Shown: positions 1 through 64,000 of the stretch, piece after piece | How positions within the stretch are numbered: the first letter of the stretch is position 1 | How the letters are laid out: each line of letters opens with the position of its first letter | From: a virus | Taxonomy: Duplodnaviria; Caudoviricetes | IMG/VR virus record: IMGVR_UViG_3300037424_000485 | Span: 1-64,000 of that record | Reading direction: 5' to 3' (one strand) | DNA length: 64,000 nucleotides | Translations under genes and position numbers: made by a program | Notes under the pieces: generated by a model | What the model was told of the DNA's origin: nothing | The model's database searches: none | Seen by the model: the letters and a program-made list of their open reading frames with translations, nothing else

Positions 1-1322
1 TTCTAGACTTGAATCTACAATTAACCCTAACTGTATTCTCCCATCTATATTTTCATCAGAAGATAAGGAAGATGTGACAGATACTAGGTCTATTACTGCC
101 AAAGTTCTGTTGATATTACCATTTTTAATGCGGTCGGCCTTCCTGATATTATAGGCATCCATGCCCCACTTGTGACTGTTGTTATATTTGATACTGTTGT
201 GAGATGATTAATATGTTGTGTGTCATCTCCTTCTAGTGTCGCTATTGTATGATATATAGTCATCTCAGAAGCACTTGCAGTATCTGCAATATTTTTCATT
301 TCAAACCTGAGAGGAAGGGCAGACGCATTTATTCTAGGGCCGAATGTAGTATTTGATAGTGTTTCAATATGTATTGTAAGTCTATTCCCTGTATCATCAA
401 ATGTTCCAAACCTGACACGATTGAATGGAGAATAATCTATCCAATACTTGTTGATTTTTGTAAAATCTAATATGAATCTTGAAGGGCCATTTCCATCAAC
501 TGTATCAATATTAAAATCTGGTTGACATATTTTAGTATCAACAATAGATCCAGTTGCATTCGATCTAGTAACAAGACACATTGATAAATCTCTAATCTCA
601 AGAAATACCCCATTTAAATCATAGTAAAATCCTGCCTGTCTATCAAGGCCCATTTTACCCCAATCACCAGATTGCATAACGAATTCCATATATAAACTTT
701 GATCAGGAGAAACAGGATGGAATTTATCTGTCATTATGTCAATATAGTCACCAGAGGTAGTACCAGTATGTAGAACACAATTTCCTGAGTTATACGTAAT
801 ATAAGCACCACCATTTATTGTGGTAGACATCTGTTTATTTATAGCTCTCTCAGAAAAAAGATATATACCTGTTTTTTTATCTACGCTGATTTTTGATTTT
901 CCAGATGCATCAAGTAGTTGATCTCCTTCTAGATATCTAACATATGCTTGTCCACCACGTCCAACTTTTAAACCATTTCTTGGATTGACAAAACTTGTTA
1001 TATTACTAACATTTGAGAAGAAGTCTTCAAAGGTATCAGCATAGCCCATTGATATACCATTTACAGTAAGCAACTCCCCTGGAATATAGCTATTTTGAGT
1101 TTCATTATCGGCATTGGTATAGTTCATTATGAGCATACCAGAAGTAGTTCCAAATATCTCAATTTGAAGAACCATTCCATCTATACCAGAATCTTCACCA
1201 TGTACGATAGTACCTTCTGCAAAATCTAGTATTTTATTTTTATAACGCAACATCATGGTTTTTCTGGCAAATATTTTCTTGCCAACACCATCAGGTGGTA
1301 ATTGATAATAATTAGTATGCAT
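1..1322 (-). CDS. Probable virion/tail structural protein; apparent frameshift at the A5 run near 122-126, with the shifted frame open to the left window edge
   Basis: ORF 93..1322 starts MHTNYYQLPPDGVGKK, beta-rich G/T/S composition, lies in the late operon; shifted frame reads NGNINRTLAVIDLVSVTSS...SLE for 40 codons without a stop. Confidence 0.5.
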
Positions 1323-1327
1323 TTATT

Positions 1328-2233
1328 TTATCCTTTATATTTACTTCTTTCAATTTTGGGAATATCTGTCCAAAGAATCCATCCTTTGCTAATATATTTA
1401 TCATAATTTATTACCACCTTTTTCTCTTTTGTTATTTTATTCACAACTTTTTTTCTACCTTTTATATTTTCAGAATGTTTTTCTCTAGCTTTTATACCCT
1501 CTTTAGATTTGTAATATGCTTGAACCCTTTCAGAATTTTTCTTTCTATTTTCTGGCTTATTTTGAAAGGCTTTGACTCTTTCTGAATTCTTTATTCTTGC
1601 CTCTGGTGTTCTTAAAGAAGCTAAACGGTTGCTTTCAAAAACAGGGTTTAATCTATTTTCTTTCATATTATCAGAACATATTTTCTTTTTATCAGGATCT
1701 GAATAATACTCTTTAAAAAATTCTCCTACTTCTTTTGCCTTATCAGGATTTTCTTTAAAATATTGCTTTCTTTTTTTAGATTGTTCCTTTCTGTTATCAT
1801 CATCACCCCAATATTCTTGATTTGATTTTGTTAGATTATCTCTGAATTCTTGATCATTATCCCAAAGGTGTTTTATATGCTTACCTATAGCTATTTTAGA
1901 CTTTTCCCTATAGTGTTCAAATAATCTACTATTTTTAATACAAATTATTTTATCATCATTATATCTATTTTTAATAGTAGAAAAAGATGTTATAGCTCGT
2001 ATCATATATCTAGATCTCTTATCATCTTCTCCAAATTCACTTTTAAACATTTTATATAACAATAAATGGGCTACATAATGCTCTCTATATGTCAACATAA
2101 CAGTCTCATTATTATGTCCATATATAGAAATAGGATATATATGATGATTCTCACCCTTACTTATATATATCCTTTCCTTTCCTTTGTTTATTAATTCGTC
2201 ATACCACTTTCCATACTTATTCTCTAATAACAT
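1328..2233 (-). CDS. HNH homing endonuclease (MobD/MobE-like N-terminal HNH, basic helical C-terminus)
   Basis: KWYDELINK...ENHHIYP...MLTYREHYVAHLLL; late promoter at 2267-2274 upstream. Confidence 0.8.
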   Translation of the reverse strand: MLLENKYGKWYDELINKGKERIYISKGENHHIYPISIYGHNNETVMLTYREHYVAHLLLYKMFKSEFGEDDKRSRYMIRAITSFSTIKNRYNDDKIICIKNSRLFEHYREKSKIAIGKHIKHLWDNDQEFRDNLTKSNQEYWGDDDNRKEQSKKRKQYFKENPDKAKEVGEFFKEYYSDPDKKKICSDNMKENRLNPVFESNRLASLRTPEARIKNSERVKAFQNKPENRKKNSERVQAYYKSKEGIKAREKHSENIKGRKKVVNKITKEKKVVINYDKYISKGWILWTDIPKIERSKYKG

Positions 2234-2329
2234 TTTATTTCTCCTTATTGTTTAACTTCTTACATGTATTTATATAAGTTGTGTAAACGATAAGGAGAAA
2301 ATATTAAATAAATGTATAAGTACCTGATA

Positions 2330-3964
2330 TTATGCAGGATTTGAATAATTTCTCTCCAAAGCAGCAACCAAAGAAAAGTTATTTGTTGTTGATTGGGTAA
2401 TTGTGCCTGTTGTCTTTACATACTGTCCTGTGCTCAGACCGATAGCAACAACCGTTACAGCAGCTGGTGTTCCAGGTGTTCTACCACCCTGTACATTACC
2501 ATCATAGTCAAAGGTAAATGATACTGAAGCTTGTGCAGATACAAGACCTGTAATAGGAACTGGTACTTCATCAGCATTTTCTACAATAACTGCATTTACA
2601 GTCCCGAAATCACCAGAAGGAACACTAGTAAAGAACATCCAGTATTTAGCATCGGCATCGGATTGTAAGTTGTCATTAAAGTTAATAGAGCCAGCAGCAA
2701 CATAAGGAAATAGTCTTTGAGTACCACCAGTGTCATAAAATTGAATATTGTTAGTATCACTTGATGTGAAATCATCAATAAAAACACCAGTAGCTGTTAC
2801 AAGAGTATCACCAACGAATGATAGAATAGCAGAAGCTGTATCACCCCTAACACTCCCAGGGCCTTCATCAATATCTGTTGTTTGACGAAGACTGTACTGA
2901 ACTTTCTCGTATATCTGTGCTGTAACCGCTCCTAATAGAGATGCAGGAGAAACAGTCCAGTTAACACTTTCAGCAGCTGTGAATGTATCACCAGTAACAT
3001 TAATTACTGTTGCTGTATTTGTACTCACATTGTATGATTTGCCAGCATCAGTACCAGTATGAATTTTTAAAATACCGCCATCGTAATAACCAATAGTCAT
3101 TGCCATGTCTATATCTGTTAAAGCTGTACCAGCGGCTGTGATACTACCAGCACTACCGCAATCAGTATCACATTGAATGATCTTATCAAATGAGTATCCA
3201 ATACCACCGATACGTCTTGTTTGGTTTGTATCAAAATATTTGATATCAATTAGGGTATATGGGGTTGTTCCAGCAATGGTTGCATCAGAATGTGTTACTT
3301 TAAGATCTACCCCATTTGAAAGAGGAAGAGCATATTTCTTATATGTTAGTGTGGTTAATGACTGTGCTGTAAGTAGATCATAGAAGTCATATGATTTAGC
3401 TTCTTCACGAAGATAAATATTGAAGAATCCACGGTAGTCAAAAGCACCATGAGCAGCATCACCAAAAATTTTAATAGCTTGGTTAACAGGGCCTGTCTCT
3501 ACAATATCTATTGGTGTACCACCATTTTCTTGAGTATAATATGCTTGATCTGCATTTGCATCATGGAAAGTACCCAGAGTAGTGAGATTCATGTACTCTT
3601 CAAAATTGACAGTGTTTGCAGCGTTATATAGCCGCCATCCACCATCACGGATCAAGTTGATGGTTTTGGTTGATAGAGCATCATCGGCCCAACTCCAACC
3701 ATTTACAAGCTCAAACTGTTCACCCGTAATGGAAATGAGTGGGAATGGGAATTTAATCAGGGTAGTATCTATTTTCCATTCTTCTTTACATTTTGAATAT
3801 ACACATTGTAATGTAACTCCATCATATGGGTCTAGTGTCGAAGCACCGGAAGTACCAGCTGATAATTGGATTGTTAAATCTGTTGTATTGAAATATAGAT
3901 GACCATCTGCCGCCGCTGAAGTTGTTCCAGTGCCAAGATTGTCAGGGTCTATGATTTTAGCCAT
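2330..3964 (-). CDS. Virion structural protein (tail/baseplate-associated)
   Basis: 544 aa T/G/A/D-rich; ends ERNYSNPA like its neighbour; late operon context. Confidence 0.55.
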   Translation of the reverse strand: MAKIIDPDNLGTGTTSAAADGHLYFNTTDLTIQLSAGTSGASTLDPYDGVTLQCVYSKCKEEWKIDTTLIKFPFPLISITGEQFELVNGWSWADDALSTKTINLIRDGGWRLYNAANTVNFEEYMNLTTLGTFHDANADQAYYTQENGGTPIDIVETGPVNQAIKIFGDAAHGAFDYRGFFNIYLREEAKSYDFYDLLTAQSLTTLTYKKYALPLSNGVDLKVTHSDATIAGTTPYTLIDIKYFDTNQTRRIGGIGYSFDKIIQCDTDCGSAGSITAAGTALTDIDMAMTIGYYDGGILKIHTGTDAGKSYNVSTNTATVINVTGDTFTAAESVNWTVSPASLLGAVTAQIYEKVQYSLRQTTDIDEGPGSVRGDTASAILSFVGDTLVTATGVFIDDFTSSDTNNIQFYDTGGTQRLFPYVAAGSINFNDNLQSDADAKYWMFFTSVPSGDFGTVNAVIVENADEVPVPITGLVSAQASVSFTFDYDGNVQGGRTPGTPAAVTVVAIGLSTGQYVKTTGTITQSTTNNFSLVAALERNYSNPA

Positions 3965-3975
3965 TGTTTATCTCC

Positions 3976-4176
3976 TTAATTTTTAACAATCTCAACGATT
4001 GCTGTGTAATTGCTATTCCAAAGCCTTACTATTGTTGGTGTTATATACTCAAGATAGTCGAAATGAAATATCCCACCAGAATATATTTCAGTATTTTTTA
4101 GATTAAGATCTGATATTTCAAATATCTGTCCGATATGTTTACCGTCTGTTGATTTTAATACCTTTAATTTAATCAT
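3976..4176 (-). CDS. Hypothetical protein
   Basis: 66-aa ORF with AAGGA RBS and late promoter at 4193-4200. Confidence 0.55.
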   Translation of the reverse strand: MIKLKVLKSTDGKHIGQIFEISDLNLKNTEIYSGGIFHFDYLEYITPTIVRLWNSNYTAIVEIVKN

Positions 4177-4213
4177 ATCTTTCCTTTACTATTATTTATA
4201 TATTATTTATAAA

Positions 4214-5785
4214 TTATATTGGATTGTTGTAGTTTCTATCAAATCTTTGAGATATTGGTATTGAAGAGTCATTAGCTCCTAATATATAGTTGATAATTCT
4301 TAAATATTCATATTCTATATTATGGATAACTATATCAATACCATTACCAACGTCAGCACCTTTATATGCAAAAGCAAATGTTGTTGAACTACTTTCAACT
4401 CCGTCAAGTTCTGTGGTTGTTCCAGTTGATAATATTCTTATTTCAGTACCTGCTATAAGACCTGTTAGTGTTAATGTAACTGATTGAACAACAGCTGTTG
4501 TTGCACCAATACCATTTCTAACACTAGGGGATTGTCCACCACCACCAACATTAAGAGTAATCAAACCACCTGAGTTATTGTAAAACATTGCGTCAGCACT
4601 TCCAGAACTCTCGACAAGATTTGATCCTCTTGTACCAGTGTATCCAGTGTCTGTATTTCCAGTCCATGCGTATGTACCTATGGTATCACATCTAACTGCA
4701 TGTTTAGTTCCACTAGATGTAAAATCACAATATGTTACCAGACTTGGGTTGTCGCTTAATATGGCTTTCTCGGTATCGAATGTCTTATCAAAAATACATC
4801 CAGTGAAAGTAGCTCCACCTTGTGTAACTAACCCACATCTACGATATATGGTACTTAGCAATGTAGAGTTTGATTGATATGTAAAAAACCCCATATCAGT
4901 AAAAGCACAGCTTGTTTTTGCAACAACGACATTGACAACAACTACAAAATCACCACGACTAACAGTACCAAGTGCGGTTATATTTACGGTATTCAATTCT
5001 ATATTTGATCCTATCGTGTTTATCTCTATTCTATTAAAGGTTGGTTTTACAAACAGTGTATTATCAATAACTATGCTAACGTTTGCATCTCTAAAATCAA
5101 CAAGAGAACCATACCCAAGATTCATCAAACCTTTGAATTTATAACCGCCTTCGATCTTCTTAAACAATCCCCACTTTGCATTGATATCATCATTAGCTAA
5201 TGCCATACCAGCAAAGGTTGCATAATTTGCTGTCTCTCCACCATTAACTCTAAACTCACCCCTTCCAAAACGGGTAGCGTCCATGCCTTGTGGTGATCCT
5301 TTAGCAACAGCAGTTATTGCTTTACATCCTATTCCACAATATCTATATGTAGTTCCTGGTGTTCCTGTTGTAACATCAGGAGTCACTTCTGGATCTGCTA
5401 CGAAGTTCTGCCAACCACCCTCTGGGTAAGATCCGAAATCATTACCACCAACATAGTATGCTCTATGGTTTGCTGTGTCTGCGCCGATTATCAGTGCCAC
5501 CCCGCCATTTGCTCTTGTATCAACAGCAGCAGCGGCCAGGAAAACCCCCCACATGAAGAAGTTCCATCCAGAAGTCCATGTGATATTTGATCCATAATCC
5601 ACGGCGATAGATCCCATACCAACTACAGCTAGAATTGCAGAACCATGTGATGTTCCTTGAATAGGAAAATCGGTATCAAGTGATTGTGTACGACCAGCTG
5701 TATAATTAGTAAATTCAAGAGAGGAGAAAGCACTTTCAAAAAGAAAAAAGGTTTGAAGGTCTGTTGTATATGTAGGTGTTGCCAT
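4214..5785 (-). CDS. Virion structural protein (tail-associated)
   Basis: 523 aa G/T-rich beta-type composition; ends DRNYNNPI. Confidence 0.55.
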   Translation of the reverse strand: MATPTYTTDLQTFFLFESAFSSLEFTNYTAGRTQSLDTDFPIQGTSHGSAILAVVGMGSIAVDYGSNITWTSGWNFFMWGVFLAAAAVDTRANGGVALIIGADTANHRAYYVGGNDFGSYPEGGWQNFVADPEVTPDVTTGTPGTTYRYCGIGCKAITAVAKGSPQGMDATRFGRGEFRVNGGETANYATFAGMALANDDINAKWGLFKKIEGGYKFKGLMNLGYGSLVDFRDANVSIVIDNTLFVKPTFNRIEINTIGSNIELNTVNITALGTVSRGDFVVVVNVVVAKTSCAFTDMGFFTYQSNSTLLSTIYRRCGLVTQGGATFTGCIFDKTFDTEKAILSDNPSLVTYCDFTSSGTKHAVRCDTIGTYAWTGNTDTGYTGTRGSNLVESSGSADAMFYNNSGGLITLNVGGGGQSPSVRNGIGATTAVVQSVTLTLTGLIAGTEIRILSTGTTTELDGVESSSTTFAFAYKGADVGNGIDIVIHNIEYEYLRIINYILGANDSSIPISQRFDRNYNNPI

Positions 5786-5806
5786 TATATTCCTATATCA
5801 TTTTTA

Positions 5807-7402
5807 TTATTTTACTATTTCAGTGGGTAAAACTATTCTTACAGTAGTTCCCAAGCCCTTCTTACTATTTATATGAATTGTGCCTTCTAATTCTTCTACA
5901 TATTTTTTTACAAAATATAATCCAAGACCTGTACCGCCCTGATTTTCATAAGTAGTCCATTTTTTCTGAAAGCAATGCTTTAAATCATCTTCAGACATTC
6001 CTATACCATTGTCTTTTATTTTAACAACACATCCAAGGTACGTGCATTTAATACTTATCTTAACACTAGGATGTTCTGGTTGTGCTATATCTACAGCTCT
6101 AATCGCATTATTAACTAGGTTCTCTATTATTTGTCTATATTTATAAGGAGATAGTTTTACCTTATAGTTATGTATATTAGATTCATCATAAAATATAAAA
6201 TTTTCTTTTGGTATTTTCTTAGTAGTATCTGCAAATTGTATAGCATTATAACACTTCTGTGTTAGTATGTTTATGTCATAAAACTTTACTTCGTTATAGT
6301 CTTTTGTATGTCCATAATCCTTCATTATTCTTAGAATAGATTTTATATGTTGAACATTTTCTTGTAGTATTTTTGTAGTGATAGGTATTCTTTTACAAAT
6401 CATTGATTTGGGACAATCGTGTACTATTATATTAGGATCTAGATAGTTATATTTCTTTTCTAGTATTTTTAGATATCCTTCCATTCCTGCAATAGGAGAT
6501 GCAAGTTCATGAGAAGTTCCTGTTATGAACAGTTCCTGCATATCTGATAATGTTTTTGATGATATTGTTTGTTCTTCTAATCTAACTATTGATTCTTTAA
6601 TAAATATCCAAGCTATTATCAATGGTGTTATATTAAGTATTGCATGTCTTATTATATCAATAATAAATATACTATTTGGTGTTATTAATAGTTCTAATAT
6701 TTTACCTAAATCATATAACATATACATACCGAATAGTGCGATAATAATATTTGATATCCACGTATCGTTATACTTATAGATTAGAAATATTGGATATAGT
6801 AGTAGTATAAATGATGATCCATGCCATACATAATCCATTATATAGAATTTATTTATAAAAAATATGGATATAATGAATATTAGCAATGATATAGAAATAC
6901 ATAATGATATATATTTCTGTCTATATTTTCTTTCTTTTGAAGTCTCATCCATTACATATCGTAGCAATGCCATTGATATTAATAGCATGGATATCATATG
7001 TAGAAAATGAGATAGTGGGGGGTATAATTCTATTAGAAGGGATGATAGTGGGGTATTTACAAAACTATGTATATGGATTATAAATCCATTAGAAGGATTA
7101 ATTATATCAGTATGAACAACAGTTAATATATAGGTAATTATTGAAATGGTTAATAGTATAATGTTTCTAAGAAACCCCATACCGAATCCCCATATTATAA
7201 GATTGTCTCTTTTCTCATCAAAGAAACCCCCCGTTCTATGAAGAATAGAAATAGAAAATAAAACAATAAACGATCCTGTGCCTATTAAATATCTTACTAT
7301 TTCAGTTTGTACACCTCCACCTTCTCCCGATGTACTTTTTAATATACTAAATATTATATCTAAAAAAGTATTATTTGTAATAATTTCATATAGATCAATC
7401 AT
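5807..7402 (-). CDS. Multi-pass membrane sensor histidine kinase (HisKA + HATPase_c)
   Basis: About 7 hydrophobic segments in the N-half; H-box FITGTSHELASPI, N-box IIENLVNNAIRA, G1 IKDNGIGM, F-box CFQKKWTT, G2 GGTGLGLYFVKKYVEELEGTI. Confidence 0.93.
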   Translation of the reverse strand: MIDLYEIITNNTFLDIIFSILKSTSGEGGGVQTEIVRYLIGTGSFIVLFSISILHRTGGFFDEKRDNLIIWGFGMGFLRNIILLTISIITYILTVVHTDIINPSNGFIIHIHSFVNTPLSSLLIELYPPLSHFLHMISMLLISMALLRYVMDETSKERKYRQKYISLCISISLLIFIISIFFINKFYIMDYVWHGSSFILLLYPIFLIYKYNDTWISNIIIALFGMYMLYDLGKILELLITPNSIFIIDIIRHAILNITPLIIAWIFIKESIVRLEEQTISSKTLSDMQELFITGTSHELASPIAGMEGYLKILEKKYNYLDPNIIVHDCPKSMICKRIPITTKILQENVQHIKSILRIMKDYGHTKDYNEVKFYDINILTQKCYNAIQFADTTKKIPKENFIFYDESNIHNYKVKLSPYKYRQIIENLVNNAIRAVDIAQPEHPSVKISIKCTYLGCVVKIKDNGIGMSEDDLKHCFQKKWTTYENQGGTGLGLYFVKKYVEELEGTIHINSKKGLGTTVRIVLPTEIVK

Positions 7403-7797
7403 CTAACCTGTTCTTTTATATAATCTATAATGTCATCATACCAGTTATCATCTAGTTTATTAAAATAGAGAAGTTCTTTTCTTTTCTCTATTATTCTTTT
7501 TATTTTATGAACTTGCTCACTAGAATCTTCACATCCAGTTAAAAAAATTATCATTGACTCTGGATATACTCTCATTATCTTTTCTGCAATATCCAAACCA
7601 GATACTCCATTTAATATAATATCCAATACTGCAATATCTGGTTTGTTATCATCTAACCAATGTAAAGTCTCTTTTCCACATGCTTTACTAGTGAATGTGT
7701 CAATCTTTACTTTACTTCCTAAATTCTCCATCTGTAGTAGCTCATTAAACGATTGAACTATCAGGTTTTCATCATCGACAAATATAACACTTTTCAT
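7399..7797 (-). CDS. Stand-alone response-regulator receiver (CheY-like)
   Basis: FVDDE acidic pocket, phosphoacceptor D59 (AVLDII), T87 (FLTG), K114; no output domain; ATGA overlap with the kinase. Confidence 0.92.
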   Translation of the reverse strand: MKSVIFVDDENLIVQSFNELLQMENLGSKVKIDTFTSKACGKETLHWLDDNKPDIAVLDIILNGVSGLDIAEKIMRVYPESMIIFLTGCEDSSEQVHKIKRIIEKRKELLYFNKLDDNWYDDIIDYIKEQVR

Positions 7798-8072
7798 TGC
7801 ATTGCCTTAATTACAAACTCTATTATGTTCACAATACCGTATATACCGGAAATAATACTACCTATAAGTATCATGGTAAATTTAACAGATTTGTAAACTA
7901 TTGATGATACATCTTGTTCTAAATCTCTAATTCTCTTCTCTAGTGCATCTACCTCTTTTACAAGTTTTAAATATCTGACTTCAAGGTTCTCATGCTTTAT
8001 ATTTATGTTTGAAAGATGACCAGCTATCGTCAGCTTTAATTTAAGAATAGCCTTATCTAATTCATGTATCAT
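7794..8072 (-). CDS. Coiled-coil protein with C-terminal transmembrane helix (holin/XhlA-like architecture)
   Basis: Heptad region LEVRYLKLVKEVDALEKRIRDLE then hydrophobic FTMILIGSIISGIYGIVNIIEFVI. Confidence 0.5.
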   Translation of the reverse strand: MIHELDKAILKLKLTIAGHLSNINIKHENLEVRYLKLVKEVDALEKRIRDLEQDVSSIVYKSVKFTMILIGSIISGIYGIVNIIEFVIKAMQ

Positions 8073-8563
8073 ATTCTTCTTGTCCTCTTGGCAGTAGTCA
8101 AATTGCGGAATGTTTTAACAAGGGTTCTTTTCACCTTTGATGAAAAGTCTCTAGCCCATGTAGATACAACAGCAGATTCCATTTCATCCATATGGATATG
8201 TTGAGCACCTTGTATATAGTAATTAGGCTTAAAGAAATATCTTCTTACAGCACCGCTTAGATATGGATACTTATTCTGAACTAAATCCCATGTAAATTCT
8301 ATATCACCATTGGAACGTGCATACTCATATTGCCATTCTTGAGTAAATTTCTTTCTTAGTGTTCTGGGTATATAGGAAAGATTCACGCCTTGAAAATATC
8401 GATGCTGGTGTCCTGTCCTAGGATGTATACCGTCTACCTTATACATTAAAATTATGATAGGTTCTGGGTCATTTTCCCAAGCCTGATACCGAAATTTATA
8501 TAACTCGCCCGACTTCCACACTACGCCATGTGAACGACTTTTTAATTTTAAGCTAATAGCCAT
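8069..8563 (-). CDS. gp2: DNA end-protector protein (T4 gp2-like)
   Basis: YKFRY...DPEPIII...FQGVNLSYIP...KYPYLSGAVRRY resembles gp2 family; near gp4. Confidence 0.65.
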   Translation of the reverse strand: MAISLKLKSRSHGVVWKSGELYKFRYQAWENDPEPIIILMYKVDGIHPRTGHQHRYFQGVNLSYIPRTLRKKFTQEWQYEYARSNGDIEFTWDLVQNKYPYLSGAVRRYFFKPNYYIQGAQHIHMDEMESAVVSTWARDFSSKVKRTLVKTFRNLTTAKRTRRI

Positions 8564-9395
8564 TTATTTCCTTTATATCAAATATGCCTTTAAATAGTTC
8601 TTCTTTTGTTATATCACAATGATAATCTTTGGATATATTATCCTTCTCTAATAACATTTGTAGATTATATATGTGTGATATAATATATGGCGGTATGTTG
8701 TTTTTAAACCCTCTCATGATGCTATATCTATGATCTAAATGATATTTACCCTTACCTCTAGGTAAATTATCAGGATTTATTATACTTTTATATCGTTTAT
8801 AATGTCTTTCTGATATCCTATAACAAATAACTCTATATAATTCCCATTCTGTTTTTATATCTTCTAATTTACAACCTCTTATATTTTCCCAATATTTTTT
8901 GTGTTGTTCTCCTCTTTGTGTGATAGTGTTTCTGTATTTTATTGAACTTTTTACACTATCACTCATATTATCTCTATACTCTTTTGTCTGTCTTGTTTTT
9001 ATATATTTTGTTCTTGTAATTGGATTTAACCAAGCTTTCTTTTGACTACAGCTATTACATATAAAATTTGAAGTAAATAGATCATATGCATTTGTTTGAT
9101 ATTCATTTTCACATTCTTTACAATAAACTATTAATTTTATTGATTTGTTTTTAGGTAAAAATACATCTAATGATATACCATCTACTCGTTCTTTTATATT
9201 ATGTCTTATATCTTCTGGTATATTACAAGATATTAAAGAGTGTTTATTTTTCCAACCTTCCTTACATGCACAACTAGGACATAACTGTATATCTTTTTTT
9301 CTTGTTATATAATAATAACCTTTCCATTCCTTATTACATCTATCACATTTAAATATACAACATGAAGTATTTGGTATTCTATTTCCTATTTGCAT
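8553..9395 (-). CDS. HNH-type homing endonuclease with CxxC zinc ribbons
   Basis: Several CxxC pairs; YHLDHRYSIMRGF...ISHIYNLQML; late promoter at 9404-9411. Confidence 0.7.
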   Translation of the reverse strand: MQIGNRIPNTSCCIFKCDRCNKEWKGYYYITRKKDIQLCPSCACKEGWKNKHSLISCNIPEDIRHNIKERVDGISLDVFLPKNKSIKLIVYCKECENEYQTNAYDLFTSNFICNSCSQKKAWLNPITRTKYIKTRQTKEYRDNMSDSVKSSIKYRNTITQRGEQHKKYWENIRGCKLEDIKTEWELYRVICYRISERHYKRYKSIINPDNLPRGKGKYHLDHRYSIMRGFKNNIPPYIISHIYNLQMLLEKDNISKDYHCDITKEELFKGIFDIKEINGY

Positions 9396-9420
9396 TATAA
9401 TATTATTTATAAGGAGCCAT

Positions 9421-9888
9421 TTATTTACCGTAATATGGAAGACCTTGCTCTTTATGCCATGCTTTTAATTCATCACGCACAGCCTGTGCAATTTTCTGAT
9501 ATGTGTCATAGTCAACAACATAATCAACACCGGATTTAAAAGATTTATTTGAAAAGAATTTCTTCTCAACATTTTGTGTTAATACACCAGCTGATATTGC
9601 TGTAGTGCCTTTAACTCCAATCATACCACTCTTTGATAGTTGAATGTCTTTATATTTATTATCTATATCTTCCCCTAGGAAGTTACTAATCTTATTTTCA
9701 ATTTTCATATTCTCTTCTTTTAAACCTAATTTATTTTTTGTTATTGTTGTTACTAATCCCCAAAATAAAGGATCGCTCTCTTGTTTTTCTTTTTTTGCAA
9801 TGGCCTTGGCTTCATCCCATGCTTTTTCAGCAGTTTGTAAAGATACCCCTGCTTTATCTGCTAGGCTTTTTAATGCTGGTGTTGGCAT
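9421..9888 (-). CDS. Hypothetical protein (possible prohead/core-associated; internal MKIENKISNFLGE motif)
   Basis: 155-aa ORF with RBS in late operon. Confidence 0.5.
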   Translation of the reverse strand: MPTPALKSLADKAGVSLQTAEKAWDEAKAIAKKEKQESDPLFWGLVTTITKNKLGLKEENMKIENKISNFLGEDIDNKYKDIQLSKSGMIGVKGTTAISAGVLTQNVEKKFFSNKSFKSGVDYVVDYDTYQKIAQAVRDELKAWHKEQGLPYYGK

Positions 9889-9897
9889 ATTATTTCC

Positions 9898-10698
9898 TTA
9901 TTTACATTTCCTCATATCATAGTATTTACAGCCATCTTGTTTATGTACTTCTTTATGACATTTTTTACATAATGTAATACAGTTATCAACATCTGCACTT
10001 TCAATAGGATTAATTTCTATCCCTTCAAAATGGTGACATTGTAAGTAATCACCTCTGGTTCCACATTTCTGACATGTCCAATTATCTCTTTCTAGCACCA
10101 TGTTACTTAGCTCGGATTGAACCTCTATACCGTTTGGAACAATAAGACCTGCTTTAATCATATCTCTTTTTATTAGGTCTTCTGTTTTTATTCCATATGA
10201 TGAACAGTTCTTTTTACATTTATCAGAACAATATAAATTTTGCTCTCCCCGATAATTTTCATTTCCTTTTAAAGTTTGTATCCTTCTCACTGTTTGATTT
10301 AAACTAGGTCTAAACCATTTACTACATTCACTGTGATGGCATTTAACTTCTAATACATTGGCATCATTTATTGATCTTCTACATTTGATACCATATGGTG
10401 AAAGTTGTGGCATATATGTTTCAAATGTTGCTAGATGTCTTTTTACAGTACCGCCTCTCCAACATGGATTGTTTTTACCTTTTATATTTATATTTTGGCT
10501 TTTATGAATAGATGAACAAGTTTTTCCACAAAAACTTCCTTTACCTTCATCAATTAATCTTTGTTTTGTAAAATATACATCTCCGCATATTTTACAGCTT
10601 TCTGTTCCTTCTCTTAATACTAAATATCTTTTATTATATCTAAATTTGCTGTTATCTGTAATTTTAAATTTATCTATATTATCCCATGATATTTTCAT
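9898..10698 (-). CDS. HNH homing endonuclease (window family, copy 1)
   Basis: VLERDNWTCQKC...CHHFEGIEINPIESADVDNCITLCKKCHKEVH. Confidence 0.88.
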   Translation of the reverse strand: MKISWDNIDKFKITDNSKFRYNKRYLVLREGTESCKICGDVYFTKQRLIDEGKGSFCGKTCSSIHKSQNINIKGKNNPCWRGGTVKRHLATFETYMPQLSPYGIKCRRSINDANVLEVKCHHSECSKWFRPSLNQTVRRIQTLKGNENYRGEQNLYCSDKCKKNCSSYGIKTEDLIKRDMIKAGLIVPNGIEVQSELSNMVLERDNWTCQKCGTRGDYLQCHHFEGIEINPIESADVDNCITLCKKCHKEVHKQDGCKYYDMRKCK

Positions 10699-10703
10699 AT
10701 TAT

Positions 10704-11177
10704 TTATTTAATCAATTCTTTCTCTGTTATTTTTATGAATTTATAACCCATACGAGCACAATATCTTTCAGCTGCTTTCCATTTAGCACTGTTTATAGCC
10801 CATGTCTTATCTTCGTATAACTTGGTTTTTAATGTCTTACTCTTTCTCGGTTTAGGCTGTATAGTTTCCTTATATGGTTTGATCTCTACTAAATATTTTA
10901 TTATATTATTAGGAGATTCTTGTACAGTGATGAGGAAATCAACATGGTATTTACTAGTCATATACAACCCTTTTATATTCCTCTTAAATGGGTGTTTATA
11001 ATATATCACTATATCTTCACTACTCCAAGATAGTATCTTAGGATTATGGTCACAATATCTACAGAATATTTTTTCCCAGCTACTCATCAAACGTATAGGA
11101 TATGTCCCTATATATTTTTTTGTATTGATAGGTATATAATTACCACATTTAGCCTTCTGTTTTTTTACAAAGTTCAT
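10704..11177 (-). CDS. gp4: Head-completion nuclease (T4 gp4-like, TnsA-type PD-(D/E)xK)
   Basis: SSWEKIFCRYCDHNPKILSWSSEDIVIYY...YHVDF...LVEIKPYKET...NSAKWKAAERYC. Confidence 0.88.
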   Translation of the reverse strand: MNFVKKQKAKCGNYIPINTKKYIGTYPIRLMSSWEKIFCRYCDHNPKILSWSSEDIVIYYKHPFKRNIKGLYMTSKYHVDFLITVQESPNNIIKYLVEIKPYKETIQPKPRKSKTLKTKLYEDKTWAINSAKWKAAERYCARMGYKFIKITEKELIK

Positions 11178-11261
11178 ATAATTTTTCTTTTGTTATACTA
11201 CATTTTATATGTCGTTTTGGGTCAAAATTACATTTTATATAAGACATTTAAAGAGTCCCTA

Positions 11262-11651
11262 TTACTCCCAAGTAAGGTCTACCTTTTTCAAATAATCTAT
11301 AAGAGACTTTTTACTTTCTTCATTAAAATTCATCCACTTAGATTTTCCTTTCTCACCAGATACTTGAAATGTAACATGTTTAGTACCAGCGTGCATAAGC
11401 TCTCTTGAATAGTATGAAGAACTCTCTTCTTTCAAGCTCTCTTCTTTCAAGCTCTCATCTTTATCAGCTTCATCGTCACCTTTCCAACCTTTATCAATTG
11501 CATCAAAAAATTCTTTCTTCTTATCGCCTTCTAGCTCATCAGGTGAAGATACCCCAAATTTCTTTAACATTTTCTCAAAGAATGCTTTATATTCTTCTTT
11601 GTCACCATTTTCTTCATCAAGGTATAGGCCGATTTTTTTTAATATGTCCAT
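11262..11651 (-). CDS. Acidic hypothetical protein, possible prohead core protein (likely start MDILKKIGLYLDEE)
   Basis: AAGGA RBS before 11651 removes the overlap with the upstream ORF; LKEE repeats resemble gp21-type cleavage sites. Confidence 0.5.
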   Translation of the reverse strand: MDILKKIGLYLDEENGDKEEYKAFFEKMLKKFGVSSPDELEGDKKKEFFDAIDKGWKGDDEADKDESLKEESLKEESSSYYSRELMHAGTKHVTFQVSGEKGKSKWMNFNEESKKSLIDYLKKVDLTWE

Positions 11652-11673
11652 TTTATTTTCCTTTTTTTGTTGT

Positions 11674-12024
11674 TTATAGTTGAAATCCAAGCTTTCCAGT
11701 AGTCTTTGTATCATACTGTTTCTCTTGAGATTTCATATACTCTTCAGAAGGCCCCATCTCTTTTCCTAATAGACTTGGCCTTCCAACCGATTCCCATTCA
11801 TCTGGATTTTCTTTTTTCCATTTACTAAATGCTCTTATATATTTTATTGATATGATGAACACAAAAATAAAACTATATATCACTATCTTATTTATATTTA
11901 TATTATTTCCATCTATAAAATTATCAAGTTCAAAGTATAATTGTATTATTGGATATAGAATGAATATATCCAATGACTGAGCTTCTAAGAACTTTAATAT
12001 GTAGCTGAAATTTTTGTCTATCAT
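11674..12024 (-). CDS. Hypothetical membrane protein
   Basis: Hydrophobic IVIYSFIFVFIISI segment; first gene after the divergent promoter. Confidence 0.45.
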   Translation of the reverse strand: MIDKNFSYILKFLEAQSLDIFILYPIIQLYFELDNFIDGNNININKIVIYSFIFVFIISIKYIRAFSKWKKENPDEWESVGRPSLLGKEMGPSEEYMKSQEKQYDTKTTGKLGFQL

Positions 12025-12055
12025 ATAGATTCCTTATTATATTTGATTATGTATG

Positions 12056-12069
12056 TATTTATATAAATA
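12056..12069. promoter_or_regulatory. Palindromic back-to-back T4-type late promoters TATTTATATAAATA
   Basis: Perfect 14-bp palindrome containing TATAAATA on both strands at the strand-switch point. Confidence 0.7.
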
Positions 12070-12099
12070 CTATTATATGAATGTCTAGATTAACCAATT

Positions 12100-12339
12100 A
12101 TGGAGATATTTGATGCCATGTTTGATAATAAAATTGGAAAATATATACTGAAGAAGAATGGATATCCAGATATACCAGTGGGTTTGCTACAATATGGTGT
12201 TGATTATCTTAAAGTAAAAGACATAGACAAAAAAAGAGCGACAGTTTTATTGAAAATAATCAATAATGAGATTGATTGTTTTGGTTTAGATAAAGAAAGA
12301 GCATATAAAGCAATAGGTATAAAAAATGAAAAATATTGA
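12100..12339 (+). CDS. Hypothetical protein
   Basis: 79-aa ORF after late promoter. Confidence 0.5.
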   Translation: MEIFDAMFDNKIGKYILKKNGYPDIPVGLLQYGVDYLKVKDIDKKRATVLLKIINNEIDCFGLDKERAYKAIGIKNEKY

Positions 12340-12460
12340 TGAAACAGTAGAGAAATATGGTTATGTTGTAGAAGACACCAGTAAGTTTAAAGTTGGTGAT
12401 ATGGTTAACTTCCATAATGATTTAAAAAAGCTGCAACATGGAAAGCACAAAATCCAATAA
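12326..12460 (+). CDS. Small hypothetical protein MKNIDETVEKYGYVVE... (44 aa, not in ORF track)
   Basis: Translated by eye; fills the gap between neighbours. Confidence 0.4.
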   Translation: MKNIDETVEKYGYVVEDTSKFKVGDMVNFHNDLKKLQHGKHKIQ

Positions 12461-12473
12461 ACAGGAGTAAATA

Positions 12474-12833
12474 ATGACCAGACTTACTATATTTCTGAAG
12501 GATGACGCAACAGTGGTAGGAGATATATCAACAAATACAGCTGGTGCTAGTGGTGATACCTCACAGACTACCAATAAGAAAAAAAAGAAATCTAATCTGA
12601 TGTCAAGATTGATAGCAGAAAACGTAATAAAATTTAGTATTTCACATGAGAATGGAGTAGAAAGACTAAACAAGCTCCAAGACAAATATCCAGATGCTGT
12701 ATTTACATATAGCCTTACCCATGATATAACTGGTGATGTTAGCGGTAATGGGGTTATAGAAGTCTCAGATGTATGGTATAATGACATTAAAGCGATCATA
12801 AAAGATTATAAATGGCTAGACTTATCCGACTAG
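12474..12833 (+). CDS. Hypothetical protein
   Basis: 119-aa ORF with GGAG RBS. Confidence 0.55.
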   Translation: MTRLTIFLKDDATVVGDISTNTAGASGDTSQTTNKKKKKSNLMSRLIAENVIKFSISHENGVERLNKLQDKYPDAVFTYSLTHDITGDVSGNGVIEVSDVWYNDIKAIIKDYKWLDLSD

Positions 12834-13043
12834 TTGAAATACAAAAAGGTTTACAATTATATGAAAAGATGGAAGAGGTGTATCTTCAAGATAATAAACC
12901 TTCGAGAGGATTGGTTTGTGTGTATCGTACTATTATTTATCTATGCCGTAATATCTGCCATTATGGTATATACTATTGTAATGTTATCTATACCATACGT
13001 TCATCCTGTATTGTGGGGTAAAAATATATTTAATTTATTTTAA
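12834..13043 (+). CDS. Small membrane protein
   Basis: Hydrophobic central segment. Confidence 0.4.
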   Translation: MKYKKVYNYMKRWKRCIFKIINLREDWFVCIVLLFIYAVISAIMVYTIVMLSIPYVHPVLWGKNIFNLF

Positions 13044-13051
13044 ATAATATA

Positions 13052-13080
13052 TTTACAACATATTATAATTATGGTAGGAT
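13052..13080 (+). promoter_or_regulatory. Sigma70-type promoter TTTACA-17-TAGGAT driving the RNAs and Ro60 gene
   Basis: Direct sequence match with 17-bp spacer. Confidence 0.6.
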
Positions 13081-13098
13081 GTGAATATGATTATGTAT

Positions 13099-13140
13099 GG
13101 CGTAGTTAAGAGATACTTCAAAAAACATCTCTCTTAACGA
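13099..13140 (+). ncRNA. Candidate Ro60-associated RNA element 1 (CGTAG-stem-TACTTC)
   Basis: GTTAAGAGA (13105-13113) pairs with TCTCTTAAC (13130-13138); flanking motifs shared with element 2. Confidence 0.5.
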
Positions 13141-13228
13141 TTGTTCCTATATACTCACTTACACATGCTGTGATATTGTATAAAAATATATTGTATAAAA
13201 ATAAAAATAAAAATAAACTTAAATAAAG

Positions 13229-13354
13229 TACCGTAGAAAATGGATACTTCATACAAAACCTTGATTTATAGCTCTGATATTAGAAATCTTGCGCTTTCTA
13301 ATATTACCTATATAATTTGGTAGTAAAATACCCGATTTTATACCCCCATTTTTG
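13229..13354 (+). ncRNA. Candidate Ro60-associated multi-arm RNA element 2 (Y-RNA-like architecture)
   Basis: AAAATGG (13237-13243)/CCATTTT (13346-13352) closing stem; inner hairpins 13277-13304, 13305-13322, 13324-13340; same CGTAG and ATACTTC motifs. Confidence 0.55.
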
Positions 13355-13405
13355 AATGTTGTCTTTATTAATTTGTAAAATTCTATCCAAGGGAGGATAT
13401 GACGT

Positions 13406-14938
13406 ATGAGTAAATTCACAACCAGCACTGTAGGTGCAGACAAAACCGTAAACCATGAGGGCGCACCAGCCTATAAAATGACTCCTGAATTGGAGCTTTA
13501 TAGCTTGGTTTGCACCACAACACTATCAAACACATTCTATACAACATCAAATGACACCGTGACCAGAATTAGATCGTTGATCAAACAGGTATCACCTGAG
13601 TTTGTTGCTAAACTTGCTGTATATGCCAGAGAAAGCATGTATCTGCGATCAATCCCTCTTGTCCTTGTTGTGGAGCTTGCAATGGCATCAACCCCTCAAT
13701 ATAAAGAGGGTCTTGTTAGCAAAACTACAGAGCGTGTGATTCAGAGAGCTGATGAAATTACTGAGATTCTTGGTTACTATGCTATGGCCAATGGTCGTAC
13801 AGGAAGTAAGAAGCTAGGTAAGTTATCAAATCAATTGAAGAAAGGTATTGCTGAATCATTTCATAAATTCGATGAATATGCCTTTGGAAAATATAATCGC
13901 AAGACTGATGTTCGTCTTAGAGATGCCCTATTTCTTACACATCCTAAACCATTGGATGATATAGAAAAAGAGCTGTTCCGTAAGATCGCTCAAGATGAAT
14001 TGGCCACTCCTGAGACATGGGAAGTTAAAATGTCTGAAGCTGGAAAGGCTGATACAGAAGGGACTACCAAGAAACAAGTATGGGAAGACATGATCGACTC
14101 AGATAAGTTTGGATATATGGCATGTATTAGAAACTTGAAAAATATTCTCGAATCTGAAGTTTCATCGGGACATATTGATAAGGTATGTTCACAGATAAGT
14201 GATCGTGATAATGTTCTTAGAAGCAAGCAGTTTCCTTTCAGGTTTCTATCAGCTTATCGCATGCTTGTTAGCAGTAAACCAAGCTTTGATACTGGTAGGG
14301 TGTTGGAAGCACTTGAATTGGCAATGATTCATTCTGCTGAAAATATCCCTATGTTTGATGGTGAGAACGTTAAAATTGCATCTGATGTATCTGGATCAAT
14401 GTGTTCACCTATCTCAGATAAATCAACTGTTCAAATGTATGATGTTGGTATTGTTCTTTCTATGTTGCTACAACATAAATGTAAGAGAGTAGTTACGGGT
14501 ATTTTTGGTACAAGCTATCTGGAACAAACCCTTCCAAAGAATAACATTTTAGCAAATTCCATGAAAATGGGTTCTTTATCTAGTAAGGTTGGCTGGGCCA
14601 CTAATGGTCATCTTATTATTGAAGATGCTATCAAAAAGAAACAAGATCTTGACCGTATCATGATTTTTACCGATATGCAGATTTGGGATAATAATAGGAT
14701 TTCTTATAATCATAATAGTGTACCCTCTATACAGAATTTATGGGTTACATATAAAAAAATGAATCCAAAATGTAAGCTAATCATTTTTGATCTTGCTGGT
14801 TATGGTACAAGTCCATTATCATTAAGAGATAATGATGTATTTTTGATTGCTGGATTCTCTGATAAAGTATTCACTATGCTTGATAGTATAGAAAAAGGTA
14901 GTGATGTATTAGATGTAATCAATAATATCATCATCTGA
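13406..14938 (+). CDS. rsr: Ro60/TROVE-domain RNA-binding protein with C-terminal vWA
   Basis: NHEGAPAY...ELYSLV, YARESMYLRSIP, TPETWEV, MACIRNL, PFRFLSAY, vWA IASDVSGSM and IMIFTDMQ. Confidence 0.92.
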   Translation: MSKFTTSTVGADKTVNHEGAPAYKMTPELELYSLVCTTTLSNTFYTTSNDTVTRIRSLIKQVSPEFVAKLAVYARESMYLRSIPLVLVVELAMASTPQYKEGLVSKTTERVIQRADEITEILGYYAMANGRTGSKKLGKLSNQLKKGIAESFHKFDEYAFGKYNRKTDVRLRDALFLTHPKPLDDIEKELFRKIAQDELATPETWEVKMSEAGKADTEGTTKKQVWEDMIDSDKFGYMACIRNLKNILESEVSSGHIDKVCSQISDRDNVLRSKQFPFRFLSAYRMLVSSKPSFDTGRVLEALELAMIHSAENIPMFDGENVKIASDVSGSMCSPISDKSTVQMYDVGIVLSMLLQHKCKRVVTGIFGTSYLEQTLPKNNILANSMKMGSLSSKVGWATNGHLIIEDAIKKKQDLDRIMIFTDMQIWDNNRISYNHNSVPSIQNLWVTYKKMNPKCKLIIFDLAGYGTSPLSLRDNDVFLIAGFSDKVFTMLDSIEKGSDVLDVINNIII

Positions 14939-15047
14939 GGGAGATTGTCATGGAAGAATTAAAAATTTATCCATTTTGTGGTTATAATGCTGACCATGTT
15001 GATCTATCGTATTAATCATATGCTATTATTTGCATGGAGGTGGTATA

Positions 15048-15251
15048 ATGTTTGAATGTTTAAAACACGGGTCTGACGCTAACGGTCATTCCACTACACA
15101 AAACGGACTTGATTTGATCGTTGGCGCGTTACGAGAACTTGTAGAAACATACGAGGCCGCACCGGATGGAACTCTTGGGTGTGGCTTGACGAATGGCCCC
15201 TTTATCAGAGGGAGAAAGGCACTTAACTATTTTGATAACATAGACGATTGA
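15048..15251 (+). CDS. Small hypothetical protein
   Basis: GGAGG RBS before ATG 15048; higher GC than flanks. Confidence 0.45.
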   Translation: MFECLKHGSDANGHSTTQNGLDLIVGALRELVETYEAAPDGTLGCGLTNGPFIRGRKALNYFDNIDD

Positions 15252-15357
15252 TGGGAACATAACGTTTTAATAACTTACCAGCGTTTAGTGTCTGGTTAAT
15301 TTTTACATTATTTTAGTTATATGTTGATCTTTCTTGATTGTATTGTGAGGAATTATT

Positions 15358-15519
15358 GTGTCTATATCGGGTGATAAGCTTCAAATACACATGGCAGCCA
15401 TTGGGTGTGTGAATGGAACACTGCGAGAATGGCCCTTGTTGCGCTATGCATTGGCCAGACTTGGACACGATCTACACCTAGACACACCAGCATATGAATT
15501 AAAAAACTATGCCTGTTAA
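15358..15519 (+). CDS. Small hypothetical protein (GTG start, 53 aa, not in ORF track)
   Basis: GAGG RBS; open frame VSISGDKLQIHMAAIG...YAC. Confidence 0.35.
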   Translation: MSISGDKLQIHMAAIGCVNGTLREWPLLRYALARLGHDLHLDTPAYELKNYAC

Positions 15520-15802
15520 TACAAGATCAAGATAATAAAGCCGCATAATGAACAAACAAAAGTCTTTCAGGCTGACACTCCCAACGGAAAGTTAATGATA
15601 TGAGCTATTTTCCCAAATTCTTTCTACTAGGCTTTCTAACCAATTCGATATTGACGAGATTGGAGGGTATGAGGCCAATGTCAGATTTCATTTTTCCAGT
15701 ATCTATTTCTTGTCTAGTTTTGATTTTGATAGCGGCAAATATAGTTATGAAAAACGATTTAGGACTATCAGATAAGCCAAAAACGCTGATCCCGGTGTCT
15801 GT

Positions 15803-16057
15803 GTGGAGATCCTTATTATGATAAGATTTGTCGTTTCTGAAATTGCAGAGATAACGTATTTGTGGGGCGAGAAGATCAAGAACCGCCCTGTGAACATTGG
15901 CCTTTGCACAAGCATCACGAAGAGCCGCGAGAACTGGTACCCAGATAACGTAGGAAAGCCATCTATGATTTTCAAAGGATGTAATGCCCAATGGGTTTTT
16001 GATAATGAACAAGACCGTGATAAAGAATATGAGCGCATATTGTCGTTGTTTCCATAG
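15803..16057 (+). CDS. Small hypothetical protein (start possibly 15818)
   Basis: Co-oriented ORF with GGAGA RBS. Confidence 0.45.
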   Translation: MEILIMIRFVVSEIAEITYLWGEKIKNRPVNIGLCTSITKSRENWYPDNVGKPSMIFKGCNAQWVFDNEQDRDKEYERILSLFP

Positions 16058-16206
16058 TCTGTCATCCTTGAGCTTAACGTTAGATTTCGAACTAAATAAT
16101 TATTTTTGCTTATTTCTTATTTCTTATTTTTTGTGTTGACAAGTATCATGTTATGTTATATTTATAAGAGAGGGAATAACCCCAACCAAACAACCGAGGA
16201 CAAGAC

Positions 16207-16398
16207 ATGAAACTCACCATCGGACAAGAAAGGGCGATTAAAGCACTGAAAGAAGCCGCTGATAGATATGGATATGATAAAAAAATACAAACACCACACG
16301 GTGTACAGGTTAGAACACTTCATGCCCTGGTCAAAACGGTGCTTTTTACAGCTAACGCAAAGGTAACTTGCAGCCGTATTAAAATTATAAGAGGTTGA
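16207..16398 (+). CDS. Small hypothetical protein
   Basis: GAGGA RBS; TTGACA element at 16136. Confidence 0.5.
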   Translation: MKLTIGQERAIKALKEAADRYGYDKKIQTPHGVQVRTLHALVKTVLFTANAKVTCSRIKIIRG

Positions 16399-16399
16399 T

Positions 16400-16603
16400 A
16401 TGACAACAGTAATCTATATTTTTGCCGGTGTTTTATGGGGTTGTTTCGCCGGTTTTATGCAAAACAAAATCCACCGCGAAGCTGGATTGTTAAAAATGGT
16501 ACTAGTGATTTTAACGAATACTTTTCTATGGCCTGTCTGCATGGCCCTGGCTGTTTTTAATCTTGCGAGTGGTAGACATGACAAATATTTTATTGACACT
16601 TAA
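16400..16603 (+). CDS. Small membrane protein ending inside an attC-like inverse core site
   Basis: Two hydrophobic segments; stop TAA lies within ACTTAAC. Confidence 0.55.
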   Translation: MTTVIYIFAGVLWGCFAGFMQNKIHREAGLLKMVLVILTNTFLWPVCMALAVFNLASGRHDKYFIDT

Positions 16604-16676
16604 CGGCGAACTAAGCCGCCACTGAACTGACCTAAAAGCGCATACTGTAGTCTGGTCAGCTTTTCATCTATTAAGT
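16598..16676 (+). mobile_element. Degenerate integron attC-like site
   Basis: ACTTAAC (16598-16604) ... ATTAAGT (16670-16676, 6/7 complementary); inner AAGC/GCTT and CTGACC/GGTCAG pairs; 79 nt. Confidence 0.4.
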
Positions 16677-16696
16677 ATAATATAATATAGTAGTGT

Positions 16697-16730
16697 AAAA
16701 CCCCGTTCCTTAATTGGAATGGGGTTTTTT
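16697..16730 (+). terminator. Rho-independent terminator
   Basis: AAAACCCCGTTCC/GGAATGGGGTTTT stem followed by a T-run. Confidence 0.8.
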
Positions 16731-16741
16731 ATTGCACTTTA

Positions 16742-16749
16742 TATAAATA
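16742..16749 (+). promoter_or_regulatory. T4-type late promoter for the lysis cassette and internal-protein array
   Basis: TATAAATA directly after the terminator and before the operon. Confidence 0.7.
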
Positions 16750-16782
16750 CAATTGACTAATCCTATACAAGGAGGAAATATT

Positions 16783-17067
16783 ATGTCAATTGAAAAGAAA
16801 AAGATTTTTAGTTTTGAGTATGTACGTGAAGTGGTGATGAAAATTATTGATAATCTAATATCTGCCAAGGTCTGGATTATCGTGGGGGTATTCTCTATGT
16901 CTGCTAAGATGGTATATGATGGTATGATAACAGGTGGTGATTTTGTAGGTCTTAATACCGTCCTTATAGCCACAGTTGTAGCTATGCGTGAAGTTTGGAA
17001 GACAGAGAAAGTAAGAGCATTATCAACCAGCAATGAAACTGATAAAATAAATGACATGAAGGCATAA
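16783..17067 (+). CDS. Probable holin (2 TM)
   Basis: GGAGG RBS; hydrophobic VWIIVGVFSM and FVGLNTVLIATVVA; first gene of the lysis cluster. Confidence 0.5.
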   Translation: MSIEKKKIFSFEYVREVVMKIIDNLISAKVWIIVGVFSMSAKMVYDGMITGGDFVGLNTVLIATVVAMREVWKTEKVRALSTSNETDKINDMKA

Positions 17068-17069
17068 AT

Positions 17070-17417
17070 ATGTTTGAATCAATAGGTAATTATGGAGTTA
17101 TTGGAGGAGGATTAATAGCCTTTGGTATCTTCTTATATACATGGTTTTTTGGGAAAAGCGGTAGAACTGCAAAGTTTGACCTTAAAAAGATAATGGATAA
17201 GGTACAAAAAGACTCAGAAGATAAAATTGAGTCTATAAGTCACGAACACTCTCAAATAGAAGTTAAACTGAAGAATAAGGAAAAGCTTGCAGTGGAGAGA
17301 CAGATAGCCATTCGCAAAATTGCTGATAATGCCGCTGTTCAGGTTGAAGCTATAATGAAAGAAAAAGATCTTTCAAAATTAACGGGTCAATATAATAGTG
17401 ATTTAGAGGACTTGTAA
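17070..17417 (+). CDS. i-spanin-like protein (N-terminal TM, coiled coil)
   Basis: GVIGGGLIAFGIFLYTWFF anchor then charged helical domain. Confidence 0.5.
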   Translation: MFESIGNYGVIGGGLIAFGIFLYTWFFGKSGRTAKFDLKKIMDKVQKDSEDKIESISHEHSQIEVKLKNKEKLAVERQIAIRKIADNAAVQVEAIMKEKDLSKLTGQYNSDLEDL

Positions 17418-17941
17418 TGAAACGTATATTGTTGATATTGTTATGCTTATCATGTATGGCATGTGCTCCAAAAGAATTTATACCAAGATCAGATGCATTA
17501 GATTTAAAATGGGATAGAACCCCCTCCTATAACAACCAAGAAGATATACAGAGAATAAAAGATATAGGACAGGTTGCATTCTCTCCTAAATATGTGTTAG
17601 AAAACAACACAGAGACAACACCATCAGAGGCCACTCATATAATTTTAACTCGTAAGGAATGGTATGGCATTGGCGTTATTGTCGAAAAAGCAAAGGCATA
17701 TAAAGAACTGGCAGAGCAAGAGGAATCCCTTATAAATACTCATATAGATATTATAAACAGCCAGAAAGAATATATCGAACTGGAAAGACGTAAAAGTATA
17801 GAGTATAGAGATCTATATATGATTTCAGAAAATTCTTTTCGTCAGGAAGAATATAGACATAAACAAGATAATCTAATAAACAAAATTGGTCATTATATTA
17901 TTGTTATCGGTGGTATTGCTTTAGGTATATCAAGTTTATAA
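17417..17941 (+). CDS. Lipoprotein, spanin-like, with additional C-terminal hydrophobic tail
   Basis: MKRILLILLCLSCMAC lipoprotein-like signal; C-terminal YIIVIGGIALGISSL. Confidence 0.5.
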   Translation: MKRILLILLCLSCMACAPKEFIPRSDALDLKWDRTPSYNNQEDIQRIKDIGQVAFSPKYVLENNTETTPSEATHIILTRKEWYGIGVIVEKAKAYKELAEQEESLINTHIDIINSQKEYIELERRKSIEYRDLYMISENSFRQEEYRHKQDNLINKIGHYIIVIGGIALGISSL

Positions 17942-17950
17942 GGAATTATT

Positions 17951-18460
17951 ATGAAAGTATTATCAGATTATATAAAATTAGACAATGGAAAATATAGCAA
18001 TTTTACTTATGGAGAATTTGTCAAGAGTGATACCGCTCTAAGATTAGGTATTAACAACACTCCAAATCAAGACCAATGGAAAAATATAGAGCTATTGGTT
18101 AGAAATATTCTTCAGCCTGTTAGGGATAGGTTCGGCCCAATTAGAATTACCAGTGGATATAGAAGTGTTGCATTGTGTATTGCGGTGGGATCATCAAGCA
18201 CCAGCAATCATACCAGAGGTCAAGCAGCTGATATAGAGCCTTACGATAACAACATCAAATTGATAGATATTATCACATTTATCGATGATGAGCTTGAGTA
18301 TAGAGAATTGATATTAGAGTTCTCACCAGATGGATGGTGTCATGTTGCCTATAGAGAAGGTGGTAATAATCGTCAATTAAAACTAAAAGATAAAAATCAT
18401 GATTATGATAAGATAGATTTAGACTATCTTCAAAGCATTTATAAACCATCTATTGTTTAG
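17951..18460 (+). CDS. Endolysin, peptidase M15A family
   Basis: ITSGYRS...SNHTRGQAADI...WCHV zinc-peptidase motifs. Confidence 0.85.
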   Translation: MKVLSDYIKLDNGKYSNFTYGEFVKSDTALRLGINNTPNQDQWKNIELLVRNILQPVRDRFGPIRITSGYRSVALCIAVGSSSTSNHTRGQAADIEPYDNNIKLIDIITFIDDELEYRELILEFSPDGWCHVAYREGGNNRQLKLKDKNHDYDKIDLDYLQSIYKPSIV

Positions 18461-18522
18461 AAATGTATACTTTAATAGTTATTAACCATAATAAAGTACA
18501 TAATAATAGACATTAATAACTT

Positions 18523-19152
18523 ATGAAACTACAACAATACCTTACAGAGGTAATGAATATCAAGAATTGGATTGAGTTGAGAGACATACTTGATAAAGAT
18601 TGTCAACCATTCATCAAAGAGTTAAAAGGTGCTAAAACTCTTCTATATAGGGGTGTAAAGGCATCTCCTGGCTTCTATGAGAAGAAAGTAACTAGAACAG
18701 ATAGGAAGCCAAGGTTATTAGATCAATCATTACACCAGAGGCTTAGTGATGCATCTAAAGAGATGTTTGGGTGGAACATTAGAGAAGAGGGTGTGTTTGC
18801 AACAAATAATGAAAGAGATGCAGATATTTGGGGCAAACCGGCAATCATATTTCCAGTAGGCAAGATAGAATATGTATGGGAGTGGAATGTCGAAGAACTA
18901 TATAACAATTATGATAAGGGATATGGATCAGGCGGGGGAGAATGGGAAGAAAGAACGTTCAAATCTCATATCATCCCAGAAATAAAGAAATATAAAACAA
19001 AGGATCTCCATATATATCTAAACTATAAATCACCAAGACAGTCTGAATGTATTGTAAAATGTCAGTCTTATTATGTTATTAATGTAGAATGGAAAGAAAC
19101 CCTGATCGGATGGTACGGTACTAAGAAATACGATAAGAGGTATACAGATTGA
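18523..19152 (+). CDS. Capsid-targeted internal protein, ART-like paralogue 1
   Basis: MKLQQYLTE; LLYRG, FATN, QSECIV. Confidence 0.6.
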   Translation: MKLQQYLTEVMNIKNWIELRDILDKDCQPFIKELKGAKTLLYRGVKASPGFYEKKVTRTDRKPRLLDQSLHQRLSDASKEMFGWNIREEGVFATNNERDADIWGKPAIIFPVGKIEYVWEWNVEELYNNYDKGYGSGGGEWEERTFKSHIIPEIKKYKTKDLHIYLNYKSPRQSECIVKCQSYYVINVEWKETLIGWYGTKKYDKRYTD

Positions 19153-19409
19153 AATTTAAACAATATATATTTGAAGTTATATTAAAGAAGGGCGAATTAT
19201 CAAAGTATAAGGATATACATGGTGTGGAAGTCACTATATTTAAAGAAGGTGGTGGCTATTATGTTGATACGAATAGTTATGATTTTGATTTTAGTGCTAA
19301 AAATATGCATGACCTCATAATTATATTAAAAGGTAGAGGATTCACAAAATATGTTGCGGGGAAAGATTTAAAATTATTAAACTACAAAAATACCTTAAAG
19401 AAGATATAG
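19149..19409 (+). CDS. Small capsid-targeted internal protein (TTG start)
   Basis: (M)KFKQYIFE N-terminus. Confidence 0.55.
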   Translation: MKFKQYIFEVILKKGELSKYKDIHGVEVTIFKEGGGYYVDTNSYDFDFSAKNMHDLIIILKGRGFTKYVAGKDLKLLNYKNTLKKI

Positions 19410-20020
19410 AAACTGATATTATTGATACGTTAAGGCGTGATTGTCAGCCTTTCATAAAAGAAATGAAAGGCACTACTGGTATACCTACAAGATATACAAG
19501 TAATAATATAAAATATCTAGAAAAATTAGAGGTTAGAAAGGATCGTAAACCTCTAGATACTCCTAGAGGTGTTCATGAGTATCTAGATAGTTTATTTAAT
19601 AAATATTTTGGATGGAAAGGAAGATCAGAAGGTTTGTTTGTATGGTCACATAAACTTACTATGCCAAGACAAACATATCTTGTATTTCCAATAGGAAAAT
19701 ATAGGTATGTATACTCAGATGATGTGCCGGATTTATTCGCAATACTTGCAGATAATATATTTTTATACACAGACAAAGAATTAGAAAAACTTACACATAT
19801 AGGTAGTAGAGGAATACCTAAAGAAAAATGGAATGATGCTGTTAAAGATAAAGAAAGACAAGAAAAACTTGAAAAGTTAGTTAAAACTTATAAATCAAAA
19901 GGGCTTAAAGAATTATCTTCAAAAAGCATGTCTCCAATTGAAGTAATGATAGATTGTAAAGAATATTATCTTAGAGATATACAGTTTTCTAATCTTATAA
20001 TGGATAGGTTGTTGCGATAA
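19376..20020 (+). CDS. Capsid-targeted internal protein, ART-like paralogue 2 (probable ATT start)
   Basis: Frame of 19463..20020 extends upstream to IKLQKYLKE...RDCQPFIKE, matching its paralogues. Confidence 0.55.
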   Translation: MKLQKYLKEDIETDIIDTLRRDCQPFIKEMKGTTGIPTRYTSNNIKYLEKLEVRKDRKPLDTPRGVHEYLDSLFNKYFGWKGRSEGLFVWSHKLTMPRQTYLVFPIGKYRYVYSDDVPDLFAILADNIFLYTDKELEKLTHIGSRGIPKEKWNDAVKDKERQEKLEKLVKTYKSKGLKELSSKSMSPIEVMIDCKEYYLRDIQFSNLIMDRLLR

Positions 20021-20022
20021 AT

Positions 20023-20640
20023 ATGAAACTACAAAAATACCTAACAGAAAAATATAGAAATGAGACTAAAGATATTGATAAGATATATGATAAGTTAAAA
20101 AAAGACTGTGCTCCTTATATATCTATGCTTAAATCAAACAACATAAAGCCGTTTATAAAAGGTATTATGAAAAATCAAAGTGGTCTTATAAAAAAAGACA
20201 CACAAGCTTATAGATCTCCAAGAGGTATGATGCCATGGGTTGCTGATGAATTTAATAGATGGTTGGAGAAGAATAAACACAATACAAGAAATGGATCTGT
20301 TATAGCCACAAGTAATAGAAAAGTTGCTGAAGATTTTGGTATATTATATTGGGTATTCCCCATTGGAGAGTTAAAATATACATGGGTAGATACAAAAGAT
20401 ATAAATGTTACAGATCCTAGAACTGGATGGTATAATTTTGCGGTAGAGGATTATCTTAATTTTACAGGCCCCGAAGATCATCGTGTACAGAAAATGAAAA
20501 AACCTTTTCCAGATTATTTCCACACTAACAAAGATATAAAAAAAGCATATAATTATTGGAATGAGATATGGTTTAGCTGTGATAAATATTATATATTAAT
20601 GATAAATGATGATGTTGAAGACATAATGAGCAGGTTATAA
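20023..20640 (+). CDS. Capsid-targeted internal protein, ART-like paralogue 3
   Basis: MKLQKYLTE; KDCAPYI, VIATS, FG..YWVFPIG, NEIWF. Confidence 0.6.
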   Translation: MKLQKYLTEKYRNETKDIDKIYDKLKKDCAPYISMLKSNNIKPFIKGIMKNQSGLIKKDTQAYRSPRGMMPWVADEFNRWLEKNKHNTRNGSVIATSNRKVAEDFGILYWVFPIGELKYTWVDTKDINVTDPRTGWYNFAVEDYLNFTGPEDHRVQKMKKPFPDYFHTNKDIKKAYNYWNEIWFSCDKYYILMINDDVEDIMSRL

Positions 20641-20642
20641 GA

Positions 20643-21071
20643 ATGAGATTTAATAAATACATATTAGAAGATGGCAAGATAGTAGGCCATATAGATCTAC
20701 CAGTTGACGATAAAATAACAAGGCAAGACCTATCCCTTTTAGAAAAGATACTAGATCAACTTTTTAAAAACCTTGATATAGATATTGAATTTACTAAGCA
20801 CTTTTTTGATAGGGTTAATGATCCAAGAAACAAGCAACAGATTCAATTTTCAGAGCTTCATTCTCTGTTCACAAAAACGTATGTGAAATTTGGACAACAA
20901 CTATCAAAAATGAGTGACGGAGTTCAGGGAGTTCTTGACGATATACAAGATGATATTAATATTCCTTTTGTTCTTAAATGGAATGAGAAGAGTAAAATGA
21001 TAGAGCTAGTTAATGTGACTGTAATGAGAAAAAAGAATTTTAAAACAAGGGATAGGATATTTAAAATATAA
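20643..21071 (+). CDS. Capsid-targeted internal protein of unknown function
   Basis: MRFNKYILE; DIEFTKHFFDRVNDPRN. Confidence 0.6.
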   Translation: MRFNKYILEDGKIVGHIDLPVDDKITRQDLSLLEKILDQLFKNLDIDIEFTKHFFDRVNDPRNKQQIQFSELHSLFTKTYVKFGQQLSKMSDGVQGVLDDIQDDINIPFVLKWNEKSKMIELVNVTVMRKKNFKTRDRIFKI

Positions 21072-22057
21072 TGAAAATAATACAAGAACACCGATATACT
21101 CTAAAAGAGGCTAAAGAAGAAAAAAAGAAAGAAAAAACAACTAATAAAAAGATTGTTATTCTTACTACTCGTAATACCGATGATCCAGATCCAAAGATTG
21201 TGTATTTTGAGACAGTGAAAGCATTGGTAGATATTATGGAGGAGAGGGGTATAGAATACTATGTACTTTTTACAGAAAACGCCTTCGTCACCAATGAAGA
21301 TGGTGTTATCACCATTTATAATGTTGATGATAAAAAAGGTATGGTTATATCTCCTAAAAACACTATAGTTATCAATAGAAATACTACTGGTGGTGGTCTT
21401 GGATCGTCTGGTATTACTATCCAGCTTGAGAAGAATAACTTTACATGCATTAACTCAAAAGAGTGTATTGATACATGTAGTGATAAATATAGAACATGTT
21501 TGAGACTGGCAGAGAAGGGTATACCAGTTCCAAGGACATTATTAATTCAAGATGAGTTAACCTTTGATAGACTGAAAGGAGAGATAAAATATCCTGTTGT
21601 TGTTAAAACCCTTACAGGATCACAAGGCATAGGCGTTTTTATATCAGAATCAGCTATGAATCTTAAATCTGTTCTTCAAGCAATATGGTCTATTGATGAC
21701 GGAGTAGAGGTGTTATTGCAGGATTTTATTGAAGCCGATGGTGATATAAGAGCTTGGTTCATTGAGAATGAATTAATAGCTGCAATGAAGAGAGTTAAGA
21801 TAGATGGTGATTTCAGATCTAATTTTAGTCTAGGTGGTAAGACAGAGAAAGTTATAATGACACCAGAACAACTAGCTATATGTAAAAAGGTTGTTAGGAT
21901 TGTAGATGGAAAGCTCCTTGGTATTGATCTTATGATTAATGAGAAGGGAGAACCATTTGTTTTAGAGGTTAATTCATCACCTGGAACTACAGGCATTACA
22001 GAGGCTTCAGGTGTTCCAGTAGCTGAAAAAATTGTAGACTACTTGATGTCATTATGA
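21071..22057 (+). CDS. rimK: RimK-family ATP-grasp ligase
   Basis: DKYRTCLRL, YPVVVKTLTGSQGIGV, LLQDFI, DIR, FRSNFSLGG, GIDL, LEVNSSPG. Confidence 0.85.
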   Translation: MKIIQEHRYTLKEAKEEKKKEKTTNKKIVILTTRNTDDPDPKIVYFETVKALVDIMEERGIEYYVLFTENAFVTNEDGVITIYNVDDKKGMVISPKNTIVINRNTTGGGLGSSGITIQLEKNNFTCINSKECIDTCSDKYRTCLRLAEKGIPVPRTLLIQDELTFDRLKGEIKYPVVVKTLTGSQGIGVFISESAMNLKSVLQAIWSIDDGVEVLLQDFIEADGDIRAWFIENELIAAMKRVKIDGDFRSNFSLGGKTEKVIMTPEQLAICKKVVRIVDGKLLGIDLMINEKGEPFVLEVNSSPGTTGITEASGVPVAEKIVDYLMSL

Positions 22058-22857
22058 GATTTAATCAATACATATTATCAGAGGGAAGGGGAAAACCACT
22101 AAAGAAGGCAATGGCTCTTGAATATATTAAAACACACTGCAAGAAAGCTCTTGAGGAATACTATAAAGGCCATATTATATACAGAGGTATTGATAATACG
22201 GATATAGCTTCAGCATTTGAAATAACAGGAAAATCAACAACACCTAGAAAGTCTGCAAACACCACAAATCATTATACATTATTGATAGACAACCTTCCAT
22301 CATGGAGGGGATTTCCTAAGAGAAGTCAGTCTATCATATGTAGCACGTCTAATGATAAAGCTAGTATGTACGGTGAGGTGTTTGTGGTCTTCCCTATCGA
22401 TGGTGCTAAGATAGGCATATGCCCTGAAGATGATATATTCTTTTCTTTTAAGTTTATGAAAGGCGAGACTATGAGGACTTTTAATAATTCCATTAATAAT
22501 ATAATGGAGTTAGTGAGTGGTTTGAAACTTGGGAATACGGATGCTAGTTGGGCTGTAATGATGAAGTATTTTAAAGGTATTGATGATGTAATGAAGCCAT
22601 TAAGTGCTGATGAGAGAAAAGAGATGACATCTCGCATATTTGGTGCTAAGATTGTTTTAGATGGTTATGACCCTGAAAAAGGAATTTTTGTACATCTCAA
22701 TGAAGTTATGGCCCCAAGAGAAAACAATTTTAGACTAATTCAATCTGGTGGGGTTATACCATATGATAAAGAAGTATGGATTGAAGACAAGTGTATTTTA
22801 ATTGATGAATATATGATTAAGACATCAACAAAAGAAAAAAGATTGGAACTAAAATGA
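22054..22857 (+). CDS. Capsid-targeted internal protein, ART-like paralogue 4
   Basis: MRFNQYILSE; IIYRG, IICSTS, MYG.VFVVFP, KEVWI. Confidence 0.65.
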   Translation: MRFNQYILSEGRGKPLKKAMALEYIKTHCKKALEEYYKGHIIYRGIDNTDIASAFEITGKSTTPRKSANTTNHYTLLIDNLPSWRGFPKRSQSIICSTSNDKASMYGEVFVVFPIDGAKIGICPEDDIFFSFKFMKGETMRTFNNSINNIMELVSGLKLGNTDASWAVMMKYFKGIDDVMKPLSADERKEMTSRIFGAKIVLDGYDPEKGIFVHLNEVMAPRENNFRLIQSGGVIPYDKEVWIEDKCILIDEYMIKTSTKEKRLELK

Positions 22858-23576
22858 AATACAATACATTTTTAAATGAATCTATACAAGATATTGGCAT
22901 CCTTAAAGCCGTTTTTATGGGTGGTGTTCCAGGAGGAGGAAAATCCTACGTATTAAAGAAACTTACTAATGCTAAGATAGAGCCAAGAATTGTGAATACT
23001 GATATTTGGACTGAATTTTTAAAAGTTGGTGGTGATAACCAAATATGGATGGATAATGCTGATAAAACCAAACATCTTACCAAGGCTCAGTTAACACATT
23101 ACATTAACTCTATGCTTCCTTTATGGGTAGACGGTACAAGCAATAAGGCCAGCTCTTTATTCACTAGAGAAGGGGCCTTAAAATCAGTTGGTTATGATAC
23201 CGCTATGGTATGGGTAACTACAACACTAGAAACAGCACAGAGAAGAGCTAAAGAGCGTGAAAAAGCTATTGGAAGACATGTAGACCCTAAATTCATAGAA
23301 GAGTTATGGAGCAAAGCAAATAAGATGAAAGACTACTATAAGAGCCATTTTGATGTGTTCCTTGAGGTACATAATGATGATGGCGATCTTAACGATAAAG
23401 TAGTGCTTGATGGATTTAGAAAGATGACATCGTTTTATACATCACCTATTAGGAATCCTATCGGTATTGAATTAAAAGAAAAAATGATAAAAAATGGATG
23501 GAAGTATCTTAACGATACTGATATGTATGACATTGGGGATTTAAATAAAGTAGTTTCAAACTGGTATAAACATTAA
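22854..23576 (+). CDS. Capsid-targeted P-loop kinase (zeta-toxin/AAA_33-like)
   Basis: MKYNTFLNE; Walker A GGVPGGGKS, WVDGT, RAKERE..GRHV. Confidence 0.75.
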   Translation: MKYNTFLNESIQDIGILKAVFMGGVPGGGKSYVLKKLTNAKIEPRIVNTDIWTEFLKVGGDNQIWMDNADKTKHLTKAQLTHYINSMLPLWVDGTSNKASSLFTREGALKSVGYDTAMVWVTTTLETAQRRAKEREKAIGRHVDPKFIEELWSKANKMKDYYKSHFDVFLEVHNDDGDLNDKVVLDGFRKMTSFYTSPIRNPIGIELKEKMIKNGWKYLNDTDMYDIGDLNKVVSNWYKH

Positions 23577-23585
23577 GGAAGTAAT

Positions 23586-23918
23586 ATGAGCAATCTAAAA
23601 GATCATTTAAACAAGCAACAATTAACAGAGTCTAAAAGTCTGTTCGATATTATATCAACATTCTTTAATGATTTCACTGGTTTTATGTCATTCTCTATTA
23701 AGGCCAGGAAAGCCACGAAAGAGTATCAGATTAAGGTAAAAAATACTGCTGACTCTGAAGGAAATATGACAATAAATCAAGTAAATGCTCTTGTTAATGA
23801 ATATGTAAAAACCTTAGAATCTCTTGTAAAAGGTTCTAAAGTATCTAAAGGAGTTACTGACGCATTCATGGCTGATATCTATAAAGAGATAGAAGATTCA
23901 AGAAAGGGATGGACATAA
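23586..23918 (+). CDS. Hypothetical protein (variant targeting motif ..QQLTE)
   Basis: 110-aa ORF with AAGGA RBS. Confidence 0.5.
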   Translation: MSNLKDHLNKQQLTESKSLFDIISTFFNDFTGFMSFSIKARKATKEYQIKVKNTADSEGNMTINQVNALVNEYVKTLESLVKGSKVSKGVTDAFMADIYKEIEDSRKGWT

Positions 23919-23944
23919 TACAAAAAATGTAATATAGTTGTGTT

Positions 23945-24139
23945 ATGAAAAAATCTACTGATCAAAAAATGTTATATGACAAGCAAGTAATTTGTGAGTT
24001 AAGTTTGTTATGGTGTCCACAGAAAAACTATTGTGATGGTGCAAAACCACACCTATTCCAAAAAGATAAATGCGGAAAATGTCCTATTGATAAAGATACT
24101 GTATGTGTAGAGTATAAAGAAAAAAGAACACATACCTAA
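23945..24139 (+). CDS. Small Cys-rich hypothetical protein
   Basis: 64 aa with 6 Cys. Confidence 0.4.
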   Translation: MKKSTDQKMLYDKQVICELSLLWCPQKNYCDGAKPHLFQKDKCGKCPIDKDTVCVEYKEKRTHT

Positions 24140-24201
24140 ACCACTTTATATCATATATGCCTATGTGTGGATATGATAGAAAAATATGATAATGTTATAT
24201 T

Positions 24202-24765
24202 ATGACTTTAGATATCAGATCACATTTACTAAGCAGGAATGTAGATTTCAGCATTGATAGGGTATATGTCAATGAAGAATTAAATACAGCTACATTTATG
24301 TTATTTAATCTAAGCTCTCAAATTGTTGGATATCAACATTACAATCCCAAGGGCCTTAAAGGTAGAAGATCGACTACCAAAAACGTTGATGTCCGTGACC
24401 TGAAATATCATTCTAGAATTACCAAAATTGATAATATTCCTATGCTTGCTGTATATGGGTTAGAGTCATTTGATTTTAATCTTCCCTATCTATTCCTTCT
24501 ACAAGGAATATTTGATTATGTTAAACTCCATAGACTAGGATTAAATGCTATAGCTGTTATTGCTAACAACCCAATTCATCTCTATAGCTGGTTGGAAATA
24601 TTACCACAGAAAAAGATAGCCATTACTGATAATGATGAAAATAATGCTGGTGATATGCTAAGTAAGTACGGTGATGATTCATACATGGTGCCTTTACTTG
24701 GCAATGATTTGGGTGATATGAGTCTATTACAGGTAAAAGAGTTTATTAGTCTTATAGATTACTAA
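24202..24765 (+). CDS. Stand-alone Toprim/primase-like protein
   Basis: IVGYQHYNP...YGLESF...LQGIFD...AITDND; canonical EG replaced by QG. Confidence 0.65.
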   Translation: MTLDIRSHLLSRNVDFSIDRVYVNEELNTATFMLFNLSSQIVGYQHYNPKGLKGRRSTTKNVDVRDLKYHSRITKIDNIPMLAVYGLESFDFNLPYLFLLQGIFDYVKLHRLGLNAIAVIANNPIHLYSWLEILPQKKIAITDNDENNAGDMLSKYGDDSYMVPLLGNDLGDMSLLQVKEFISLIDY

Positions 24766-24786
24766 TACTTAATAATATACAATAAA

Positions 24787-24826
24787 TATAAAACCATAAA
24801 CTCAATAAAGATTTTATGGTTTTATA
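24787..24826. terminator. AT-rich 14-bp hairpin (probable terminator) before late promoter 24837-24844
   Basis: TATAAAACCATAAA/TTTATGGTTTTATA. Confidence 0.6.
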
Positions 24827-24879
24827 TTTTAATTTATATAAATAATATAAAGATGTTTTAATAAAAAAAGGAGAATGAT

Positions 24880-25083
24880 ATGACCACTAAAAAAATACAC
24901 ATAGAAGATCCAATATTTGAAAAGGGAGATAAAGTTTATTTCCATGATAAAGATAAAATTCTACATGAAGATGGTATAATAACAGATCTAGAGATTCTTA
25001 CAGATTATATAGTATATACTGTTGAAGAAAAAGATAAAACATATCAATGTAGATGGCCTGATATATACATAAACAGCATATGA
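24880..25083 (+). CDS. Small SH3-like hypothetical protein
   Basis: FEKGDKVYF motif; AGGAG RBS. Confidence 0.5.
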   Translation: MTTKKIHIEDPIFEKGDKVYFHDKDKILHEDGIITDLEILTDYIVYTVEEKDKTYQCRWPDIYINSI

Positions 25084-25793
25084 AACTACAACAATATCTC
25101 ATAGAAGATAATAAAATAGAAATAATACATAGGGGCATAACAGCTGTTTATGATAACTGTATGCCGTTTATTAAAGATCTAGTAAAGGGTGGGTTTGACA
25201 ACACCCATAGACAGGATGATCTTCTATATAGTGGGAGGAATAAAACAATTCCTATGTTTAGTTCTGAGATAAGAAAAAACAGAAGACCAAAAGATATGCA
25301 ACCTTTCCGTCATGACACATATGACAGACTTTTTAATGATAAATTTGGTGTTAAGGTCAGGAGCAATTCATTATTTTGCACTGGCAATTACACAGAAGCA
25401 CTCAGTTATGGCAGCGGTCTTGCATATTTGATATTTCCTATTGGTCAGTATAAGGTTATATGGTCTGATAAGGTAAGAGATCTTTATACTGATTATATAG
25501 CAAATAAAGTATTTGAAAAATATCCTTCTATGATAGATCCAACACCACCAAGCAGAGAAGAAATAAAAAAGCTAGATCAAGAGCTTAACAAAATGATCAT
25601 ATCAACTTACCATGATGGTAAGTTGATGGGTGCTATTAGATCTGGTCATGAGATAATGTTAAGTGGTAAGGGATATATAGGATTAGATTATGATCTGTTT
25701 AGTAATCAACTTAAATTCTATATTACCAATTTCAAAACTAAAAAACCTACTCCTGAAATTCTAAATCAATTAACGGATTTATGGCCTATATGA
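25080..25793 (+). CDS. Capsid-targeted internal protein, ART-like paralogue 5
   Basis: MKLQQYLIE; LLYSG, LFCTG, YG..AYLIFPIG, HEIML. Confidence 0.6.
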   Translation: MKLQQYLIEDNKIEIIHRGITAVYDNCMPFIKDLVKGGFDNTHRQDDLLYSGRNKTIPMFSSEIRKNRRPKDMQPFRHDTYDRLFNDKFGVKVRSNSLFCTGNYTEALSYGSGLAYLIFPIGQYKVIWSDKVRDLYTDYIANKVFEKYPSMIDPTPPSREEIKKLDQELNKMIISTYHDGKLMGAIRSGHEIMLSGKGYIGLDYDLFSNQLKFYITNFKTKKPTPEILNQLTDLWPI

Positions 25794-26620
25794 AACTAAA
25801 ACAATATTTAAAAGAAAGCAGGAGTGATTCAATAGAAAAATTTGAGGCTATCGATTATATAAAAAAGAATTGTAAAAAAGCTCTTGATCGTGTTAAAAAA
25901 GGAGATATTATATATAGGGGTATGAGACAAGATAGCGACAACACATATCTTTTCATAGATCCCACCAAAGGAAATCCTAGGGTATCTGCAAACACATCAA
26001 ATCATACCACTCTTATAATAGATAACTCGCCAAAATGGAAGAGCTACCCTAAAAGAAGTCGATCTATCATATGTAGCACAGATAAAGCATATACTCACGG
26101 ATTTGGTAATATGACCTATATAGTTTTTCCATATGATAGTTGTACTTATGGTGTATGTCCCACTACAGATATATGGGGTTCATTTATGAAAACTACTAAA
26201 GCATATATTGATCAATTTAATGAGCGTTTAGATTTTACTATTAAAATGTCTATTGATGAGAAGAGTATTGTTACAGATAAGTCATGGGATTCCCTAAAAT
26301 CTTTTCTTAAAATATCATCTGACAGCATTAATTTAGAATTTAATAGAATAAGAAATATGGATAGCGGTATACAGAGTGATGATGCTATAAGAAAGTATAT
26401 TTCAGGTATTACTTTTGATGGTGTAATTAAATTATATCTTATCAATGCCTTCGATAAAAAAGAAAAAGTTGATATGCTTCAATTTGTTATAGATATTATA
26501 GACCCTGTAAAAAATAACTTCTCTAATAAATACAAAAATATACAATCTGAAGTATGGATTGGCGGTGCTCCATGTATTCTTGTTGATGCAGATTATAAAT
26601 CACTGATAGATATTATATAA
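25790..26620 (+). CDS. Capsid-targeted internal protein, ART-like paralogue 6
   Basis: MKLKQYLKE (ATGA overlap at 25790); IIYRG, IICST, FG..YIVFP, QSEVWI. Confidence 0.65.
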   Translation: MKLKQYLKESRSDSIEKFEAIDYIKKNCKKALDRVKKGDIIYRGMRQDSDNTYLFIDPTKGNPRVSANTSNHTTLIIDNSPKWKSYPKRSRSIICSTDKAYTHGFGNMTYIVFPYDSCTYGVCPTTDIWGSFMKTTKAYIDQFNERLDFTIKMSIDEKSIVTDKSWDSLKSFLKISSDSINLEFNRIRNMDSGIQSDDAIRKYISGITFDGVIKLYLINAFDKKEKVDMLQFVIDIIDPVKNNFSNKYKNIQSEVWIGGAPCILVDADYKSLIDII

Positions 26621-26749
26621 TGGATGATAAAGAGATAAGAATAACAGTATGTAAAGATTGTCTCTATAATATGGAAGATGACCATTGTATGATATACTCG
26701 CAATGTCATATAGATTATATTAAAAAGTCTTGTAAAAAGAAGGTAAAGC

Positions 26750-27406
26750 ATGAAATTTAAACAATATTTGATAGAAGATTTATTAACAGAGTATTATAAT
26801 GGTGATTATTTTTTAGATTGTAATGAAAATGTCACACTACCAGCAGAGATAATACCTAAAAATACTGTAAAGGCATATAAGCTATTTCGTACAAAAGGCA
26901 ATAAAATTTATCCATTATATGTTGATGCTAATACTCCTATTCCTGTAGGTAAATGGGTGGAAGCAGAAGTAGGGCCAATGACAGATAAAGGAAAGGTCAA
27001 ATCCAAACTAGGCCCACTGGCATTTAGACCTGGGTTTCATTCTGGTGATATGCCTATGGCTACACATATTGGTGGATTGATTAAAGGATCTATTAAGCCA
27101 GCATATAGGCCAGACAATCAAGTTTGGGCTGAAGTATTGGTTCCTGCTGATGTTGATTGGCAGGAAGAAGCTAATAAAAGAGCACAGAAAACAAAAGATG
27201 GAAAAATTATATCACGGACAGCTCAGATATCAGATCAAATACCAACAGGTGGTTATTACAAATATAAAACAAATTCTAATATGACAGGATCGTGGCTGAT
27301 TAGTGGTGCTATGAAAGTGCTTAAAATATTATCTGATGAAGAGGTTGAAAAAATAAATAAAAAATTTGGTGTTTCTGACCTACCAAGACTATCAGCTTTA
27401 AAGTAA
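26750..27406 (+). CDS. Capsid-targeted internal protein of unknown function
   Basis: MKFKQYLIE; AYKLF...IYPLY...LAFRPGFH. Confidence 0.6.
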   Translation: MKFKQYLIEDLLTEYYNGDYFLDCNENVTLPAEIIPKNTVKAYKLFRTKGNKIYPLYVDANTPIPVGKWVEAEVGPMTDKGKVKSKLGPLAFRPGFHSGDMPMATHIGGLIKGSIKPAYRPDNQVWAEVLVPADVDWQEEANKRAQKTKDGKIISRTAQISDQIPTGGYYKYKTNSNMTGSWLISGAMKVLKILSDEEVEKINKKFGVSDLPRLSALK

Positions 27407-27426
27407 TATTATAAGGAATTTTATAA

Positions 27427-28182
27427 ATGAAATTTAAACAATACTTAAAAGAAGACTTCTTTGATAATGGTGGAGCACCAGAAGCTTTTAAAAAACTAGA
27501 AGATAGGTCTATAGCCAAAGCATATACATATCTATTTCTCACATTAAAGAAGCCAATAGGTATATTACCAACCCTTCTAAAATACCTCAAAAAACACCTT
27601 CATACGCCTCTAGACAATCTATCTTATAAGTCAGGAGAGCAAGGCAATCTAGCCGTGTATTCCCCATCTATGGACTCTGTACAGTTAAATTTAACAGCAA
27701 TGAAAAAATTATCATCACCTAGAGGTGTTAAGGTTACCAATCTACAAGACCGTTTGGCAAATGCAAAAGAAAATCTTAAAAAATGGGAAAAGTTTCAGAG
27801 CAAAGCGAAATCACCAAAAGATGTAAAGACAGGCAGAGGTGGTTATAGTAAAACATCATCAATTATTATCCATTTAGAAGACAAGATAAGAAGGGGAGAT
27901 ATTCCAGTACCCTATAATTCATTTGACTATGCTAAAGACTCAGAACAAGTTCTTGAGATGATAATAGTCCATGAGTTGGGGCATAGATATTGGCACAAGA
28001 AGCTTGGAGGAAGTGATTCAAAAATACATGTTTTTTACAACCAAAAACAATTCCCATCTGAATACTCAAAGATTAACATTACTGAGTATTTTGCGGAACT
28101 ATATTCATTAACAAAGGTTGGTCTGATTGACAAAGCTGATATATCTAATGAGGTTAAAACATATATGAAGAGTTTGAAATGA
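27427..28182 (+). CDS. Capsid-targeted zincin-like metallopeptidase
   Basis: MKFKQYLKE; HELGH followed by EYFAE. Confidence 0.65.
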   Translation: MKFKQYLKEDFFDNGGAPEAFKKLEDRSIAKAYTYLFLTLKKPIGILPTLLKYLKKHLHTPLDNLSYKSGEQGNLAVYSPSMDSVQLNLTAMKKLSSPRGVKVTNLQDRLANAKENLKKWEKFQSKAKSPKDVKTGRGGYSKTSSIIIHLEDKIRRGDIPVPYNSFDYAKDSEQVLEMIIVHELGHRYWHKKLGGSDSKIHVFYNQKQFPSEYSKINITEYFAELYSLTKVGLIDKADISNEVKTYMKSLK

Positions 28183-28826
28183 AATTTAAACAATATCTCA
28201 CAGAGATGGAAGATGCTGGCACTGGTGGTAAAGCCTTTGAGAAGGTTTTTATGGGTGCTTGTGATCTTATTGGCCTTCAGTATGAGAAAAATGGTGTTAA
28301 TGGTAGAGGTTGGGATATAAAACCTATTGGTGATGGCTGGACAAGAATTATTAGTAGTATGGATGTAAATATCAAGGTTGCTAATACCAAATGGCTTTTT
28401 AGTTCCACTGAGCTAACAAATATTGTGCCATGGGATGGTATTGATGATAACTATGATGAAAAAAGTGTTATCAATAGGATAAAAGACATATTTAAAAGAA
28501 TTGGTCTACCTCAGACAGTATTCTTAAAGCCAAAAACAGATGCCATTCAAGATAAGATAACAGATGCTGTTAAAGGTAAAGATATCATAGAGTTAGAGAA
28601 GATATTTGTTAGCAATAATTTCTATGCTGAGAAGTTAGGAAGAAATTACAATATAAGAATATCTGTACATGATGATGGTAAAATAGGATCTATAGCAATT
28701 GATAAAAGTGGTAAGGTGTTCATGAGATCTGAGAGGCCCAGAAAGCTAGGTGGTTCTGTATCTGTTACATTCAGAACACCAACACCAAAATTAAACAAGA
28801 CAGAAAGACCTATTAAGTTGAGATAA
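28179..28826 (+). CDS. Capsid-targeted protein, possible PD-(D/E)xK nuclease fold
   Basis: MKFKQYLTE; AFE...WDI...VNIK. Confidence 0.45.
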   Translation: MKFKQYLTEMEDAGTGGKAFEKVFMGACDLIGLQYEKNGVNGRGWDIKPIGDGWTRIISSMDVNIKVANTKWLFSSTELTNIVPWDGIDDNYDEKSVINRIKDIFKRIGLPQTVFLKPKTDAIQDKITDAVKGKDIIELEKIFVSNNFYAEKLGRNYNIRISVHDDGKIGSIAIDKSGKVFMRSERPRKLGGSVSVTFRTPTPKLNKTERPIKLR

Positions 28827-28830
28827 CATT

Positions 28831-29472
28831 ATGAAATTTAAACAATATATCATAGAAATGGCAATGCCGAGAGCACAGGATATTGCTAAAGTATATTACC
28901 ACGGCACAAGTACCGATAAAGCAGCACAAGGTATCTTGAAAAATGGTATCCAACCGCCTGATCTTGTAAATAAAAAAGGCCAATTAACACCTGTTGAAGG
29001 TAAGACATATCTAACATCTGACTTATCATATGCTACAATGTATGCTGTAGGTGCAGATATGGTTGGTAGTAAACTTCCTGATAGTTTTATTAAAAATGGG
29101 GAAGAATATGCTTATATATTTGTTATTGATGGCAGAGAATTAAGAGACATACAGCCGGATGAAGATGCAGTGGGGGAAATGGTAAGTAAAAAATTACCAT
29201 ATTGGCTTTATAACATGGCAGAGAAGCACCTAACAGAGAACCAAATGAAAAAAGTGCTTTGGGGTGAATATGCATATTGGGCGCAAGCTGGTAAGAAGTT
29301 AAACAAGATAATGACATCGGCCCAAAAGTTAGAGATTATTGATCTAGGTGCAAGCATAGCCAACACTGGCAGTCTAAGAATTAAAGAAGCCTGGAAGCTA
29401 CATAAAAACGATAATATAAAACTTAAAGAAGATGGATCTAATTTCTTTAAAGTTGCTGAGAGAATAAAATGA
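28831..29472 (+). CDS. Capsid-targeted ADP-ribosyltransferase-like protein (H-Y-E class)
   Basis: MKFKQYIIE; YYHGTS, TYLTSDLSYATMYA, QPDED. Confidence 0.65.
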   Translation: MKFKQYIIEMAMPRAQDIAKVYYHGTSTDKAAQGILKNGIQPPDLVNKKGQLTPVEGKTYLTSDLSYATMYAVGADMVGSKLPDSFIKNGEEYAYIFVIDGRELRDIQPDEDAVGEMVSKKLPYWLYNMAEKHLTENQMKKVLWGEYAYWAQAGKKLNKIMTSAQKLEIIDLGASIANTGSLRIKEAWKLHKNDNIKLKEDGSNFFKVAERIK

Positions 29473-29513
29473 AATTTCCTTGACATACCCTGTAAAAATG
29501 TTATAGTAGATAT

Positions 29514-30092
29514 ATGAGAAACGAAATGAATAAAATAATTTATATACATGGTCTTAATAGTTCTACTGAAGCAGATAATGCAAAGGTATTAAAAAAGAAA
29601 TTTGGGGATCTGGTCTATACCCCTAACCTGCCTAACAATCCTGCTAATTGGGAAGAATATTTGAATGACTACTTCATTCAGTTTAAAGACGAAGAGATGA
29701 TAACTATTATCGGCTCATCTACTGGTGGCTTCTTTGCAGATTATTTTGCTGATAAATATGGATATAATAAAGTATTGATTAACCCCTTGGTTGATGTCGA
29801 TGACTTAAAAGTTTTTGTTGGTGAAAACACCAACTTCCATACTGGTGAAAAATGGACTCTTACCATAGAAGATATTCAGAAAATGAAAGAGTTTGTTATA
29901 AATAAAAGAAAGGTTGTTCCCACATATTTGTTCTTGGGTGTTAACGATGATGTTCTAGATTATAGAAAAGCTGAAAAGATTTTTGATGGTCATGCAGAGA
30001 TTGTTAAAAAAGATAATGGTCATATATACAAAATTACCGATGATGATTTAGATATAATCACTAAGTCTTTGTGGGTATCTTGTATTTACTAA
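29514..30092 (+). CDS. YqiA/YcfP-family alpha/beta hydrolase (esterase)
   Basis: IYIHGLNSS, IGSSTGG nucleophile elbow, VLINP, DDVLD, GH; own TTGACA promoter at 29480. Confidence 0.85.
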   Translation: MRNEMNKIIYIHGLNSSTEADNAKVLKKKFGDLVYTPNLPNNPANWEEYLNDYFIQFKDEEMITIIGSSTGGFFADYFADKYGYNKVLINPLVDVDDLKVFVGENTNFHTGEKWTLTIEDIQKMKEFVINKRKVVPTYLFLGVNDDVLDYRKAEKIFDGHAEIVKKDNGHIYKITDDDLDIITKSLWVSCIY

Positions 30093-30102
30093 AGGATGTT
30101 AT

Positions 30103-30653
30103 ATGGATATTAACAAAACGGTAAATAAATATCTAGTAGAGAAGTATATCAATCTCCTATCTAATGATACGGATCTAAAGCAGAGATATAAAGATGATGT
30201 ATATGCATTGCTACAAGATGCATACGCCTCTATTGGTGGTGTTAAAGGTAGTGGATTCTCATCACCTGAAGATATGGTCAGATCAATTCCATTCTGGAAG
30301 TTAGGATTTGTAGATGGGAGATTGGTTGCAGTTGTTATGTATAAGTTTGTAGATGGTGAACGTAAACTAGTTGCTATCGGTGGAACACATGATACAGATG
30401 GTAAAAAAGACTGAAAGAAATTGTAGCTATAGAATTTACCCGATCTTATGCTGAGATAAGCGATCCTCTACTTGGATGGCTGGCAAGAACACATCCAGAA
30501 ATTATTAAAAAATATAGAGTTCCTGTTGAAATAGCAATGAAAATAATTAAAAGAGAGATTCATCCTATTGATTATTATTTCTATTCTCGTAATATAGGTG
30601 GAGATCAACACACCAAAATGCTAATTGGTAAAATACCGCCCGGTTATAAATAA
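30103..30653 (+). pseudogene. Internal-protein-like gene split by a frameshift at the A6 run 30403-30408
   Basis: ORF stops at 30414; the -1 frame continues RLKEIVAIEFTRSYAEISDP...RNIGGDQHTKMLIGK to TAA 30651-30653. Confidence 0.55.
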
Positions 30654-30735
30654 AAATCTGTTTGTATTATAATAAATTGTTTAGAGCTGCTATTGGTATT
30701 GAATATTATATTATTAGTGGAGTATGAAAACAATA

Positions 30736-31587
30736 TTAAGTATCACATGATTTTCTTCTCATATTACAATCTTTTCTTTTATGTATTTCTTTATGACACT
30801 CTTTACATAATGTAATACATATATCCATATCTGCTGATTCTATTGGATTGATCTCTATACCTTCTGTGTGATGACAGTGTAGTGGCGATTGTTCTTTTGT
30901 TTTATGACACATTTGACATGTCCAATTATCTCTCTCAAGTACAAGCTTTCTTAAAACAGGTTGTACTTCCCTTGAGGTGTTAATTTTATGACCTTTGGGG
31001 TATGCTTTTTGACCAAAAGTTCCGCATGATTTCTTACAGCCTGTAGAACAATATAGATTATTACCACCACCGGCTTTCCCAACAACAACACTTATTCTTG
31101 ATGTAACATCAATATTAGTAGGTTTAAAGTAATCACCACAGTATTTACACCTAACTTCAAGGGACGCGCCATCATCTGCCAATCTAGGATCTTCTTCTGT
31201 TGTTAGTTGGTCTTTATATGTCATATAAGATGCATAATCTTTTCTATATTTTCTCTTATATTCCCTTGTTTTATCAATATTCTTTTCGTAATTTTTATGG
31301 TAATAATCTTTCATATATTTGCTGATCTTTTCTGCATTATCTTGTCTATATTTTCTCTTATACTCTCTTAATCTATCAATATTTAATCCTATATATTTAC
31401 TATTTTTCTTTATGATATATTCCTTATTGTTGATATAATATTGATTTTTATATTCTTTAGTACATGAGCTACACCATATGTTATGCCCATCTTTAGATGA
31501 TTTTTTTTTGTTAAATTCGCCAATAGATTTTATTTCTTTACATTTACTACATTGTTTTGTGTTTGGGGTATAAATACTATTAGACAT
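30736..31587 (-). CDS. HNH homing endonuclease (family copy 2)
   Basis: CSKCKEIK zinc ribbon; RLADDGASLEVRCKYC; shared C-terminal HNH. Confidence 0.88.
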   Translation of the reverse strand: MSNSIYTPNTKQCSKCKEIKSIGEFNKKKSSKDGHNIWCSSCTKEYKNQYYINNKEYIIKKNSKYIGLNIDRLREYKRKYRQDNAEKISKYMKDYYHKNYEKNIDKTREYKRKYRKDYASYMTYKDQLTTEEDPRLADDGASLEVRCKYCGDYFKPTNIDVTSRISVVVGKAGGGNNLYCSTGCKKSCGTFGQKAYPKGHKINTSREVQPVLRKLVLERDNWTCQMCHKTKEQSPLHCHHTEGIEINPIESADMDICITLCKECHKEIHKRKDCNMRRKSCDT

Positions 31588-31677
31588 GACTTAATCCTTT
31601 AAAGTAGTCTGTTGTTTAGAAACCTACCAATTACTCTAATAATTGGTAGGTTTTGTTTTTGTCTAAATATATTTATA
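31569..31677. promoter_or_regulatory. HNH leader cassette: sense late promoter, 14-bp hairpin, antisense late promoter
   Basis: TATTTATA 31670-31677, stem 31620-31653, plus-strand TATAAATA 31569-31576. Confidence 0.65.
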
Positions 31678-31681
31678 AAAG

Positions 31682-31710
31682 TTGACAAAAAAACAATAAT
31701 ATATTATTAT
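31682..31710 (+). promoter_or_regulatory. Sigma70-type promoter TTGACA-17-TATTAT
   Basis: Direct match upstream of 31738. Confidence 0.7.
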
Positions 31711-31737
31711 TAAAATAATATTTCAATAGGAGATCAA

Positions 31738-32778
31738 ATGAATAACAAAATAACTAACCAAAGACATCTAAATAATTTAAACGAAATCGTAAATTTTCTA
31801 AATACTAATAGTATATCATTCAGACAGGATGATGTCAATGAGAGAATTTTCTATCTAAAAGATGGTGAGCTTGAATTAAGATATGTAGATACAGAAAATC
31901 ATAAAATGGACTATACCAAAAGATTTGGTATTGTTGGTATCCCACACAACTATTTTATCGATATTACACTAGCCAATAGAGAAAAGGGTATTAGGACTAT
32001 TTGGATAAAAGACTGGGAGGTCGAAGAGACTAAAACAATTACTGATATCAACGGGAATGAAGTAAAAGATTATAGACGAAAATGGAATGTGTTACAATCT
32101 TATATAAAAACATCTGTAGGTCAGATTGAACATAGAATATATGCTAGAGATTGTGAGATTAGAGAGGTTCCTAATAAAGAACTAAGACCTTTTTTAGTGA
32201 CAAATTGTTTTTATGGATATCGCAGTGCAACAAAAAATCTAGGGCTGTATCTGAAGAAAGATAAGAACGGTATTGAGAAAGGAACATTAATGATGGTCTA
32301 TACATTCGGACATCCTTTCTATGGAAAAAATCTATATGATGTTGAGGTTATTAGGGTAGGTACTAAATTATTTTGTCAAGTAATAGGTGGTGCAAGTAAA
32401 TTGCTGAAGCACTTCTTGGTTAATAATCCGACAATAACATATAATAAAAAAGAAAGAGATGTCAATGATATTGTTTTTATAGTTGATGCTGATCATAATG
32501 ATGGCGGCTCTTTAGTTACATTAGGATTTGAATTTGTGAGCCATAAAGGAGCTGGATTTATGAATGTAAACATGACTACCGGAGAGGTTTTTCACCGGAA
32601 ACCTATGCAACACAAACAAATTATGGAAAAAATGGCAAAAGGTGAGATATATAGTGTTGCGAATGCTGGTAGTATTATATATAAATTGGATAGAAAATCA
32701 TATATGTTAGAGCACAATATTGAAGAAGTCGAAAAACCAGTAAAAGCAGATTGTTTTGATAAATGGTTTGGTACATGA
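31738..32778 (+). CDS. Hef-like protein with degenerate Vsr-like N-domain and Mom-like GNAT C-domain
   Basis: RIYARDCEIREV...LGLY...EVIRVGTK...VIGGASKLLKHF...VDADHNDG..LVTLGF. Confidence 0.6.
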   Translation: MNNKITNQRHLNNLNEIVNFLNTNSISFRQDDVNERIFYLKDGELELRYVDTENHKMDYTKRFGIVGIPHNYFIDITLANREKGIRTIWIKDWEVEETKTITDINGNEVKDYRRKWNVLQSYIKTSVGQIEHRIYARDCEIREVPNKELRPFLVTNCFYGYRSATKNLGLYLKKDKNGIEKGTLMMVYTFGHPFYGKNLYDVEVIRVGTKLFCQVIGGASKLLKHFLVNNPTITYNKKERDVNDIVFIVDADHNDGGSLVTLGFEFVSHKGAGFMNVNMTTGEVFHRKPMQHKQIMEKMAKGEIYSVANAGSIIYKLDRKSYMLEHNIEEVEKPVKADCFDKWFGT

Positions 32779-33650
32779 TAGAAAAGACTAAAATTTTTAA
32801 TAAACAATGTACCAAATGTAAAGAAATTAAGGATGTTGGTGAATTCTATAAAAAGAAAAATGGTTATTATGACTCTTGGTGTGATGTATGTAGAAAACAA
32901 AAAAGAAATTATATAGAACTAAATACACTAGGTAGTAAACAATGCCAAATATGTAAAGAATTTAAGGATATTAAAGAGTATGGAAGAGCGAACACATGTA
33001 AAGATGGTTATAGAAATATTTGTAAAGAATGTATAGGTTTATATAAAAAACAATATCATATCAGAAATAAAAAACAGATACATGAAAAAAAGAAACAGTA
33101 TAGTATAGATAACAAGAAAAGATTATCAAAGTATAAAAAGTTATACTACTCTTCTCATGCTTCATACGAAACATATGCTCATCAATTAACAATAGATGAA
33201 GAGCCTAGATTAGCTGATGATGGCGTGTCACTTGAAGTTAGATGCAAATATTGTGGTAAATATTTTAAACCTAAAAATTTACAAATAATACATCGAATTA
33301 ATAGTATTGACGGGAAGGGAGAGGGAGAAAACAATTTATATTGTTCAGATAATTGCAAAAATTCATGTTCTATATACAATAGAAGTAAATACCCTAAAGG
33401 TTTCAAACCAGATACATCAAGAGAAGTACAACCGGCTTTAAGAAAGCTTGTATTGGAAAGAGATAATTGGACATGTCAGAAATGTGGTAATTCTACCGAT
33501 GATTACCCACTACACTGTCATCACTTTGAAGGTATTGAGATCAATCCTGTTGAGAGTGCTGATGTTGATAATTGTGTTACACTATGCAAAAAATGCCATA
33601 AAGCAGTACATAAACAAGATGGATGTAATATGAAAAGGGAAAGATGTTAG
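32775..33650 (+). CDS. HNH homing endonuclease (family copy 3)
   Basis: Two CxxC ribbons, EEPRLADDGVSLEVRCKYC, shared HNH. Confidence 0.88.
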   Translation: MIEKTKIFNKQCTKCKEIKDVGEFYKKKNGYYDSWCDVCRKQKRNYIELNTLGSKQCQICKEFKDIKEYGRANTCKDGYRNICKECIGLYKKQYHIRNKKQIHEKKKQYSIDNKKRLSKYKKLYYSSHASYETYAHQLTIDEEPRLADDGVSLEVRCKYCGKYFKPKNLQIIHRINSIDGKGEGENNLYCSDNCKNSCSIYNRSKYPKGFKPDTSREVQPALRKLVLERDNWTCQKCGNSTDDYPLHCHHFEGIEINPVESADVDNCVTLCKKCHKAVHKQDGCNMKRERC

Positions 33651-33688
33651 ATTTTCTTAACTATATATACAAATAAGGATCTAGTACA

Positions 33689-34195
33689 ATGCAATATTCA
33701 TTCGACAACAAAAATTTTCACAACACACCATATGATGCTTTTTTATCTCACAAAAGTTATATTATTTATTGTAGTAATGGCGAACAATATAATATTAATT
33801 ATTTTTTAAGAGACTTTGCTAGATGGTGCGCCTTACAAGTCTTACACTTATGGGATGCTCCCGATATTGTTGTTGAATATCTTAAAACAGGTAATGAAGA
33901 TTTAAGAAAAAAAGCTAAACACGATGCTTTAGCAGTTGCTAATGCTGCTGCTTATGCTGCTTATGCTGCTAATGATGCTGCTAATGCTGATGCTTATGCT
34001 GCTTATGCTGCTAATGCTGCTGCTTATGCTGCTTATGCTGCTAATGATGCTGCTAATGCTGCTGCTTATGCTGCTTATGCTGCTAATGATGCTGCTAATG
34101 CTGCTAATGATGTTAAAGAAAAACAAAGAAATAAATTTAACGAATTTATTAATAATATAATTGACTATATTCCAAAAGAGCTGTTTGAAATGTGA
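33689..34195 (+). CDS. Protein with Ala-rich AAYAAYAAN repeats and PEELF-type tail
   Basis: RDFARWCALQVLHLW; low-complexity 33929-34110; ends YIPKELFEM. Confidence 0.6.
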   Translation: MQYSFDNKNFHNTPYDAFLSHKSYIIYCSNGEQYNINYFLRDFARWCALQVLHLWDAPDIVVEYLKTGNEDLRKKAKHDALAVANAAAYAAYAANDAANADAYAAYAANAAAYAAYAANDAANAAAYAAYAANDAANAANDVKEKQRNKFNEFINNIIDYIPKELFEM

Positions 34196-34202
34196 TATTT
34201 TC

Positions 34203-34231
34203 TTGACTAGATCCTGGAAAAGTTTTATAAT
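34203..34231 (+). promoter_or_regulatory. Sigma70-type promoter TTGACT-17-TATAAT
   Basis: Direct match upstream of cca. Confidence 0.75.
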
Positions 34232-34267
34232 ATATTAAAGATTAATTCAAACAAATAGGTATAGTAA

Positions 34268-35716
34268 ATGAAATTTATACAGTATATAAATGAATCCTCA
34301 GATGTAGATATCAAGAAAAGATGGGCTGATTATATCAAATCTGATCTCATGATTAAGAATGGTGTGGATATCCTTAGAAAAATTAACTCTAAAGGATATG
34401 ATGCTTTTATTGTTGGCGGTGCTGTTCGTGATCTCATCCTTGGTGATAAACCTCATGATATAGATATATCTACCAATTGTCCTATGGATGTTCTTGAGAA
34501 GATGTTCAAGACATATGATATCGGCAAATCCAAAACATTTGGTATTGTTGCTGTTAATCAAGGCGGTAATACTTATGAGATAGCTCAATTTAGAAATGAG
34601 AGTGATTATTCAAACGGTAGACACCCTGATACTATCAAAATAGTTAAAGATTTTAAATCAGATGCTGCACGTAGGGATTTAACCATCAATGCAATGGCTG
34701 TAGATGCTGATGGTAATATTATAGATCATTTCAACGGTAAGAGAGCTGTTTTCGATAAGGTAATCAAAACTGTTGGTAATCCTAATGATAGATTCCAAGA
34801 AGACCACCTCAGAATGATGAGGGCTGTACGTTTTTCTGGCAAGTTGGGGTTTGACATTGATGTTGAAACTAAAGATTCTATCAAGAAAAACAAAGACCTT
34901 ATCAAGAACATCTCTATTGAGAGAGTTAAAGATGAGCTTATTAAGATGGCATCCCAAGAAGGTAATAAATTTGCAGATAGCATTTTGATGTTGGATGAAG
35001 TTGGCATTCTTGATATCATCCTTCCAGAGATTACTAAATTAAAGCAGTTCAAAGAGACTGAGAGGCACCATCCTGAAGCATATGAGAATGGGGGAGGTAC
35101 TGTATTCGATCATACCATTGCAGCTCTTAGAATGAATAAATTGATAGATCCTCTTGTTAATTTGGGTGTGTTGTTTCATGACATTGGCAAGCAATCTACA
35201 TATAAATGGGATTCTGATAAAGATTCTCATTCTTACCATGGACATGCTAAAGAGGGTAAAGACCTTATTGATATTATAGCTAAGAGGCTGAAGTTATCAA
35301 ATAAAGAGTATGATTCTATCTTGTTTTCTATGGTAAATCACATGAGTCTGTTTAATGGCATTGATATGAAGCCATCGAAAATTATAAAACTGGTTAAAGA
35401 TGAAAACTGGAATATCTTAGTTCAAGTAAGTTACTGTGATGACAGTTGCAGGACTAACCTTTTTGACAAAAAAACATTTGACAGCACCATTGATAATATG
35501 ATTTCTATTGCTAATAAATGGGGTGATAAGATCTCTGGGACTACTGTTAAAGTTATCGATGGTAAACAGGTTATGAAATTAACTGGTATAAAACAAGGGA
35601 AACAGATTGGAGAAATAATCAGTACGGTTACTGATATTGTTCTCAGAAATGGTATTAAAAATCAAAAAGATATAAATACACTTATAATGAAAGTCTTTAA
35701 TGACATGGAGAAATAA
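34268..35716 (+). CDS. cca: CCA tRNA nucleotidyltransferase with HD domain and capsid-targeting-like N-terminus
   Basis: VGGAVRDL..DIDI, ARRDLTINAMA, EDHLRMMRAVRF, DHT...FHDIGK; starts MKFIQYINE. Confidence 0.9.
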   Translation: MKFIQYINESSDVDIKKRWADYIKSDLMIKNGVDILRKINSKGYDAFIVGGAVRDLILGDKPHDIDISTNCPMDVLEKMFKTYDIGKSKTFGIVAVNQGGNTYEIAQFRNESDYSNGRHPDTIKIVKDFKSDAARRDLTINAMAVDADGNIIDHFNGKRAVFDKVIKTVGNPNDRFQEDHLRMMRAVRFSGKLGFDIDVETKDSIKKNKDLIKNISIERVKDELIKMASQEGNKFADSILMLDEVGILDIILPEITKLKQFKETERHHPEAYENGGGTVFDHTIAALRMNKLIDPLVNLGVLFHDIGKQSTYKWDSDKDSHSYHGHAKEGKDLIDIIAKRLKLSNKEYDSILFSMVNHMSLFNGIDMKPSKIIKLVKDENWNILVQVSYCDDSCRTNLFDKKTFDSTIDNMISIANKWGDKISGTTVKVIDGKQVMKLTGIKQGKQIGEIISTVTDIVLRNGIKNQKDINTLIMKVFNDMEK

Positions 35717-35717
35717 A

Positions 35718-36092
35718 ATGAAAGATTTAGTAGATAAATATTTGGTTAGTGAGGCCGCTGCTGATAAAGCAGCTGCAAAAGAGTTAGAACTGTATATTTC
35801 TAATGATAGTACACTTTACAGACAACAAACAGTTACTATTCAGAAGAACCTTATGACTAAGAAAGCACAAGGTAAATATGATTCTGAGATGTCTGTGAAG
35901 CTATGGATGTACTTGATGGATGCTGGTGCAAAGAAGTATGCAAAAGACCATGCAAATCCTAACGACTGGAATACCATCTTTACAAAAGAAACTCGTATCG
36001 AAGCAGCAAAAATGTTTAGAGATGAGTTTGAGGAAAATGCAGAAAATGGTGAATATGATAAATATATTCCTAAAAAGTATCAAAATAAATAA
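35718..36092 (+). CDS. Hypothetical protein, variant targeting motif MKDLVDKYLVSE
   Basis: GGAG RBS before 35718. Confidence 0.55.
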   Translation: MKDLVDKYLVSEAAADKAAAKELELYISNDSTLYRQQTVTIQKNLMTKKAQGKYDSEMSVKLWMYLMDAGAKKYAKDHANPNDWNTIFTKETRIEAAKMFRDEFEENAENGEYDKYIPKKYQNK

Positions 36093-36105
36093 CACATAAA
36101 GCCAA

Positions 36106-36149
36106 ATTATAAACCCTTTTATTATAAATAAGTATAAAGGGTTTATAAT
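36106..36149. promoter_or_regulatory. 14-bp hairpin whose loop contains a late promoter (36123-36130)
   Basis: ATTATAAACCCTTT/AAAGGGTTTATAAT with TATAAATA in the loop. Confidence 0.5.
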
Positions 36150-36173
36150 TTAACAAAAAGGAATATAGCTACT

Positions 36174-36356
36174 ATGAAACTAAAGAATTTTATATCAGAG
36201 GCACAATTCCGTAAGGGTCAGAATGTAACTATTATCGATACTGGTGAGGCCGGATGTATAGTAAAGATTGGTTCAAATACCCAAATGGTTCAATTCTCTG
36301 ATGGTTCTACTAGACCTTTCGGAAATCATGAGCTTAAAGATCGTATGGTAAGCTAA
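36174..36356 (+). CDS. Small capsid-targeted SH3-like protein
   Basis: MKLKNFISE; FRKGQNV. Confidence 0.55.
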   Translation: MKLKNFISEAQFRKGQNVTIIDTGEAGCIVKIGSNTQMVQFSDGSTRPFGNHELKDRMVS

Positions 36357-36490
36357 AAGAAATGATATATAATTAAATGCTGGCAGTAGCAAGATATCAA
36401 AAGATGCTGTTAAATCAGGAAGTCTTAAAGGCTATGAAAATACTGTAAAAGGCATCATAGATTACTACTATAAATATCTGGATAAATAAT

Positions 36491-36805
36491 ATGAGTTCAC
36501 TAGACAAGATAACATCTATACTGGAAGAAATAGACCTTATACACTCAAGACTTAATGAAAGTATATCTCCAAAAGAAAAACGAGAAATTAATGATATAAT
36601 CAATAAGAAGAAAAATGGAGATTTTATATTCAATAGTATAGATGTACATGTGAAGTCTAGCAGCAATGATGTAGTTTTATCATATAGCAGTGATGGAAAG
36701 ACGGATGATCTAACACTATCCCTTACTGATATAGCAGATGCACGTGGTCTTGAGTTTAAATTCACCACTAGTGGTAAGACCAATAATTTTAAAATACTAA
36801 CATAA
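36491..36805 (+). CDS. Hypothetical protein
   Basis: Late promoter TATAAATA 36469-36476 upstream. Confidence 0.5.
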   Translation: MSSLDKITSILEEIDLIHSRLNESISPKEKREINDIINKKKNGDFIFNSIDVHVKSSSNDVVLSYSSDGKTDDLTLSLTDIADARGLEFKFTTSGKTNNFKILT

Positions 36806-36810
36806 TAAAC

Positions 36811-37590
36811 ATGATTCCAAAAAGTAGATTAACTATACGAAAGATTATGCCAGAATTGGTTAAGATCCTAGACCAATATAATTGGGATGTGGATGATGCT
36901 AAATTTGCTATGATTCTGTCAATGGTTTTATATCCTGCGGATAATGTAAGATTTACACCAAAAGAAAGCGAACACTCTATTGAAATATATGTCAGTGGTA
37001 TTGTACAAACCTTCTTGAATAACTCCATAAGCCAGCAAAAAGATCAAATAATAAATAATCTCTTGGATGAGAAAAAGAACCCATTATATGTTGCTCTTGG
37101 AGTAATCCTTGACAAAGCATTTGAATGGCGTAAATATCTAGAGAAACTTAACATTCAAAGACCTATGCTTTTTGATACTGATCATACAATTCAATTTCAA
37201 TTAGATATGAATATTGATGATTATATCGAAATGGCTGTAAATGAGACACTAGAATACGATTACACGGACATTTACGATATATATGGTGTCTTCCTACCTA
37301 AAATGGAAAAAACCGTTAGAAGTGAAGTAGGTGACGTTATTGAGGGCAGTGATTTTGATCAAGCACCAGAGCCTGAAAAAAAGAATAATGAGAAGCCAGA
37401 GTCAGAGAATTTTGATTATATCCAATGGAAGACAGATCGTAAGAAATCAAGAGAGCAGGAAGACAAGTTAAAAGTACATGATGACTTAAATCCTGGTGAG
37501 GATATAGTACCTGAAAATCCAGACCAGGAATCTAAAGTAGAAACCCCACCAAATAAAGCTAAGAAAAGAAAACTAAAAAAGAAGAAATAA
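36811..37590 (+). CDS. Hypothetical protein with acidic/basic C-terminus
   Basis: 259-aa co-oriented ORF. Confidence 0.55.
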   Translation: MIPKSRLTIRKIMPELVKILDQYNWDVDDAKFAMILSMVLYPADNVRFTPKESEHSIEIYVSGIVQTFLNNSISQQKDQIINNLLDEKKNPLYVALGVILDKAFEWRKYLEKLNIQRPMLFDTDHTIQFQLDMNIDDYIEMAVNETLEYDYTDIYDIYGVFLPKMEKTVRSEVGDVIEGSDFDQAPEPEKKNNEKPESENFDYIQWKTDRKKSREQEDKLKVHDDLNPGEDIVPENPDQESKVETPPNKAKKRKLKKKK

Positions 37591-37901
37591 TGAAAGATTT
37601 AGTAGAAAAATATTTAAATAGTGTAGATATAAATGAAGCAAGGACAAATCCAGATGACTATCTTAAAAACTTTATAGTTATTGGAAAGCAAGTTTTTCTA
37701 GCTATAGATGTTATTACAGCTGAAAATAATGGATGGAGAGCAGAAGTTGGTATATCACAGAGTGGTATGGTTATTGAAGATCCAAAATATACTTTTAAAT
37801 CTAGTTGGTTTAGCACTTTTGAACAAGCAGAGAAGGCGGCCTTGGGAATGGCAAAAGATATGAAAGTAAATTGGAATCCAAAACCATATGGTAGACGGTA
37901 A
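37590..37901 (+). CDS. Hypothetical protein, variant motif MKDLVEKYL
   Basis: TAATG coupling; N-terminus like 35718. Confidence 0.5.
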   Translation: MKDLVEKYLNSVDINEARTNPDDYLKNFIVIGKQVFLAIDVITAENNGWRAEVGISQSGMVIEDPKYTFKSSWFSTFEQAEKAALGMAKDMKVNWNPKPYGRR

Positions 37902-37911
37902 GTAAAAAATA

Positions 37912-38340
37912 ATGACTAAACCAGCATTTATCAACACAATTAAAGTAGAGTGGGATGCAAAAGATCCACGTGCTATGATTCTTCTTGAAGATGTGAGATT
38001 TATAGATGGACATGGTAAAACATGGATTGCTACGAAAGACTCTAGAATAGATGGTGCTAGTATACCTAAACTTTTATGGAGTTTAGTTGGATCTCCATTT
38101 ATTGGTATGTACAGACGTGCAAGTGTTATCCATGATGTATATTGTGTGAGTAGAACAGAGCCATGGGAAAAGGTACATAAGATGTTTTATGATGCTATGA
38201 TTACCGATGGGGTTTTAGAGAGTAAGGCAAAGATTATATACAAATCTATAATGGAACATGGGCCTAAATGGGATAAGAATGGTAAGACCATCACAGCCTT
38301 GGATATTGGAAATATAGATAAAAATTATGATTTGTTATAG
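37912..38340 (+). CDS. DUF1353-family protein
   Basis: DGASIPKLLWSLVGSPF...RASVIHDVYC. Confidence 0.75.
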   Translation: MTKPAFINTIKVEWDAKDPRAMILLEDVRFIDGHGKTWIATKDSRIDGASIPKLLWSLVGSPFIGMYRRASVIHDVYCVSRTEPWEKVHKMFYDAMITDGVLESKAKIIYKSIMEHGPKWDKNGKTITALDIGNIDKNYDLL

Positions 38341-38341
38341 G

Positions 38342-38623
38342 TTAAGAGAAATCAAAAAAAGGATTTGATTTTTGTTCTTTTAATATCTGTACCAATACAT
38401 CACCATGACATGCTTTAGGAGAACAATAGCATCCAAGTCTCTTTCCCTCTAGCTCATGGATTTGAGACATCAGCTCTTTGTTATTACGTATATATTCGTT
38501 ATACTTCTTAATAACCTCCGCTCTTGTACCATCAGGGCCTATATGAAATGGATTACCCCAAATTGATCCCCTTCCAATATAGATATCATAAGGCTCTTTG
38601 TTTAAGTTAACTACTTTTGACAT
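38342..38623 (-). CDS. DUF4326-family protein
   Basis: YIGRGSIWGNPF...LEGKRLGCYCSPKACHGDVL. Confidence 0.8.
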   Translation of the reverse strand: MSKVVNLNKEPYDIYIGRGSIWGNPFHIGPDGTRAEVIKKYNEYIRNNKELMSQIHELEGKRLGCYCSPKACHGDVLVQILKEQKSNPFFDFS

Positions 38624-38684
38624 TCTGTTCTCTCGTTTGAAATTAATTGCAATACTACAGTTGATCTATTTAGAAAAAGTCAAC

Positions 38685-38737
38685 AAAAAAGGTGATTTAG
38701 GTACAGTCGATAATTAGACTGTCTAAATCACCTTTTT
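38685..38737 (-). terminator. Long hairpin terminator
   Basis: 15-bp + 6-bp stem (AAAAAGGTGATTTAG..ACAGTC / GACTGT-CTAAATCACCTTTTT), T-run on the minus strand. Confidence 0.75.
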
Positions 38738-38901
38738 AGGGAAGCATTAATACCTCTTGGTGTGAAGAAACCATACAATAAAACAAAAAACATATGGATG
38801 GTTATCAAACCTTCAGGGTCTTATGTCCTTTGTGTAGGTATTGCCCTTACTGTTCATCCATTTTAGGGTACTTGACTTAGAAGCCGTTCTCCCGTTTTGA
38901 T
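38738..38901 (-). ncRNA. Candidate sRNA or attenuator leader between a promoter and terminator
   Basis: Minus-strand TTGACA(38936)-17-TATATT; no ORF of note; ATGGATG/CATCCAT pairing. Confidence 0.4.
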
Positions 38902-38943
38902 ATTAATAATATAAACCATTTTGAATATAATGTCAATGTTTTT

Positions 38944-39318
38944 TTATAATCTAAATAATTCATCTGGTAAGACATATCTACTCTCATGAGTTTTTATATA
39001 ATATCTACGTAGGCCATTCGTTTCATAATACATCGATCTGTTAGCATCTATATGAATAGACAATACATCTATTACATTATTATCATATCTGGTATATTGT
39101 GCTATTCCAAGCCCTATTGCCTTTATAACTATAACTATATCTTTAACAGTCTTATCTACAAATACTGGAATATAGTAAGCACCATCTATTTGGCCTTCCT
39201 GTATAAGTCTGGTCGATTCAGTTTCAAACCCCTCTGAATCATATACAGAGTAATACGCATCTGGATCTCCTCTAAGAACCTCGCAAAAAGTAAGTGTAAA
39301 TGAATTGGTATCTGACAT
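38944..39318 (-). CDS. Hypothetical protein with PEELF-type tail
   Basis: Ends YVLPDELFRL. Confidence 0.5.
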   Translation of the reverse strand: MSDTNSFTLTFCEVLRGDPDAYYSVYDSEGFETESTRLIQEGQIDGAYYIPVFVDKTVKDIVIVIKAIGLGIAQYTRYDNNVIDVLSIHIDANRSMYYETNGLRRYYIKTHESRYVLPDELFRL

Positions 39319-39321
39319 ATT

Positions 39322-39732
39322 TTATTTCTCCATATCAAATAGATGGTCAGGTAAGATGTCAATGTTTTTCTTATACATTGTCTTTGAAAGAATCATTTCT
39401 TCACCATCAAAATATGTAAGAGATGACCTTTGAGGATCTTCTGACCAACCACCATCTCTTATTACTTGTCTAAAATCACAATATGTTATTGATCCTTGTA
39501 TATGAGTATATCGATGGTCTGGATTAGCATGAAACCCTCTTGTATCTATAATAGGTAATCCATCTATATCATAATAGGCAGGAATTTCTAATCTACTATA
39601 TCTTGGGTCTGGATTAGCATGAAACCCTCTTGTATCTATAATAGGTAATCCATCTATATCATAATAGGCAGGAATTTCTAATCTACTCAATTCGCTCACA
39701 TCCCATATATATTCTTCATTTGTCCAGGCCAT
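39322..39732 (-). CDS. Hypothetical protein with 30-aa internal duplication and PEELF-type tail
   Basis: SRLEIPAYYDIDGLPIIDTRGFHANPD x2; ends ILPDHLFDMEK. Confidence 0.5.
   Translation of the reverse strand: MAWTNEEYIWDVSELSRLEIPAYYDIDGLPIIDTRGFHANPDPRYSRLEIPAYYDIDGLPIIDTRGFHANPDHRYTHIQGSITYCDFRQVIRDGGWSEDPQRSSLTYFDGEEMILSKTMYKKNIDILPDHLFDMEK
39516..39687. repeat. 82-bp exact direct repeat, period 90
   Basis: 39516-39597 equals 39606-39687. Confidence 0.9.
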
Positions 39733-39793
39733 TAATCCATCCTAAATAGTTCTTCTTGTATTGTATATTCATCATCTACATTTGTTTCTACAT

Positions 39794-40705
39794 TTAACAT
39801 CTTTCCCTTTTCATATTACAGCCATCTTGTTTATGTACTGCTTTATGGCATTTTTTGCATAGTGTAACACAATTATCAACATCAGCACTCTCAACAGGAT
39901 TGATCTCAATACCTTCAAAGTGATGACAGTGTAATTCTTTTGATGAATCACATTTTTGACATACCCAATTGTCTCTTTCTAATACAAGCTTTCTAAGTTG
40001 TGGTTGTACTTCTCTTGATGTTGATTTTTTATCATATCTATTATCATCTTTTGAATATACTTTTTGATAATATGTTCCACATGCGTTCTTACATCCATAA
40101 GAACAATAAAGGTTGCTCTCTCCATTAAGGTTCCCTTTTATTGATTGTATCTTTGATTGTACTGTAGATCTCGATGGGATAAACCATTTATTACAATACC
40201 AGCATCTAACCTCAAGAATATTTTCATCTATAACTGACCGTCTGCATTGAATACCGTATGGTTGAAGTGAGTAATATTGAGAGTTATATAATGGTATATT
40301 ATTCTTTTTATAACATTTACCATCACCAACACCACATTTATAACAACCCATCCCTCTTAGATGACTTATAGCTTTTTGTTCAAAAACTCCATGTATAGGA
40401 CATATAATTTTAACTTTGGTAAGACAGTCTGTATATTCAACTAATGAGTAATCATATCTATCACCATGTACATCTACACTACTATCTATAAAATCTTTTG
40501 TTGTTCTATATTTTCCAGAACATTTAGGACAATTTATTCCTCTTTTATGATGATATGGAGATTGTTCAAATACACCATGTATTAAACATATAATTTTAAC
40601 TTTAATATGAGATGTTATATATTCAACTAATGAGTAATCATACCTATCACCATGTATTAATCTACAATCAGCGATAAATCTATATGTTGTTAGTTTTCTT
40701 GACAT
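39794..40705 (-). CDS. HNH homing endonuclease (family copy 4; HGDRYDYSLVEY repeats)
   Basis: Two HGDRYDYSLVEY...KIICxIHGVFEQ repeats plus shared HNH. Confidence 0.88.
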   Translation of the reverse strand: MSRKLTTYRFIADCRLIHGDRYDYSLVEYITSHIKVKIICLIHGVFEQSPYHHKRGINCPKCSGKYRTTKDFIDSSVDVHGDRYDYSLVEYTDCLTKVKIICPIHGVFEQKAISHLRGMGCYKCGVGDGKCYKKNNIPLYNSQYYSLQPYGIQCRRSVIDENILEVRCWYCNKWFIPSRSTVQSKIQSIKGNLNGESNLYCSYGCKNACGTYYQKVYSKDDNRYDKKSTSREVQPQLRKLVLERDNWVCQKCDSSKELHCHHFEGIEINPVESADVDNCVTLCKKCHKAVHKQDGCNMKRERC

Positions 40706-42150
40706 AACTCCATTTCAAAATTTGCATTTGATTCTAACAGCTTATATTCATTTATAGTATGTTTCTCAAATGTATAATGTCTATGCCTGATCTCACCGTG
40801 CTTCTTTAAAAATTTGGTGTTATCAACAATATCCCATATAATAGCCCCAACACCTTCTTTATCCTCATGAAGTCTAAGTGTTCTGCCGATTGATTGAATT
40901 ACACGTATATAGCTTTTGCTTGGACTAGCAAAGACTAGAGATCTAAGAGAAGGCATGTTGATGCCAACACTAAAGACTTGGTAAGTAGCTATAATTATTA
41001 CATCATCCCTTAAATCACCCAACAATCTCCATTTTTCTCTAAGCTCTGCTTTATCTCTTCCCGATATAAAAACAACTTGACGGTTTGGAAATTTATCTCT
41101 GAGGGCTTCCTCCAAATCCTCACCCTCTTTTATTTTATCAACAAGAAGAAGGATTGTATGATCTGTTATACCACATAGATGTTTTATAAGTCCAAGCCTG
41201 TATTTACTTTCCCCTATCTTCTCTCTTACTTGATTATAATCACCCTTTATCTTGTCAAGATAGTTTACATGCAACATATTTATATTACAGTGCGATATAA
41301 AACCATCATCAGCAAGATCTTTCGATGTTACATTTTTAAGAACAGGCCCTATATATGACTTGACCATTAATTCATCAAGTCTACATTTTGGCATAGTACC
41401 AGTAAATCCTAATCTCCATCTAGCTTTAGTTGCATGTTGTAATACTTCATGTAATATCTTTGCGGCACAACTATGAACCTCATCGACAATGACACAATCG
41501 AATGTACCTACCATCTCTTTTTTATTCTTTAAGGATTGCCATGTTGATATAACAATCCTCTTATCAAATTCTTTTAATTTACTATTAACACATCCCAATA
41601 ATTCTGGGTATATACCATAGTCTAATAGATCATTATAAAATTGGGTAGTTAATCCTATCGTAGGTACAATTATAATAGCATTATTAATCTCTTCCTTTAG
41701 TAGTTCTTTAATGATATATGCTATAATAAGACTCTTTCCAGATGCAGTACATGATACTATACATCCTTTAGAATAGGATAGTGCTGCTAATATACAATCT
41801 TCTTGATATGCCCTTGGATAGTGTTTAAGATTCCATGTTGGGTCTGGTTTAATACCCTCAAACATCTTCTTAACATCATTTTCAATGTTGATTTCTAAAT
41901 GAGGAAATTCCTTTTTAGTAAACTTAACAAGATCTAGTAAAAGTCCATAAGATAATCTACGAACGTTAGGATTAAAAAGAGATTTTTTCCCATTCCACTG
42001 ACCAGATTTATATTTTGATGTGAACATATAACCGTCCACATATTCTGTATAATGTTCTTTAACTTTATTTAAATATTCATAATCAGTAGTATCTATACGT
42101 ATGTTTAAATTATCATGTAGAACTATATTTACATTTTCTTTATTACTCAT
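40690..42150 (-). CDS. uvsW: UvsW-like SF2 DNA helicase
   Basis: PRAYQEDC, CTASGKS, IIVPT, VDEVH, GFTGT, QSIGRTLR. Confidence 0.9.
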   Translation of the reverse strand: MSNKENVNIVLHDNLNIRIDTTDYEYLNKVKEHYTEYVDGYMFTSKYKSGQWNGKKSLFNPNVRRLSYGLLLDLVKFTKKEFPHLEINIENDVKKMFEGIKPDPTWNLKHYPRAYQEDCILAALSYSKGCIVSCTASGKSLIIAYIIKELLKEEINNAIIIVPTIGLTTQFYNDLLDYGIYPELLGCVNSKLKEFDKRIVISTWQSLKNKKEMVGTFDCVIVDEVHSCAAKILHEVLQHATKARWRLGFTGTMPKCRLDELMVKSYIGPVLKNVTSKDLADDGFISHCNINMLHVNYLDKIKGDYNQVREKIGESKYRLGLIKHLCGITDHTILLLVDKIKEGEDLEEALRDKFPNRQVVFISGRDKAELREKWRLLGDLRDDVIIIATYQVFSVGINMPSLRSLVFASPSKSYIRVIQSIGRTLRLHEDKEGVGAIIWDIVDNTKFLKKHGEIRHRHYTFEKHTINEYKLLESNANFEMELCQEN

Positions 42151-42742
42151 TTATATATTCACATTTATATCCTTTGTGGTGTGTTTGTATATTTTTTGCC
42201 ACCTTTATCATCAGTTGATGTAAAAGTTTGGATTTATGTTCTCTACACCATTTCCTAATACCACTAACTATAATGACCTCACCTGTTGGTGTAATGACTT
42301 TATAAGTTCTTGATTTTATATGATTACTACCTGACATCTTCTCACTTAATATTTTTTTAATTTCATCACTATGTGTTTTACCATAGAAAGGATTACTATC
42401 ACCTTTGGTTGCATCACTTATCTTTTGTTTTGTCTCTTTGGTATGATGGTGTCCTGTCATTCCCCCACCAGAGCCACCCCATGCTAGATTATATCCACAA
42501 ACGCCGAATGAATTATACTGTTTAATATAGTGAAATTCCATTTCATCAAGCTCTTCTTTGGATTTACATTCACATAACACTTCCCATATGAAATTTTCTT
42601 TACCATATTTGTTTATTGCCTTGGAAAAATAAGTGTTGATTTTAGATATGATATGTTGTCTCTTTCTAAATTTTAATGTATTTTTGGTTTGTCCTATATA
42701 ACACTTACCATCGACTGTATTTGTTGCTTTATAAATAATCAT
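42143..42742 (-). CDS. GIY-YIG homing endonuclease with NUMOD3 repeats (Seg-like)
   Basis: IIYKATN..GKCYIGQT, GYN, HHTKETKQKIS, FYGKTHSDEIK; late promoter 42764-42771. Confidence 0.85.
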   Translation of the reverse strand: MIIYKATNTVDGKCYIGQTKNTLKFRKRQHIISKINTYFSKAINKYGKENFIWEVLCECKSKEELDEMEFHYIKQYNSFGVCGYNLAWGGSGGGMTGHHHTKETKQKISDATKGDSNPFYGKTHSDEIKKILSEKMSGSNHIKSRTYKVITPTGEVIIVSGIRKWCREHKSKLLHQLMIKVAKNIQTHHKGYKCEYINE

Positions 42743-42808
42743 ATATTTATCTCCTTATATGATTATTTATAAAAACATTCCATAGTCCAGACGATTTATA
42801 TTAGTTAC

Positions 42809-43216
42809 TCAATCAACTTTATATACCCATACAGGCAATCCTTTTTCTTTAGCTAGTTGAATCATATTTTTTGTTCCTCTACTACCATTTTTGTGAAGGG
42901 CGAGAAGGGCATCTCCATAAGTAGCCATCTGTTTATTTCTTATATATCCGGCAGCGGCATCATATTTAATACCACTGCTATTTATACGTACTGTAGCACC
43001 AGATCTGGTTATATTACCCCAATCAGCAGGAAAACGCTTAATAATTATGTTATTTTCTTCAGCGTACCTTTCACCTAGCTTATCAGCACCATTAGCAGTT
43101 CCACTAACGATCTCCCTAATACCAATTATCTCAAAATGAGATATAGCATCAATAAGTATTTGATAATCTGTGACATCTCTCGATCCTGCAATTATAAGCT
43201 TCAAGTAACACTCCAT
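42809..43216 (-). CDS. SLOG-family protein (YspA/DUF2493-like)
   Basis: IIAGSRD, IVSGTANGAD, FPADW, AGYIRNKQM, SRGTKNMI. Confidence 0.85.
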   Translation of the reverse strand: MECYLKLIIAGSRDVTDYQILIDAISHFEIIGIREIVSGTANGADKLGERYAEENNIIIKRFPADWGNITRSGATVRINSSGIKYDAAAGYIRNKQMATYGDALLALHKNGSRGTKNMIQLAKEKGLPVWVYKVD

Positions 43217-43437
43217 TGTTTTTTATTTTCTAGATCGATGGATGCAATAGCACCAGATGACCTTTCTCTATACCATTTAACACTTGCATCAATCTGTATG
43301 ATATCAACAACCATACCATTTACCTTATGTGTTGCTATATCACCAACTTGTATATCTTTATTCATCTTAGTCTTCGTCATCATATATACGACCTTTTTTC
43401 TTCTTTTGGCCTTCTCTCCAAGCTTTGGTATCTCCAA
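43201..43437 (-). CDS. Hypothetical protein
   Basis: Co-oriented ORF; start uncertain. Confidence 0.35.
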   Translation of the reverse strand: MEIPKLGEKAKRRKKVVYMMTKTKMNKDIQVGDIATHKVNGMVVDIIQIDASVKWYRERSSGAIASIDLENKKQWSVT

Positions 43438-43529
43438 CCGGAAACTCAGGTTTTTTTACACCAGCAACCTCTTTCCAGAAGTCAATCACATCGTCTTTTA
43501 TACTTTCTTCATATTCTCTACGATCTTGT

Positions 43530-43871
43530 TTATTCATTTGATATATCCCTAACTTTTTTCATCATAGATTCTAACCCTGGATGATCTTCAAGTATATAAC
43601 GACAATCCTTATCTATCCATATATCTATATCTATATTATATTTATCTTTTATATATTTTTCTTTTCCATGTCTACTTGTAAATAGTATCCCATCTACACT
43701 CTCTCCTATACAATCGTGGAGGTATTCACCTTCGAGTAATTCATTTTTTAGGGTCACTATATAGGATTTATGACCTAATCTATGCACTATCTCAAAGAAT
43801 TCCAACCATAAATCTGGATCTTCAGTGTATGTACCATCAAAATCAATACCAAAATTTAAACTATTATTCAA
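43530..43871 (-). CDS. HAD-superfamily phosphatase-like protein
   Basis: FGIDFDGT (DxD motif I), IVT, DIWIDKD. Confidence 0.7.
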   Translation of the reverse strand: MNNSLNFGIDFDGTYTEDPDLWLEFFEIVHRLGHKSYIVTLKNELLEGEYLHDCIGESVDGILFTSRHGKEKYIKDKYNIDIDIWIDKDCRYILEDHPGLESMMKKVRDISNE

Positions 43872-44130
43872 AATTCACCTCTATTATTTTATCTGTAAGA
43901 TTAACATCATTTATTATAGTCCAACTGCCTACAACTACAAACTCGACATTTTTTCTGGTTTCATTACAATATTTCCAATTTATTGGAAATGGATATTTTA
44001 TAAGTTCTGTATCATGACACCATATATCTCTAATTTTAGAATATAACTCTTTCCATGTTGTCTTCTCAAGACACTCTATTGTTCTATTCTCAATATCAAC
44101 ATCTATATCTATATCTATATTATACTTCAT
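43864..44130 (-). CDS. Hypothetical protein
   Basis: 88 aa with AGGAG RBS. Confidence 0.45.
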   Translation of the reverse strand: MKYNIDIDIDVDIENRTIECLEKTTWKELYSKIRDIWCHDTELIKYPFPINWKYCNETRKNVEFVVVGSWTIINDVNLTDKIIEVNFE

Positions 44131-44178
44131 ATATCTCCTTTTGCAACTATCATAGAAAGCTCTTTTAGATAATGTTCG

Positions 44179-44610
44179 TTATTTATTAATATCTACCCAT
44201 AATTTTAGCTGCCAGCCTTGAGTTTTGAAGGCTTCCCATACAGCTTCAAAAAATTGCATACGTATCTCTATCTCCAACTCTAGCTTTCTAAGCTTGATGA
44301 CTCTACTATCTTTTGGAATATAGAACCTCTCTATTTCTACTTTTGAAAGTATCACATCATTCTTATGTTTTAGATCATCATAGAGCTGGCCTATATAGGC
44401 ATCTCTCACTATCTCAAGCTCCATCAACCTACTCTTCTCAGCAAGGTATAGAAGCCTGAATTGCTCTTGATAATATGGGTTCTTTTCAATTTGATCCCTT
44501 ATCTTGAATTCATTGGTTGTTACTAGTGGGAACACATCATACTCAAGCTGTAATTGTTTGAGTATTTCATTTTTTTGTATATCTGTAAATACTTTACTAT
44601 CTAATGTCAT
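44179..44610 (-). CDS. uvsY: UvsY-like recombination mediator
   Basis: Helical; ...LSKVEIERFYIPKD...FFEAVWEAFKTQGWQLK resembles the UvsY C-terminus; near uvsW. Confidence 0.6.
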   Translation of the reverse strand: MTLDSKVFTDIQKNEILKQLQLEYDVFPLVTTNEFKIRDQIEKNPYYQEQFRLLYLAEKSRLMELEIVRDAYIGQLYDDLKHKNDVILSKVEIERFYIPKDSRVIKLRKLELEIEIRMQFFEAVWEAFKTQGWQLKLWVDINK

Positions 44611-44812
44611 TTATACTTTCCTTATATTTCTTCCATAAGTCTGTGTAGCACTCAGAAGAACAAATAAATACATCCCATGTAGGTTCAATCCATTTAGTAG
44701 GCTCATTACATATAGCGCAATGGCATTCCTCTATACCCTTAAAAAACCCACCATTTCTCCACTTTTCATCTACTTTTGCATATATAATATCAAGTTTCAT
44801 GGTTTCTTCCAA
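44597..44812 (-). CDS. Small zinc-finger protein
   Basis: CAIC...ICSSEC. Confidence 0.5.
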   Translation of the reverse strand: MEETMKLDIIYAKVDEKWRNGGFFKGIEECHCAICNEPTKWIEPTWDVFICSSECYTDLWKKYKESINDIR

Positions 44813-44840
44813 TAATCATCACATTCTGATTGTCTACATC

Positions 44841-45059
44841 CTAGTTTTTACCAAAGAATGTTGATTTAATACCAGATCCACATTTTTCACATCTAAATAT
44901 ATCAAAATCCCCAATTACACGAATAAGAGGTGGTTTTGGTATTAATGTATTTTTAATAAGATGCTTAATATCTTCATACTTTACATATCTACCATCATCA
45001 TCTGATTCGATTTTAACAATATTAAATAGGGTTATTATGTTAAATCTTTTAATTTTCAT
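44841..45059 (-). CDS. Small hypothetical protein
   Basis: CEKC near the C-terminus. Confidence 0.45.
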   Translation of the reverse strand: MKIKRFNIITLFNIVKIESDDDGRYVKYEDIKHLIKNTLIPKPPLIRVIGDFDIFRCEKCGSGIKSTFFGKN

Positions 45060-45296
45060 GGTTTCTTACCACATTCGTATATATTTTCTTCTCTAAAGTA
45101 TATTTCATCTTCTATCTTCCATGCCCAATGGACTATTATATATTCATATATAAGAATATCATTAGAGGGAATTGGGGGTATGAGAATGTCGTTGCATATA
45201 CATATTTTTCATGTATGCTAAAACTTCATCTTCTGTACGTACTACAGTACAATTTCCATTGTATTCTGATGGTTCATTATATACATACTTAACCAT
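45056..45296 (-). pseudogene. Small gene with one extra base in a C5 run (45174-45178)
   Basis: Coupled to both neighbours (TAATG at 45296, ATGA at 45056); 241 nt = 80 codons + 1; shifted frame gives ...YEYIIVHWAW. Confidence 0.5.
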
Positions 45297-45745
45297 TATA
45301 ACCCTCCTTTTTGAAATATTTCTCTTAATTGCATTAGCTGTATACCTAGGTGATTTTCGCCTTTTATATGTTCACATTGAGAGCACCTACAATCTCCCCA
45401 GATATTATCATGATGTTTATTGCCCTCTATCAATATCTCTCTACCAGTATCAAGAAGTCTATTTCTTATCTCTGGGTTCTGAACAAATTTATACTGTAAG
45501 GCAATCCACATAATCTCAAATTTCTTATCTTGGAAAGCAAGGCTTTGTTTTACAAATCGTCCTATTTTCTTGGCATCACCAGGAGTCTTGGCGGTATGTA
45601 TCAGTATTATGTCCTTTTTATTAAGACATTTATGAGCCTGATAATAGTGCTCAGAGGTTGTCCATCTGACACCAAAATTATCGGTGAATGGGCAAGGTGA
45701 AAAGTTGGATAGGTAGAAATATTTACCACGAAAATCATCTATCAT
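45296..45745 (-). CDS. NADAR (YbiA-like) family protein
   Basis: YLSNF, TSEHYYQAHK, AKKIGR, KFVQN, LIEGN..DNIWG, NHLGIQLMQLR. Confidence 0.88.
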   Translation of the reverse strand: MIDDFRGKYFYLSNFSPCPFTDNFGVRWTTSEHYYQAHKCLNKKDIILIHTAKTPGDAKKIGRFVKQSLAFQDKKFEIMWIALQYKFVQNPEIRNRLLDTGREILIEGNKHHDNIWGDCRCSQCEHIKGENHLGIQLMQLREIFQKGGL

Positions 45746-45876
45746 ATTTTTTATCCTGTTAAATTAGTCTTATGTACAATATATAATTAACCACATTAAC
45801 ACATAATAGTCGAGATGTAAATATCCATTGACTATATCTTAAAATATATTATAATAGCTAAAAAAGGAGATATATC

Positions 45877-46185
45877 ATGCACAATTATAAAGTTGGTGAT
45901 AGAGTAAAATACATCTCTAACCACTGGAAGGACACCGAAACCAATCCTCTATGGGATGGCAAGTATGGTAGGATTACAGGAACTATTATTCCTTATATTG
46001 CTAATGATTTTACCAACAAGGTGTTATGGGATAGCAAGTATGGTAGGATTACAGGAACTATTATTCCTTATATTGCTAATGATTTTACCAACAAGGTGTT
46101 ATGGGATAATGGATATACAAATTCATACTGTCTAGATGATTTGGAGATTGTGGATTATATACCAGAAGATATGTTTAAAATGTGA
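45877..46185 (+). CDS. SH3-like hypothetical protein with 25-aa duplication and PEELF-type tail
   Basis: YKVGDRVKY; ends YIPEDMFKM. Confidence 0.55.
   Translation: MHNYKVGDRVKYISNHWKDTETNPLWDGKYGRITGTIIPYIANDFTNKVLWDSKYGRITGTIIPYIANDFTNKVLWDNGYTNSYCLDDLEIVDYIPEDMFKM
45961..46108. repeat. 73-bp exact direct repeat, period 75
   Basis: 45961-46033 equals 46036-46108. Confidence 0.9.
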
Positions 46186-46224
46186 TAGGGCGAAATACCA
46201 TGAAGGTTATAAAGGAGATATATC

Positions 46225-46362
46225 ATGCACAAATATAAAGTTGGTGATAAATTTATATGTGTAATACCCCATCGAAATATCAATGATTATAATATTGGAG
46301 TATGGATAGATTGTGCCAGACCTTATTACAATATACCAGAAGATATGTTTAGGATGGGTTAA
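46225..46362 (+). CDS. Short paralogue of 45877 (same RBS/start and same tail, different middle; not in ORF track)
   Basis: AAAGGAGATATATCATGCACAA-TATAAAGTTGGTGAT repeated; ends NIPEDMFRMG. Confidence 0.55.
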   Translation: MHKYKVGDKFICVIPHRNINDYNIGVWIDCARPYYNIPEDMFRMG

Positions 46363-46475
46363 TTATGAATGGCTATTGGTTAGATACATATAAAATATTA
46401 TAACCTATAGCGTGTAATATCCCTTGTATTTTATTCTGTTATATGTTATGATGTTTTAATTAAACAGGAGATAAA

Positions 46476-47654
46476 ATGTTAGATATTAGTGTAATTGAAT
46501 CAATTAAAACAAGTGGTGTTTTTCCAGAGCTATATATTAAAGATAGTAAAGGAAAAACACGAACTTGGCGTATATATGTAGAGGCTGTAGATGATATTGC
46601 CTCTATTAGTATCGAGAGTGGTATTCTAGGTGGTAAAATTACCAAAAAAACATCATGGACTCGTATCGGCACTAATATAGGACGTGCTAATGAGATGAGT
46701 CCTCTTCAGAAGGCTTTATTCGATGCTGGTAATAGCTGGCAGGATAAGTATGAGCATAATTATGTTCTTAGCGTTGATGATGTAGACAACCCACCTGAAT
46801 TTATATATCCTATGCTGGCTCTTACTGCTAAAAAGCAGGTACTTCCTTGTTTTGCACAAGGAAAGCTTAATGGTATTAGAGCTTTTAGTATTCGTGCTGG
46901 ACTTCCTGAATATAATTACAAACCAAATGACATGTTAACCAGTCGTGGAGGTAAAGATCTACCCACACTTGCTCATATTAAAGCAGCATGTGATGAGGTT
47001 TTTGGAAATCATACAAATCATGATGGTGAAGTATATCTACATGGTGTGCCTCTTCAAGATATTAGCGGTATGAGTAAGAAAGAGCGTGGTGGTTTAGAGA
47101 CTCTTGAATATTGGGTTTATGATATTCCTATGGTAGGTGTTGCTTTTAAAGATCGTCTTGAAATAATGAAAAAGGTTATTCCTAAAAATCATCCTATTGT
47201 TAAGATGGTTCCTACATATTGGATTGAAACACAGGAAGAGCTTGACAGGTTTCGTGCAGATATAATCAGTCAGGGCTTCGAGGGTCTTATCACAAGAACA
47301 CCAAATGGTGTTTATGGATTTGATAATCGTGGTAAAGACCTTATGAAGGATAAAGATTTTCAAGATGAAGAGTTTGATATTGTTGGATATACATCAGAAG
47401 AATATGACGATTTTGGAACAATCAGACATCTTGTAATATGGATATGTAAGGCCGGAAATCATACCTTTAATTGCAGACCAAAAGGCACTGTAGAGAATAA
47501 AGAGACACTTTTAAAGAATGCCGATGCTATGATTGGAAAACCTTTAACTGTTAGGTTTCTTGAGAAGTCGAACTTAGGTATCCCTATTGGAAATCCTGTG
47601 GGAAATTGTATAGGTGTGGATGAATTTGACACTATTGTGAGGGATTATGAATAA
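46476..47654 (+). CDS. lig: ATP-dependent DNA ligase
   Basis: Motif I variant QGKLNGIR, DGEVY, YWVYDI, FEGLITR, LMKDK, OB-fold tail. Confidence 0.85.
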   Translation: MLDISVIESIKTSGVFPELYIKDSKGKTRTWRIYVEAVDDIASISIESGILGGKITKKTSWTRIGTNIGRANEMSPLQKALFDAGNSWQDKYEHNYVLSVDDVDNPPEFIYPMLALTAKKQVLPCFAQGKLNGIRAFSIRAGLPEYNYKPNDMLTSRGGKDLPTLAHIKAACDEVFGNHTNHDGEVYLHGVPLQDISGMSKKERGGLETLEYWVYDIPMVGVAFKDRLEIMKKVIPKNHPIVKMVPTYWIETQEELDRFRADIISQGFEGLITRTPNGVYGFDNRGKDLMKDKDFQDEEFDIVGYTSEEYDDFGTIRHLVIWICKAGNHTFNCRPKGTVENKETLLKNADAMIGKPLTVRFLEKSNLGIPIGNPVGNCIGVDEFDTIVRDYE

Positions 47655-47856
47655 AACTATGTTTAAAATTGGAGATATAGTAAAATATACTGGTAAATTT
47701 TCTAGAAACCTTATTAATAAAAAAAGGATTATTACAGAACAGCCAACAGTAAGAAATATCAAAGTTAAATGGGATGGTGTGGACATCGAATGTGGTGTGT
47801 ATCCTGAAAATATAGAGATATATCGTACTATACCAGATGAAATGTTTATATTATGA
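47647..47856 (+). CDS. SH3-like small protein with PEELF-type tail
   Basis: FKIGDIVKY; ends TIPDEMFIL. Confidence 0.55.
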   Translation: MNKTMFKIGDIVKYTGKFSRNLINKKRIITEQPTVRNIKVKWDGVDIECGVYPENIEIYRTIPDEMFIL

Positions 47857-48071
47857 TTATTAAATATATGAAAATATTATTAAGGATATTTCTATTCATC
47901 AGACAAATTTCTTTATTACGAGATATAGAGTTATATCACCCTGAGTCGCCGGGGATGAAGATCACTATCACTCGTTCTTGGATTGGTAGATTATCAAAAC
48001 CAAAAGATTTTGCAACAATATCAGAGTGTTGCAAATCCTATAGACTTAGAAGAAAATATAAAATGTTATGA
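47853..48071 (+). CDS. Small hypothetical protein
   Basis: ATGA coupling on both sides. Confidence 0.4.
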   Translation: MIIKYMKILLRIFLFIRQISLLRDIELYHPESPGMKITITRSWIGRLSKPKDFATISECCKSYRLRRKYKML

Positions 48072-48406
48072 AAATATTATTAGTTGATGATATAAGAACA
48101 CCAGATAATATGAATCTTATAGACTCATATTTTTTGAAGTATATTAATGAAGTTGTAGAGTGGGATGTGGCTATAAATTATGCTGAAGCTATCCAATATC
48201 TTATGGAGAATAGTTATGATCTTATTACATTAGATCATGACCTTGGTGAAATAAAAACTGGTTATGATGTTGCCAACTGGTTGGAAAATTCTATTGTTAA
48301 TGGTAATATCATACATTCTGAAATTAGATGTCATTCTGCAAATCCCGTTGGTAGATTACGTATAAATAAGGTTATAACAAGCATAGAGAGGTTTAGAAGA
48401 CTATAA
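48068..48406 (+). CDS. Cyclic-phosphate-processing receiver-like domain protein
   Basis: LLVDDIRTP, ITLDHDLG..KTGYDVANWLE, HSANPVG. Confidence 0.75.
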   Translation: MKILLVDDIRTPDNMNLIDSYFLKYINEVVEWDVAINYAEAIQYLMENSYDLITLDHDLGEIKTGYDVANWLENSIVNGNIIHSEIRCHSANPVGRLRINKVITSIERFRRL

Positions 48407-48407
48407 A

Positions 48408-48695
48408 ATGTATTATACTGGATGGAAGTATCATATAGACAATGAAGATCATTTTAAAACTCTTCAAAGATATTGGATTGATAAACACTATACATGGGTA
48501 ACAGGTATTAAAAATGTATTAGATTTTGATTATATATATAACGAGTGTTGAACAGTACCAAACTGGCTTTATATCCAAGAAGACTGTGAAATGTTTTTTT
48601 GTAGAGGACTAGATAATGGTCAAGAAATCAATGATGATCATATTTACAATCTTGCTTATTTATATACAATACCAGAGGAGATGTTTAAAATATAA
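48408..48695 (+). pseudogene. Small gene with one in-frame TGA (48549-48551) and PEELF-type tail
   Basis: Frame otherwise open for 95 codons; ends YTIPEEMFKI. Confidence 0.55.
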
Positions 48696-48703
48696 ATACG
48701 TAT

Positions 48704-49087
48704 ATGAAAAAAGAAAATGAATTAGAGCCTTTGAGATGTGTATGTAAGAATCATCCTGATAATCTTGATATATTTAAAGAAGAAGGAACATGGATAATTT
48801 TATGTCATGAATGTGACTGTATGACTTATTCAGAGATAAGCAAGGATGATGCTATTAATGAGTGGAATGATATTATTGAATCAGAGAAGGATAGTATTCA
48901 CAAATCAAATATTGATTTTAATAATGAAATGCATGAAAGTATGTATAGATGGATTTATAATATTTCTGTTAGATGGAAGAAAGAGAATGGAAATTATATG
49001 ACTAGTTTAGATATGGAAGAAATGTATGAATTATTTTCTTTCCAACTTGAAGATATTAATAATAAAATTTCTAATTCAAATTTCTAA
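48704..49087 (+). CDS. Lar-like (restriction alleviation) zinc-ribbon protein
   Basis: LEPLRCVC...LCHECD...DAINEWN. Confidence 0.55.
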   Translation: MKKENELEPLRCVCKNHPDNLDIFKEEGTWIILCHECDCMTYSEISKDDAINEWNDIIESEKDSIHKSNIDFNNEMHESMYRWIYNISVRWKKENGNYMTSLDMEEMYELFSFQLEDINNKISNSNF

Positions 49088-49239
49088 TTCAAATTTGAAT
49101 CTGTTGCTTCTAAAATTCAAATATTATATTTCCCCCCTTAACAGGTTTTATTATACCTGTGAGAGTAAGGTTTGTAAACATAGAATATTAAAATAATTTA
49201 ATATATACAAATTATAATGTAAATACATAGAGATAAATT

Positions 49240-49385
49240 AACATAAAGAATTTAGCATTTTTTTCTTCTCATATTTTGGTATAAATATGGATAGACATGA
49301 TTTACTCCTTCAAAGTAGATTGTGGTTAGAAACCCATTAGCTATTAGCGTAGCAGTGGGTTTTGTTATTTCTAGTAGTATTTGAA
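49240..49385 (-). pseudogene. Relic of an HNH gene retaining its leader cassette
   Basis: ATG 49298 MSIHIYTKI* (compare MSIPIYIKK at 54705); leader nearly identical to 54706-54793; sense promoter decayed to TTCAAATA; left boundary approximate. Confidence 0.6.
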
Positions 49386-49428
49386 ATAGTTAGTTTACAT
49401 CTATTATGATATATATTACAATTATAGT

Positions 49429-50415
49429 ATGAAAAATTTATGTATGACAGACACTCACTTGGGTTTAAAAAAAGGGAGCCATTTTTGGCATGACGTAAGC
49501 ATAAGAGCATTTGAAGCTGTATGCAGACATGCAAAAGAAAACAATATCAACCGACTAATCCATTTAGGCGATTGGCATGATGATAGAAAACATATCAATA
49601 TCAACACTCTAACAATATCACAGAAGATAGGTGAAATGGTAAGTGAAGTATTTGATGAAGTCATCATACTAGCTGGAAACCACGACCTCTACTACAAGCA
49701 TAACGTTGAACCTTCGTCCCTTGAAGTTCTATCCAAATTCCACAACATAAAAATCATTTATGAACCTACCGTTATAAACAATATACTTTTTGTTCCTTGG
49801 ATTTTCGACAAAGCCATACTAGAAGATCCTACTGTTCCCTATTGTATAGGACACTTTGAAATTGGGGGTTTTATACCCGGTATGGAAGGTACTCTATCTC
49901 TAGGTGCTTTATCAGGGTTTAAGAAAGTCCTTTCAGGTCACTTTCATACCAAAATGGAATCAGGTAATGTTCATTATCTAGGAAGTCCATATCACATGAC
50001 ATTTAGTGATGTAGGTGAGAGAGGATTTCATATATTTGATGATGAAAATGGAGATCTAGAATTTTCCCCCTTGATAGATTTACCTAAATATATCACCCTA
50101 CGTCATGAAGATACTTTTAATAAAGAAGACATCACTGGAAACATAGTTAGAATATTTTTTACTAAAGACTTAGGAACAATAGAAACATCAAAAATTATAG
50201 AGAATGCCAAACAATATAATCCATATCAGCTATTTACCAAATTTCAAATAGAGGCCGGATTTACAAATGTAACTGTAGAAGAAAAGGACAAAGAAATTGT
50301 ATTCAAAAGTAACAAAGACCTTCATATGGAATATGTTGGACTATCTGAAGTTCCAGAGAATATAAAACATAAAACAGTCATGAAGATGATTGAAAATCTA
50401 TGGAAGGAAATTTAG
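49429..50415 (+). CDS. gp47: Recombination nuclease gp47 (Mre11/SbcD-like)
   Basis: TDTHLG, HLGDWHD, AGNHD, GHFE, SGHFH, GSPY. Confidence 0.9.
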   Translation: MKNLCMTDTHLGLKKGSHFWHDVSIRAFEAVCRHAKENNINRLIHLGDWHDDRKHININTLTISQKIGEMVSEVFDEVIILAGNHDLYYKHNVEPSSLEVLSKFHNIKIIYEPTVINNILFVPWIFDKAILEDPTVPYCIGHFEIGGFIPGMEGTLSLGALSGFKKVLSGHFHTKMESGNVHYLGSPYHMTFSDVGERGFHIFDDENGDLEFSPLIDLPKYITLRHEDTFNKEDITGNIVRIFFTKDLGTIETSKIIENAKQYNPYQLFTKFQIEAGFTNVTVEEKDKEIVFKSNKDLHMEYVGLSEVPENIKHKTVMKMIENLWKEI

Positions 50416-50765
50416 TAATGATTAAAGACCGTGTAATACCAAATATTGAAGTATCACCTAAAGTATATGCCTTTCATTTTAAATTAGGTGGTATATTACA
50501 TTCTGATGGTAGAAAAGCAAATTTTGAATGGGAAAATATAAAACAGTATGTATCGTATACTTACGAAGGGGCTGTAAAACAGCTACAAGATGAATTAGAA
50601 TCAGATGCTGATACTTCCAATTTAATTATATTTATTGGAAACATCAATATAGTAAAATTTAGTTATTGGGGTGTTAATGACATTTTCAATACAGCCTTTG
50701 AAATGTATGGTGATAAAGATATTGAGGATATTACAGATCCAGAACTATTTTGTGAGTTTAAATAA
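50400..50765 (+). CDS. Hypothetical protein (weak PELF tail)
   Basis: Between gp47 and gp46; ends TDPELFCEFK. Confidence 0.45.
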   Translation: MEGNLVMIKDRVIPNIEVSPKVYAFHFKLGGILHSDGRKANFEWENIKQYVSYTYEGAVKQLQDELESDADTSNLIIFIGNINIVKFSYWGVNDIFNTAFEMYGDKDIEDITDPELFCEFK

Positions 50766-50768
50766 TAA

Positions 50769-52967
50769 ATGTTAAAAATTTTAAGTACAGAATTCCGTAA
50801 TTTTCTATCGTATGGCAATCAGTGGACTCGCTTTGATGTTACATCTGGAATTCATCTGGTTATAGGCGAGGATACTGACAAGAAAAGATCAAATGGTAGT
50901 GGTAAAACTAGTTGTCTTGAACCTATATCTTATGGTCTTTTTGGAAACACTATTAAAGACCTAAACAAATCTAGAATCATAAACTGGAAAAATAAGAAAG
51001 AGTGTGAAGTTAAGATTAATTTTATAGCCATAACTGGTGATGAAATTATCATTCATCGTGGAATGAAGCCCAATATTTTTGATGTGTGGGTTAATGGTAA
51101 TAAACTAGAAACAACAGCCAGTGTAGTTGATTTTCAAAAAGAGATAGAAGAAACCTATATTGGTATGGATTTTAAAACCTTCTCTGGTATTGTTCATAGT
51201 AACCCTAATAACTCTATTTCGCTTCTTAGTACAAAGAAAGACCAGAAGAGAGCATTCCTTGAGAGATTGTTTAATTTGGAATCCTATTCTAAATTAGGAA
51301 AAGTTATCAATGTTAAATTACGAGGACTTAATGATACTCTAATTGTCTTGGAAAATGATCTTAAACATAAAAGGGAATATAAAGACTCATTTGACCGTCA
51401 ATTAATAGATGCTAAAGAAGAATTTGATTCTATCAATACAACAGGTCTTCAGAATGATATAAACCTCTTACACGTTGAATTAGATGCCTTAAAGAAGGTA
51501 TCCGTATTTGATTATGATAGCGACCAATTAATCAAAGACAAAGACATCCTTATAAATCAGGCTAACTCAATAGATATTGAAAAAGATACCCATAAGACAA
51601 AGAGAACAGAGCTATATGCAGAAAGAAAAAGTCTTCAAGATAGAAAACAAAGTATTGGGGATCTAACAGAAAAGCGTTATAAGGTTAAAAATGCAGAAAA
51701 GAATGTAGCTGAATTAGAGAAGATTAACTTTGAGGATATATTATCTAACCTTAATAAGGAACTAAAATATATCGATACCCGATCAGATGAGTTAGAACAA
51801 TATAGAGTAGAAAACTCTAATACTCTTGCTCAGATACGCGCAGACCTATCAAATTTACCATCTGTAGATGATTTGATAGGAAAATCTTCATGTCCTACAT
51901 GTGGACATGACGTGGACTACACAGCAATTAAAGATGATACTGATGTAAAGAAGAAAGAACTAAAAAAGCGTAGAGATTTTTGTGATACAAAAGGGATACA
52001 ACTAATAGAATGTGTTGCTACCAATAAAGAGAATCAAAAGATTCTTCTAGATGATAAGAAAAACATTGAAGATAAAAAAATCCTTCTTGACAAACTTAGA
52101 TTGATTATTGATAGTATGGATCTTGATGGTAAAGAGAAAGATTTAGAGATTATAGATAAAAGATTAATTAATATTGATATTGAAATAAAGGAGTTAGATG
52201 ATAAGATAGAAGCTATTGATATAACTCAAGCTAAAATACGGGCTGATATAGCAGATCTTGGAAATAAAATTGAGGACTATATAAAAGCTTTACATGATAT
52301 AGAAAAGAAAAATACTATAATAGATATTGTAGTGGAAAAGCTTGAAATTCATAAAGATAATAAAAAAAGATTTCAAACAAGATTAGATACCATTAATAAA
52401 TCGCTAGAAGAAATTTATAAAGAAATAACTAAGATTGAGGACTCATATAATAAATCAAACACCCTTAAAGACTATCTAACATTTATAAAAGATTCTCTAA
52501 AGGATGAGCATGTAAAGCAATACGCCATTAGCAGCATCTTACCAATACTAAACAAGCAAACAAACCACTATTTATCAGAAACAGGTCATTCATTTTACTT
52601 GCTTCTGGATGGATGGTTAGAGGCTGAAATTCGTGGTATTGGTATGGAAGATTGCAGCTTTGCTAACCTTTCAGGAGGTGAATCAAAGAGTATAGATTTA
52701 GCTATTAAATTTGCATGTCATGATATTGCAAAAGCGTTATCAACAGCATCAACTAACATATTGATATTAGATGAGATTTTGGATAGTAGTATTGACTCTT
52801 ATGGTATTCAACAGTTAGTAGATATTGTTTCTATTAAACAGCAAGAAGACAATCTTGCTGTTTATATAATCAGTCATCGTCCTGAAGTTGGAGATTTAGA
52901 GTTTGATAGTGTTATTAAAGTGGTAAAAGAAGATGGCTATAGCCATTTAGAGTTATCGATAGAATAA
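50769..52967 (+). CDS. gp46: Recombination ATPase gp46 (Rad50/SbcC-like)
   Basis: FRNFLSYGN, NGSGKTS, coiled coils with CPTCG hook, LSGGE, ILILDEILD. Confidence 0.92.
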   Translation: MLKILSTEFRNFLSYGNQWTRFDVTSGIHLVIGEDTDKKRSNGSGKTSCLEPISYGLFGNTIKDLNKSRIINWKNKKECEVKINFIAITGDEIIIHRGMKPNIFDVWVNGNKLETTASVVDFQKEIEETYIGMDFKTFSGIVHSNPNNSISLLSTKKDQKRAFLERLFNLESYSKLGKVINVKLRGLNDTLIVLENDLKHKREYKDSFDRQLIDAKEEFDSINTTGLQNDINLLHVELDALKKVSVFDYDSDQLIKDKDILINQANSIDIEKDTHKTKRTELYAERKSLQDRKQSIGDLTEKRYKVKNAEKNVAELEKINFEDILSNLNKELKYIDTRSDELEQYRVENSNTLAQIRADLSNLPSVDDLIGKSSCPTCGHDVDYTAIKDDTDVKKKELKKRRDFCDTKGIQLIECVATNKENQKILLDDKKNIEDKKILLDKLRLIIDSMDLDGKEKDLEIIDKRLINIDIEIKELDDKIEAIDITQAKIRADIADLGNKIEDYIKALHDIEKKNTIIDIVVEKLEIHKDNKKRFQTRLDTINKSLEEIYKEITKIEDSYNKSNTLKDYLTFIKDSLKDEHVKQYAISSILPILNKQTNHYLSETGHSFYLLLDGWLEAEIRGIGMEDCSFANLSGGESKSIDLAIKFACHDIAKALSTASTNILILDEILDSSIDSYGIQQLVDIVSIKQQEDNLAVYIISHRPEVGDLEFDSVIKVVKEDGYSHLELSIE

Positions 52968-53040
52968 AAGGAGAAACAAATGAAAAACAAAAAATGTGAA
53001 ATTAAGGAAAAACAAATGAAAAACAAAAAATGTGAAATTA
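52968..53040. repeat. 36-bp tandem duplication of RBS + start of the vWA gene
   Basis: AAGG-x-AAACAAATGAAAAACAAAAAATGTGAAATTA twice. Confidence 0.8.
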
Positions 53041-53675
53041 TTGCAATCGTAGACCGTAGTGGATCTATGTATGATATTGTAAATGATGCTATTGGCGGGT
53101 TTAACACTTTCTTAAACGGACAAAAGAAAGAAGAAGGAGAAGCAAATTTTACCCTTGTACTTTTTGATACTGAGTATTCATCTCCTTATGAAAGTAGACC
53201 TATCAACGAAGTTAAAGAACTTGATAAGACTACTTTTGTACCTCGCGGAGGTACTGCATTATATGATGCTGTTGGTAAATCTATTGTATCAACACAAGAG
53301 CGTATCAAAACCATGAAAGATAGTGAGAAACCAGATAATGTTATTATTGCAATTCTTACTGATGGTGGTGAAAATGCAAGTCGTGAATTCACACAAAGCG
53401 CAATTAAGAAAATGATTGAAGATGTTCAGAAAGATTCAGATTGGGGTTTTGTTTTTCTTGCTGCAAATCAAGATGCTACTCTTGCCGCTACTAATATTGG
53501 TATAGGTAGTCAATATGCAATGAATTTTGCCGGGTCTTCAAGGGGTATTGCTAAGTCATTTGATGCTATGAATAACACAGTATCAGCCTATCGTTCAGGT
53601 GTTGATAAGAGTACCTTATATGCGTCTGCTATGACATCTATGACCGATGAGATTGATGATAAGAGGGGAGTATAA
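52980..53675 (+). CDS. Stand-alone vWA-domain protein
   Basis: IAIVDRSGSM (MIDAS DxSxS), GGTALYDAVG, ILTDGGENAS. Confidence 0.85.
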   Translation: MKNKKCEIKEKQMKNKKCEIIAIVDRSGSMYDIVNDAIGGFNTFLNGQKKEEGEANFTLVLFDTEYSSPYESRPINEVKELDKTTFVPRGGTALYDAVGKSIVSTQERIKTMKDSEKPDNVIIAILTDGGENASREFTQSAIKKMIEDVQKDSDWGFVFLAANQDATLAATNIGIGSQYAMNFAGSSRGIAKSFDAMNNTVSAYRSGVDKSTLYASAMTSMTDEIDDKRGV

Positions 53676-53896
53676 TGCGTATATTCACAACTAACAAAAG
53701 AGCGTTAGAGTCTGTATCAAACAAAAAGCAGCTATGGATGAATTCATTATGTCCTTTTAAAGAAAATAAGCTGTGCGGCAACTGGTGTGCTATGTTCTTT
53801 ATGGGGAAGAGCACAGCAGAAAGTACACCTTATGTGATACTAGGATGTAAAGGAAGTGATAAAATGCTATATATAGACGATATTATATATGAATAA
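53675..53896 (+). CDS. Small Cys-containing hypothetical protein
   Basis: LCPFKENKLCGNWCAMF. Confidence 0.45.
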   Translation: MRIFTTNKRALESVSNKKQLWMNSLCPFKENKLCGNWCAMFFMGKSTAESTPYVILGCKGSDKMLYIDDIIYE

Positions 53897-53904
53897 ATAT
53901 TACA

Positions 53905-54705
53905 TTATTTACATTTTTTTCTTCTCATGTCACAATGCTTATGAATAGCATTGTGACATTTTTTGCATAATGTAATACAATTATCAACATCGGCACTTTC
54001 TATTTTATTTATCTCAATGCCTTCAAAGTGATGGCAATGAAGGTCTGATGTTGAATTACATTTTTGACATTTCCAATTATCTCTTTCAAGAACCAATTTT
54101 CTCAACTGAGGGCCTACTTCACGTGAAGTATCCGGTTTGATGCCTTCTAAGTGTTTGTATTTATTATAAGTTCCGCATGATTTTTTACAACTGGTAGAAC
54201 AATAAAGATTTGATTCCCCTGTTTTTGTACCATCAATAGCTTGAATTCTCAATCTAACTTCTCCTGTTTTGGGCTTAAAATATTTACCACAATATTTACA
54301 TCTTACTTCAAGTGATACACCATCATCAGCTAATCTAGGTTCTTCTTCTACTGTTAGCCTGTTATTATATAATTGATATAGCGCGTCTGTTTTTAGATGG
54401 TATTTCTTTTTCTCAGAAATAATATCTTTGTTATTTGCTCTATATTTTTTATTACTATCGTTAATATTTTCTTTGTTATCTGTTCTATACTGTCTATGGT
54501 ATAGATTAATTTTTTCTTGATTATTATAATAATATTTCTTATTACTATCGTTAATATTTTCTTTGTTATCATCTCTATACTGTTTTTGGCATTGTTTGCA
54601 AGTATATGAAATTCCATCAAAATATCTCTTATTACTATTAAATTCATCAAAAGATTTTATTTCATTACATTTAGGACATTTTTTGATATAAATAGGGATA
54701 GACAC
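53905..54705 (-). CDS. HNH homing endonuclease (family copy 5; GTG start)
   Basis: CPKCNEIK, YRxDNKENINDSNKKY x2, EEPRLADDGVSLEVRC, shared HNH. Confidence 0.88.
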   Translation of the reverse strand: MSIPIYIKKCPKCNEIKSFDEFNSNKRYFDGISYTCKQCQKQYRDDNKENINDSNKKYYYNNQEKINLYHRQYRTDNKENINDSNKKYRANNKDIISEKKKYHLKTDALYQLYNNRLTVEEEPRLADDGVSLEVRCKYCGKYFKPKTGEVRLRIQAIDGTKTGESNLYCSTSCKKSCGTYNKYKHLEGIKPDTSREVGPQLRKLVLERDNWKCQKCNSTSDLHCHHFEGIEINKIESADVDNCITLCKKCHNAIHKHCDMRRKKCK

Positions 54706-54793
54706 GACTTACTCCTTTCAAGTAGATTGTGGTTAGAAACCCATTAGCTACTGATAATAGCAATGGGTTTTGTTGTCTCTATTAGTATTTATA
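54687..54793. promoter_or_regulatory. HNH leader cassette: sense late promoter, hairpin, antisense late promoter
   Basis: TATTTATA 54786-54793, stem 54737-54770, plus-strand TATAAATA 54687-54694. Confidence 0.65.
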
Positions 54794-54926
54794 TAATTTT
54801 TCTCTTGACCTTTATTGATTAGTAGAGTATATATAGATTTTATTAATTATTAAAATGTGTGTTATGTGATAGATATTAAAAAGGACATTATAAAATATAC
54901 TTTTTCTGTGCACACTTTCCCAGTTA

Positions 54927-55214
54927 GTGGTGTTACCTATGTATAATTTTGATAAAGGCGAATATAAAATATATGTGTATAATGATGGAAAATTAATAGA
55001 TGAGTTAAAAAGAAAATTTAAGGGTGATGATAGAATGTTATCACATCTTAAATGTATTAATCAAGATACGTATTATTTTAGAATAAAAAATGGCATATTC
55101 GTAGGACATAACCATGAAGAATACAAACATTATGATACTAAAAATACAATAATGGTAGATGGTAGAACCTTAGTATGTATGGGTATTGTTCCAGAAGAAT
55201 TATTTAAAATGTGA
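54927..55214 (+). CDS. Hypothetical protein with PEELF-type tail
   Basis: Ends GIVPEELFKM. Confidence 0.5.
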   Translation: MVLPMYNFDKGEYKIYVYNDGKLIDELKRKFKGDDRMLSHLKCINQDTYYFRIKNGIFVGHNHEEYKHYDTKNTIMVDGRTLVCMGIVPEELFKM

Positions 55215-55230
55215 ACACTAAAGGTATTTT

Positions 55231-55800
55231 ATGAGATGGATTAGAAAAGAGATAGATATTACAGAATGGCATGATTGGTATGCTTGGCATCCTGTAGCTA
55301 TAGGTGGATCTGTAGTTTGGTTTGAGACTGTAAAAAGAAAATGGAATATCTCTAAATCATGGGATATTGATCATCTTGTAACTAGCTATTATGTAGGTGG
55401 ATGGGATTATACAACTGGTAGTAAATATTTAAATATCTACCTAGCTGGTGGTATGAAAACAGACTGGCAGGATAAAGTAATTCTATCATATGCCGAACAC
55501 ACCTACTTCGATCCAAGGTCACATGGTCTTGAAAATCCTGTTGAATATACAAAATGGGATATGGATCATGTAGCCAAAGCAGATCTGGTATTTGCTTATT
55601 TTGAAAAAACAAATCCTTTGGGTTTCGCTATGTGTGCTGAGATTGGAGCTGCTTATAATGCAGGGAAAATCATAATTCTTGTCGATGAGAAACAGCAAAA
55701 ATCATGGGATCTGATTAGGTGTTGTTGTGATCATGTTGTTGACAACCTTGAGGATGGTATTGCTATCCTTGGCGAATATTCTAAAATTATTATGAAATAA
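55231..55800 (+). CDS. Nucleoside 2-deoxyribosyltransferase-like domain fused to a Trp-rich N-terminal module
   Basis: IYLAGG...DMDHVAKADLVFAY...AEIGAAY. Confidence 0.7.
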   Translation: MRWIRKEIDITEWHDWYAWHPVAIGGSVVWFETVKRKWNISKSWDIDHLVTSYYVGGWDYTTGSKYLNIYLAGGMKTDWQDKVILSYAEHTYFDPRSHGLENPVEYTKWDMDHVAKADLVFAYFEKTNPLGFAMCAEIGAAYNAGKIIILVDEKQQKSWDLIRCCCDHVVDNLEDGIAILGEYSKIIMK

Positions 55801-55885
55801 CCATTCTTTTTTCTTGACAATGGTTTGAATAGTATGTATAGTACATATATAACAAAGAGAGAAACACAACAATAGGCAGGTAAAT

Positions 55886-56128
55886 ATGGGTGTTGAAAGA
55901 GTTGACTACTATTCTGATGATGATTTCCCTTTACAGCATGAGGTGTATGATGGTTTGCTATATGATGAATATGAGCCAGATCAAATCGATATGATGTCTG
56001 AAGACGAGCTAAGAGAAGAACTACGTAAATCAATTTCAATCATATTAGAACAGAGACAAGGAGAATTTATCTGTAAAAAATGTGGATTACGCCAAGAAAA
56101 TAAAATGGGAAATGACAGTCCTTTCTAA
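55886..56128 (+). CDS. Small acidic protein with CxxC
   Basis: Promoter TTGACA-17-TATAGT at 55814. Confidence 0.5.
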   Translation: MGVERVDYYSDDDFPLQHEVYDGLLYDEYEPDQIDMMSEDELREELRKSISIILEQRQGEFICKKCGLRQENKMGNDSPF

Positions 56129-56141
56129 TTAACAATAAAAG

Positions 56142-56444
56142 GTGAACGGTATGAAAACTAAAAGAATCCCCACTATCAATATTAACCGTGAAGATGTAAA
56201 AGCTATTATTAAGACAGCCACTGGTACGATGTTCACTGTTGTTTTTGAGAAGAAAGACAAAACCATCCGTACACTTAACGGTAGACTTCAAGTATGGAAA
56301 TATACCAAAGGTGGTGTTAATACCGTTGCTCATATTCCTGATTATATGACAATGTTTGATGTTAATATTAATGACTATCGTAATGTTAATGTTAACCGGG
56401 TAACTGAAATGCGTATCCGTGGTCATAGGTATGTAGTAAAATAA
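56142..56444 (+). CDS. WYL-like/SH3-fold phage protein
   Basis: FTVVFEKKDKTIRTLNGR...MFDV...YRNVNV. Confidence 0.5.
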   Translation: MNGMKTKRIPTININREDVKAIIKTATGTMFTVVFEKKDKTIRTLNGRLQVWKYTKGGVNTVAHIPDYMTMFDVNINDYRNVNVNRVTEMRIRGHRYVVK

Positions 56445-56507
56445 AGTTGTTTTCTTTTAAAAAATTATTATTTTATATAAATAAATATAACAATCAAAGG
56501 AATTTAT

Positions 56508-56984
56508 ATGAAATTTAATAATTTTTTAAAAGAAAGTACAAAACCACCAAAACCATCCACCAATTGTGATTATAAAGTAAATGTTTTTACTTCATTTTTA
56601 TCACCAGATGAAAAGGATGTATCCTATCTATATTCATTATCAGATAAGACAAATAAAAACTTTGTATTGTCAAATGACGGGTCTGTATTCTTTTGGGAGT
56701 ATACAGGTAGTAAAAAAGATAAAGAAATATTTTCATGTGCTGAAAAGTCAGATGAGAAACTTGAAAAACCTCATGCATCTAAAAAAGAATACTTTGCTGG
56801 TGTTCTTGATGGGAAGTATGTAGTTATAGATTCAAACCATAAGATTGTTATCTCAGCAAATTCATTTGATCGTATGATGGCTGATATTGTTGAAGATTGG
56901 GGAAAATATCCAATTTACGATTGGCCTGAACCAGATAGTAAGGATGGATCTGCTGGAGTTTATGACAGAAACCATTACAGTTAA
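56508..56984 (+). CDS. Isolated capsid-targeted protein with its own late promoter
   Basis: MKFNNFLKE; TATAAATA 56476-56483. Confidence 0.6.
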   Translation: MKFNNFLKESTKPPKPSTNCDYKVNVFTSFLSPDEKDVSYLYSLSDKTNKNFVLSNDGSVFFWEYTGSKKDKEIFSCAEKSDEKLEKPHASKKEYFAGVLDGKYVVIDSNHKIVISANSFDRMMADIVEDWGKYPIYDWPEPDSKDGSAGVYDRNHYS

Positions 56985-57024
56985 ATAAGTAGTTGACATC
57001 TGTATATAAAATGTAGTATAGTAG

Positions 57025-57266
57025 TGCAACATATAAATGATGGAGAGTTAAAGATATTGTTCTTTAACTTAAAGTTATTTCGCATAAGAGAGCAATTCTC
57101 TTAGACCATCTTACGGATGGTAGGAAACCTTTAAAGGGAGTAGAAATGATGAAAAATACAATGGACACCTATATAGTGTCATCGTCACATTCATTCGATC
57201 ATACCGGATAGAAAAACCCCAAGTAGTAAATAAATACGTTACAACTGAAGTACAAATTTTGTTGCA
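57025..57266 (+). ncRNA. Candidate multi-hairpin ncRNA or leader
   Basis: TTGACA promoter at 56993; hairpins 57046-57069, 57085-57103, 57105-57121, 57164-57180; terminal TGCAAC/GTTGCA. Confidence 0.45.
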
Positions 57267-57330
57267 TAGTTATATCTAAAAATTTATATATCTATCCAGC
57301 ACATACCTATTATCTATAAGGATATTTAAA

Positions 57331-57702
57331 ATGAGAAGTTTAGTATTTACAACTGATAGTTATAAAGTAGGACATTACCTACAGCAACCAAAGGGTACAA
57401 AAGGTAGCTATTACTATATTGAAGCTGAGTGGGCTATTGACGATTATACTTTAAATATTCCTACAGGTGGCTATCTCTATATTTTAATGTCGAAAATACC
57501 TCTAAATGTTATCAAGGATTTTAATGATGGCAAATAAACGTTAGACACTAAACTTAAATATTCATATCAATTAAAATCATATACAGAAATTAGGCGTGTT
57601 ATTGATAGTAACGGTCTTGATAAAATATATAAGATAAAGTATGTCGATGCTGTTGAATGGGAACAAATAAAAAAGCGACACTGGAAGAAAAGAGATTCTT
57701 AA
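57331..57702 (+). pseudogene. NAMPT N-terminal relic fused to unrelated sequence, in-frame TAA at 57535
   Basis: FTTDSYKVGHYLQQPKGT..YYYIEA matches the NAMPT N-terminus (TDSYK.SH..QYP..T....YIE); remainder not NAMPT-like. Confidence 0.6.
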
Positions 57703-57727
57703 TAACCAATAAAATATTTATTTTTAA

Positions 57728-57768
57728 AAAACACCCCACTTATGTTTACATTTTAAGTGGGGTGTTTT
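57728..57768. terminator. 15-bp hairpin terminator
   Basis: AAAACACCCCACTTA/TAAGTGGGGTGTTTT. Confidence 0.8.
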
Positions 57769-57789
57769 ATTATGTGTTAAGGAGATAAA

Positions 57790-57987
57790 ATGAATATACC
57801 AAAAAGAGATTGTTTGTTTTTTACAAAATATGGGAAGTGTACTCATTTAGATAGAGGACGAGGATTCCTATGGCTAGGAAAACCATGTATCCTAGATTAT
57901 AATTTTGTGGGTAGCTGTACAAAGCAGCATAGACATCCAAGACCAACAAAAAACCCTTTAGGGTCAAATCCAGCAAAAATGAAATAA
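57790..57987 (+). CDS. Small Cys-rich hypothetical protein
   Basis: AGGAG RBS. Confidence 0.45.
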   Translation: MNIPKRDCLFFTKYGKCTHLDRGRGFLWLGKPCILDYNFVGSCTKQHRHPRPTKNPLGSNPAKMK

Positions 57988-57989
57988 CC

Positions 57990-58244
57990 ATGACATATCA
58001 AGAGATAACAAATAAAGAAGTCCAGAAGACTAGGAAGCCACATCAATGTTGTTGGTGTTCAGAATTGATTGATACGGGTGAAAAGGCAAGACACCGTGTT
58101 TATGTTGGTGATGGGTTCACCAGCGATTATATGCATCCAGAATGTTATAATGCTTTGTTAGAAAAACCTAATGAATATTATTTTAATGAGGAGGGGTGGA
58201 TGCCAGGGGATTTTAAGAGAGGATCATATGAAGAAATAGACTAG
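57990..58244 (+). CDS. Small zinc-binding hypothetical protein
   Basis: TRKPHQCCWC...YMHPEC. Confidence 0.55.
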   Translation: MTYQEITNKEVQKTRKPHQCCWCSELIDTGEKARHRVYVGDGFTSDYMHPECYNALLEKPNEYYFNEEGWMPGDFKRGSYEEID

Positions 58245-58315
58245 CTATTATAGTGGTATGTATGTATTGATAACGTTACAACAGAGTATAGCAAAAATTT
58301 AAAGGAGAATTAAAA

Positions 58316-58774
58316 ATGTCAACCAGATTTGAAGATGTGCCATCCCAATACTATACCATGATGCAAGACATCATTGGTAAGAGCTTTACCCATCTCAGCA
58401 ATGCAGTTATTGAAATGGTATTTGATACAAAAAAACGCACCGCTGGTGGAAGATATGTGCTAGGAAGACTACAGAAGTCAAATGACTTTACACGTCATCT
58501 GTCAGCTAAGAATGACATACCAGAAGGTGTTGATTATTTCCTTCATCTCGATAAAGCTACTTTTGAGGCTGTTAATGATGCTGATAAAATTCGCATTATC
58601 AGACATGAACTGCAACATGCTGAAGTTTCATATGATAAGACAAATCCTTATGGTATTCGTGATCATGAGATCAATGATTTTTATGACGAACTGGAATATA
58701 ATAAAGATGACACTCGTTGGTTGGAGCGCGTAAGTGTAATAGCTGATGCTCTGTATAGCAGAGATGAAGAGTAA
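58316..58774 (+). CDS. Putative phage metallopeptidase
   Basis: IIRHELQH (HExxH) followed by IRDHEINDF. Confidence 0.7.
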   Translation: MSTRFEDVPSQYYTMMQDIIGKSFTHLSNAVIEMVFDTKKRTAGGRYVLGRLQKSNDFTRHLSAKNDIPEGVDYFLHLDKATFEAVNDADKIRIIRHELQHAEVSYDKTNPYGIRDHEINDFYDELEYNKDDTRWLERVSVIADALYSRDEE

Positions 58775-58894
58775 AAATAACTGGTATATACGATAATTGT
58801 ATGATTACACTATATCATCCCTAGATTTTGTATGTGATACTGGTGATGAAATAGAGAATACATACCATCAGAATTATTTGGCATGGAGATATAG

Positions 58895-59392
58895 ATGAAG
58901 CATATTATAGTAGTAAACGGACAGGGAGGTGTCGGAAAAGACACCTTCTGTCTATATGCCATGAGGTATATGGCAAAAGAATATAAATTTAGATCGTCTA
59001 ATATATCTACTGTTGATGAAGTAAAAGGATATGGTAAATTATTGGGTTGGGATGGTGTTAAGGATGAGAAGGGGCGTAAGTTCCTATCTGATCTAAAAGC
59101 CCTCTCGACCATATATAATGGCCCTTTGAGATATGTATCTAACCATCTAGATAAATGTGGTGCTGATGTTGTTTTTGTACATATAAGAGAGCCAGAGGAA
59201 ATTTCAAAATTTGTAAATTTATATCCAAGTGCTATCACAATTATAATTAAAAAAGGCGATATGGCTTCATATGGTAATAAATCTGATGATAATGTAAATA
59301 ATTATCCATATAATTATTGTATAGATAATAATGGATCTAAAGATGATTTGAAAAAAACTGCTATAGAATTTGTTAATCATTTAATGCGTTGA
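58895..59392 (+). CDS. P-loop nucleotide (dNMP) kinase-like protein
   Basis: VVNGQGGVGKDT, KDEKGRKFLSDLK, FVHIREPEE. Confidence 0.7.
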   Translation: MKHIIVVNGQGGVGKDTFCLYAMRYMAKEYKFRSSNISTVDEVKGYGKLLGWDGVKDEKGRKFLSDLKALSTIYNGPLRYVSNHLDKCGADVVFVHIREPEEISKFVNLYPSAITIIIKKGDMASYGNKSDDNVNNYPYNYCIDNNGSKDDLKKTAIEFVNHLMR

Positions 59393-59442
59393 TTTACATA
59401 ACGATAAAATAGTAGTAAAATATATAATTAAGGAGAATAATT

Positions 59443-59739
59443 ATGACAGGCGGTGTAATAGTAAGAGAATGTATTCAGAAAGAAAGAGAGCCTAGTAAAC
59501 ATGTAAGATTATTAAGTTCAATATCACGTCTACGTAGTGTTATAGGGAACCTACATGATTTTGTAGATTCAGTAGATGGAAGTGATACAGTAGTATCAAC
59601 AACAGGGTGTGAACCGACCCCAGCAGATCCTAATGAATACACTCTATGTAGGGTGCTTACTGAAAGCCCAGATGATATTGATGTACTGACAGGAAGATTG
59701 TCTAATTTAACAGACAGGCTATATAATCTATTATACTAA
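59443..59739 (+). CDS. Hypothetical protein
   Basis: Promoter TTTACA-17-TAAAAT at 59393; AGGAG RBS. Confidence 0.5.
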   Translation: MTGGVIVRECIQKEREPSKHVRLLSSISRLRSVIGNLHDFVDSVDGSDTVVSTTGCEPTPADPNEYTLCRVLTESPDDIDVLTGRLSNLTDRLYNLLY

Positions 59740-59744
59740 GAGCT

Positions 59745-60503
59745 ATGAAAATAACCTGGGATAATATAGATGATTTTATTATTTATAATGGATTATTTAA
59801 AAGAAAAAATGTTAAATATTATCTGATGATATGTGAAGTGTGTAAAAATGAATATTTTGCTAGGAAATATGGATATGATAGAGGTAGGGAGAGATGTTGT
59901 TGTTTTCTATGCTCAACCAAATCAAAGAGGCTGAAGGATAGTGTTAGTAATAAATTGAAGGGATCTATAAGCAATCTTTGGAAAGGAGGTTATTATAATA
60001 GAAATATACCTACTTATGATACATTTGCATATCAATTAGAGCCATATGGTGTGGAATGTAGAAGAAATAATGATGACTGTAATATATTAGAAGTTAAATG
60101 TCATTTGTCTAATTGTGATAGTTGGTTTATTCCTACTATATTAGAAGCAAGAAATAAAATAAGATCTATAAATACTGGTTTTTGTAGTAGAAATATATAT
60201 TGTTCTGATGATTGTAAGAAAATATGTCCTAGTTTTAATAAACAAATATATCAAGAAGGTTTTAAACGCTATACTTCTAGAGAATCACAACCAGCTTTAA
60301 GAAAATTGGTTCTTGAGAGAGACAATTGGACATGTCAGAAGTGTGGATCAACAAAAGACCTTCATTGTCATCACTTTGAAGGCATAGAAATAAATCCTGT
60401 TGAGAGTGCTGATATAGACAATTGTATAACATTATGTAAAAAGTGTCATAAAGAAGTACATAAACAAGATGGATGTAATATGCAAAGGGAAAAATGTAAA
60501 TAA
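59745..60503 (+). CDS. HNH homing endonuclease (family copy 6)
   Basis: MKITWDNID N-terminus like 9898; shared HNH. Confidence 0.88.
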   Translation: MKITWDNIDDFIIYNGLFKRKNVKYYLMICEVCKNEYFARKYGYDRGRERCCCFLCSTKSKRLKDSVSNKLKGSISNLWKGGYYNRNIPTYDTFAYQLEPYGVECRRNNDDCNILEVKCHLSNCDSWFIPTILEARNKIRSINTGFCSRNIYCSDDCKKICPSFNKQIYQEGFKRYTSRESQPALRKLVLERDNWTCQKCGSTKDLHCHHFEGIEINPVESADIDNCITLCKKCHKEVHKQDGCNMQREKCK

Positions 60504-60512
60504 GGAGAATTT

Positions 60513-61619
60513 ATGGATATAAATGAATTAAAAGCAAGATTGCAAAAAGCAGCAAAGGGTGTACATATCGAGGTTCTAAGTGAATCTAATATAGCAAATG
60601 TTTCAAAGTTTTTAGATGGCCCATCATATGATGTAAATAGAATTTTAACAGGATCTTTGTTCAAAGGACTTCCTGAGAAATCTGTAACATGTCTAGTTGC
60701 ACCAGAGGGCGTATTTAAATCATCATTGATGGCTATTGCAGCCGCTGATGCTCAGAGAAAAGGATATAAACCGATTATATTTGATACAGAGGGAGCTTTT
60801 AGTAAAGAGTTTTGTGAAAGATGGGGTGTTGATCCTGACAACATGCTACATATCTATACAATTTACGTTGAAGAAATAACAACCCTTCTTGGTGATTTTA
60901 TAGATAATAAAGACCAAGATATATTTCTTATTTTGGACTCTCTTGGTGGTCTTGAATCAACAAAGATAATTAGAGATACCACATCTGGTGATCATGAGGC
61001 CAAAGCAGATCAGGGTGGTCTTGCCAGAAAGATCAAAAGAATGTTGAAAATGTTTGTATCTGTAGTAAAATCACAGAATGGTATGGGTATGTTTTCTGGT
61101 CATTGGTATGGAAAGCCTGACTCATATGGAGCAGCTGAAGATATTGGTGGTGGTAAGTATGTAAAATTAGCCGCTGATATTATTATCTCAATGAAAAAAA
61201 CCTCTATCTATGCAAATCCAGCAGGTAAGACAATAAAAGAAAAGGGTGATATTGTAGGTAGTGAAATCAGTGCGTGTACACTAAAAAATAGATTCTATCC
61301 ACCATTTCAAGAGGCAAAAATCCAGATTAACTATAAAGATGGTATAAATAAATTTGCTGGTATTATGGATATGGCGTTGACTTGCGGTATTATTCAACAA
61401 TCTGGTGCTTGGTATTCATACCAAGGCGAGAGATTAGGACAAGGTATTGTTAAAGCTACAGATGCTGTTATTACCAATGATGCCATATCAAAATCTATTT
61501 TGAACGAGTTGGAAGTCATTCTAAAAACCACTGGATATTCTAATGTGAATAATGAAGTATTAAATCTAGCAAGAGAGTTAGTCGAGCAAGATAACAATAA
61601 TTTTAAGGATACTGAATAA
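60513..61619 (+). CDS. uvsX: UvsX/RecA-like recombinase
   Basis: APEGVFKS Walker A variant, FDTEGA, ILDSLGGL, GGGKYVKLAADIII, KNRFYPPFQE, QSGAWY. Confidence 0.9.
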   Translation: MDINELKARLQKAAKGVHIEVLSESNIANVSKFLDGPSYDVNRILTGSLFKGLPEKSVTCLVAPEGVFKSSLMAIAAADAQRKGYKPIIFDTEGAFSKEFCERWGVDPDNMLHIYTIYVEEITTLLGDFIDNKDQDIFLILDSLGGLESTKIIRDTTSGDHEAKADQGGLARKIKRMLKMFVSVVKSQNGMGMFSGHWYGKPDSYGAAEDIGGGKYVKLAADIIISMKKTSIYANPAGKTIKEKGDIVGSEISACTLKNRFYPPFQEAKIQINYKDGINKFAGIMDMALTCGIIQQSGAWYSYQGERLGQGIVKATDAVITNDAISKSILNELEVILKTTGYSNVNNEVLNLARELVEQDNNNFKDTE

Positions 61620-61620
61620 A

Positions 61621-61875
61621 ATGAGGTGTGTTCTAAGCTGTGATTTTATTGGGGTGGTGTCTGAGGATTGTATTTGTAAATATCACAAAGTGACACTTGT
61701 GAAAAAAGATGGTGTGTTGCAACGATGTGAGCAATGTGAGAAAAACGCTTACTATAATAGACTTGTTAATGAAATGAGTGATGTTCTTGATGAGTATAAT
61801 TCTTTTGTGTCTAATATGGATAAAAAGATTGATGATCTTCATTTTTTAATGAAGATGTTAAAAGAAAAAATATAA
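61621..61875 (+). CDS. Small Cys-rich protein
   Basis: CICKYH...RCEQC. Confidence 0.45.
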   Translation: MRCVLSCDFIGVVSEDCICKYHKVTLVKKDGVLQRCEQCEKNAYYNRLVNEMSDVLDEYNSFVSNMDKKIDDLHFLMKMLKEKI

Positions 61876-61887
61876 GGAGATATTAAA

Positions 61888-62253
61888 ATGTTAAAAGAAG
61901 ATGCTAAAGTATATAAAATGAAGTTTATTCGTAGTGAAGGAAGAAATGATAATCAACACTCTGTGAATATCATTGCTATGAGTTGGAATGATGCAGAAGA
62001 CTATCTAAGATCACAAATTCCTGAGAAAATTAGGATTGAAGAGCGTGGTGGTACATGGGATATTAATGCTGTCACTCCACATGCTATCATTGCTGTAAAA
62101 CCTCAAGTAATAACAAAAACTATTGTTAAAGAAAGAGATGCTATTATTGATATAGAGAGTGAAGGAAATTTTGAATGTCCTTGGTGTAAAAAACCCTATA
62201 AACTCTTAAAGACTCTTGAAAATCATATGAAGAAAGAACATATGGCGATATAA
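61888..62253 (+). CDS. Hypothetical protein with C-terminal C2H2 zinc finger
   Basis: CPWCKKPYKLLKTLENHMKKEH. Confidence 0.6.
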   Translation: MLKEDAKVYKMKFIRSEGRNDNQHSVNIIAMSWNDAEDYLRSQIPEKIRIEERGGTWDINAVTPHAIIAVKPQVITKTIVKERDAIIDIESEGNFECPWCKKPYKLLKTLENHMKKEHMAI

Positions 62254-63071
62254 TGACAATAATTTTACAAAATGTAGATAAAACTATTGGTCAAATTGGT
62301 TTGGTTAATTCAAATATATTGGGCCAATTTTACATTGATGAGTGTATTGGTTTATTTGTTGATTGGGTTGATACAAAATCCAATAATGTAGATTTATTAA
62401 TACAGCAGACTGAAATTATTGAGAATTTTATAAAATCAGGTAAAAAGATCGTCATCTTTGATAGATACTGTTCTATAACATCTGATGAGTTTAGATATCT
62501 ATCTAAACATAATGTAGATTTTTGGGAGCCTAGAATTTTTACACGTAAGGGATTTCATTATCAACCATGCTGGGTTGATGCCCCCGATAGTGTTGACGAT
62601 GTTGATTGGGTCTTTGATAAAAATAAAAAATATGATGTTGGGTATAAGGGATCTATATATAACAAGCTATATACACAATCAAAAAAATATACAAATGAAT
62701 GGTTTGATGATACAAGCCTAGTGAAGAGAGATATAGAAATAGGTAATTTAAAAATAGATGAATATAAATTGTTTCTTCTATTAGGAACACCAGACGATTA
62801 CTCGTCTGGTTTTATTGATCCAATTTTTGTTGATTGTATCAAAGAAGGAGTTATTCCTATACTACCAAAAGAGCATAGATGGTATCATGCTATTTTTCAG
62901 GGTCTAGTAATACAAAATGAAATAGAGGATATTAAGCATTGTGTAAACCTTTCCGATAGTGCTAGTTTTGGTATGGTATATGGAATACTTAGAAATATAA
63001 AGAAATACCATACTGAAATGACATCTAAATATGTCATGGAAAGAATTTTTAAACATTTTAATAAAATATGA
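62253..63071 (+). CDS. Glycosyltransferase-like protein (GT-B type, divergent)
   Basis: KIVIFDRY...YDVGYKGS...EGVIPIL; adjacent to a GT2. Confidence 0.4.
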   Translation: MTIILQNVDKTIGQIGLVNSNILGQFYIDECIGLFVDWVDTKSNNVDLLIQQTEIIENFIKSGKKIVIFDRYCSITSDEFRYLSKHNVDFWEPRIFTRKGFHYQPCWVDAPDSVDDVDWVFDKNKKYDVGYKGSIYNKLYTQSKKYTNEWFDDTSLVKRDIEIGNLKIDEYKLFLLLGTPDDYSSGFIDPIFVDCIKEGVIPILPKEHRWYHAIFQGLVIQNEIEDIKHCVNLSDSASFGMVYGILRNIKKYHTEMTSKYVMERIFKHFNKI

Positions 63072-63787
63072 AATCTGATATTATAGAGTTGCCATATCAA
63101 GTGGTTAGAAGTAATGAAAGACCATTAGTGCTTGTCATAACACCCTTATATTCTAGAGATGTAGATGGTGTGCGTGTAATAGATAAGATATCTAAGAAAA
63201 CCAAAATATCTATAAAACGTAATACTACTCCTATGTTGTGGATTGCTTGGGAGGGTGAGGGTAATGTGGCTAAGAATACCCAAGACTGTTATGATTATGT
63301 AAAAAGAGTGTTTAGTACAGACTTTAAAACTCTAAAATATATAATCAAAATTGATAATGATATAGACGCATCTAGATGTATGATAGATAAGATGTATCAA
63401 AATCTTGAAAGAACAAGAGCGGGTGTAGGATATACGTATTGTTCTTTTAAATATGAGGGTGCTGTTAATGTAGAATTTAATGCCGCTGCATTTGATGTTA
63501 AGAAATTGTTGCAGTGTAATTATATCAGTAGTAACTCCATGATTAAAATACCTGTATTAGATGAGGTGGGAGGATTTGTAACCGATGATAAGTATAAGAG
63601 GTTACTTGATTGGGCAATGTGGTTAAAGTTGCTTAAACATACTTATTTAGGGGTTCCTACTTATGATGTATCATTTATTGCTAAAGCTTCAGCTGAGAGT
63701 GTATCAGCCCAAGGTTCGGAGGATTATATTTTAAAACATCAAAGAGTATATGAAGATTTTGTTAAAGATATTCTGAAAGGTGTGTAA
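63068..63787 (+). CDS. Glycosyltransferase family 2
   Basis: VLVITPLY, IKIDNDI (DxD), NYISSNSMI, VGGF, LDWAMWLKL. Confidence 0.75.
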   Translation: MKSDIIELPYQVVRSNERPLVLVITPLYSRDVDGVRVIDKISKKTKISIKRNTTPMLWIAWEGEGNVAKNTQDCYDYVKRVFSTDFKTLKYIIKIDNDIDASRCMIDKMYQNLERTRAGVGYTYCSFKYEGAVNVEFNAAAFDVKKLLQCNYISSNSMIKIPVLDEVGGFVTDDKYKRLLDWAMWLKLLKHTYLGVPTYDVSFIAKASAESVSAQGSEDYILKHQRVYEDFVKDILKGV

Positions 63788-63811
63788 GAAGATTTAACAA
63801 CATTTACGATT

Positions 63812-63850
63812 AAGCCCAATCCCTTTATTATAGGGGGTTGGGCTTTTTTT
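63812..63850 (+). terminator. Rho-independent terminator
   Basis: AAGCCCAATCCCT/AGGGGGTTGGGCTT plus T-run. Confidence 0.8.
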
Positions 63851-63935
63851 ATTATGTTGTTAAAAATAAATTTGGAGATCTCGTATAAATAAGAGTAGAA
63901 AATATAAAGAAATAAAAAATATAAGGAAATATAAA

Positions 63936-64000
63936 ATGGGGAAAAGTTCTAAAGGTGGAGAGTTTGAAAGAGATATTAGTCGCCTATTAACAAAATGGAT
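63936..64000 (+). CDS. Partial Holliday-junction-resolvase-like PD-(D/E)xK protein (runs off window)
   Basis: MGKSSKGGEFERDISRLLTKW; late promoter TATAAATA 63884-63891. Confidence 0.5.
   Translation, partial: MGKSSKGGEFERDISRLLTKW

Follow-up and report, generated by a model that had tools for sequence, protein, structure and literature searches.

A kinase, receiver and tail-anchored protein module in the predicted late gene block of an uncultured T4-like phage, with a possible role in lysis timing

In the window (the whole 64,000-nt stretch of virus DNA analysed here), three adjacent genes encode a sensor histidine kinase (HK), a stand-alone receiver (REC) and a 92-aa tail-anchored protein, and phages that carry this trio probably steer a late membrane event, for example the timing of lysis, by phosphorylation signalling; such control is held probable because at least eight other virus-like lineages retain the trio and it stands twice beside lysis genes. 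The full chain, in which the trio would be a phage-owned, vertically inherited three-protein signalling module that is made with the late proteins gp4 and gp2 and acts in lysis, is advanced with slightly less than even confidence, and control of lysis timing is the leading, if tentative, reading of its role. In the usual view, a simple holin clock times lysis in lytic phages, and the known sensory inputs (T4 lysis inhibition, arbitrium and phage quorum-sensing receptors) are few and work without a two-component phosphotransfer of their own. No papers on such a phage module were found in PubMed Central or bioRxiv. The trio is complete, conserved, confined to virus-like contigs and linked by comparison to lysis genes, and offers a testable case of a virulent phage that would sense during infection.

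The source phage is uncultured, T4-like and from sediment. Its major capsid protein shares 33-36% identity at most with those of cultured phages, and the window holds no tRNA gene. According to the ORF listing, all three genes lie on the minus strand, the HK at 5807-7402, the REC at 7399-7797 and the small protein at 7794-8072. They follow a gene for a gp2-like DNA end protector (8069-8563, minus strand; phrog_429, 4e-7, with a weak match of the orthologue in the related contig L002 to PF26869, Phage_T4_gp2), which is assigned to gp2 by its profile match together with a gp4 gene upstream. An ATGA sequence at each of the three junctions (gp2/small protein, small protein/REC and REC/HK) chains the four genes by overlaps, and the trio is translationally coupled to gp2; the first-pass annotation had described such an ATGA-linked set behind gp2, and every ORF of it is present as described. 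The HK is the sole HATPase_c protein of the 204-kb contig and the REC its sole canonical receiver. A receiver-like ORF at 48068-48406 was considered as a second partner of the kinase and rejected, as it is a cREC domain.

The surroundings suggest when the trio might be made. A gp4-like head completion gene (10704-11177, minus strand; phrog_218, 6e-37; PF08722) heads the co-directional block in relatives, and a 280-aa homing-endonuclease-like ORF (8553-9395, minus strand; phrog_5104), absent from relatives, is inserted upstream of gp2. The T4-late-promoter-like motif TATAAATA occurs at 9404-9411 on the minus strand (reading from 9411 to 9404), 8 nt before the ATG of the homing-endonuclease-like ORF. 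This copy had been annotated as the late promoter of the operon; the motif is indeed there, but as an operon promoter it is a candidate only, because the adjoining ORF is missing in relatives and genome-wide enrichment is weak (113 occurrences where a zero-order expectation for this AT-rich genome gives about 70, an excess of about 1.6-fold). In L002 the motif lies 35 nt upstream of gp4, and copies flank the block from gp4 to the HK on both sides. Scans of 3900-12400 were no better than chance both for sigma-70 promoters (65 sites versus 56 +/- 7 in shuffles) and for terminators (two found versus 2.1 expected). From its position, late expression of the trio is rather likely.

The kinase (531 aa) combines an N-terminal seven-transmembrane (7TM) sensor, a DHp region with an inserted C-x5-C loop and a CA domain, as delimited by Pfam matches, a family alignment and a full-length AF2 model. 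The CA (ATP-binding) domain (5807-6286, minus strand) carries the N, G1 and G2 boxes and matches HATPase_c at 3e-24 (86 bits against a gathering cut-off of 26.4). The DHp (phospho-acceptor) region (residues 274-372; 6287-6583, minus strand) scores 19.8 bits for HisKA, below the cut-off of 26.9, the match covering no more than profile positions 2-31 of 66; the score falls short because the C-x5-C insert interrupts the DHp hairpin, and we take the region for a divergent HisKA. The phospho-acceptor H298 (6509-6511, in SHELASP), N428/N432, D464-x-G466-x-G468 and G490-x-G492-x-G494 are invariant in eight to nine relatives, and among the trio kinases the catalytic residues are unchanged at 31-69% identity. 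The claim of an intact two-component system is thereby borne out: all catalytic residues are in place and invariant in relatives. So, too, is that of a Cys pair between the H-box and the ATPase domain, namely C330 and C336 (6395-6415) in the hairpin loop, which are invariant in nine of nine trio kinases; with Cys453, Cys458 and Cys477 of the CA domain they make five invariant cytoplasmic cysteines, which may add a redox or metal input. Compared by fold, the full-length kinase model resembled generic multi-TM kinases only.

The sensor (residues 1-273; 6584-7402, minus strand) was delimited by an AF2 model, a profile search and a conservation table, with its N-terminus outside and its C-terminus inside, an orientation with which the charges agree by the positive-inside rule as read from the sequence. 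The model, built on 60 sequences, reaches a pLDDT of 94 and a pTM of 0.88; it exposes almost nothing outside the membrane, has a small His-containing beta-hairpin between TM2 and TM3, and encloses a conserved polar core of N80, H132, H194, D231 and R252. The profile search found 174 relatives at E<=1e-3, and the family occurs in more than 100 bacterial signalling proteins, fused to HK, PAS/GAF-HK, hybrid HK or GGDEF-EAL outputs. Eight family members gave no match at E<=10 to the Pfam models 7TMR-DISM_7TM, MASE1-4, HisKA_7TM and 5TMR_LYT, and four N-terminal domains no 7TM-sensor match at E<=0.1 in NCBIfam; an Atlas feature search gave MASE4, MASE3 and HisKA_7TM clusters scores of only 0.81-0.84, which is under the Atlas lead threshold. 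The sensor thus represents a family without a Pfam or NCBIfam model or a solved structure. Fold searches with the confident 7TM model brought up GPCRs and rhodopsins, which it resembles only as a generic 7TM bundle (TM about 0.5, E >= 7e-4). In the tree of 7TM domains a branch with an SH-aLRT of 100 separates nine trio kinases from the 51 other homologues, and the gene context of a bacterial homologue (L013, Chloroflexota) holds no trio.

The receiver (132 aa; 7399-7797, minus strand) matches Response_reg at 1.2e-12 (48.5 bits against a cut-off of 30.2), and profile matches to receiver domains in the PDB and the alignment agree. It carries D8, D9, D59 (7621-7623), T87, Y111 and K114, as well as invariant Cys40 and Cys89. 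In the family D8, D9, D59 and K114 are invariant, being unchanged at 31-79% identity among the trio receivers; position 87 holds T or S, and five of six sequences have an aromatic residue at K-3. Searches of Pfam, PHROG and NCBIfam found no further domain in its 132 aa, which agrees with the claim that a DNA-binding output domain is absent. Phosphotransfer from kinase to receiver is very likely. Defensive two-component systems with buffer receivers exist (Detocs), and a stand-alone receiver made late could drain phosphoryl groups; it has to be considered that the phage HK and REC serve as a sink for phosphate, or as a decoy, against a Detocs-like defence in the host or host envelope-stress signalling that would abort infection. 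A decoy of this kind could do without a 7TM kinase of its own and without a conserved membrane partner, the module is tied to late rather than early genes, and Pfam and PHROGs revealed no defence or anti-defence gene near the trio, all of which makes counter-defence highly improbable.

The third protein (7794-8072, minus strand) consists of an N-terminal amphipathic helix and a coiled coil, followed by a TM helix near the C-terminus (about residues 65-87; nt 7812-7880), after which only about five residues remain. Positional orthologues occur in every lineage, and it is the sole part besides HK and REC of which this is true; its helix bears the motif (A/G)-G-x-L-(S/D)-(N/T). The gene had been called holin-like, and this stands only in part: a TM protein coupled to HK and REC is present, but no holin or XhlA model matches significantly. 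For the window's protein no holin family of Pfam or PHROGs was found at E<=0.01, and phrog_689 ('holin') matched orthologues below threshold, at 4e-4 in L012 and 0.011 in L002. XhlA (PF10779) was rejected, since scores of 13.1 and 12.8 bits fall short of the 34.7 required and at E<=1 its model responds to 13 of 14 control genomes as well. An hhalign comparison with SPP1 gp24.1 gave a probability of 0.3%, which carries no information, because the same test, lacking power, also missed the positional orthologue in L026 (1.5%).

A contact between REC and the 92-aa protein, for which the first-pass annotation had asked for a structure prediction, is predicted with an ipSAE of 0.70 (0.70, 0.73 and 0.67 in the single runs), the best control reaching 0.00. 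The three runs share at least 95% of their contacts, with a partner pLDDT of 86, and the predicted interface joins REC residues 10-23, 59, 61, 88-90 and 114-121 to residues 3-26 of the small protein (7995-8066, minus strand), a helix that bears the motif kept in all lineages. In calibration 58 of 80 solved complexes and two of 110 mismatched pairs attained this ipSAE mark, counts which hold only roughly here because the input was our own alignments of six rows. In many solved structures receivers use the alpha1/alpha5 face and the active site to bind DHp or Hpt helices; the predicted interface is this usual face, and the score may therefore partly echo the model's memory of such complexes. On balance the contact seems somewhat more probable than its absence. 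The small protein was rejected as an Hpt because its His19 is not conserved, being replaced by Y, K or R in other lineages.

The same contact could be read otherwise, the small protein being an accessory of the pair, either a membrane-tethered receiver phosphatase or competitor (in the logic of CheZ or Spo0E) or a co-sensor of the 7TM domain (in that of MgrB or SafA), with the output elsewhere. D59, K114 and the T87 loop all lie within the predicted contact, with a conserved S/D and N/T of the small protein alongside, and many receiver phosphatases place an amide or acid side chain there; moreover, the near lack of extracytoplasmic surface in the HK is usual for membrane-partner-dependent kinases. 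The candidate catalytic residues vary by lineage, however (S-N, D-T, S-G, T-S), and no alternative output is conserved beside the trio, so that an accessory role is unlikely. If the receiver is indeed held by the small protein, the small proteins would form a family of tail-anchored receiver partners without prior description.

The trio in the order small protein, REC, HK is found in about nine metagenomic lineages, in five of them behind gp2. The order from gp4 to gp2, small protein, REC and HK is kept in L002/L003, L004-L006 and L007, and the trio stands alone in L011/L027, L012/L014/L015, L023, L024, L025 and L026. No full-length relative was found in 185,579 species genomes or in 50,697 GenBank phage records. 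A megablast of positions 4000-12000 against GenBank phages gave no match; pattern scans of IMG/VR with the HK and its family alignment found no relative once the window's own record was left out, and a metagenome scan returned L003 again and nothing further. Bacterial closest homologues and a recent insertion had been named in advance as the outcome that would speak against a phage signalling system, and a search for the HK-REC-membrane protein synteny had been proposed; the closest homologues are in fact virus-like contigs with the same synteny, and on the evidence of these sequences the trio is not a recent bacterial insertion.

Selection on the trio points in the same direction. Against the nearest relative dN/dS is 0.10-0.18 for the trio and 0.16 for gp2, values at which dS is saturated, as it also is in comparisons with more distant relatives; the near-identical copies (L002/L003 and L004-L006) give no signal, because only 0-1 bases of the trio differ. 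The two-component pair is judged to be phage-owned and under purifying selection. It could still be supposed that a bacterial pair was acquired by chance and is a passenger or decaying cargo without a role for the phage, since PHROGs contain histidine-kinase-like and receiver-like families (phrog_10912, phrog_857 and phrog_731) and phage records hold host-derived kinase fragments. Catalytic residues kept down to 31% identity, a dN/dS of about 0.1-0.2, a synteny fixed in several lineages, the retained coupling to gp2 and the want of a full-length bacterial relative leave this supposition scarcely credible.

Some distant lineages carry additional signalling parts. In L011/L027 and L014 the kinase has a C-terminal PilZ domain, at 22.9 bits for P0121 against a cut-off of 22.5 and at 21.0 bits for L014, with RxxxR and DxSxxG visible; L014 and L025 have a REC-HD-GYP gene directly upstream (Response_reg 1e-25, HD_5 1e-37), and L025 also has an MCP-signal protein. 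The PilZ and REC-HD-GYP domains point to a c-di-GMP link in these lineages, and not to lysis. They also favour a host-directed role, in which HK and REC would rewire c-di-GMP, motility, biofilm or a host receiver network rather than lysis, the small protein tethering or tuning REC; stand-alone receivers such as CheY, DivK and CpdR act on varied cell targets. The window lineage, however, has no PilZ, HD-GYP or other signalling gene, and the sole extra part kept in all lineages is the tail-anchored protein, for which reasons host-directed signalling is considered improbable.

The positions of lysis genes bear on the leading reading, control of lysis timing. The window has an ordinary lysis cassette at 16400-18460 on the plus strand, with a 67-aa two-TM protein, a 94-aa TM protein, a 115-aa protein with an N-terminal TM and a coiled coil, a 174-aa protein with a lipoprotein signal and a C-terminal TM, and an endolysin of M15_3 type (17951-18460; PF08291, 6e-15; phrog_894, 5e-32), the small proteins being read from hydropathy; the contig has no match to PF00959 or PF01510. 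In L026 the trio comes directly after an endolysin (phrog_894, 1.3e-32) that is 54% identical to that of the window, the small-protein gene overlapping the endolysin end by 8 nt, and in L025 an endolysin and five small TM proteins, together a lysis cassette, precede the signalling genes. The proposal of a lysis-timing role thus finds support in the trios behind lysis genes in L026 and L025, but the window's own cassette, with its own holin and spanin candidates, is separate, 8 kb from the trio and on the opposite strand, and no lysis gene adjoins the trio in the window, L002, L004, L007, L011, L014, L023 or L024.

A mechanism for such control can be outlined. The 7TM kinase, lying in the inner membrane, would take up a cue in or at the membrane by way of the polar core (H132, H194, N80, D231 and R252), and the five invariant cytoplasmic cysteines may add to its sensing; it would then autophosphorylate at H298, and the phosphoryl group would pass to D59 of REC. 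REC would bind the conserved N-terminal helix of the small protein with its phosphorylation face, made up of alpha1, alpha5, D59, K114 and the T87 loop, and, because kinase and small protein need the same face of REC, either the phosphorylation state or competition by the kinase could decide whether REC holds the small protein. The output would lie in the membrane state of the small protein, and the most likely purpose would be to fix the time of lysis, or to put it off, according to the envelope state of the infected cell. A more specific version, a phosphorylation-gated lysis clock with sensory input in which REC clamps the tail-anchored helix and so holds or frees a holin- or antiholin-type event, unrelated to T4 RI/RIII and with an ancestral tie to c-di-GMP, is rather doubtful in all its parts taken together.

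Each component resembles parts of known systems and departs from them. In being a polytopic N-terminal sensor that is fused in modular fashion to different outputs, the 7TM domain is like 7TMR-DISM, MASE1-4, HisKA_7TM and 5TMR-LYT, but it is matched by none of their models. HK and REC have in common with CheA/CheY, KinA/Spo0F, DivJ/DivK and CpdR the H, N, G1 and G2 boxes and a receiver about 130 aa long that bears the DD/D/T/K set. In CheA/CheY-type systems the output is protein-protein contact and not DNA binding, as is proposed for this receiver; the trio differs from them in its host genome (the late block of a lytic-type T4-like phage), in a 7TM sensor outside the libraries, in the C-x5-C insert of the DHp and in a dedicated gene for a tail-anchored partner. 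The predicted contact uses the same receiver face and active site as DHp helix 1, Hpt proteins (Spo0B and ChpT), CheZ, Spo0E and Rap, whereas the small protein, unlike those docking partners, is membrane-anchored and makes contact by a single helix. Its size and layout (83-92 aa, a cytoplasmic coiled coil and then a C-terminal TM) are those of XhlA (PBSX) and SPP1 gp24.1, the latter of which adjoins the endolysin as the small protein of L026 does; it lacks a significant sequence match to XhlA, for which no receiver binding is known. L014, L025, L011 and L027 resemble RpfC/RpfG and PilZ receptors in having a REC-HD-GYP protein, a kinase PilZ domain or both, and the window lineage has neither.

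The closest parallels in logic concern lysis itself. In Staphylococcus and Bacillus, LytSR controls the holin- and antiholin-like lrgAB and cidAB, and the trio likewise would tie a polytopic, intramembrane-sensing kinase to small membrane proteins that bear on lysis. LytS, however, has a 5TMR-LYT sensor and LytR is a LytTR DNA-binding transcription regulator, whereas the trio matches no 5TMR-LYT, has no DNA-binding domain and would make its link by the predicted direct contact of receiver and protein. T4 lysis inhibition, by the holin T and the antiholins RI and RIII, works without phosphorylation, no sequence relation to it was noticed, and the trio's phage has separate holin and spanin candidates and an endolysin; what the two have in common is a T4-like phage and a membrane-level system that could delay lysis on cue.

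The window covers the initial 64 kb of an IMG/VR viral contig of 204,431 bp (CheckV 85% complete), which is present in sediment metagenomes. Since its gp23-type major capsid protein shows at best 33–36% identity to cultured phages, and gp4-like and gp2-like proteins are also encoded, the phage can be assigned to a deep, uncultured T4-like lineage. Four minus-strand ORFs are connected by ATGA overlaps, the last three as the first-pass annotation had claimed: a gp2-like gene (8069–8563), a small tail-anchored protein of 92 aa (7794–8072), a stand-alone receiver of 132 aa (REC; 7399–7797) and a histidine kinase of 531 aa (HK; 5807–7402). The last three genes form the trio considered here. In the window only, the gp4–gp2 block is broken by two minus-strand homing-endonuclease-like ORFs (phrog_5104 at 8553–9395; HNH PF01844 at 9898–10698), which are missing from the related contigs L002, L004 and L007. 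The window also encodes, on the plus strand, a Ro60/TROVE and vWA protein (13406–14938; PF05731 1.5e-30, PF25045 6e-9).

The two-component pair is intact, and its catalytic residues are invariant among relatives. The HATPase_c domain of HK scores 86 bits, far over threshold, and H298 (in SHELASP) is present along with the N, G1 and G2 boxes. HisKA scores 19.8 bits, under the threshold of 26.9, because an insert interrupts the DHp hairpin. This insert holds the Cys pair previously noted between the H-box and the ATPase domain; the pair is real, and its C-x5-C form is invariant in all nine trio kinases, as are Cys453, Cys458 and Cys477 of the CA domain in eight of eight. In REC, D8, D9, D59 and K114 never vary, and T or S occupies position 87; also invariant are Cys40 (7678–7680) and Cys89 (7531–7533), the latter at T87+2, adjoining the active site. 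The 132 aa of REC hold no domain beyond the receiver, in agreement with the stand-alone receiver first described. HK and REC are the sole canonical kinase and the sole canonical receiver of the whole contig. A 112-aa cREC domain protein (48068–48406, plus strand; PF20274 3.4e-20; motif LDHDLG) was rejected as a partner of HK; it is of the ‘cyclic-phosphate processing receiver’ type, tied to NAD+/ADP-ribose systems (PMC7824862).

The sensor of HK, modelled by AlphaFold2 from a 60-sequence alignment, is predicted with confidence (pLDDT 94, pTM 0.88) to consist of seven TM helices, with a short beta-hairpin joining TM2 to TM3 and the last TM helix continuing straight into the DHp helix. Lys/Arg-bearing loops alternate according to the positive-inside rule, with the N-terminus out and the C-terminus in. 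The domain matches zero Pfam models, even at E<=10, and zero NCBIfam models, and fold searches return only a generic 7TM-bundle resemblance to GPCRs and rhodopsins. A profile of the domain retrieves 174 proteins at E<=1e-3 from 1.84 billion representatives; those inspected, from Anaerolineae, Caldilineaceae and Methylomonas, comprise histidine kinases, hybrid kinases, PAS/GAF kinases and one GGDEF-EAL protein. Residues conserved over 140 bacterial homologues (P129-x-x-H132, H194 or R, D/E231, R252, Y149, Y164 and E270) look like an intramembrane ligand or ion site; position 80 is Asn in nine of nine phage kinases and Glu in bacteria.

A word-indexed search of 5.8 billion proteins yields five full-length relatives of HK (43–69% identity), below which scores fall steeply to generic kinase cores. 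The contigs of these relatives share the order gp4 ... gp2, 90–93-aa protein, REC, HK. Profiles of the sensor domain, the small protein and the receiver recovered further lineages; in these (L011/L027, L012/L014/L015, L023, L024, L025 and L026) REC and HK are immediately preceded by a coiled-coil protein that bears a TM helix at its C-terminus. L024 has a different sensor domain but keeps the receiver, the small protein and a kinase core with C-x5-C, and the L026 kinase aligns with that of the window over 342 residues at 31% identity (E 3e-43), Cys loop included. A recent insertion with bacterial closest homologues would have refuted the first-pass annotation, and this refutation fails: the closest relatives lie on virus-like contigs and carry the same synteny, and a pattern-based scan over 185,579 species genomes turned up no relative of full length. 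GenBank phages give generic kinase-domain matches only. In a 7TM-domain tree, unrooted and with phage rows skewed in composition, the nine trio kinases occupy one side of a branch (SH-aLRT 100) against 51 other homologues. By sequence comparison, the trio is a phage-restricted family and not a recent insertion. Against the nearest relative, dN/dS is 0.18 for HK, 0.10 for REC and 0.18 for the small protein, similar to gp2 at 0.16, with dS saturated; that the trio is carried as a passenger is unlikely. Three trio neighbours, otherwise unrelated (L007 5661–6341, L002 11604–12671 and L011 8734–9177), share the N-terminus MLID(N/S). In the L012/L014 lineage, the signalling genes are closely preceded by small Cys-rich proteins that bear a CWEF/CWDY...C motif (L014 8359–8631, L012 3–257), and in L011/L027 a 400-aa polytopic membrane protein without family match is encoded in overlap with the 3' end of the kinase gene (L011 11928–13130).

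In the small protein, an amphipathic helix and a coiled coil make up a cytoplasmic part of about 60 residues, followed by one TM helix and about five residues beyond. It is fast-evolving, yet around residue 17 one motif, (A/G)-G-x-L-(S/D)-(N/T), returns across lineages as AGHLSN in the window, AGRLDT in L011, AGKLDT in L014 and AGITSK in L026. Its description as holin-like could not be upheld: there is no significant holin or XhlA match. With the XhlA model the protein reaches 13 bits, where 34.7 is the cut-off, and this model also produces hits at E<=1 in 13 of 14 control genomes. The XhlA-like gp24.1 of phage SPP1 has the same architecture. A negative hhalign comparison with gp24.1 carries no weight, since the L026 orthologue, assigned by position, scores just as negatively.

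Complex prediction with REC and residues 1–66 of the small protein, using our own alignments and three controls, scored 0.70 (runs 0.70, 0.73 and 0.67; best control 0.00); in the tool's calibration, 58 of 80 solved complexes reach this mark, as do 2 of 110 mismatched pairs, counts that are rough here owing to those alignments. The three runs share at least 95% of contacts, with a partner pLDDT of 86, and place residues 3–26 of the small protein on REC alpha1 (10–23), D59/61, 88–90 and 114–121. The model supports binding of REC to the small protein. Receivers present this alpha1/active-site face to DHp helices, Hpt helices and several phosphatases in solved structures, so the score may partly reflect the model's memory of complexes of that kind. 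The predicted face is also that for the kinase, and REC would therefore be unable to hold both partners simultaneously. Because its His19 varies between lineages, the small protein does not belong to the phosphotransfer proteins. It may be an accessory that acts as a co-sensor or phosphatase, the output lying elsewhere, a reading that we consider doubtful.

The trio is probably expressed late, since its translation is coupled to that of gp2, which in T4 is a late gene. In L002, TATAAATA lies 35 nt upstream of gp4, with a second copy right behind the kinase stop codon. The late promoter proposed for the window exists as a motif (9411->9404), but as a promoter of the trio it is no more than putative: it stands 8 nt ahead of the inserted endonuclease ORF, and such motifs are only about 1.6-fold enriched genome-wide. 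Scans for sigma-70 promoters and for terminators gave results at the level of chance.

Control of lysis timing is ranked first among the possible functions, as a tentative reading. No lysis gene lies near the trio in the window or in most relatives. The window's lysis cassette is separate (16400–18460, plus strand) and comprises two holin candidates (a two-TM 67-aa protein and a 94-aa TM protein), a 115-aa protein with an N-terminal TM helix and coiled coil, a spanin-like 174-aa protein with a lipoprotein signal and C-terminal TM, and an M15_3 endolysin (phrog_894 5e-32). In L026 the order is spanin-like 135-aa protein, 96-aa protein, endolysin, 86-aa small protein, REC, HK and Peptidase_C92 protein; its endolysin (phrog_894 1.3e-32; 54% identity to that of the window) overlaps the small-protein gene by 8 nt. 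L025 has an endolysin (phrog_7 6e-51) and five small TM proteins, after which come an MCP-signal protein, a REC-HD-GYP protein and the trio. These two gene orders connect the trio with lysis.

Host-directed or c-di-GMP signalling ranks after lysis timing, level with the accessory role, and is likewise doubtful. The kinases of L011/L027 and L014 (L011 10001–11941; L014 10794–12686; L027 538–2484) carry a C-terminal PilZ domain (RxxxR ... DxSxxG), which in the kinase P0121 scores 22.9 bits (cut-off 22.5), and REC-HD-GYP proteins lie immediately upstream of the trio in L014 (8642–9979) and L025 (2578–5539). The REC-HD-GYP proteins, with the MCP-signal protein of L025, would link these phages to c-di-GMP and to chemoreceptors; the window lineage, however, has neither PilZ nor REC-HD-GYP. 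A counter-defence role is unlikely. The observation of the first-pass annotation is confirmed, and its interpretation is partly supported.

Searches of PubMed Central and bioRxiv did not find such a module described; pelagiphages carry kinases next to curli genes, a different setting (PMC9599517). LytSR-lrgAB/cidAB and T4 lysis inhibition are the nearest systems in logic, but the trio does not qualify as a member of either. By type it belongs to the two-component systems whose receiver has a single domain, and it is set apart by its T4-like phage owner, a family found only on virus-like contigs, an undescribed 7TM sensor, a Cys-bearing DHp insert and a dedicated tail-anchored partner.

What the first reader, a model, noticed from the sequence alone, without database searches (positions are those of the whole stretch)
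13099..13354. Two related structured RNAs upstream of the phage Ro60 gene: candidate new Y-RNA class
Seen: after a sigma70 promoter, two elements share CGTAG-[stem]-ATACTTC while their stems differ in sequence yet pair (GTTAAGAGA/TCTCTTAAC; AAAATGG/CCATTTT). Element 1 is a minimal hairpin. Element 2 encloses three more hairpins (10-bp 13277-13304, 13305-13322, 13324-13340), giving a cloverleaf-like shape. Known: Ro60 orthologues are encoded beside Y RNAs, and YrlA combines a Ro-binding helix with a tRNA-like domain. No T-loop GTTC signature or canonical Y-RNA helix was seen, so this may be a distinct Ro60-ligand family, or an autoregulatory leader. With the CCA enzyme and cyclic-phosphate receiver elsewhere in the window, it fits an RNA-repair/anti-RNase defence role.
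Basis: partly seen in the sequence, partly recalled or inferred. Interest (0 to 1): 0.72.

Follow-up and report, generated by a model that had tools for sequence, protein, structure and literature searches.

The report
Two Y RNAs beside phage Ro60
The two look-alike folds upstream of this phage's Ro60 gene are very probably its partner Y RNAs, built on the Ro60-binding "handle" that Bacteroidota and many phages use; this is a new but fairly ordinary example of a known RNA-protein particle, and the larger RNA carries an unusual head that does not resemble tRNA.

Summary
Element 1 (13096-13149) and element 2 (13227-13364) lie on the Ro60 strand just upstream of an intact TROVE+vWA gene (13406-14938). 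They share one closing "handle": 5' GYCGUAG, an 8-bp variable stem, then WUACUUC; on the 3' side the stem, then YGNNUGUNNCC.

The handle is not a new Ro60 ligand class. I found it in 98 of 164 TROVE loci, with 233 motif hits on the Ro60 strand and 5 on the other. It covaries strongly. In Bacteroidota and phage loci it closes RNAs that match Rfam YrlA (RF02553) at E 2e-8 to 1e-3, below that family's gathering score.

A covariance model built only from 147 Bacteroidota elements finds both window elements (47.6 bits, E 8e-12; 26.7 bits, E 4e-6) and nothing else near significance in the 204-kb genome.

- Element 1 is a short YrlB-like hairpin.
- Element 2 has no T or D arm. Its head is a long hairpin plus a covarying GUAAAA-loop hairpin, seen only in four relatives from three contigs.

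Two Y-like RNAs upstream of a phage Ro60 gene are already published (Thermus phage phiLo). This scan has reported the same handle on other DNA. Expression and Ro60 binding are untested.

The parts
13052..13080 (+). Sigma70-like promoter candidate: TTTACA, 17 nt, TAGGAT with a TG extension. It ends about 16 nt before element 1.
   Evidence: 9 of 12 matches, not above chance alone. Relatives have a positionally equivalent site before their first element: L005 1221-1249, a 12/12 match, and L006 2325-2353.
13096..13149 (+). Element 1, a short YrlB-like Y RNA candidate. Outer helix 13096-13101 pairs with 13143-13149, with U13098 and U13144-U13145 bulged. Internal loop GUA (13102-13104) faces GAUU (13139-13142). 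The 8-bp stem is 13105-13112 with 13131-13138. The loop starts with AUACUUC (13113-13119).
   Evidence: Model R2, built only from Bacteroidota loci, scores it 47.6 bits: E 7.7e-12 in an 8-kb search and 2e-10 genome-wide. All 13 model pairs are standard. The MFE fold agrees and extends the helix to 13089-13156.
13173..13202 (+). Tandem 15-nt direct repeat, ATATTGTATAAAAAT twice, in the AT-rich spacer between the two elements. Its role is unknown; it could be a promoter or a processing signal.
   Evidence: Read directly; not followed up.
13227..13364 (+). Element 2, a Y RNA candidate with a non-tRNA head. The handle 5' strand is 13227-13250 (CCGUAG-AAAAUGG-AUACUUC). The head is 13251-13345. The handle 3' strand is 13346-13364 (CCAUUUU-UGAAUGUUGUCU).
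   Evidence: R2 scores it 26.7 bits, E 3.6e-6, full length, with no non-standard pair. All 13 handle pairs form, with compensatory differences from element 1. Orthologous elements exist in L005, L007 and L006 (two copies).
13267..13312 (+). Long composite hairpin in the head of element 2. UAUAG pairs with CUAUA, then an internal loop, then a 12-bp stem (13275-13286 with 13295-13306) and the loop UCUUGCGC.
   Evidence: Folds. The L005 orthologue keeps it with changes (AUGUAG/CUACAU; loop UCUUGCGG).
13319..13332 (+). Conserved hexaloop hairpin: GGUA, GUAAAA, UACC. This is the only head feature shared by all five elements of this phage clade.
   Evidence: RNAalifold on A3 gives 4 pairs; 3 of them have changes on both sides in some sequences (GC/AU).
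13373..13381 (+). Conserved TTGTAAAAT box between element 2 and the Ro60 ribosome-binding site. It may be the -10 element of a separate Ro60 promoter or a processing signal.
   Evidence: Present in the window, L005, L007 and, as ATGTAAAAA, in L006. One search lists TTGAAT-18-TAAAAT ending at 13381. Function not tested.
13406..14938 (+). Ro60 (Rsr) orthologue, 510 aa, with TROVE and vWA domains. The Shine-Dalgarno sequence GGAGG lies at 13392-13396.
   Evidence: Pfam TROVE 1.5e-30 and vWA_Ro60 6.1e-9. Full-length match to Thermus phage phiLo Ro60, PDB 9KOP/9L5Y, E 1.5e-32. Best cellular relatives are Bacteroidota at 50-54% identity.

Best explanation
Elements 1 and 2 are two small non-coding Y RNAs that partner the phage's own Ro60 protein.

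Each is closed by the same Ro60-binding handle, made by pairing its 5' and 3' ends. The handle is a bulged outer helix, a conserved internal loop (GUA opposite G-N-N-U), a variable 8-bp stem, and the conserved single-stranded UACUUC. By analogy with the frog, Deinococcus, Salmonella and phage phiLo particles, Ro60 would grip this handle, mainly its 5' strand, on the outside of its ring. The other end of the RNA, the head, would gate the Ro60 cavity and/or tether a partner such as a host 3'-5' exoribonuclease (PNPase).

- Element 1 is a head-less YrlB-like hairpin.
- Element 2 sits where YrlA-type RNAs carry a tRNA mimic. It carries instead a lineage-specific head: a long hairpin plus a GUAAAA-loop hairpin.
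- The RNAs are probably transcribed from an early-type sigma70-like promoter at 13052-13080, either as their own unit or as a precursor with the Ro60 mRNA.

Shown here: the sequence and structure signature, covariation, strand- and locus-specific association with Ro60, and homology of the handle to YrlA-type RNAs. Inferred: expression, Ro60 binding and the effector.
For: 1. Location: same strand, 42 nt upstream of an intact TROVE+vWA gene.
2. Handle covariation: in 14 short elements, 96% of cells are paired and 10 of 13 pairs show changes on both sides. No shuffle in 500 reached the observed pairing or covariation score, and slid controls give 43-51%. In 134 unique elements the four variable outer-helix pairs are 93-96% paired against 42-63% when slid.
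3. Specificity: the 5' motif occurs 233 times on the Ro60 strand and 5 times on the other in 164 TROVE loci (1.1 Mb). With a matching 3' partner the count is 138 against 1. Model R1 gives 78 hits in viral loci and 147 hits at E<=1e-5 in 80 Bacteroidota loci, all on the Ro60 strand.
4. Independent model: R2, trained without any window sequence, finds both elements. Genome-wide its only other hit is a weak partial alignment of element 2 itself (14.5 bits, E 0.18).
5. Link to the known family: elements with the same handle in L146, L099, L019, L117 and L101 match Rfam YrlA end to end at E 2e-8 to 1e-3. The Rfam consensus ends, 5' cggCGAAUG and 3' UUGUCGCC, correspond to GYCGUAG and UUGUYRCC. These elements show the published order: handle, T arm, acceptor-like stem, D arm, handle (Chen et al. 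2014, PMC4201824).
6. Published motifs: GNCGAAN0-1G and YUAY (PMC4201824) against GCGUAG/CCGUAG and AUAC here.
7. Precedent: two Y-like RNAs upstream of a phage Ro60 gene bind that protein and host PNPase (PMC12135203). Species usually have one short hairpin Y RNA plus one larger one (PMC4201824).
8. Conservation: close phage relatives (Ro60 74%, 69% and 61% identical) keep the elements while the stem sequences change.
Against: - No transcript, RNA ends or binding data exist for this uncultured phage.
- Neither element reaches any Rfam family, even at E<=10. Neither has a T or D arm, whereas Chen et al. reported at least one tRNA-like Y RNA per species.
- The 5' motif has U where published YrlA RNAs have A (CGUAG against CGAAG). 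Binding of this variant has never been tested.
- No terminator follows either element, so discrete RNAs would need processing.
- Element 2 scores only 26.7 bits, and model calibration was shortened, so its E-value is rough.
- The loop of element 1 is A-rich, not pyrimidine-rich as described for YrlB and Yrn2.
Confidence: 0.85

Rival explanations
1. The elements are not free RNAs. They are cis-acting parts of the Ro60 mRNA leader, where Ro60 binds its own 5' UTR and autoregulates translation or stability.
For: Element 2 ends only 42 nt before the Ro60 start codon. No intrinsic terminator separates them. In this phage clade the elements are always upstream of the gene.
Against: In most loci with the same handle, the elements lie downstream of Ro60, often in arrays of 3-6 and next to tRNA genes; a leader cannot do that. 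I saw no conserved anti-Shine-Dalgarno pairing: the C-run of element 2 is absent from L005. A conserved TTGTAAAAT box between element 2 and the ribosome-binding site could give Ro60 its own promoter. In M. smegmatis and D. radiodurans, upstream Y RNAs are processed out of precursors (PMC4201824).
Confidence: 0.07
2. The elements are decayed remnants of tRNA or YrlA genes that are no longer functional.
For: Element 2 lacks the T and D arms that define YrlA. In L006 and L007 the hexaloop hairpin reads UCA(G/A)UGGUA, which resembles a D-loop. The genome is AT-rich.
Against: All 13 handle pairs are intact in both elements. Compensatory changes are maintained across relatives with 61-74% identical Ro60, which indicates purifying selection on structure.
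Confidence: 0.04
3. The elements are chance hairpins in AT-rich intergenic DNA.
For: Single-sequence folding z-scores are modest: -2.0 to -2.4.
Against: Expected 0.07 modules per genome against 2 observed, adjacent to each other and beside Ro60. Independent model E-values are 8e-12 and 4e-6.
Confidence: 0.01

Closest known systems
YrlA / YrlB Y RNAs of Salmonella Typhimurium, Mycobacterium smegmatis and mycobacteriophages (Rfam RF02553; Chen et al. 2014, PMC4201824; Wang et al. 2018, bioRxiv 10.1101/312249)
   Same: - Encoded next to Ro60 on the same strand.
- Closing stem made from the 5' and 3' ends, with a conserved 5'-strand motif (GNCGAAN0-1G against GYCGUAG), followed by YUAY (AUAC here).
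- A 3' strand UUGUYRCC as in the Rfam consensus.
- One small hairpin RNA plus one larger RNA per locus.
   Different: - U replaces A in the core motif.
- Neither window RNA has the T arm, acceptor-like stem and D arm that define YrlA.
- No Rfam hit at E<=10.
- The head of element 2 is a long hairpin plus a GUAAAA hairpin, found only in this phage clade.
Thermus phage phiLo Yrl1 / Yrl2 with phiRo60 (PMC12135203; PDB 9KOP, 9L5Y)
   Same: Two Y-like RNAs lie directly upstream of a phage Ro60 gene. The window Ro60 aligns full length with phiRo60 (E 1.5e-32). The RNAs share a stem-bulge-stem design with a CGAA-type motif. In vitro the phiLo RNAs bind phiRo60 and host PNPase.
   Different: The host lineage and the handle sequence differ (CGAA against CGUA). 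Nothing has been tested biochemically for the window RNAs.
Deinococcus radiodurans Yrn1 / Yrn2 and the Ro60-Y RNA-PNPase (RYPER) machine (Chen et al. 2013, as cited in PMC4201824)
   Same: Modular design: a Ro60-binding stem plus an effector module made of stem-loops. [quoted passage not shown]
   Different: The Deinococcus handle resembles the metazoan GGUCCGA helix. Yrn1 keeps a T arm. The effector of the window RNAs is unknown.

Membership tests
Bacterial/phage Y RNAs (Ro60-bound modular ncRNAs) | Encoded within about 4 kb of a Ro60/TROVE gene, on the same strand | tested here: met
   Elements at 13096-13149 and 13227-13364 (+); Ro60 at 13406-14938 (+).
Bacterial/phage Y RNAs (Ro60-bound modular ncRNAs) | [quoted passage not shown] | tested here: met
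   The stem is present with 13 of 13 pairs in both elements. The motif is G-C-G-U-A-G / C-C-G-U-A-G, one base off the published consensus. Covariation. Independent model R2. Correspondence with the Rfam YrlA consensus ends.
Bacterial/phage Y RNAs (Ro60-bound modular ncRNAs) | Physical binding to Ro60 and Ro60-dependent accumulation | not testable with these tools
   This needs an EMSA or co-immunoprecipitation and Northern blots. The phage is uncultured.
YrlA subfamily (Rfam RF02553) | tRNA-like effector module: T arm (GUUCRA loop), acceptor-like stem-loop and D arm | tested here: not met
   No GTTCRA T-loop in either element. No YrlA or tRNA hit at E<=10 in 12900-13500. ARAGORN finds nothing. 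The genome-wide YrlA search gives only weak hits elsewhere.
YrlA subfamily (Rfam RF02553) | Score at or above the Rfam gathering threshold (69 bits) | tested here: not met
   No hit. Even clearly tRNA-like Bacteroidota relatives reach only 29-51 bits.
YrlB / Yrn2-type short Y RNAs | [quoted passage not shown] | tested here: inconclusive
   Element 1 is a handle-only hairpin with an 18-nt loop. That loop (AUACUUCAAAAAACAUCU) is A-rich rather than pyrimidine-rich.
Metazoan Y RNA (Rfam RF00019) | Conserved bulged helix GGUCCGA / UUGACU | tested here: not met
   No Rfam match at E<=10. The handle has bulges but a different sequence.
tRNA | Cloverleaf with D, anticodon and T arms | tested here: not met
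   ARAGORN: none. Rfam tRNA: none at E<=10.

The most novel reading that the evidence does not exclude
The head of element 2 (long hairpin plus covarying GUAAAA-loop hairpin) is shared only with four elements in three related phage contigs. It may be a new effector-binding module that replaces the tRNA mimic. This T4-like phage would then use a Ro60 particle with no tRNA-like Y RNA at all, and would recruit a different host or phage partner than YrlA-type particles do.
Probability: 0.3. Interest if true: 0.5.

Novelty: new member of a known kind. Interest (0 to 1): 0.3.

Why it matters
It places a Ro60/Y RNA particle in an uncultured 204-kb T4-like phage that also encodes a CCA-adding-type enzyme and an RtcB ligase. 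This adds to the case that large phages bring their own RNA quality-control and repair kit.

It also shows that Rfam's YrlA model misses a whole branch at its gathering threshold: the Bacteroidota/phage CGUAG handle, with 147 confident copies in 80 genomes here. The handle-only covariance model is a practical way to annotate these RNAs whatever head they carry.

The head of element 2 is a small, testable case of head swapping on a constant Ro60 handle. None of this overturns current understanding.

Tried and rejected
1. Rfam at gathering threshold on the window and at E<=10 on 12900-13500 gave only a spurious snoRNA hit.
2. blastn of 12800-15000 against GenBank phages gave no match.
3. A scan of viral contigs for the conserved Ro60 leader pattern GGAGG-ATGACGTA-TGA returned 118 unrelated loci, none with the handle. 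That scan was wasted.
N90-120 ... TTTTGAWTGT returned Chryseobacterium-like tRNA-type YrlA elements, one phage YrlA (L307) and chance hits. No further relative of element 2's head turned up.
5. Model R1, built from short hairpins only, could not span element 2 (10.9 bits, partial alignment). The broader model R2 solved this.
6. A regex search for the GUAAAA-type hairpin just before a handle 3' strand in all loci found it only in L005, L006 and L007. The L015 match is a linker, not a loop.
7. I looked for the handle in the tRNA-shaped RNA reported elsewhere in this genome (about 133.1-133.3 kb, minus strand) and found none.
8. A simple CGAAG-type regex in the distant Ro60 loci showed no strand bias, so I draw no conclusion about which handle those loci use.
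9. I checked by eye for anti-Shine-Dalgarno pairing between element 2 and the Ro60 ribosome-binding site. It is not conserved in L005.
10. Pfam on ten neighbouring ORFs showed no RNA-related neighbour.

Full report
**Setting.** The window is the first 64 kb of a 204-kb IMG/VR virus record. Earlier notes of this scan call it an uncultured T4-like sediment phage. The ORF at 13406-14938 (+) is an intact Ro60 orthologue. Pfam gives TROVE at 1.5e-30 and vWA_Ro60 at 6e-9. It matches Thermus phage phiLo Ro60 structures 9KOP/9L5Y over its full length at E 1.5e-32. Its closest cellular relatives are Bacteroidota proteins at 50-54% identity. Three metagenomic proteins are closer, at 74%, 69% and 61%.

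**The observation.** CGTAG-N7-ATACTTC occurs at 13101 and 13232 and nowhere else in the window.
- Both N7 segments have perfect complements downstream, at 13131-13137 and 13346-13352.
This block pairs with the bases just 5' of CGUAG.
- The full handle reads: an outer helix N1 N2 (U bulge) N4 N5 C paired with G (2-nt bulge) N N N N; an internal loop GUA opposite G-N-N-U; an 8-bp variable stem; then single-stranded WUACUUC.
- Element 1 spans 13096-13149 and element 2 spans 13227-13364.
- In both, all 13 handle pairs are standard pairs. The two differ by compensatory changes in four outer-helix pairs and most stem pairs.

**Relatives.** The contigs encoding the three closest Ro60 proteins have long gaps upstream of the gene that hold the same signature: L005 once, L007 once, L006 three times. 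L008 (56% Ro60), a phage-like contig, has at least four copies downstream of Ro60.

I then fetched 80 viral and 80 genomic TROVE loci.
- The strict 5' motif occurs 233 times on the Ro60 strand and 5 times on the other strand in 164 loci (1.1 Mb). With a complementary stem and the 3' tail the count is 138 against 1. Ninety-eight loci have at least one copy.
- The motif tracks the Ro60 clade that is at least about 36% identical to the window protein. It is absent from loci with more distant Ro60s.
- In the whole 204-kb genome only the two window elements qualify. Shuffled genomes give 0.07.

**Structure statistics.**
- An alignment of 14 short elements (A2) with the handle structure shows 96% of cells paired. 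Ten of 13 pairs have changes on both sides. No shuffle in 500 reached the observed pairing or covariation score, and slid controls give 43-51%.
- On 134 unique elements, including 111 with long inserts, the four variable outer-helix pairs are 93-96% paired. The N5-N9' pair occurs as C-G 57 times, U-A 39, G-C 19 and U-G 8. Controls slid by 1-2 nt give 42-63%.
- Model R1, built from A2, finds 78 hits at E<=0.01 in 85 viral loci and 147 hits at E<=1e-5 in 80 Bacteroidota loci, all on the Ro60 strand.
- Model R2 was built only from those 147 Bacteroidota hits, so it is independent of the window. It scores element 1 at 47.6 bits (E 7.7e-12) and element 2 at 26.7 bits (E 3.6e-6), full length with no non-standard pair. 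Genome-wide its only other hit is a weak partial alignment of element 2 itself (14.5 bits, E 0.18).

**What the handle is.** In Bacteroidota and many phage loci the handle closes RNAs with the published YrlA order: handle 5' strand, variable loop, T arm (GGUUCGAAUCC), acceptor-like stem-loop, D arm (GUAGCUCAGUUGGUAGAGC), handle 3' strand.
- These RNAs match Rfam YrlA (RF02553) end to end at E 2e-8 to 1e-3. Their scores are 29-51 bits, below the 69-bit gathering score, so Rfam annotation misses them.
- The Rfam consensus ends, 5' cggCGAAUG and 3' UUGUCGCC, line up with GYCGUAG and UUGUYRCC.
- Chen et al. 2014 (PMC4201824) define YrlA and YrlB by GNCGAAN0-1G near the 5' end, which they propose contacts Ro60, and by YUAY at the start of the variable loop. 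The window has GCGUAG/CCGUAG and AUAC.
- The handle is therefore the YrlA/YrlB Ro60-binding module with a lineage-specific A-to-U change. It is not a new ligand class.

**The two window RNAs.** Among elements with a paired handle, 97 contain a T-loop motif, 24 are short hairpins, and 35 are 'other'; some of the 'other' group are spurious.
- Element 1 is a short hairpin. It is analogous to YrlB, Yrn2 and M. smegmatis YrlB, which Chen et al. describe as the second Y RNA of each species.
- Element 2 occupies the place of a YrlA but has no T or D arm. It matches no Rfam family at E<=10, and ARAGORN finds nothing.
- The head of element 2 contains a long composite hairpin (13267-13312) and a hexaloop hairpin (13319-13332: GGUA, GUAAAA, UACC).
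- Only the hexaloop hairpin is common to the five elements of this phage clade, and it covaries: GGUA/UACC, UGGUA/UAUCA, CAAUG/CAUUG, CAGUG/CAUUG, GGUG/CACC.
- I found this head nowhere else.
- In L006 and L007 the hexaloop hairpin reads UCA(G/A)UGGUA, which resembles a D-loop. The head may descend from a decayed tRNA-like module, but that is speculation.

**Expression signals.** A TTTACA-17-TAGGAT site ends 16 nt before element 1. L005 and L006 have TTGACA-17-TATAAT and TTTACA-17-TATAGT sites at the same relative place. L006 also has a terminator after the upstream gene. This suggests a transcription unit that begins with the Y RNAs. No terminator follows either element. A conserved TTGTAAAAT box lies between element 2 and the Ro60 ribosome-binding site. 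I cannot tell whether Ro60 is co-transcribed with the RNAs, as in M. smegmatis and D. radiodurans (PMC4201824), or has its own promoter.

**Mechanism (inferred).** Published work says that all characterised Y RNAs are modular. A 5'/3' stem binds Ro60, mainly through its 5' strand, and a second module tethers an effector or gates the Ro60 cavity (bioRxiv 10.1101/312249; PMC4201824). For phage phiLo, two upstream Y-like RNAs bind the phage Ro60 and host PNPase in vitro (PMC12135203). I infer the same design here, with an unknown effector for the head of element 2. The genome also encodes a CCA-adding-type nucleotidyltransferase (34403-34765) and an RtcB ligase (about 125-126 kb). This recalls the Salmonella rsr-yrlBA-rtcBA operon, but these genes are not adjacent to Ro60 here.

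**Novelty.** Y RNAs beside phage Ro60 genes are published: mycobacteriophages and other phages in PMC4201824, phiLo in PMC12135203. This scan has already reported the same Bacteroidota/phage handle on other DNA (e1-2469266, e1-5282191, e1-5376976, e1-5391322). My results were reached independently and agree with those notes. The new points are modest: this phage's pair of RNAs, the absence of any tRNA-like Y RNA at the locus, and a clade-specific head.

Noticed in passing
L041:5272-5412 and L015:4642-4771: Circularly permuted Y RNAs shaped like tRNA. They have a 7-bp acceptor stem, a D arm, a T arm and an encoded 3' (A)CCA, but the anticodon arm is replaced by a complete Ro60 handle closed at its outer end by a hairpin. 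The L041 copy folds as a clean cloverleaf (-44.4 kcal/mol).
   Followed up: partly
L008:4865-5095: A nested double Y RNA in a phage-like contig. A YrlA-type element (handle, T arm, D arm) carries a second complete handle hairpin (4941-5023) inside the loop of its acceptor-like stem, giving two Ro60-binding modules in one RNA.
   Followed up: partly
window 13399-13413: A mini-ORF, ATG ACG TAT GAG TAA, overlaps the Ro60 start codon. The string ATGACGTA(A)TGA is conserved in L005, L006 and L007, where it reads as ATG ACG TAA followed by ATG. Its ATG lies only 2 nt from the Shine-Dalgarno sequence, so it may not be translated. The reason for the conservation is unknown.
   Followed up: no
window 13173-13202: A perfect tandem 15-nt repeat, ATATTGTATAAAAAT twice, followed by (AAAAAT)n, in the spacer between the two Y RNA candidates.
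   Followed up: no
G000:C1:125220-126316 (minus strand, outside the window): The RtcB ligase match is in pieces. Profile positions 1-89 and 140-364 lie in one 371-aa frame, and positions 376-426 in a separate 60-aa frame. This could be a frameshift, an insertion or a recoding event.
   Followed up: no
L091-L170 (Bacteroidota genome loci): Ro60 genes in Flavobacterium, Chryseobacterium, Pontibacter, Chitinophaga and others are followed by arrays of up to 5-6 handle-bearing RNAs, often beside tRNA gene arrays. Their heads include tRNA mimics, variant T arms (GGUGCAAAUCC) and non-tRNA modules. Rfam's YrlA gathering score misses all of them.
   Followed up: partly
window 12812-13021: The 69-aa ORF just upstream of the Y RNA unit has no Pfam match. 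A 69-aa gene occupies the same position in L006, and the DNA around its start is conserved in L005, so the neighbourhood is syntenic in this phage clade.
   Followed up: no

Follow-up and report, generated by a model that had tools for sequence, protein, structure and literature searches.

The window, which is the whole stretch of phage DNA analysed here (64,000 nucleotides), belongs to a genome of 204,431 bp and contains a long array of plus-strand genes whose products begin with nearly the same short peptide, or tag. A probable lysis cassette (16753..18460) lies behind a T4-type late promoter motif, TTTATATAAATA (16742..16749), that is also upstream of the first block of tagged genes. It encodes a pair of small membrane proteins, a lipoprotein that has a TM segment at its C-terminus, and an M15 peptidase; the homologues of these keep their order in L019/L005. 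The array begins directly downstream with a family A protein of 209 residues starting MKLQQYLTE (18523..19152). It is followed by an 86-residue protein with the tag KFKQYIFE behind a TTG read as Met (19149..19409), for which no relatives were found, by a second family A member with KLQKYLKE behind an ATT codon (19376..20020) and by a third, of 205 residues, with MKLQKYLTE (20023..20640). Next comes a 142-residue protein of phrog_23027 beginning MRFNKYILE (20643..21071), whose gene is coupled to that of a RimK-type ATP-grasp ligase (21071..22057). The ligase, which the first-pass annotation had correctly placed within the array, starts MKIIQEHRYTLKE and lacks the canonical tag, and its homologues in relatives begin MSRFNNHLTE or MSKFNDFIFE. 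The block continues with a family B protein of 267 residues and a weakly ART-like fold (MRFNQYILSE; 22054..22857) and a zeta-toxin/AAA_33 P-loop kinase of 240 residues (MKYNTFLNE; 22854..23576) that has tagged homologues in five related contigs. A 110-residue protein at 23586..23918 has a possible, weak variant, MSNLKDHLNK...LTE, resembling the MSRFNNHLTE form.

A second block, behind a late promoter motif at 24837..24844, opens with a family A protein of 237 residues (MKLQQYLIE; 25080..25793) and a family B protein of 276 (MKLKQYLKE; 25790..26620), followed by a 218-residue protein of phrog_30118 (MKFKQYLIE; 26750..27406). Profile and PDB searches gave no match for the next protein, which has 251 residues, the tag MKFKQYLKE and a HELGH zincin motif with EYFAE downstream (27427..28182). 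The block also holds a 215-residue protein with a PD-(D/E)xK nuclease-like fold (MKFKQYLTE; 28179..28826) and a 213-residue protein with an ADP-ribosyltransferase-superfamily fold and a YHGT motif (MKFKQYIIE; 28831..29472). Further along are a 103-residue protein with the variant tag MDINKTVNKYLVE (30103..30414), a CCA-adding enzyme of 482 residues (MKFIQYINE; 34268..35716) whose HD-domain match is weak and below the Pfam cut-off, and a 124-residue protein with a longer variant, MKDLVDKYLVSE, the gene of which (35718) follows a late promoter motif at 35671 (35671..36092). A 60-residue protein, MKLKNFISE at 36174, stands behind the motif at 36123 (36123..36356), a possible but weak variant, MKDLVEKYLNSV...INE, begins a protein of 103 residues (37590..37901), and an isolated tagged gene at 56508 (MKFNNFLKE, 158 residues) has both the motif, at 56476, and a Shine-Dalgarno sequence (56476..56984).

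Most of these genes had been described as lying behind late promoters. The motif TATAAATA is indeed found at all four positions named, 16742, 24837, 36123 and 56476, and its extended form TTTATATAAATA also lies upstream of a scaffold-like gene in the gp22 position. In this AT-rich DNA TATAAATA is enriched only about 1.5-fold genome-wide, and the individual promoter calls are therefore soft. It is absent directly upstream of the CCA gene, which has instead a sigma70-like promoter (34203..34231; TTGACT, 17 nt, TATAAT, 11/12); since T4 ipII and ipIII likewise lie behind sigma70-type hexamers, this is not disqualifying. A sequence at 29469..29507, ATGAAATTTCCTTGA, had been taken as the relic start of a lost member. 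That is doubtful, as it has just 9 nt in common with the tags. It also overlaps a promoter of the sigma70 type that is close to consensus (TTGACA, 16 nt, TATAGT; TG extension) and stands ahead of an esterase gene at 29514, and part of a promoter, or chance, explains it better.

All 16 ORF starts claimed to bear the tag translate to M-[KR]-[LFY]-x-[QKNT]-[YF]-[LI]-x(1-2)-E when each is checked, and the looser form M-[KR]-[LFY]-x-x-[YF]-[LI]-x(1-2)-E covers the same 16. Fourteen of them use ATG. The TTG at 19149 is preceded by a good Shine-Dalgarno sequence, AAGAGG; at 19376 the reading frame has no ATG, GTG or TTG from the preceding stop codon to the tag, and the ATT is either a non-canonical start or the trace of an ATG lost recently. 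When every start codon of the genome was scanned, the pattern occurred nowhere outside these 16. Without the Met it has 22 matches in the six frames, 16 of which are the tags and six others. The tags score 11.5-26 with a PSSM, against a 99.9th percentile of 4.5 for the background, and the same matrix yields one extra variant beyond the window: MSEN-KFIKYLLE, on the minus strand at position 141315 of the genome. A more permissive core, [hydrophobic]-x-x-[YFH]-[LI]-x(1-2)-E, is present near the N-terminus (first 18 residues) in 19 of the 323 predicted proteins, compared with 0.97% of internal 18-residue windows. Among the variants listed in the first-pass annotation, 30103 and 35718 fit this core; 23586 and 37590 are weaker cases.

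The tag is carried by about ten mutually unrelated families, which include two ART-like paralogue families, the zeta/AAA_33 kinase, the zincin, the PD-(D/E)xK-like protein, the ART-fold protein and the CCA-adding enzyme; the RimK ligase probably belongs to the cargo as well. The kinase, zincin, nuclease-like and CCA bodies named earlier are those of 22854, 27427, 28179 and 34268. The description of the bodies as unrelated holds for many folds and has to be qualified for the rest, as paralogy inflates the tag count: 6 of the 16 fall into family A (18523, 19376, 20023, 25080) or family B (22054, 25790), which PHROG profiles link to each other. The ART label likewise suits 28831, with its YHGT motif, better than families A and B, which may be weakly ART-like: their structural scores are weak (Z 3.5-5.6), and an R / S-x-S / E pattern is conserved in them. 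The tagged proteins are also basic, with a pI above 8 in 15 of 16, as opposed to 39% in the remainder of the predicted proteome (Fisher p = 1.3e-5); only 56508 is acidic.

The same starts are found well beyond this phage. Among the 120 best CCA homologues in metagenomes, 88 have the tag, at 47-100% identity, and none of the CCA enzymes of cultured phages gives an alignment that takes in the first 14 or more residues. Nearly all of 53 metagenomic homologues of 28179 are tagged, at identities down to about 40%, and two are naturally without the tag and begin exactly at the mature domain. In IMG/VR the tag occurs at 21 loci, in arrays of up to eight, and the reversed-pattern control gave 0. RsoM2USA ORF404 begins MTTFKEYLTE, and gp53-gp63 of the cultured Agrobacterium jumbo phage Atu_ph07 are family B homologues (of 22054 and 25790) that start M[KR][WL]xQLxE. 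Matched by exact molecular weight, all 11 of these are in the published virion proteome, which establishes presence in the virion rather than cleavage or location in the head. Atu_ph07 resembles our phage in having such genes in tandem, with a short peptide at every start (M-[KR]-aromatic-x-Q-L-x-E in its case), together with T4-type gp21 and gp23 (PMC6102473, Table S5). Its tag, however, is one residue shorter and without Tyr, and its array is mostly one paralogue family where the present one has many unrelated folds; in gp53 a family B domain is fused to a zeta-toxin domain, the two being adjacent separate genes here. The Atu_ph07 paper is silent on common N-termini and on processing (PMC6102473).

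One could suppose that the common start has no function as an address and was left behind by the evolution of cassettes, in which recombination at a conserved 5' segment or a favourable A/U-rich initiation region duplicated and swapped genes and the peptide was merely carried along. Four neighbouring genes do have 17 identical nucleotides in common (ATGAAATTTAAACAATA), at many junctions the genes overlap by ATGA and the Shine-Dalgarno sequences are poor, six members are paralogues, and the hyperplastic regions of T4-type phages are reported to recombine at conserved motifs (PMC2839356, PMC4122927). We nonetheless regard this account as quite improbable. The tag codons vary synonymously (eight different codons at the L/I position, TAC or TAT, GAA or GAG), hence the conservation is at the protein level, and against this free variation the residue classes at positions 2, 3, 6, 7 and 9 are invariant. 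It also fits poorly with the retention of the tag on such distant CCA and 28179 homologues, with the selective basicity of the tagged proteins and with the tagged homologues in the Atu_ph07 virion.

The genome is that of a deep-branching, uncultivated T4-type phage, distantly related to T4. It encodes a gp23 capsid protein (E 2e-101), an S77 (gp21-type) prohead protease and the scaffold-like gene in the gp22 position. The protease begins MMKKLKLITE, echoing T4 gp21 (MNEPQLLIE); the gp23 cleavage site gave no unambiguous alignment to that of T4. T4 internal proteins are basic. IPII and IPIII begin MKTYQEFIAE, and the capsid-targeting sequence (CTS) of IPI, IPII and IPIII is cut off by the prohead protease gp21 (Mullaney and Black 1996; PMC3012670, PMC9026906). 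By mutagenesis of the T4 CTS, residues 4 and 7 were shown to serve targeting, and residues 8 and 10 to serve processing (PMC9026906). Tag positions 3, 6, 7 and 9 correspond to T4 positions 4, 7, 8 and 10 with equal spacing and a one-residue shift in register. Both are peptides of about 10 residues at the extreme N-terminus that begin M-K and have two aromatic or hydrophobic positions three apart followed by [LI]-x-E, and both occur on proteins that are mostly basic and otherwise unrelated. The tag has one residue fewer and a different consensus (MKFKQYLxE versus MKTYQEFIAE). The diverse T-even internal proteins have only the CTS in common, and the T4 literature already contains the idea of a portable CTS (PMC3012670, PMC9026906).

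On circumstantial grounds, the tag is well explained as a propeptide of the T4 type, for capsid targeting and cleavage, and M-[KR]-[FLY]-x-x-[YF]-[LI]-x-E is likely to be the form that the T4 CTS takes in this lineage, in an expanded T4-style internal-protein system. The reading is supported by the T4-type head and S77 protease, by the match to the mapped CTS positions, by the unrelated folds that bear the tag here and across many uncultivated relatives, by the basic cargo and by the virion proteome of Atu_ph07. It is supported as well by the confinement of the 16 protein-level conserved tags to ORF starts, by an AF2 model of 28179 in which residues 1-12 lie outside the fold (pLDDT <50), and by the gene order, since late promoter motifs precede the tag blocks and the scaffold-like gene and the array follows an endolysin gene, as T4 ipIII/ipII follow gene e.

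That the array contains a RimK ligase, in this phage as in the relatives G001 and G004, might suggest that the tag is instead a recognition peptide for a partner outside the head (the ligase, the phage's ubiquitin-like conjugation set, a chaperone or a degradation system) and marks proteins for modification or timed turnover. RimK family enzymes act on C-termini. Moreover, the relatives' RimK homologues are themselves tagged and so look like cargo; G002 and G003 have tags, and RimK was not found in these incomplete records; the tag always ends in [LI]-x-E, the motif of gp21-type proteases; and gp23 and S77 accompany it in every long record (3 of 3 long relatives). A partner of this kind is very improbable.

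Under the CTS reading, expression of the tagged proteins would be driven mainly by T4-type late promoters of tightly coupled operons, and the aromatic or hydrophobic residues 3 and 6 of the tag would dock the proteins on the scaffolding core while the prohead assembles. The S77 protease would then cut after the Glu of [LI]-x-E, and the freed, mostly basic proteins would remain in the head alongside the DNA and probably be ejected with it into the next host. The cargo would comprise the weakly ART-like families, the ART-fold protein, the kinase, the zincin, the PD-(D/E)xK-like protein, the CCA enzyme, small proteins and probably RimK; its host-modifying or anti-defence roles, proposed in the first-pass annotation, are putative. 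If this is true, the packaged, and probably injected, proteins of such a phage may be readable from sequence alone. The tag could also bring proteins into the prohead to act there or stay in the particle, whether as accessory parts of the core or scaffold, to condense the DNA or as assembly enzymes, in which case the idea of an injected arsenal would be wrong. A basic pI suits DNA counter-ion or condensing roles, and 19149, 36174 and 20643 are small and without an enzyme signature. [quoted passage not shown]

It is worth pointing out how the system differs from its precedents. T4 has three internal proteins, which are small inhibitors or DNA-binding proteins; the 16-21 tagged genes here encode putative cargo without homology to IPI-III that includes a CCA-adding enzyme, kinase, ligase, zincin, nuclease-like and ART-like proteins. 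T4 Alt is an ADP-ribosyltransferase that is carried in the head and injected; gp21 cleaves its propeptides, at [IL]-x-E (ITE-6, LTE-619), and the enzyme acts on the host at injection (PMC5694885). The tagged ART-fold protein 28831 and families A and B recall Alt, the two families more loosely, given their weak ART assignment. The phiKZ-like giants (SPN3US, 201phi2-1) also have many head-internal or ejected proteins, enzymes among them, that are loaded through N-terminal propeptides and cut at x-x-E motifs by a gp21-related protease, but those propeptides are mostly longer than 100 residues and have no short common tag, and the motif cleaved is [SAG]-x-E (PMC5694885).

The first-pass annotation had proposed that 16 open reading frames (ORFs) of this phage, 15 of them in an array between 18523 and 37901 and one at 56508, begin with a common N-terminal tag. 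This observation is confirmed, and it goes far beyond chance. Each of the 16 starts translates to M-[KR]-[LFY]-x-[QKNT]-[YF]-[LI]-x(1-2)-E, and a scan of all start codons in the six frames of the window returned the same 16, all on the plus strand, in ORFs of 60–482 codons. An IMG/VR record of 204,431 bp is the source of the window, which takes up its first 64 kb, and a motif scan of that whole genome gave no further strict match beyond the window. Once the requirement for Met is dropped, the pattern occurs 22 times in the six-frame translation of the whole genome, and 16 of these occurrences are the tags themselves. With a position matrix derived from the tags, these stand clear of the background, and a single additional variant, MSEN-KFIKYLLE, comes up beyond the window, on the minus strand at genome position 141315. 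A looser core motif is present within the first 18 residues of 19 of the 323 predicted proteins, as compared to 0.97% of internal windows, and 17 of these 19 proteins are located at 18.5–56.5 kb; both the matrix and the pattern scans found the tag absent from internal gene positions. Altogether, the genome has 16 tagged genes, or up to about 21 when variants are counted, which is the largest set among the sampled relatives.

About ten unrelated families share an N-terminal peptide of about 10 residues. Position 3 is F, L or Y and position 6 is Y or F in all 16 tags, which end in [LI]-x-E in 15 cases and in [LI]-x-x-E in one (22054). The codons of the tag vary synonymously and the residue classes at positions 2, 3, 6, 7 and 9 are constant, so that selection must act on the tag peptide. 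The start codons themselves are not uniform. The gene at 19149 has a TTG start with a good ribosome-binding site ahead. The 19376 ORF overlaps the end of this TTG-started gene by 34 nt and has its complete tag after an ATT codon, with in-frame upstream ATG, GTG and TTG all absent; either ATT is a rare initiation codon here, or the start codon was lost very recently. Two otherwise dissimilar ORFs, at 35718 and 37590, have in common a second, longer N-terminus, MKDLV[DE]KYL-x-S, which includes the KYL-x-S-E core found in 22054. This N-terminus is possibly another version of the tag.

[quoted passage not shown] The IPIII start MKTYQEFIAE, to which the annotation had compared the tag, reads the same in the T4 record; IPII begins identically, and the next residue in both is A. 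In T4 the first ten residues are enough for packaging, with residues 4 and 7 chiefly governing the targeting and residues 8 and 10 the processing (PMC9026906). The positions of the tag that always stay within a residue class, namely 3 (F/L/Y), 6 (Y/F), 7 (L/I) and 9 (E), form a pattern like that of positions 4, 7, 8 and 10 of the T4 CTS, shifted by one residue toward the Met. [quoted passage not shown] The internal proteins of T4 are basic and contact DNA (PMC3012670, PMC9026906). The predicted mature tagged proteins have a pI of 8.1–9.5 in 15 of 16 cases; of the remaining 307 proteins predicted for the genome, just 39% exceed pI 8 (Fisher p = 1.3e-5); counted by independent tagged families, nine of ten are basic.

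The genome encodes a T4-type (gp23) major capsid protein (PF07068, E 2e-101) and an S77, or gp21-type, prohead protease (PF03420 at 55 and 37 bits). No cultured phage has a capsid protein more than 36% identical to this one, and the genome therefore represents a deep branch of the T4 superfamily; when 8 kb of array sequence was compared by megablast with the phages in GenBank, no match, and hence no close cultured relative, came up. The protease ORF lies on the minus strand of the whole genome (G000:C1:198796-200520, equal to 19-1743 of locus L002) and has 574 residues, in which two S77 halves are split by an intein. The intein-like insert has a Cys after GHPP, a LAGLIDADG-like LGIYLAEGN and a C-terminal ...TGN/C (the slash marks the junction), and the protease of the closest relative, G001, is split likewise in a 566-residue frame. 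As in T4 gp21, gp22 and gp24, where [LI]-x-E is found near residue 9-10, the protease here begins with MMKKLKLITE. A scaffold-like coiled-coil ORF of 303 aa sits between the gp23-type capsid and S77 protease genes. For the maturation site of gp23 itself, I-S-E/A and N-N-E/A are candidates, the alignment being ambiguous.

The genes around the array are also reminiscent of T4. The T4-type late-promoter motifs annotated at 16742, 24837, 36123 and 56476 are present, together with a further copy at 35671, and an extended form, TTTATATAAATA, stands ahead of the scaffold-like gene too. Behind the late promoter at 16742 is a probable lysis cassette (16753-18460), consisting of two small membrane proteins, a unimolecular-spanin-like protein of 174 residues (lipoprotein signal LLCLSCMAC, TM segment at the C-terminus) and, last, an M15 peptidase; this order is maintained in the related loci L019 and L005. 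Block 1 of the array (18523-23576) comes after the cassette, just as ipIII and ipII of T4 are directly downstream of the lysozyme gene e. The gene of the tagged CCA enzyme has a sigma70-like promoter upstream (11 of 12) and lacks the late motif. This is compatible with a CTS role, since in the T4 record ipII and ipIII are also found behind sigma70-type hexamers.

The array is split by a segment (29480-34231) with near-consensus sigma70-type promoters at 29480, 31682 and 34203. It contains a UPF0227 esterase gene, two HNH genes (one at 30736-31587 on the minus strand, the other at 32763) and, at 31738, a homing-endonuclease-like gene; the whole resembles an early-gene or mobile insertion. At its left edge the annotation had seen the relic start of a lost array member, ATGAAATTTCCTTGA. 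We do not count it as such: the sequence has just 9 nt in common with the tags and overlaps the -35 hexamer of a sigma70-type promoter; ATGAAATTT is found seven times outside the tags genome-wide, and the bases that follow it form the near-consensus sigma70-type promoter of the esterase gene. An ORF toward the right end of the segment (33689-34195) has an Ala/Asn/Tyr-rich repeat (AAYAAYAAN...) and ends in IPKELFEM, a tail that may bind a clamp or another partner.

The tagged bodies had been described as unrelated to each other. By all-against-all BLAST this is true of ten of them and untrue of the other six, which fall into two paralogue families, A (18523, 19376, 20023 and 25080) and B (22054 and 25790), themselves connected by PHROG profiles. 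Several of the proposed enzymes were recovered by Pfam. The CCA-adding enzyme (34268) matches the PolyA_pol head domain (PF01743, 106 bits) and the RNA-binding domain (PF12627, 50 bits), both above the cut-offs, and has an HD domain at 21.1 bits, just below the cut-off of 22; the zeta-toxin/AAA_33 kinase (22854) matches PF13671 at 37.3 bits (cut-off 27) and PF06414 at 35.2 bits (cut-off 22.3) and has the Walker A loop GGVPGGGKS. The RimK-type ATP-grasp ligase inside the array (21071) matches PF08443 at 140 bits, and its gene is itself untagged. The putative zincin at 27427 has the motif HELGH with a downstream EYFAE, and had no significant match in Pfam, PHROG or the PDB. Pfam at relaxed thresholds gave no useful match for eight tagged proteins, and PDB sequence searches of 22854, 27427 and 26750 gave none.

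Families A and B conserve YRG, RSxSIIC and E-x-W, which can be compared with the R / S-x-S / E (or H-Y-E) triad of ADP-ribosyltransferases (ARTs); their matches to ART-PolyVal are weak (E 0.04–0.4). The structure models of 22054 (pLDDT 89) and 28179 (pLDDT 90, with residues 1-12 below 50) had no significant Foldseek match in the PDB, and VIA-align was used in its place. The best matches of 22054 were Arr (Z 5.6, rmsd 4.2, 92 aligned) and diphtheria toxin (Z 5.0), in a list with many ART folds at Z 3-5 interspersed with cNMP-binding domains. Because the Z scores of even the best ART folds are low, “ART-like” stays a lead for this protein. The top matches of 28179 are all PD-(D/E)xK nucleases: I-Ssp6803I (Z 6.0, rmsd 4.0, 117 aligned), followed by HinP1I (5.5), NhoI (5.3) and Hjc (5.0). 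Its invariant residues are E21, D46, N64 and K66, with N replacing the usual second acid; the ESM Atlas's own model of this protein has a pLDDT of 0.44, and its Atlas matches were not informative. The Atlas model of 28831, a protein with a YHGT motif for which profile searches were without match, reaches a TM of 0.61 to a viral cluster annotated DarT/PARP, and other Atlas rows are DUF3990, Pertussis_S1, RES and Arr, which points to a probable fold of the ART superfamily. PHROG searches of ten more ORFs gave two matches only, both untagged: the homing-endonuclease-like gene at 31738 and a primase-like ORF in the array region. The latter (24202-24765, 187 residues) matches phrog_849, a family of phage DNA primases, at E 1.5e-18 in its central part only.

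The tag is not confined to this genome. An exact-pattern scan of IMG/VR found it in 21 loci, and rescanning of these gives arrays of up to eight tagged ORFs. A degenerate pattern had 7, 2, 1, 8 and 1 matches in five source records, versus zero for the reversed control, and gp23 and S77 are present in all three long related records. Cargo that is shared with the relatives keeps its tag there; this holds for the kinase, in five contigs, and likewise for family B, 28179 and the CCA enzyme. Among the best 120 CCA homologues from a 5.8-billion-protein collection (47–100% identity), 88 begin with the tag in its strict form, the core motif is present in 96, and most of the exceptions are truncated or mis-started; none of the CCA enzymes of cultured phages aligns across the first 14 or more residues. 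The 53 homologues of 28179 are nearly all tagged, and two of them start exactly at the mature domain. In these comparisons the tag behaves like a module that can be separated from the protein behind it. The idea that RimK reads the tag was considered and rejected. Its homologues in two relatives have tag-like starts of their own (MSRFNNHLTE and MSKFNDFIFE), which makes RimK probably cargo and not a reader, and it was not found in two tag-bearing records, both incomplete.

A link to virion proteins comes from Atu_ph07, a cultured Agrobacterium jumbo phage with T4-type gp21 and gp23 (PMC6102473), in which homologues of family B are arranged as a tandem array. We matched its annotated genes to the gp numbers of the paper via exact molecular weight. 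The start M-[KR]-[WL]-x-Q-L-x-E is common to gp53-gp63, and the ESI-MS/MS table of the virion includes each of these 11 proteins, along with gp43 (MRLIDLLE) and gp47; the paper is silent on the shared starts of gp53-gp63 (PMC6102473).

It is worth pointing out that the principle was known before from T4; what this phage adds concerns scale, cargo and predictive use, while the mechanism itself is not new. What is new is the tag variant, the scale, the enzyme cargo, above all a widely conserved tagged CCA enzyme, and the connection with the virion-protein arrays that jumbo phages carry. To our knowledge, CCA-adding enzymes, zeta-type kinases and RimK-type ligases have no precedent as cargo of phage heads. 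Should the tag function as it does in T4, genomes alone could reveal which proteins a whole group of uncultivated phages packages and injects, giving a list of first-strike proteins that are candidates for anti-defence roles or for taking over the host. A second natural CTS variant would likewise become available for delivering proteins via phage heads, and the unexplained tandem arrays of virion proteins in jumbo phages such as Atu_ph07 would be accounted for. A wider proposal, doubtful when all its parts are taken jointly, is that a large uncultivated T4-type clade is readable by sequence in this way, so that any gene starting with M-[KR]-[FL]-x-x-Y-[LI]-x-E would specify a protein that enters the head, is trimmed there by the prohead protease and reaches the host along with the DNA. 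The core of the kit would be the CCA enzyme, for which at least 88 distinct protein clusters have the tag, together with PD-(D/E)xK-like, zeta-type kinase and ART-like proteins, and these would jointly act on the RNA, DNA and protein of the host, by repair or modification, ahead of any phage gene expression, for example by reversing tRNA-targeting defences.

The Atu_ph07 array also bears on how two of the cargo proteins may work. Its gp53 (778 residues) is a single protein in which a family-B domain is fused to a zeta-toxin domain, whereas at 22054-23576 of the window the family-B protein and the zeta-type kinase are encoded by adjoining tagged genes. The fusion in one phage and the adjacency in the other suggest that the two act together. 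In the Ralstonia phage RsoM2USA, for which the proteomics is too shallow (ten gel bands only), the family-B homologue ORF404 starts with MTTFKEYLTE.
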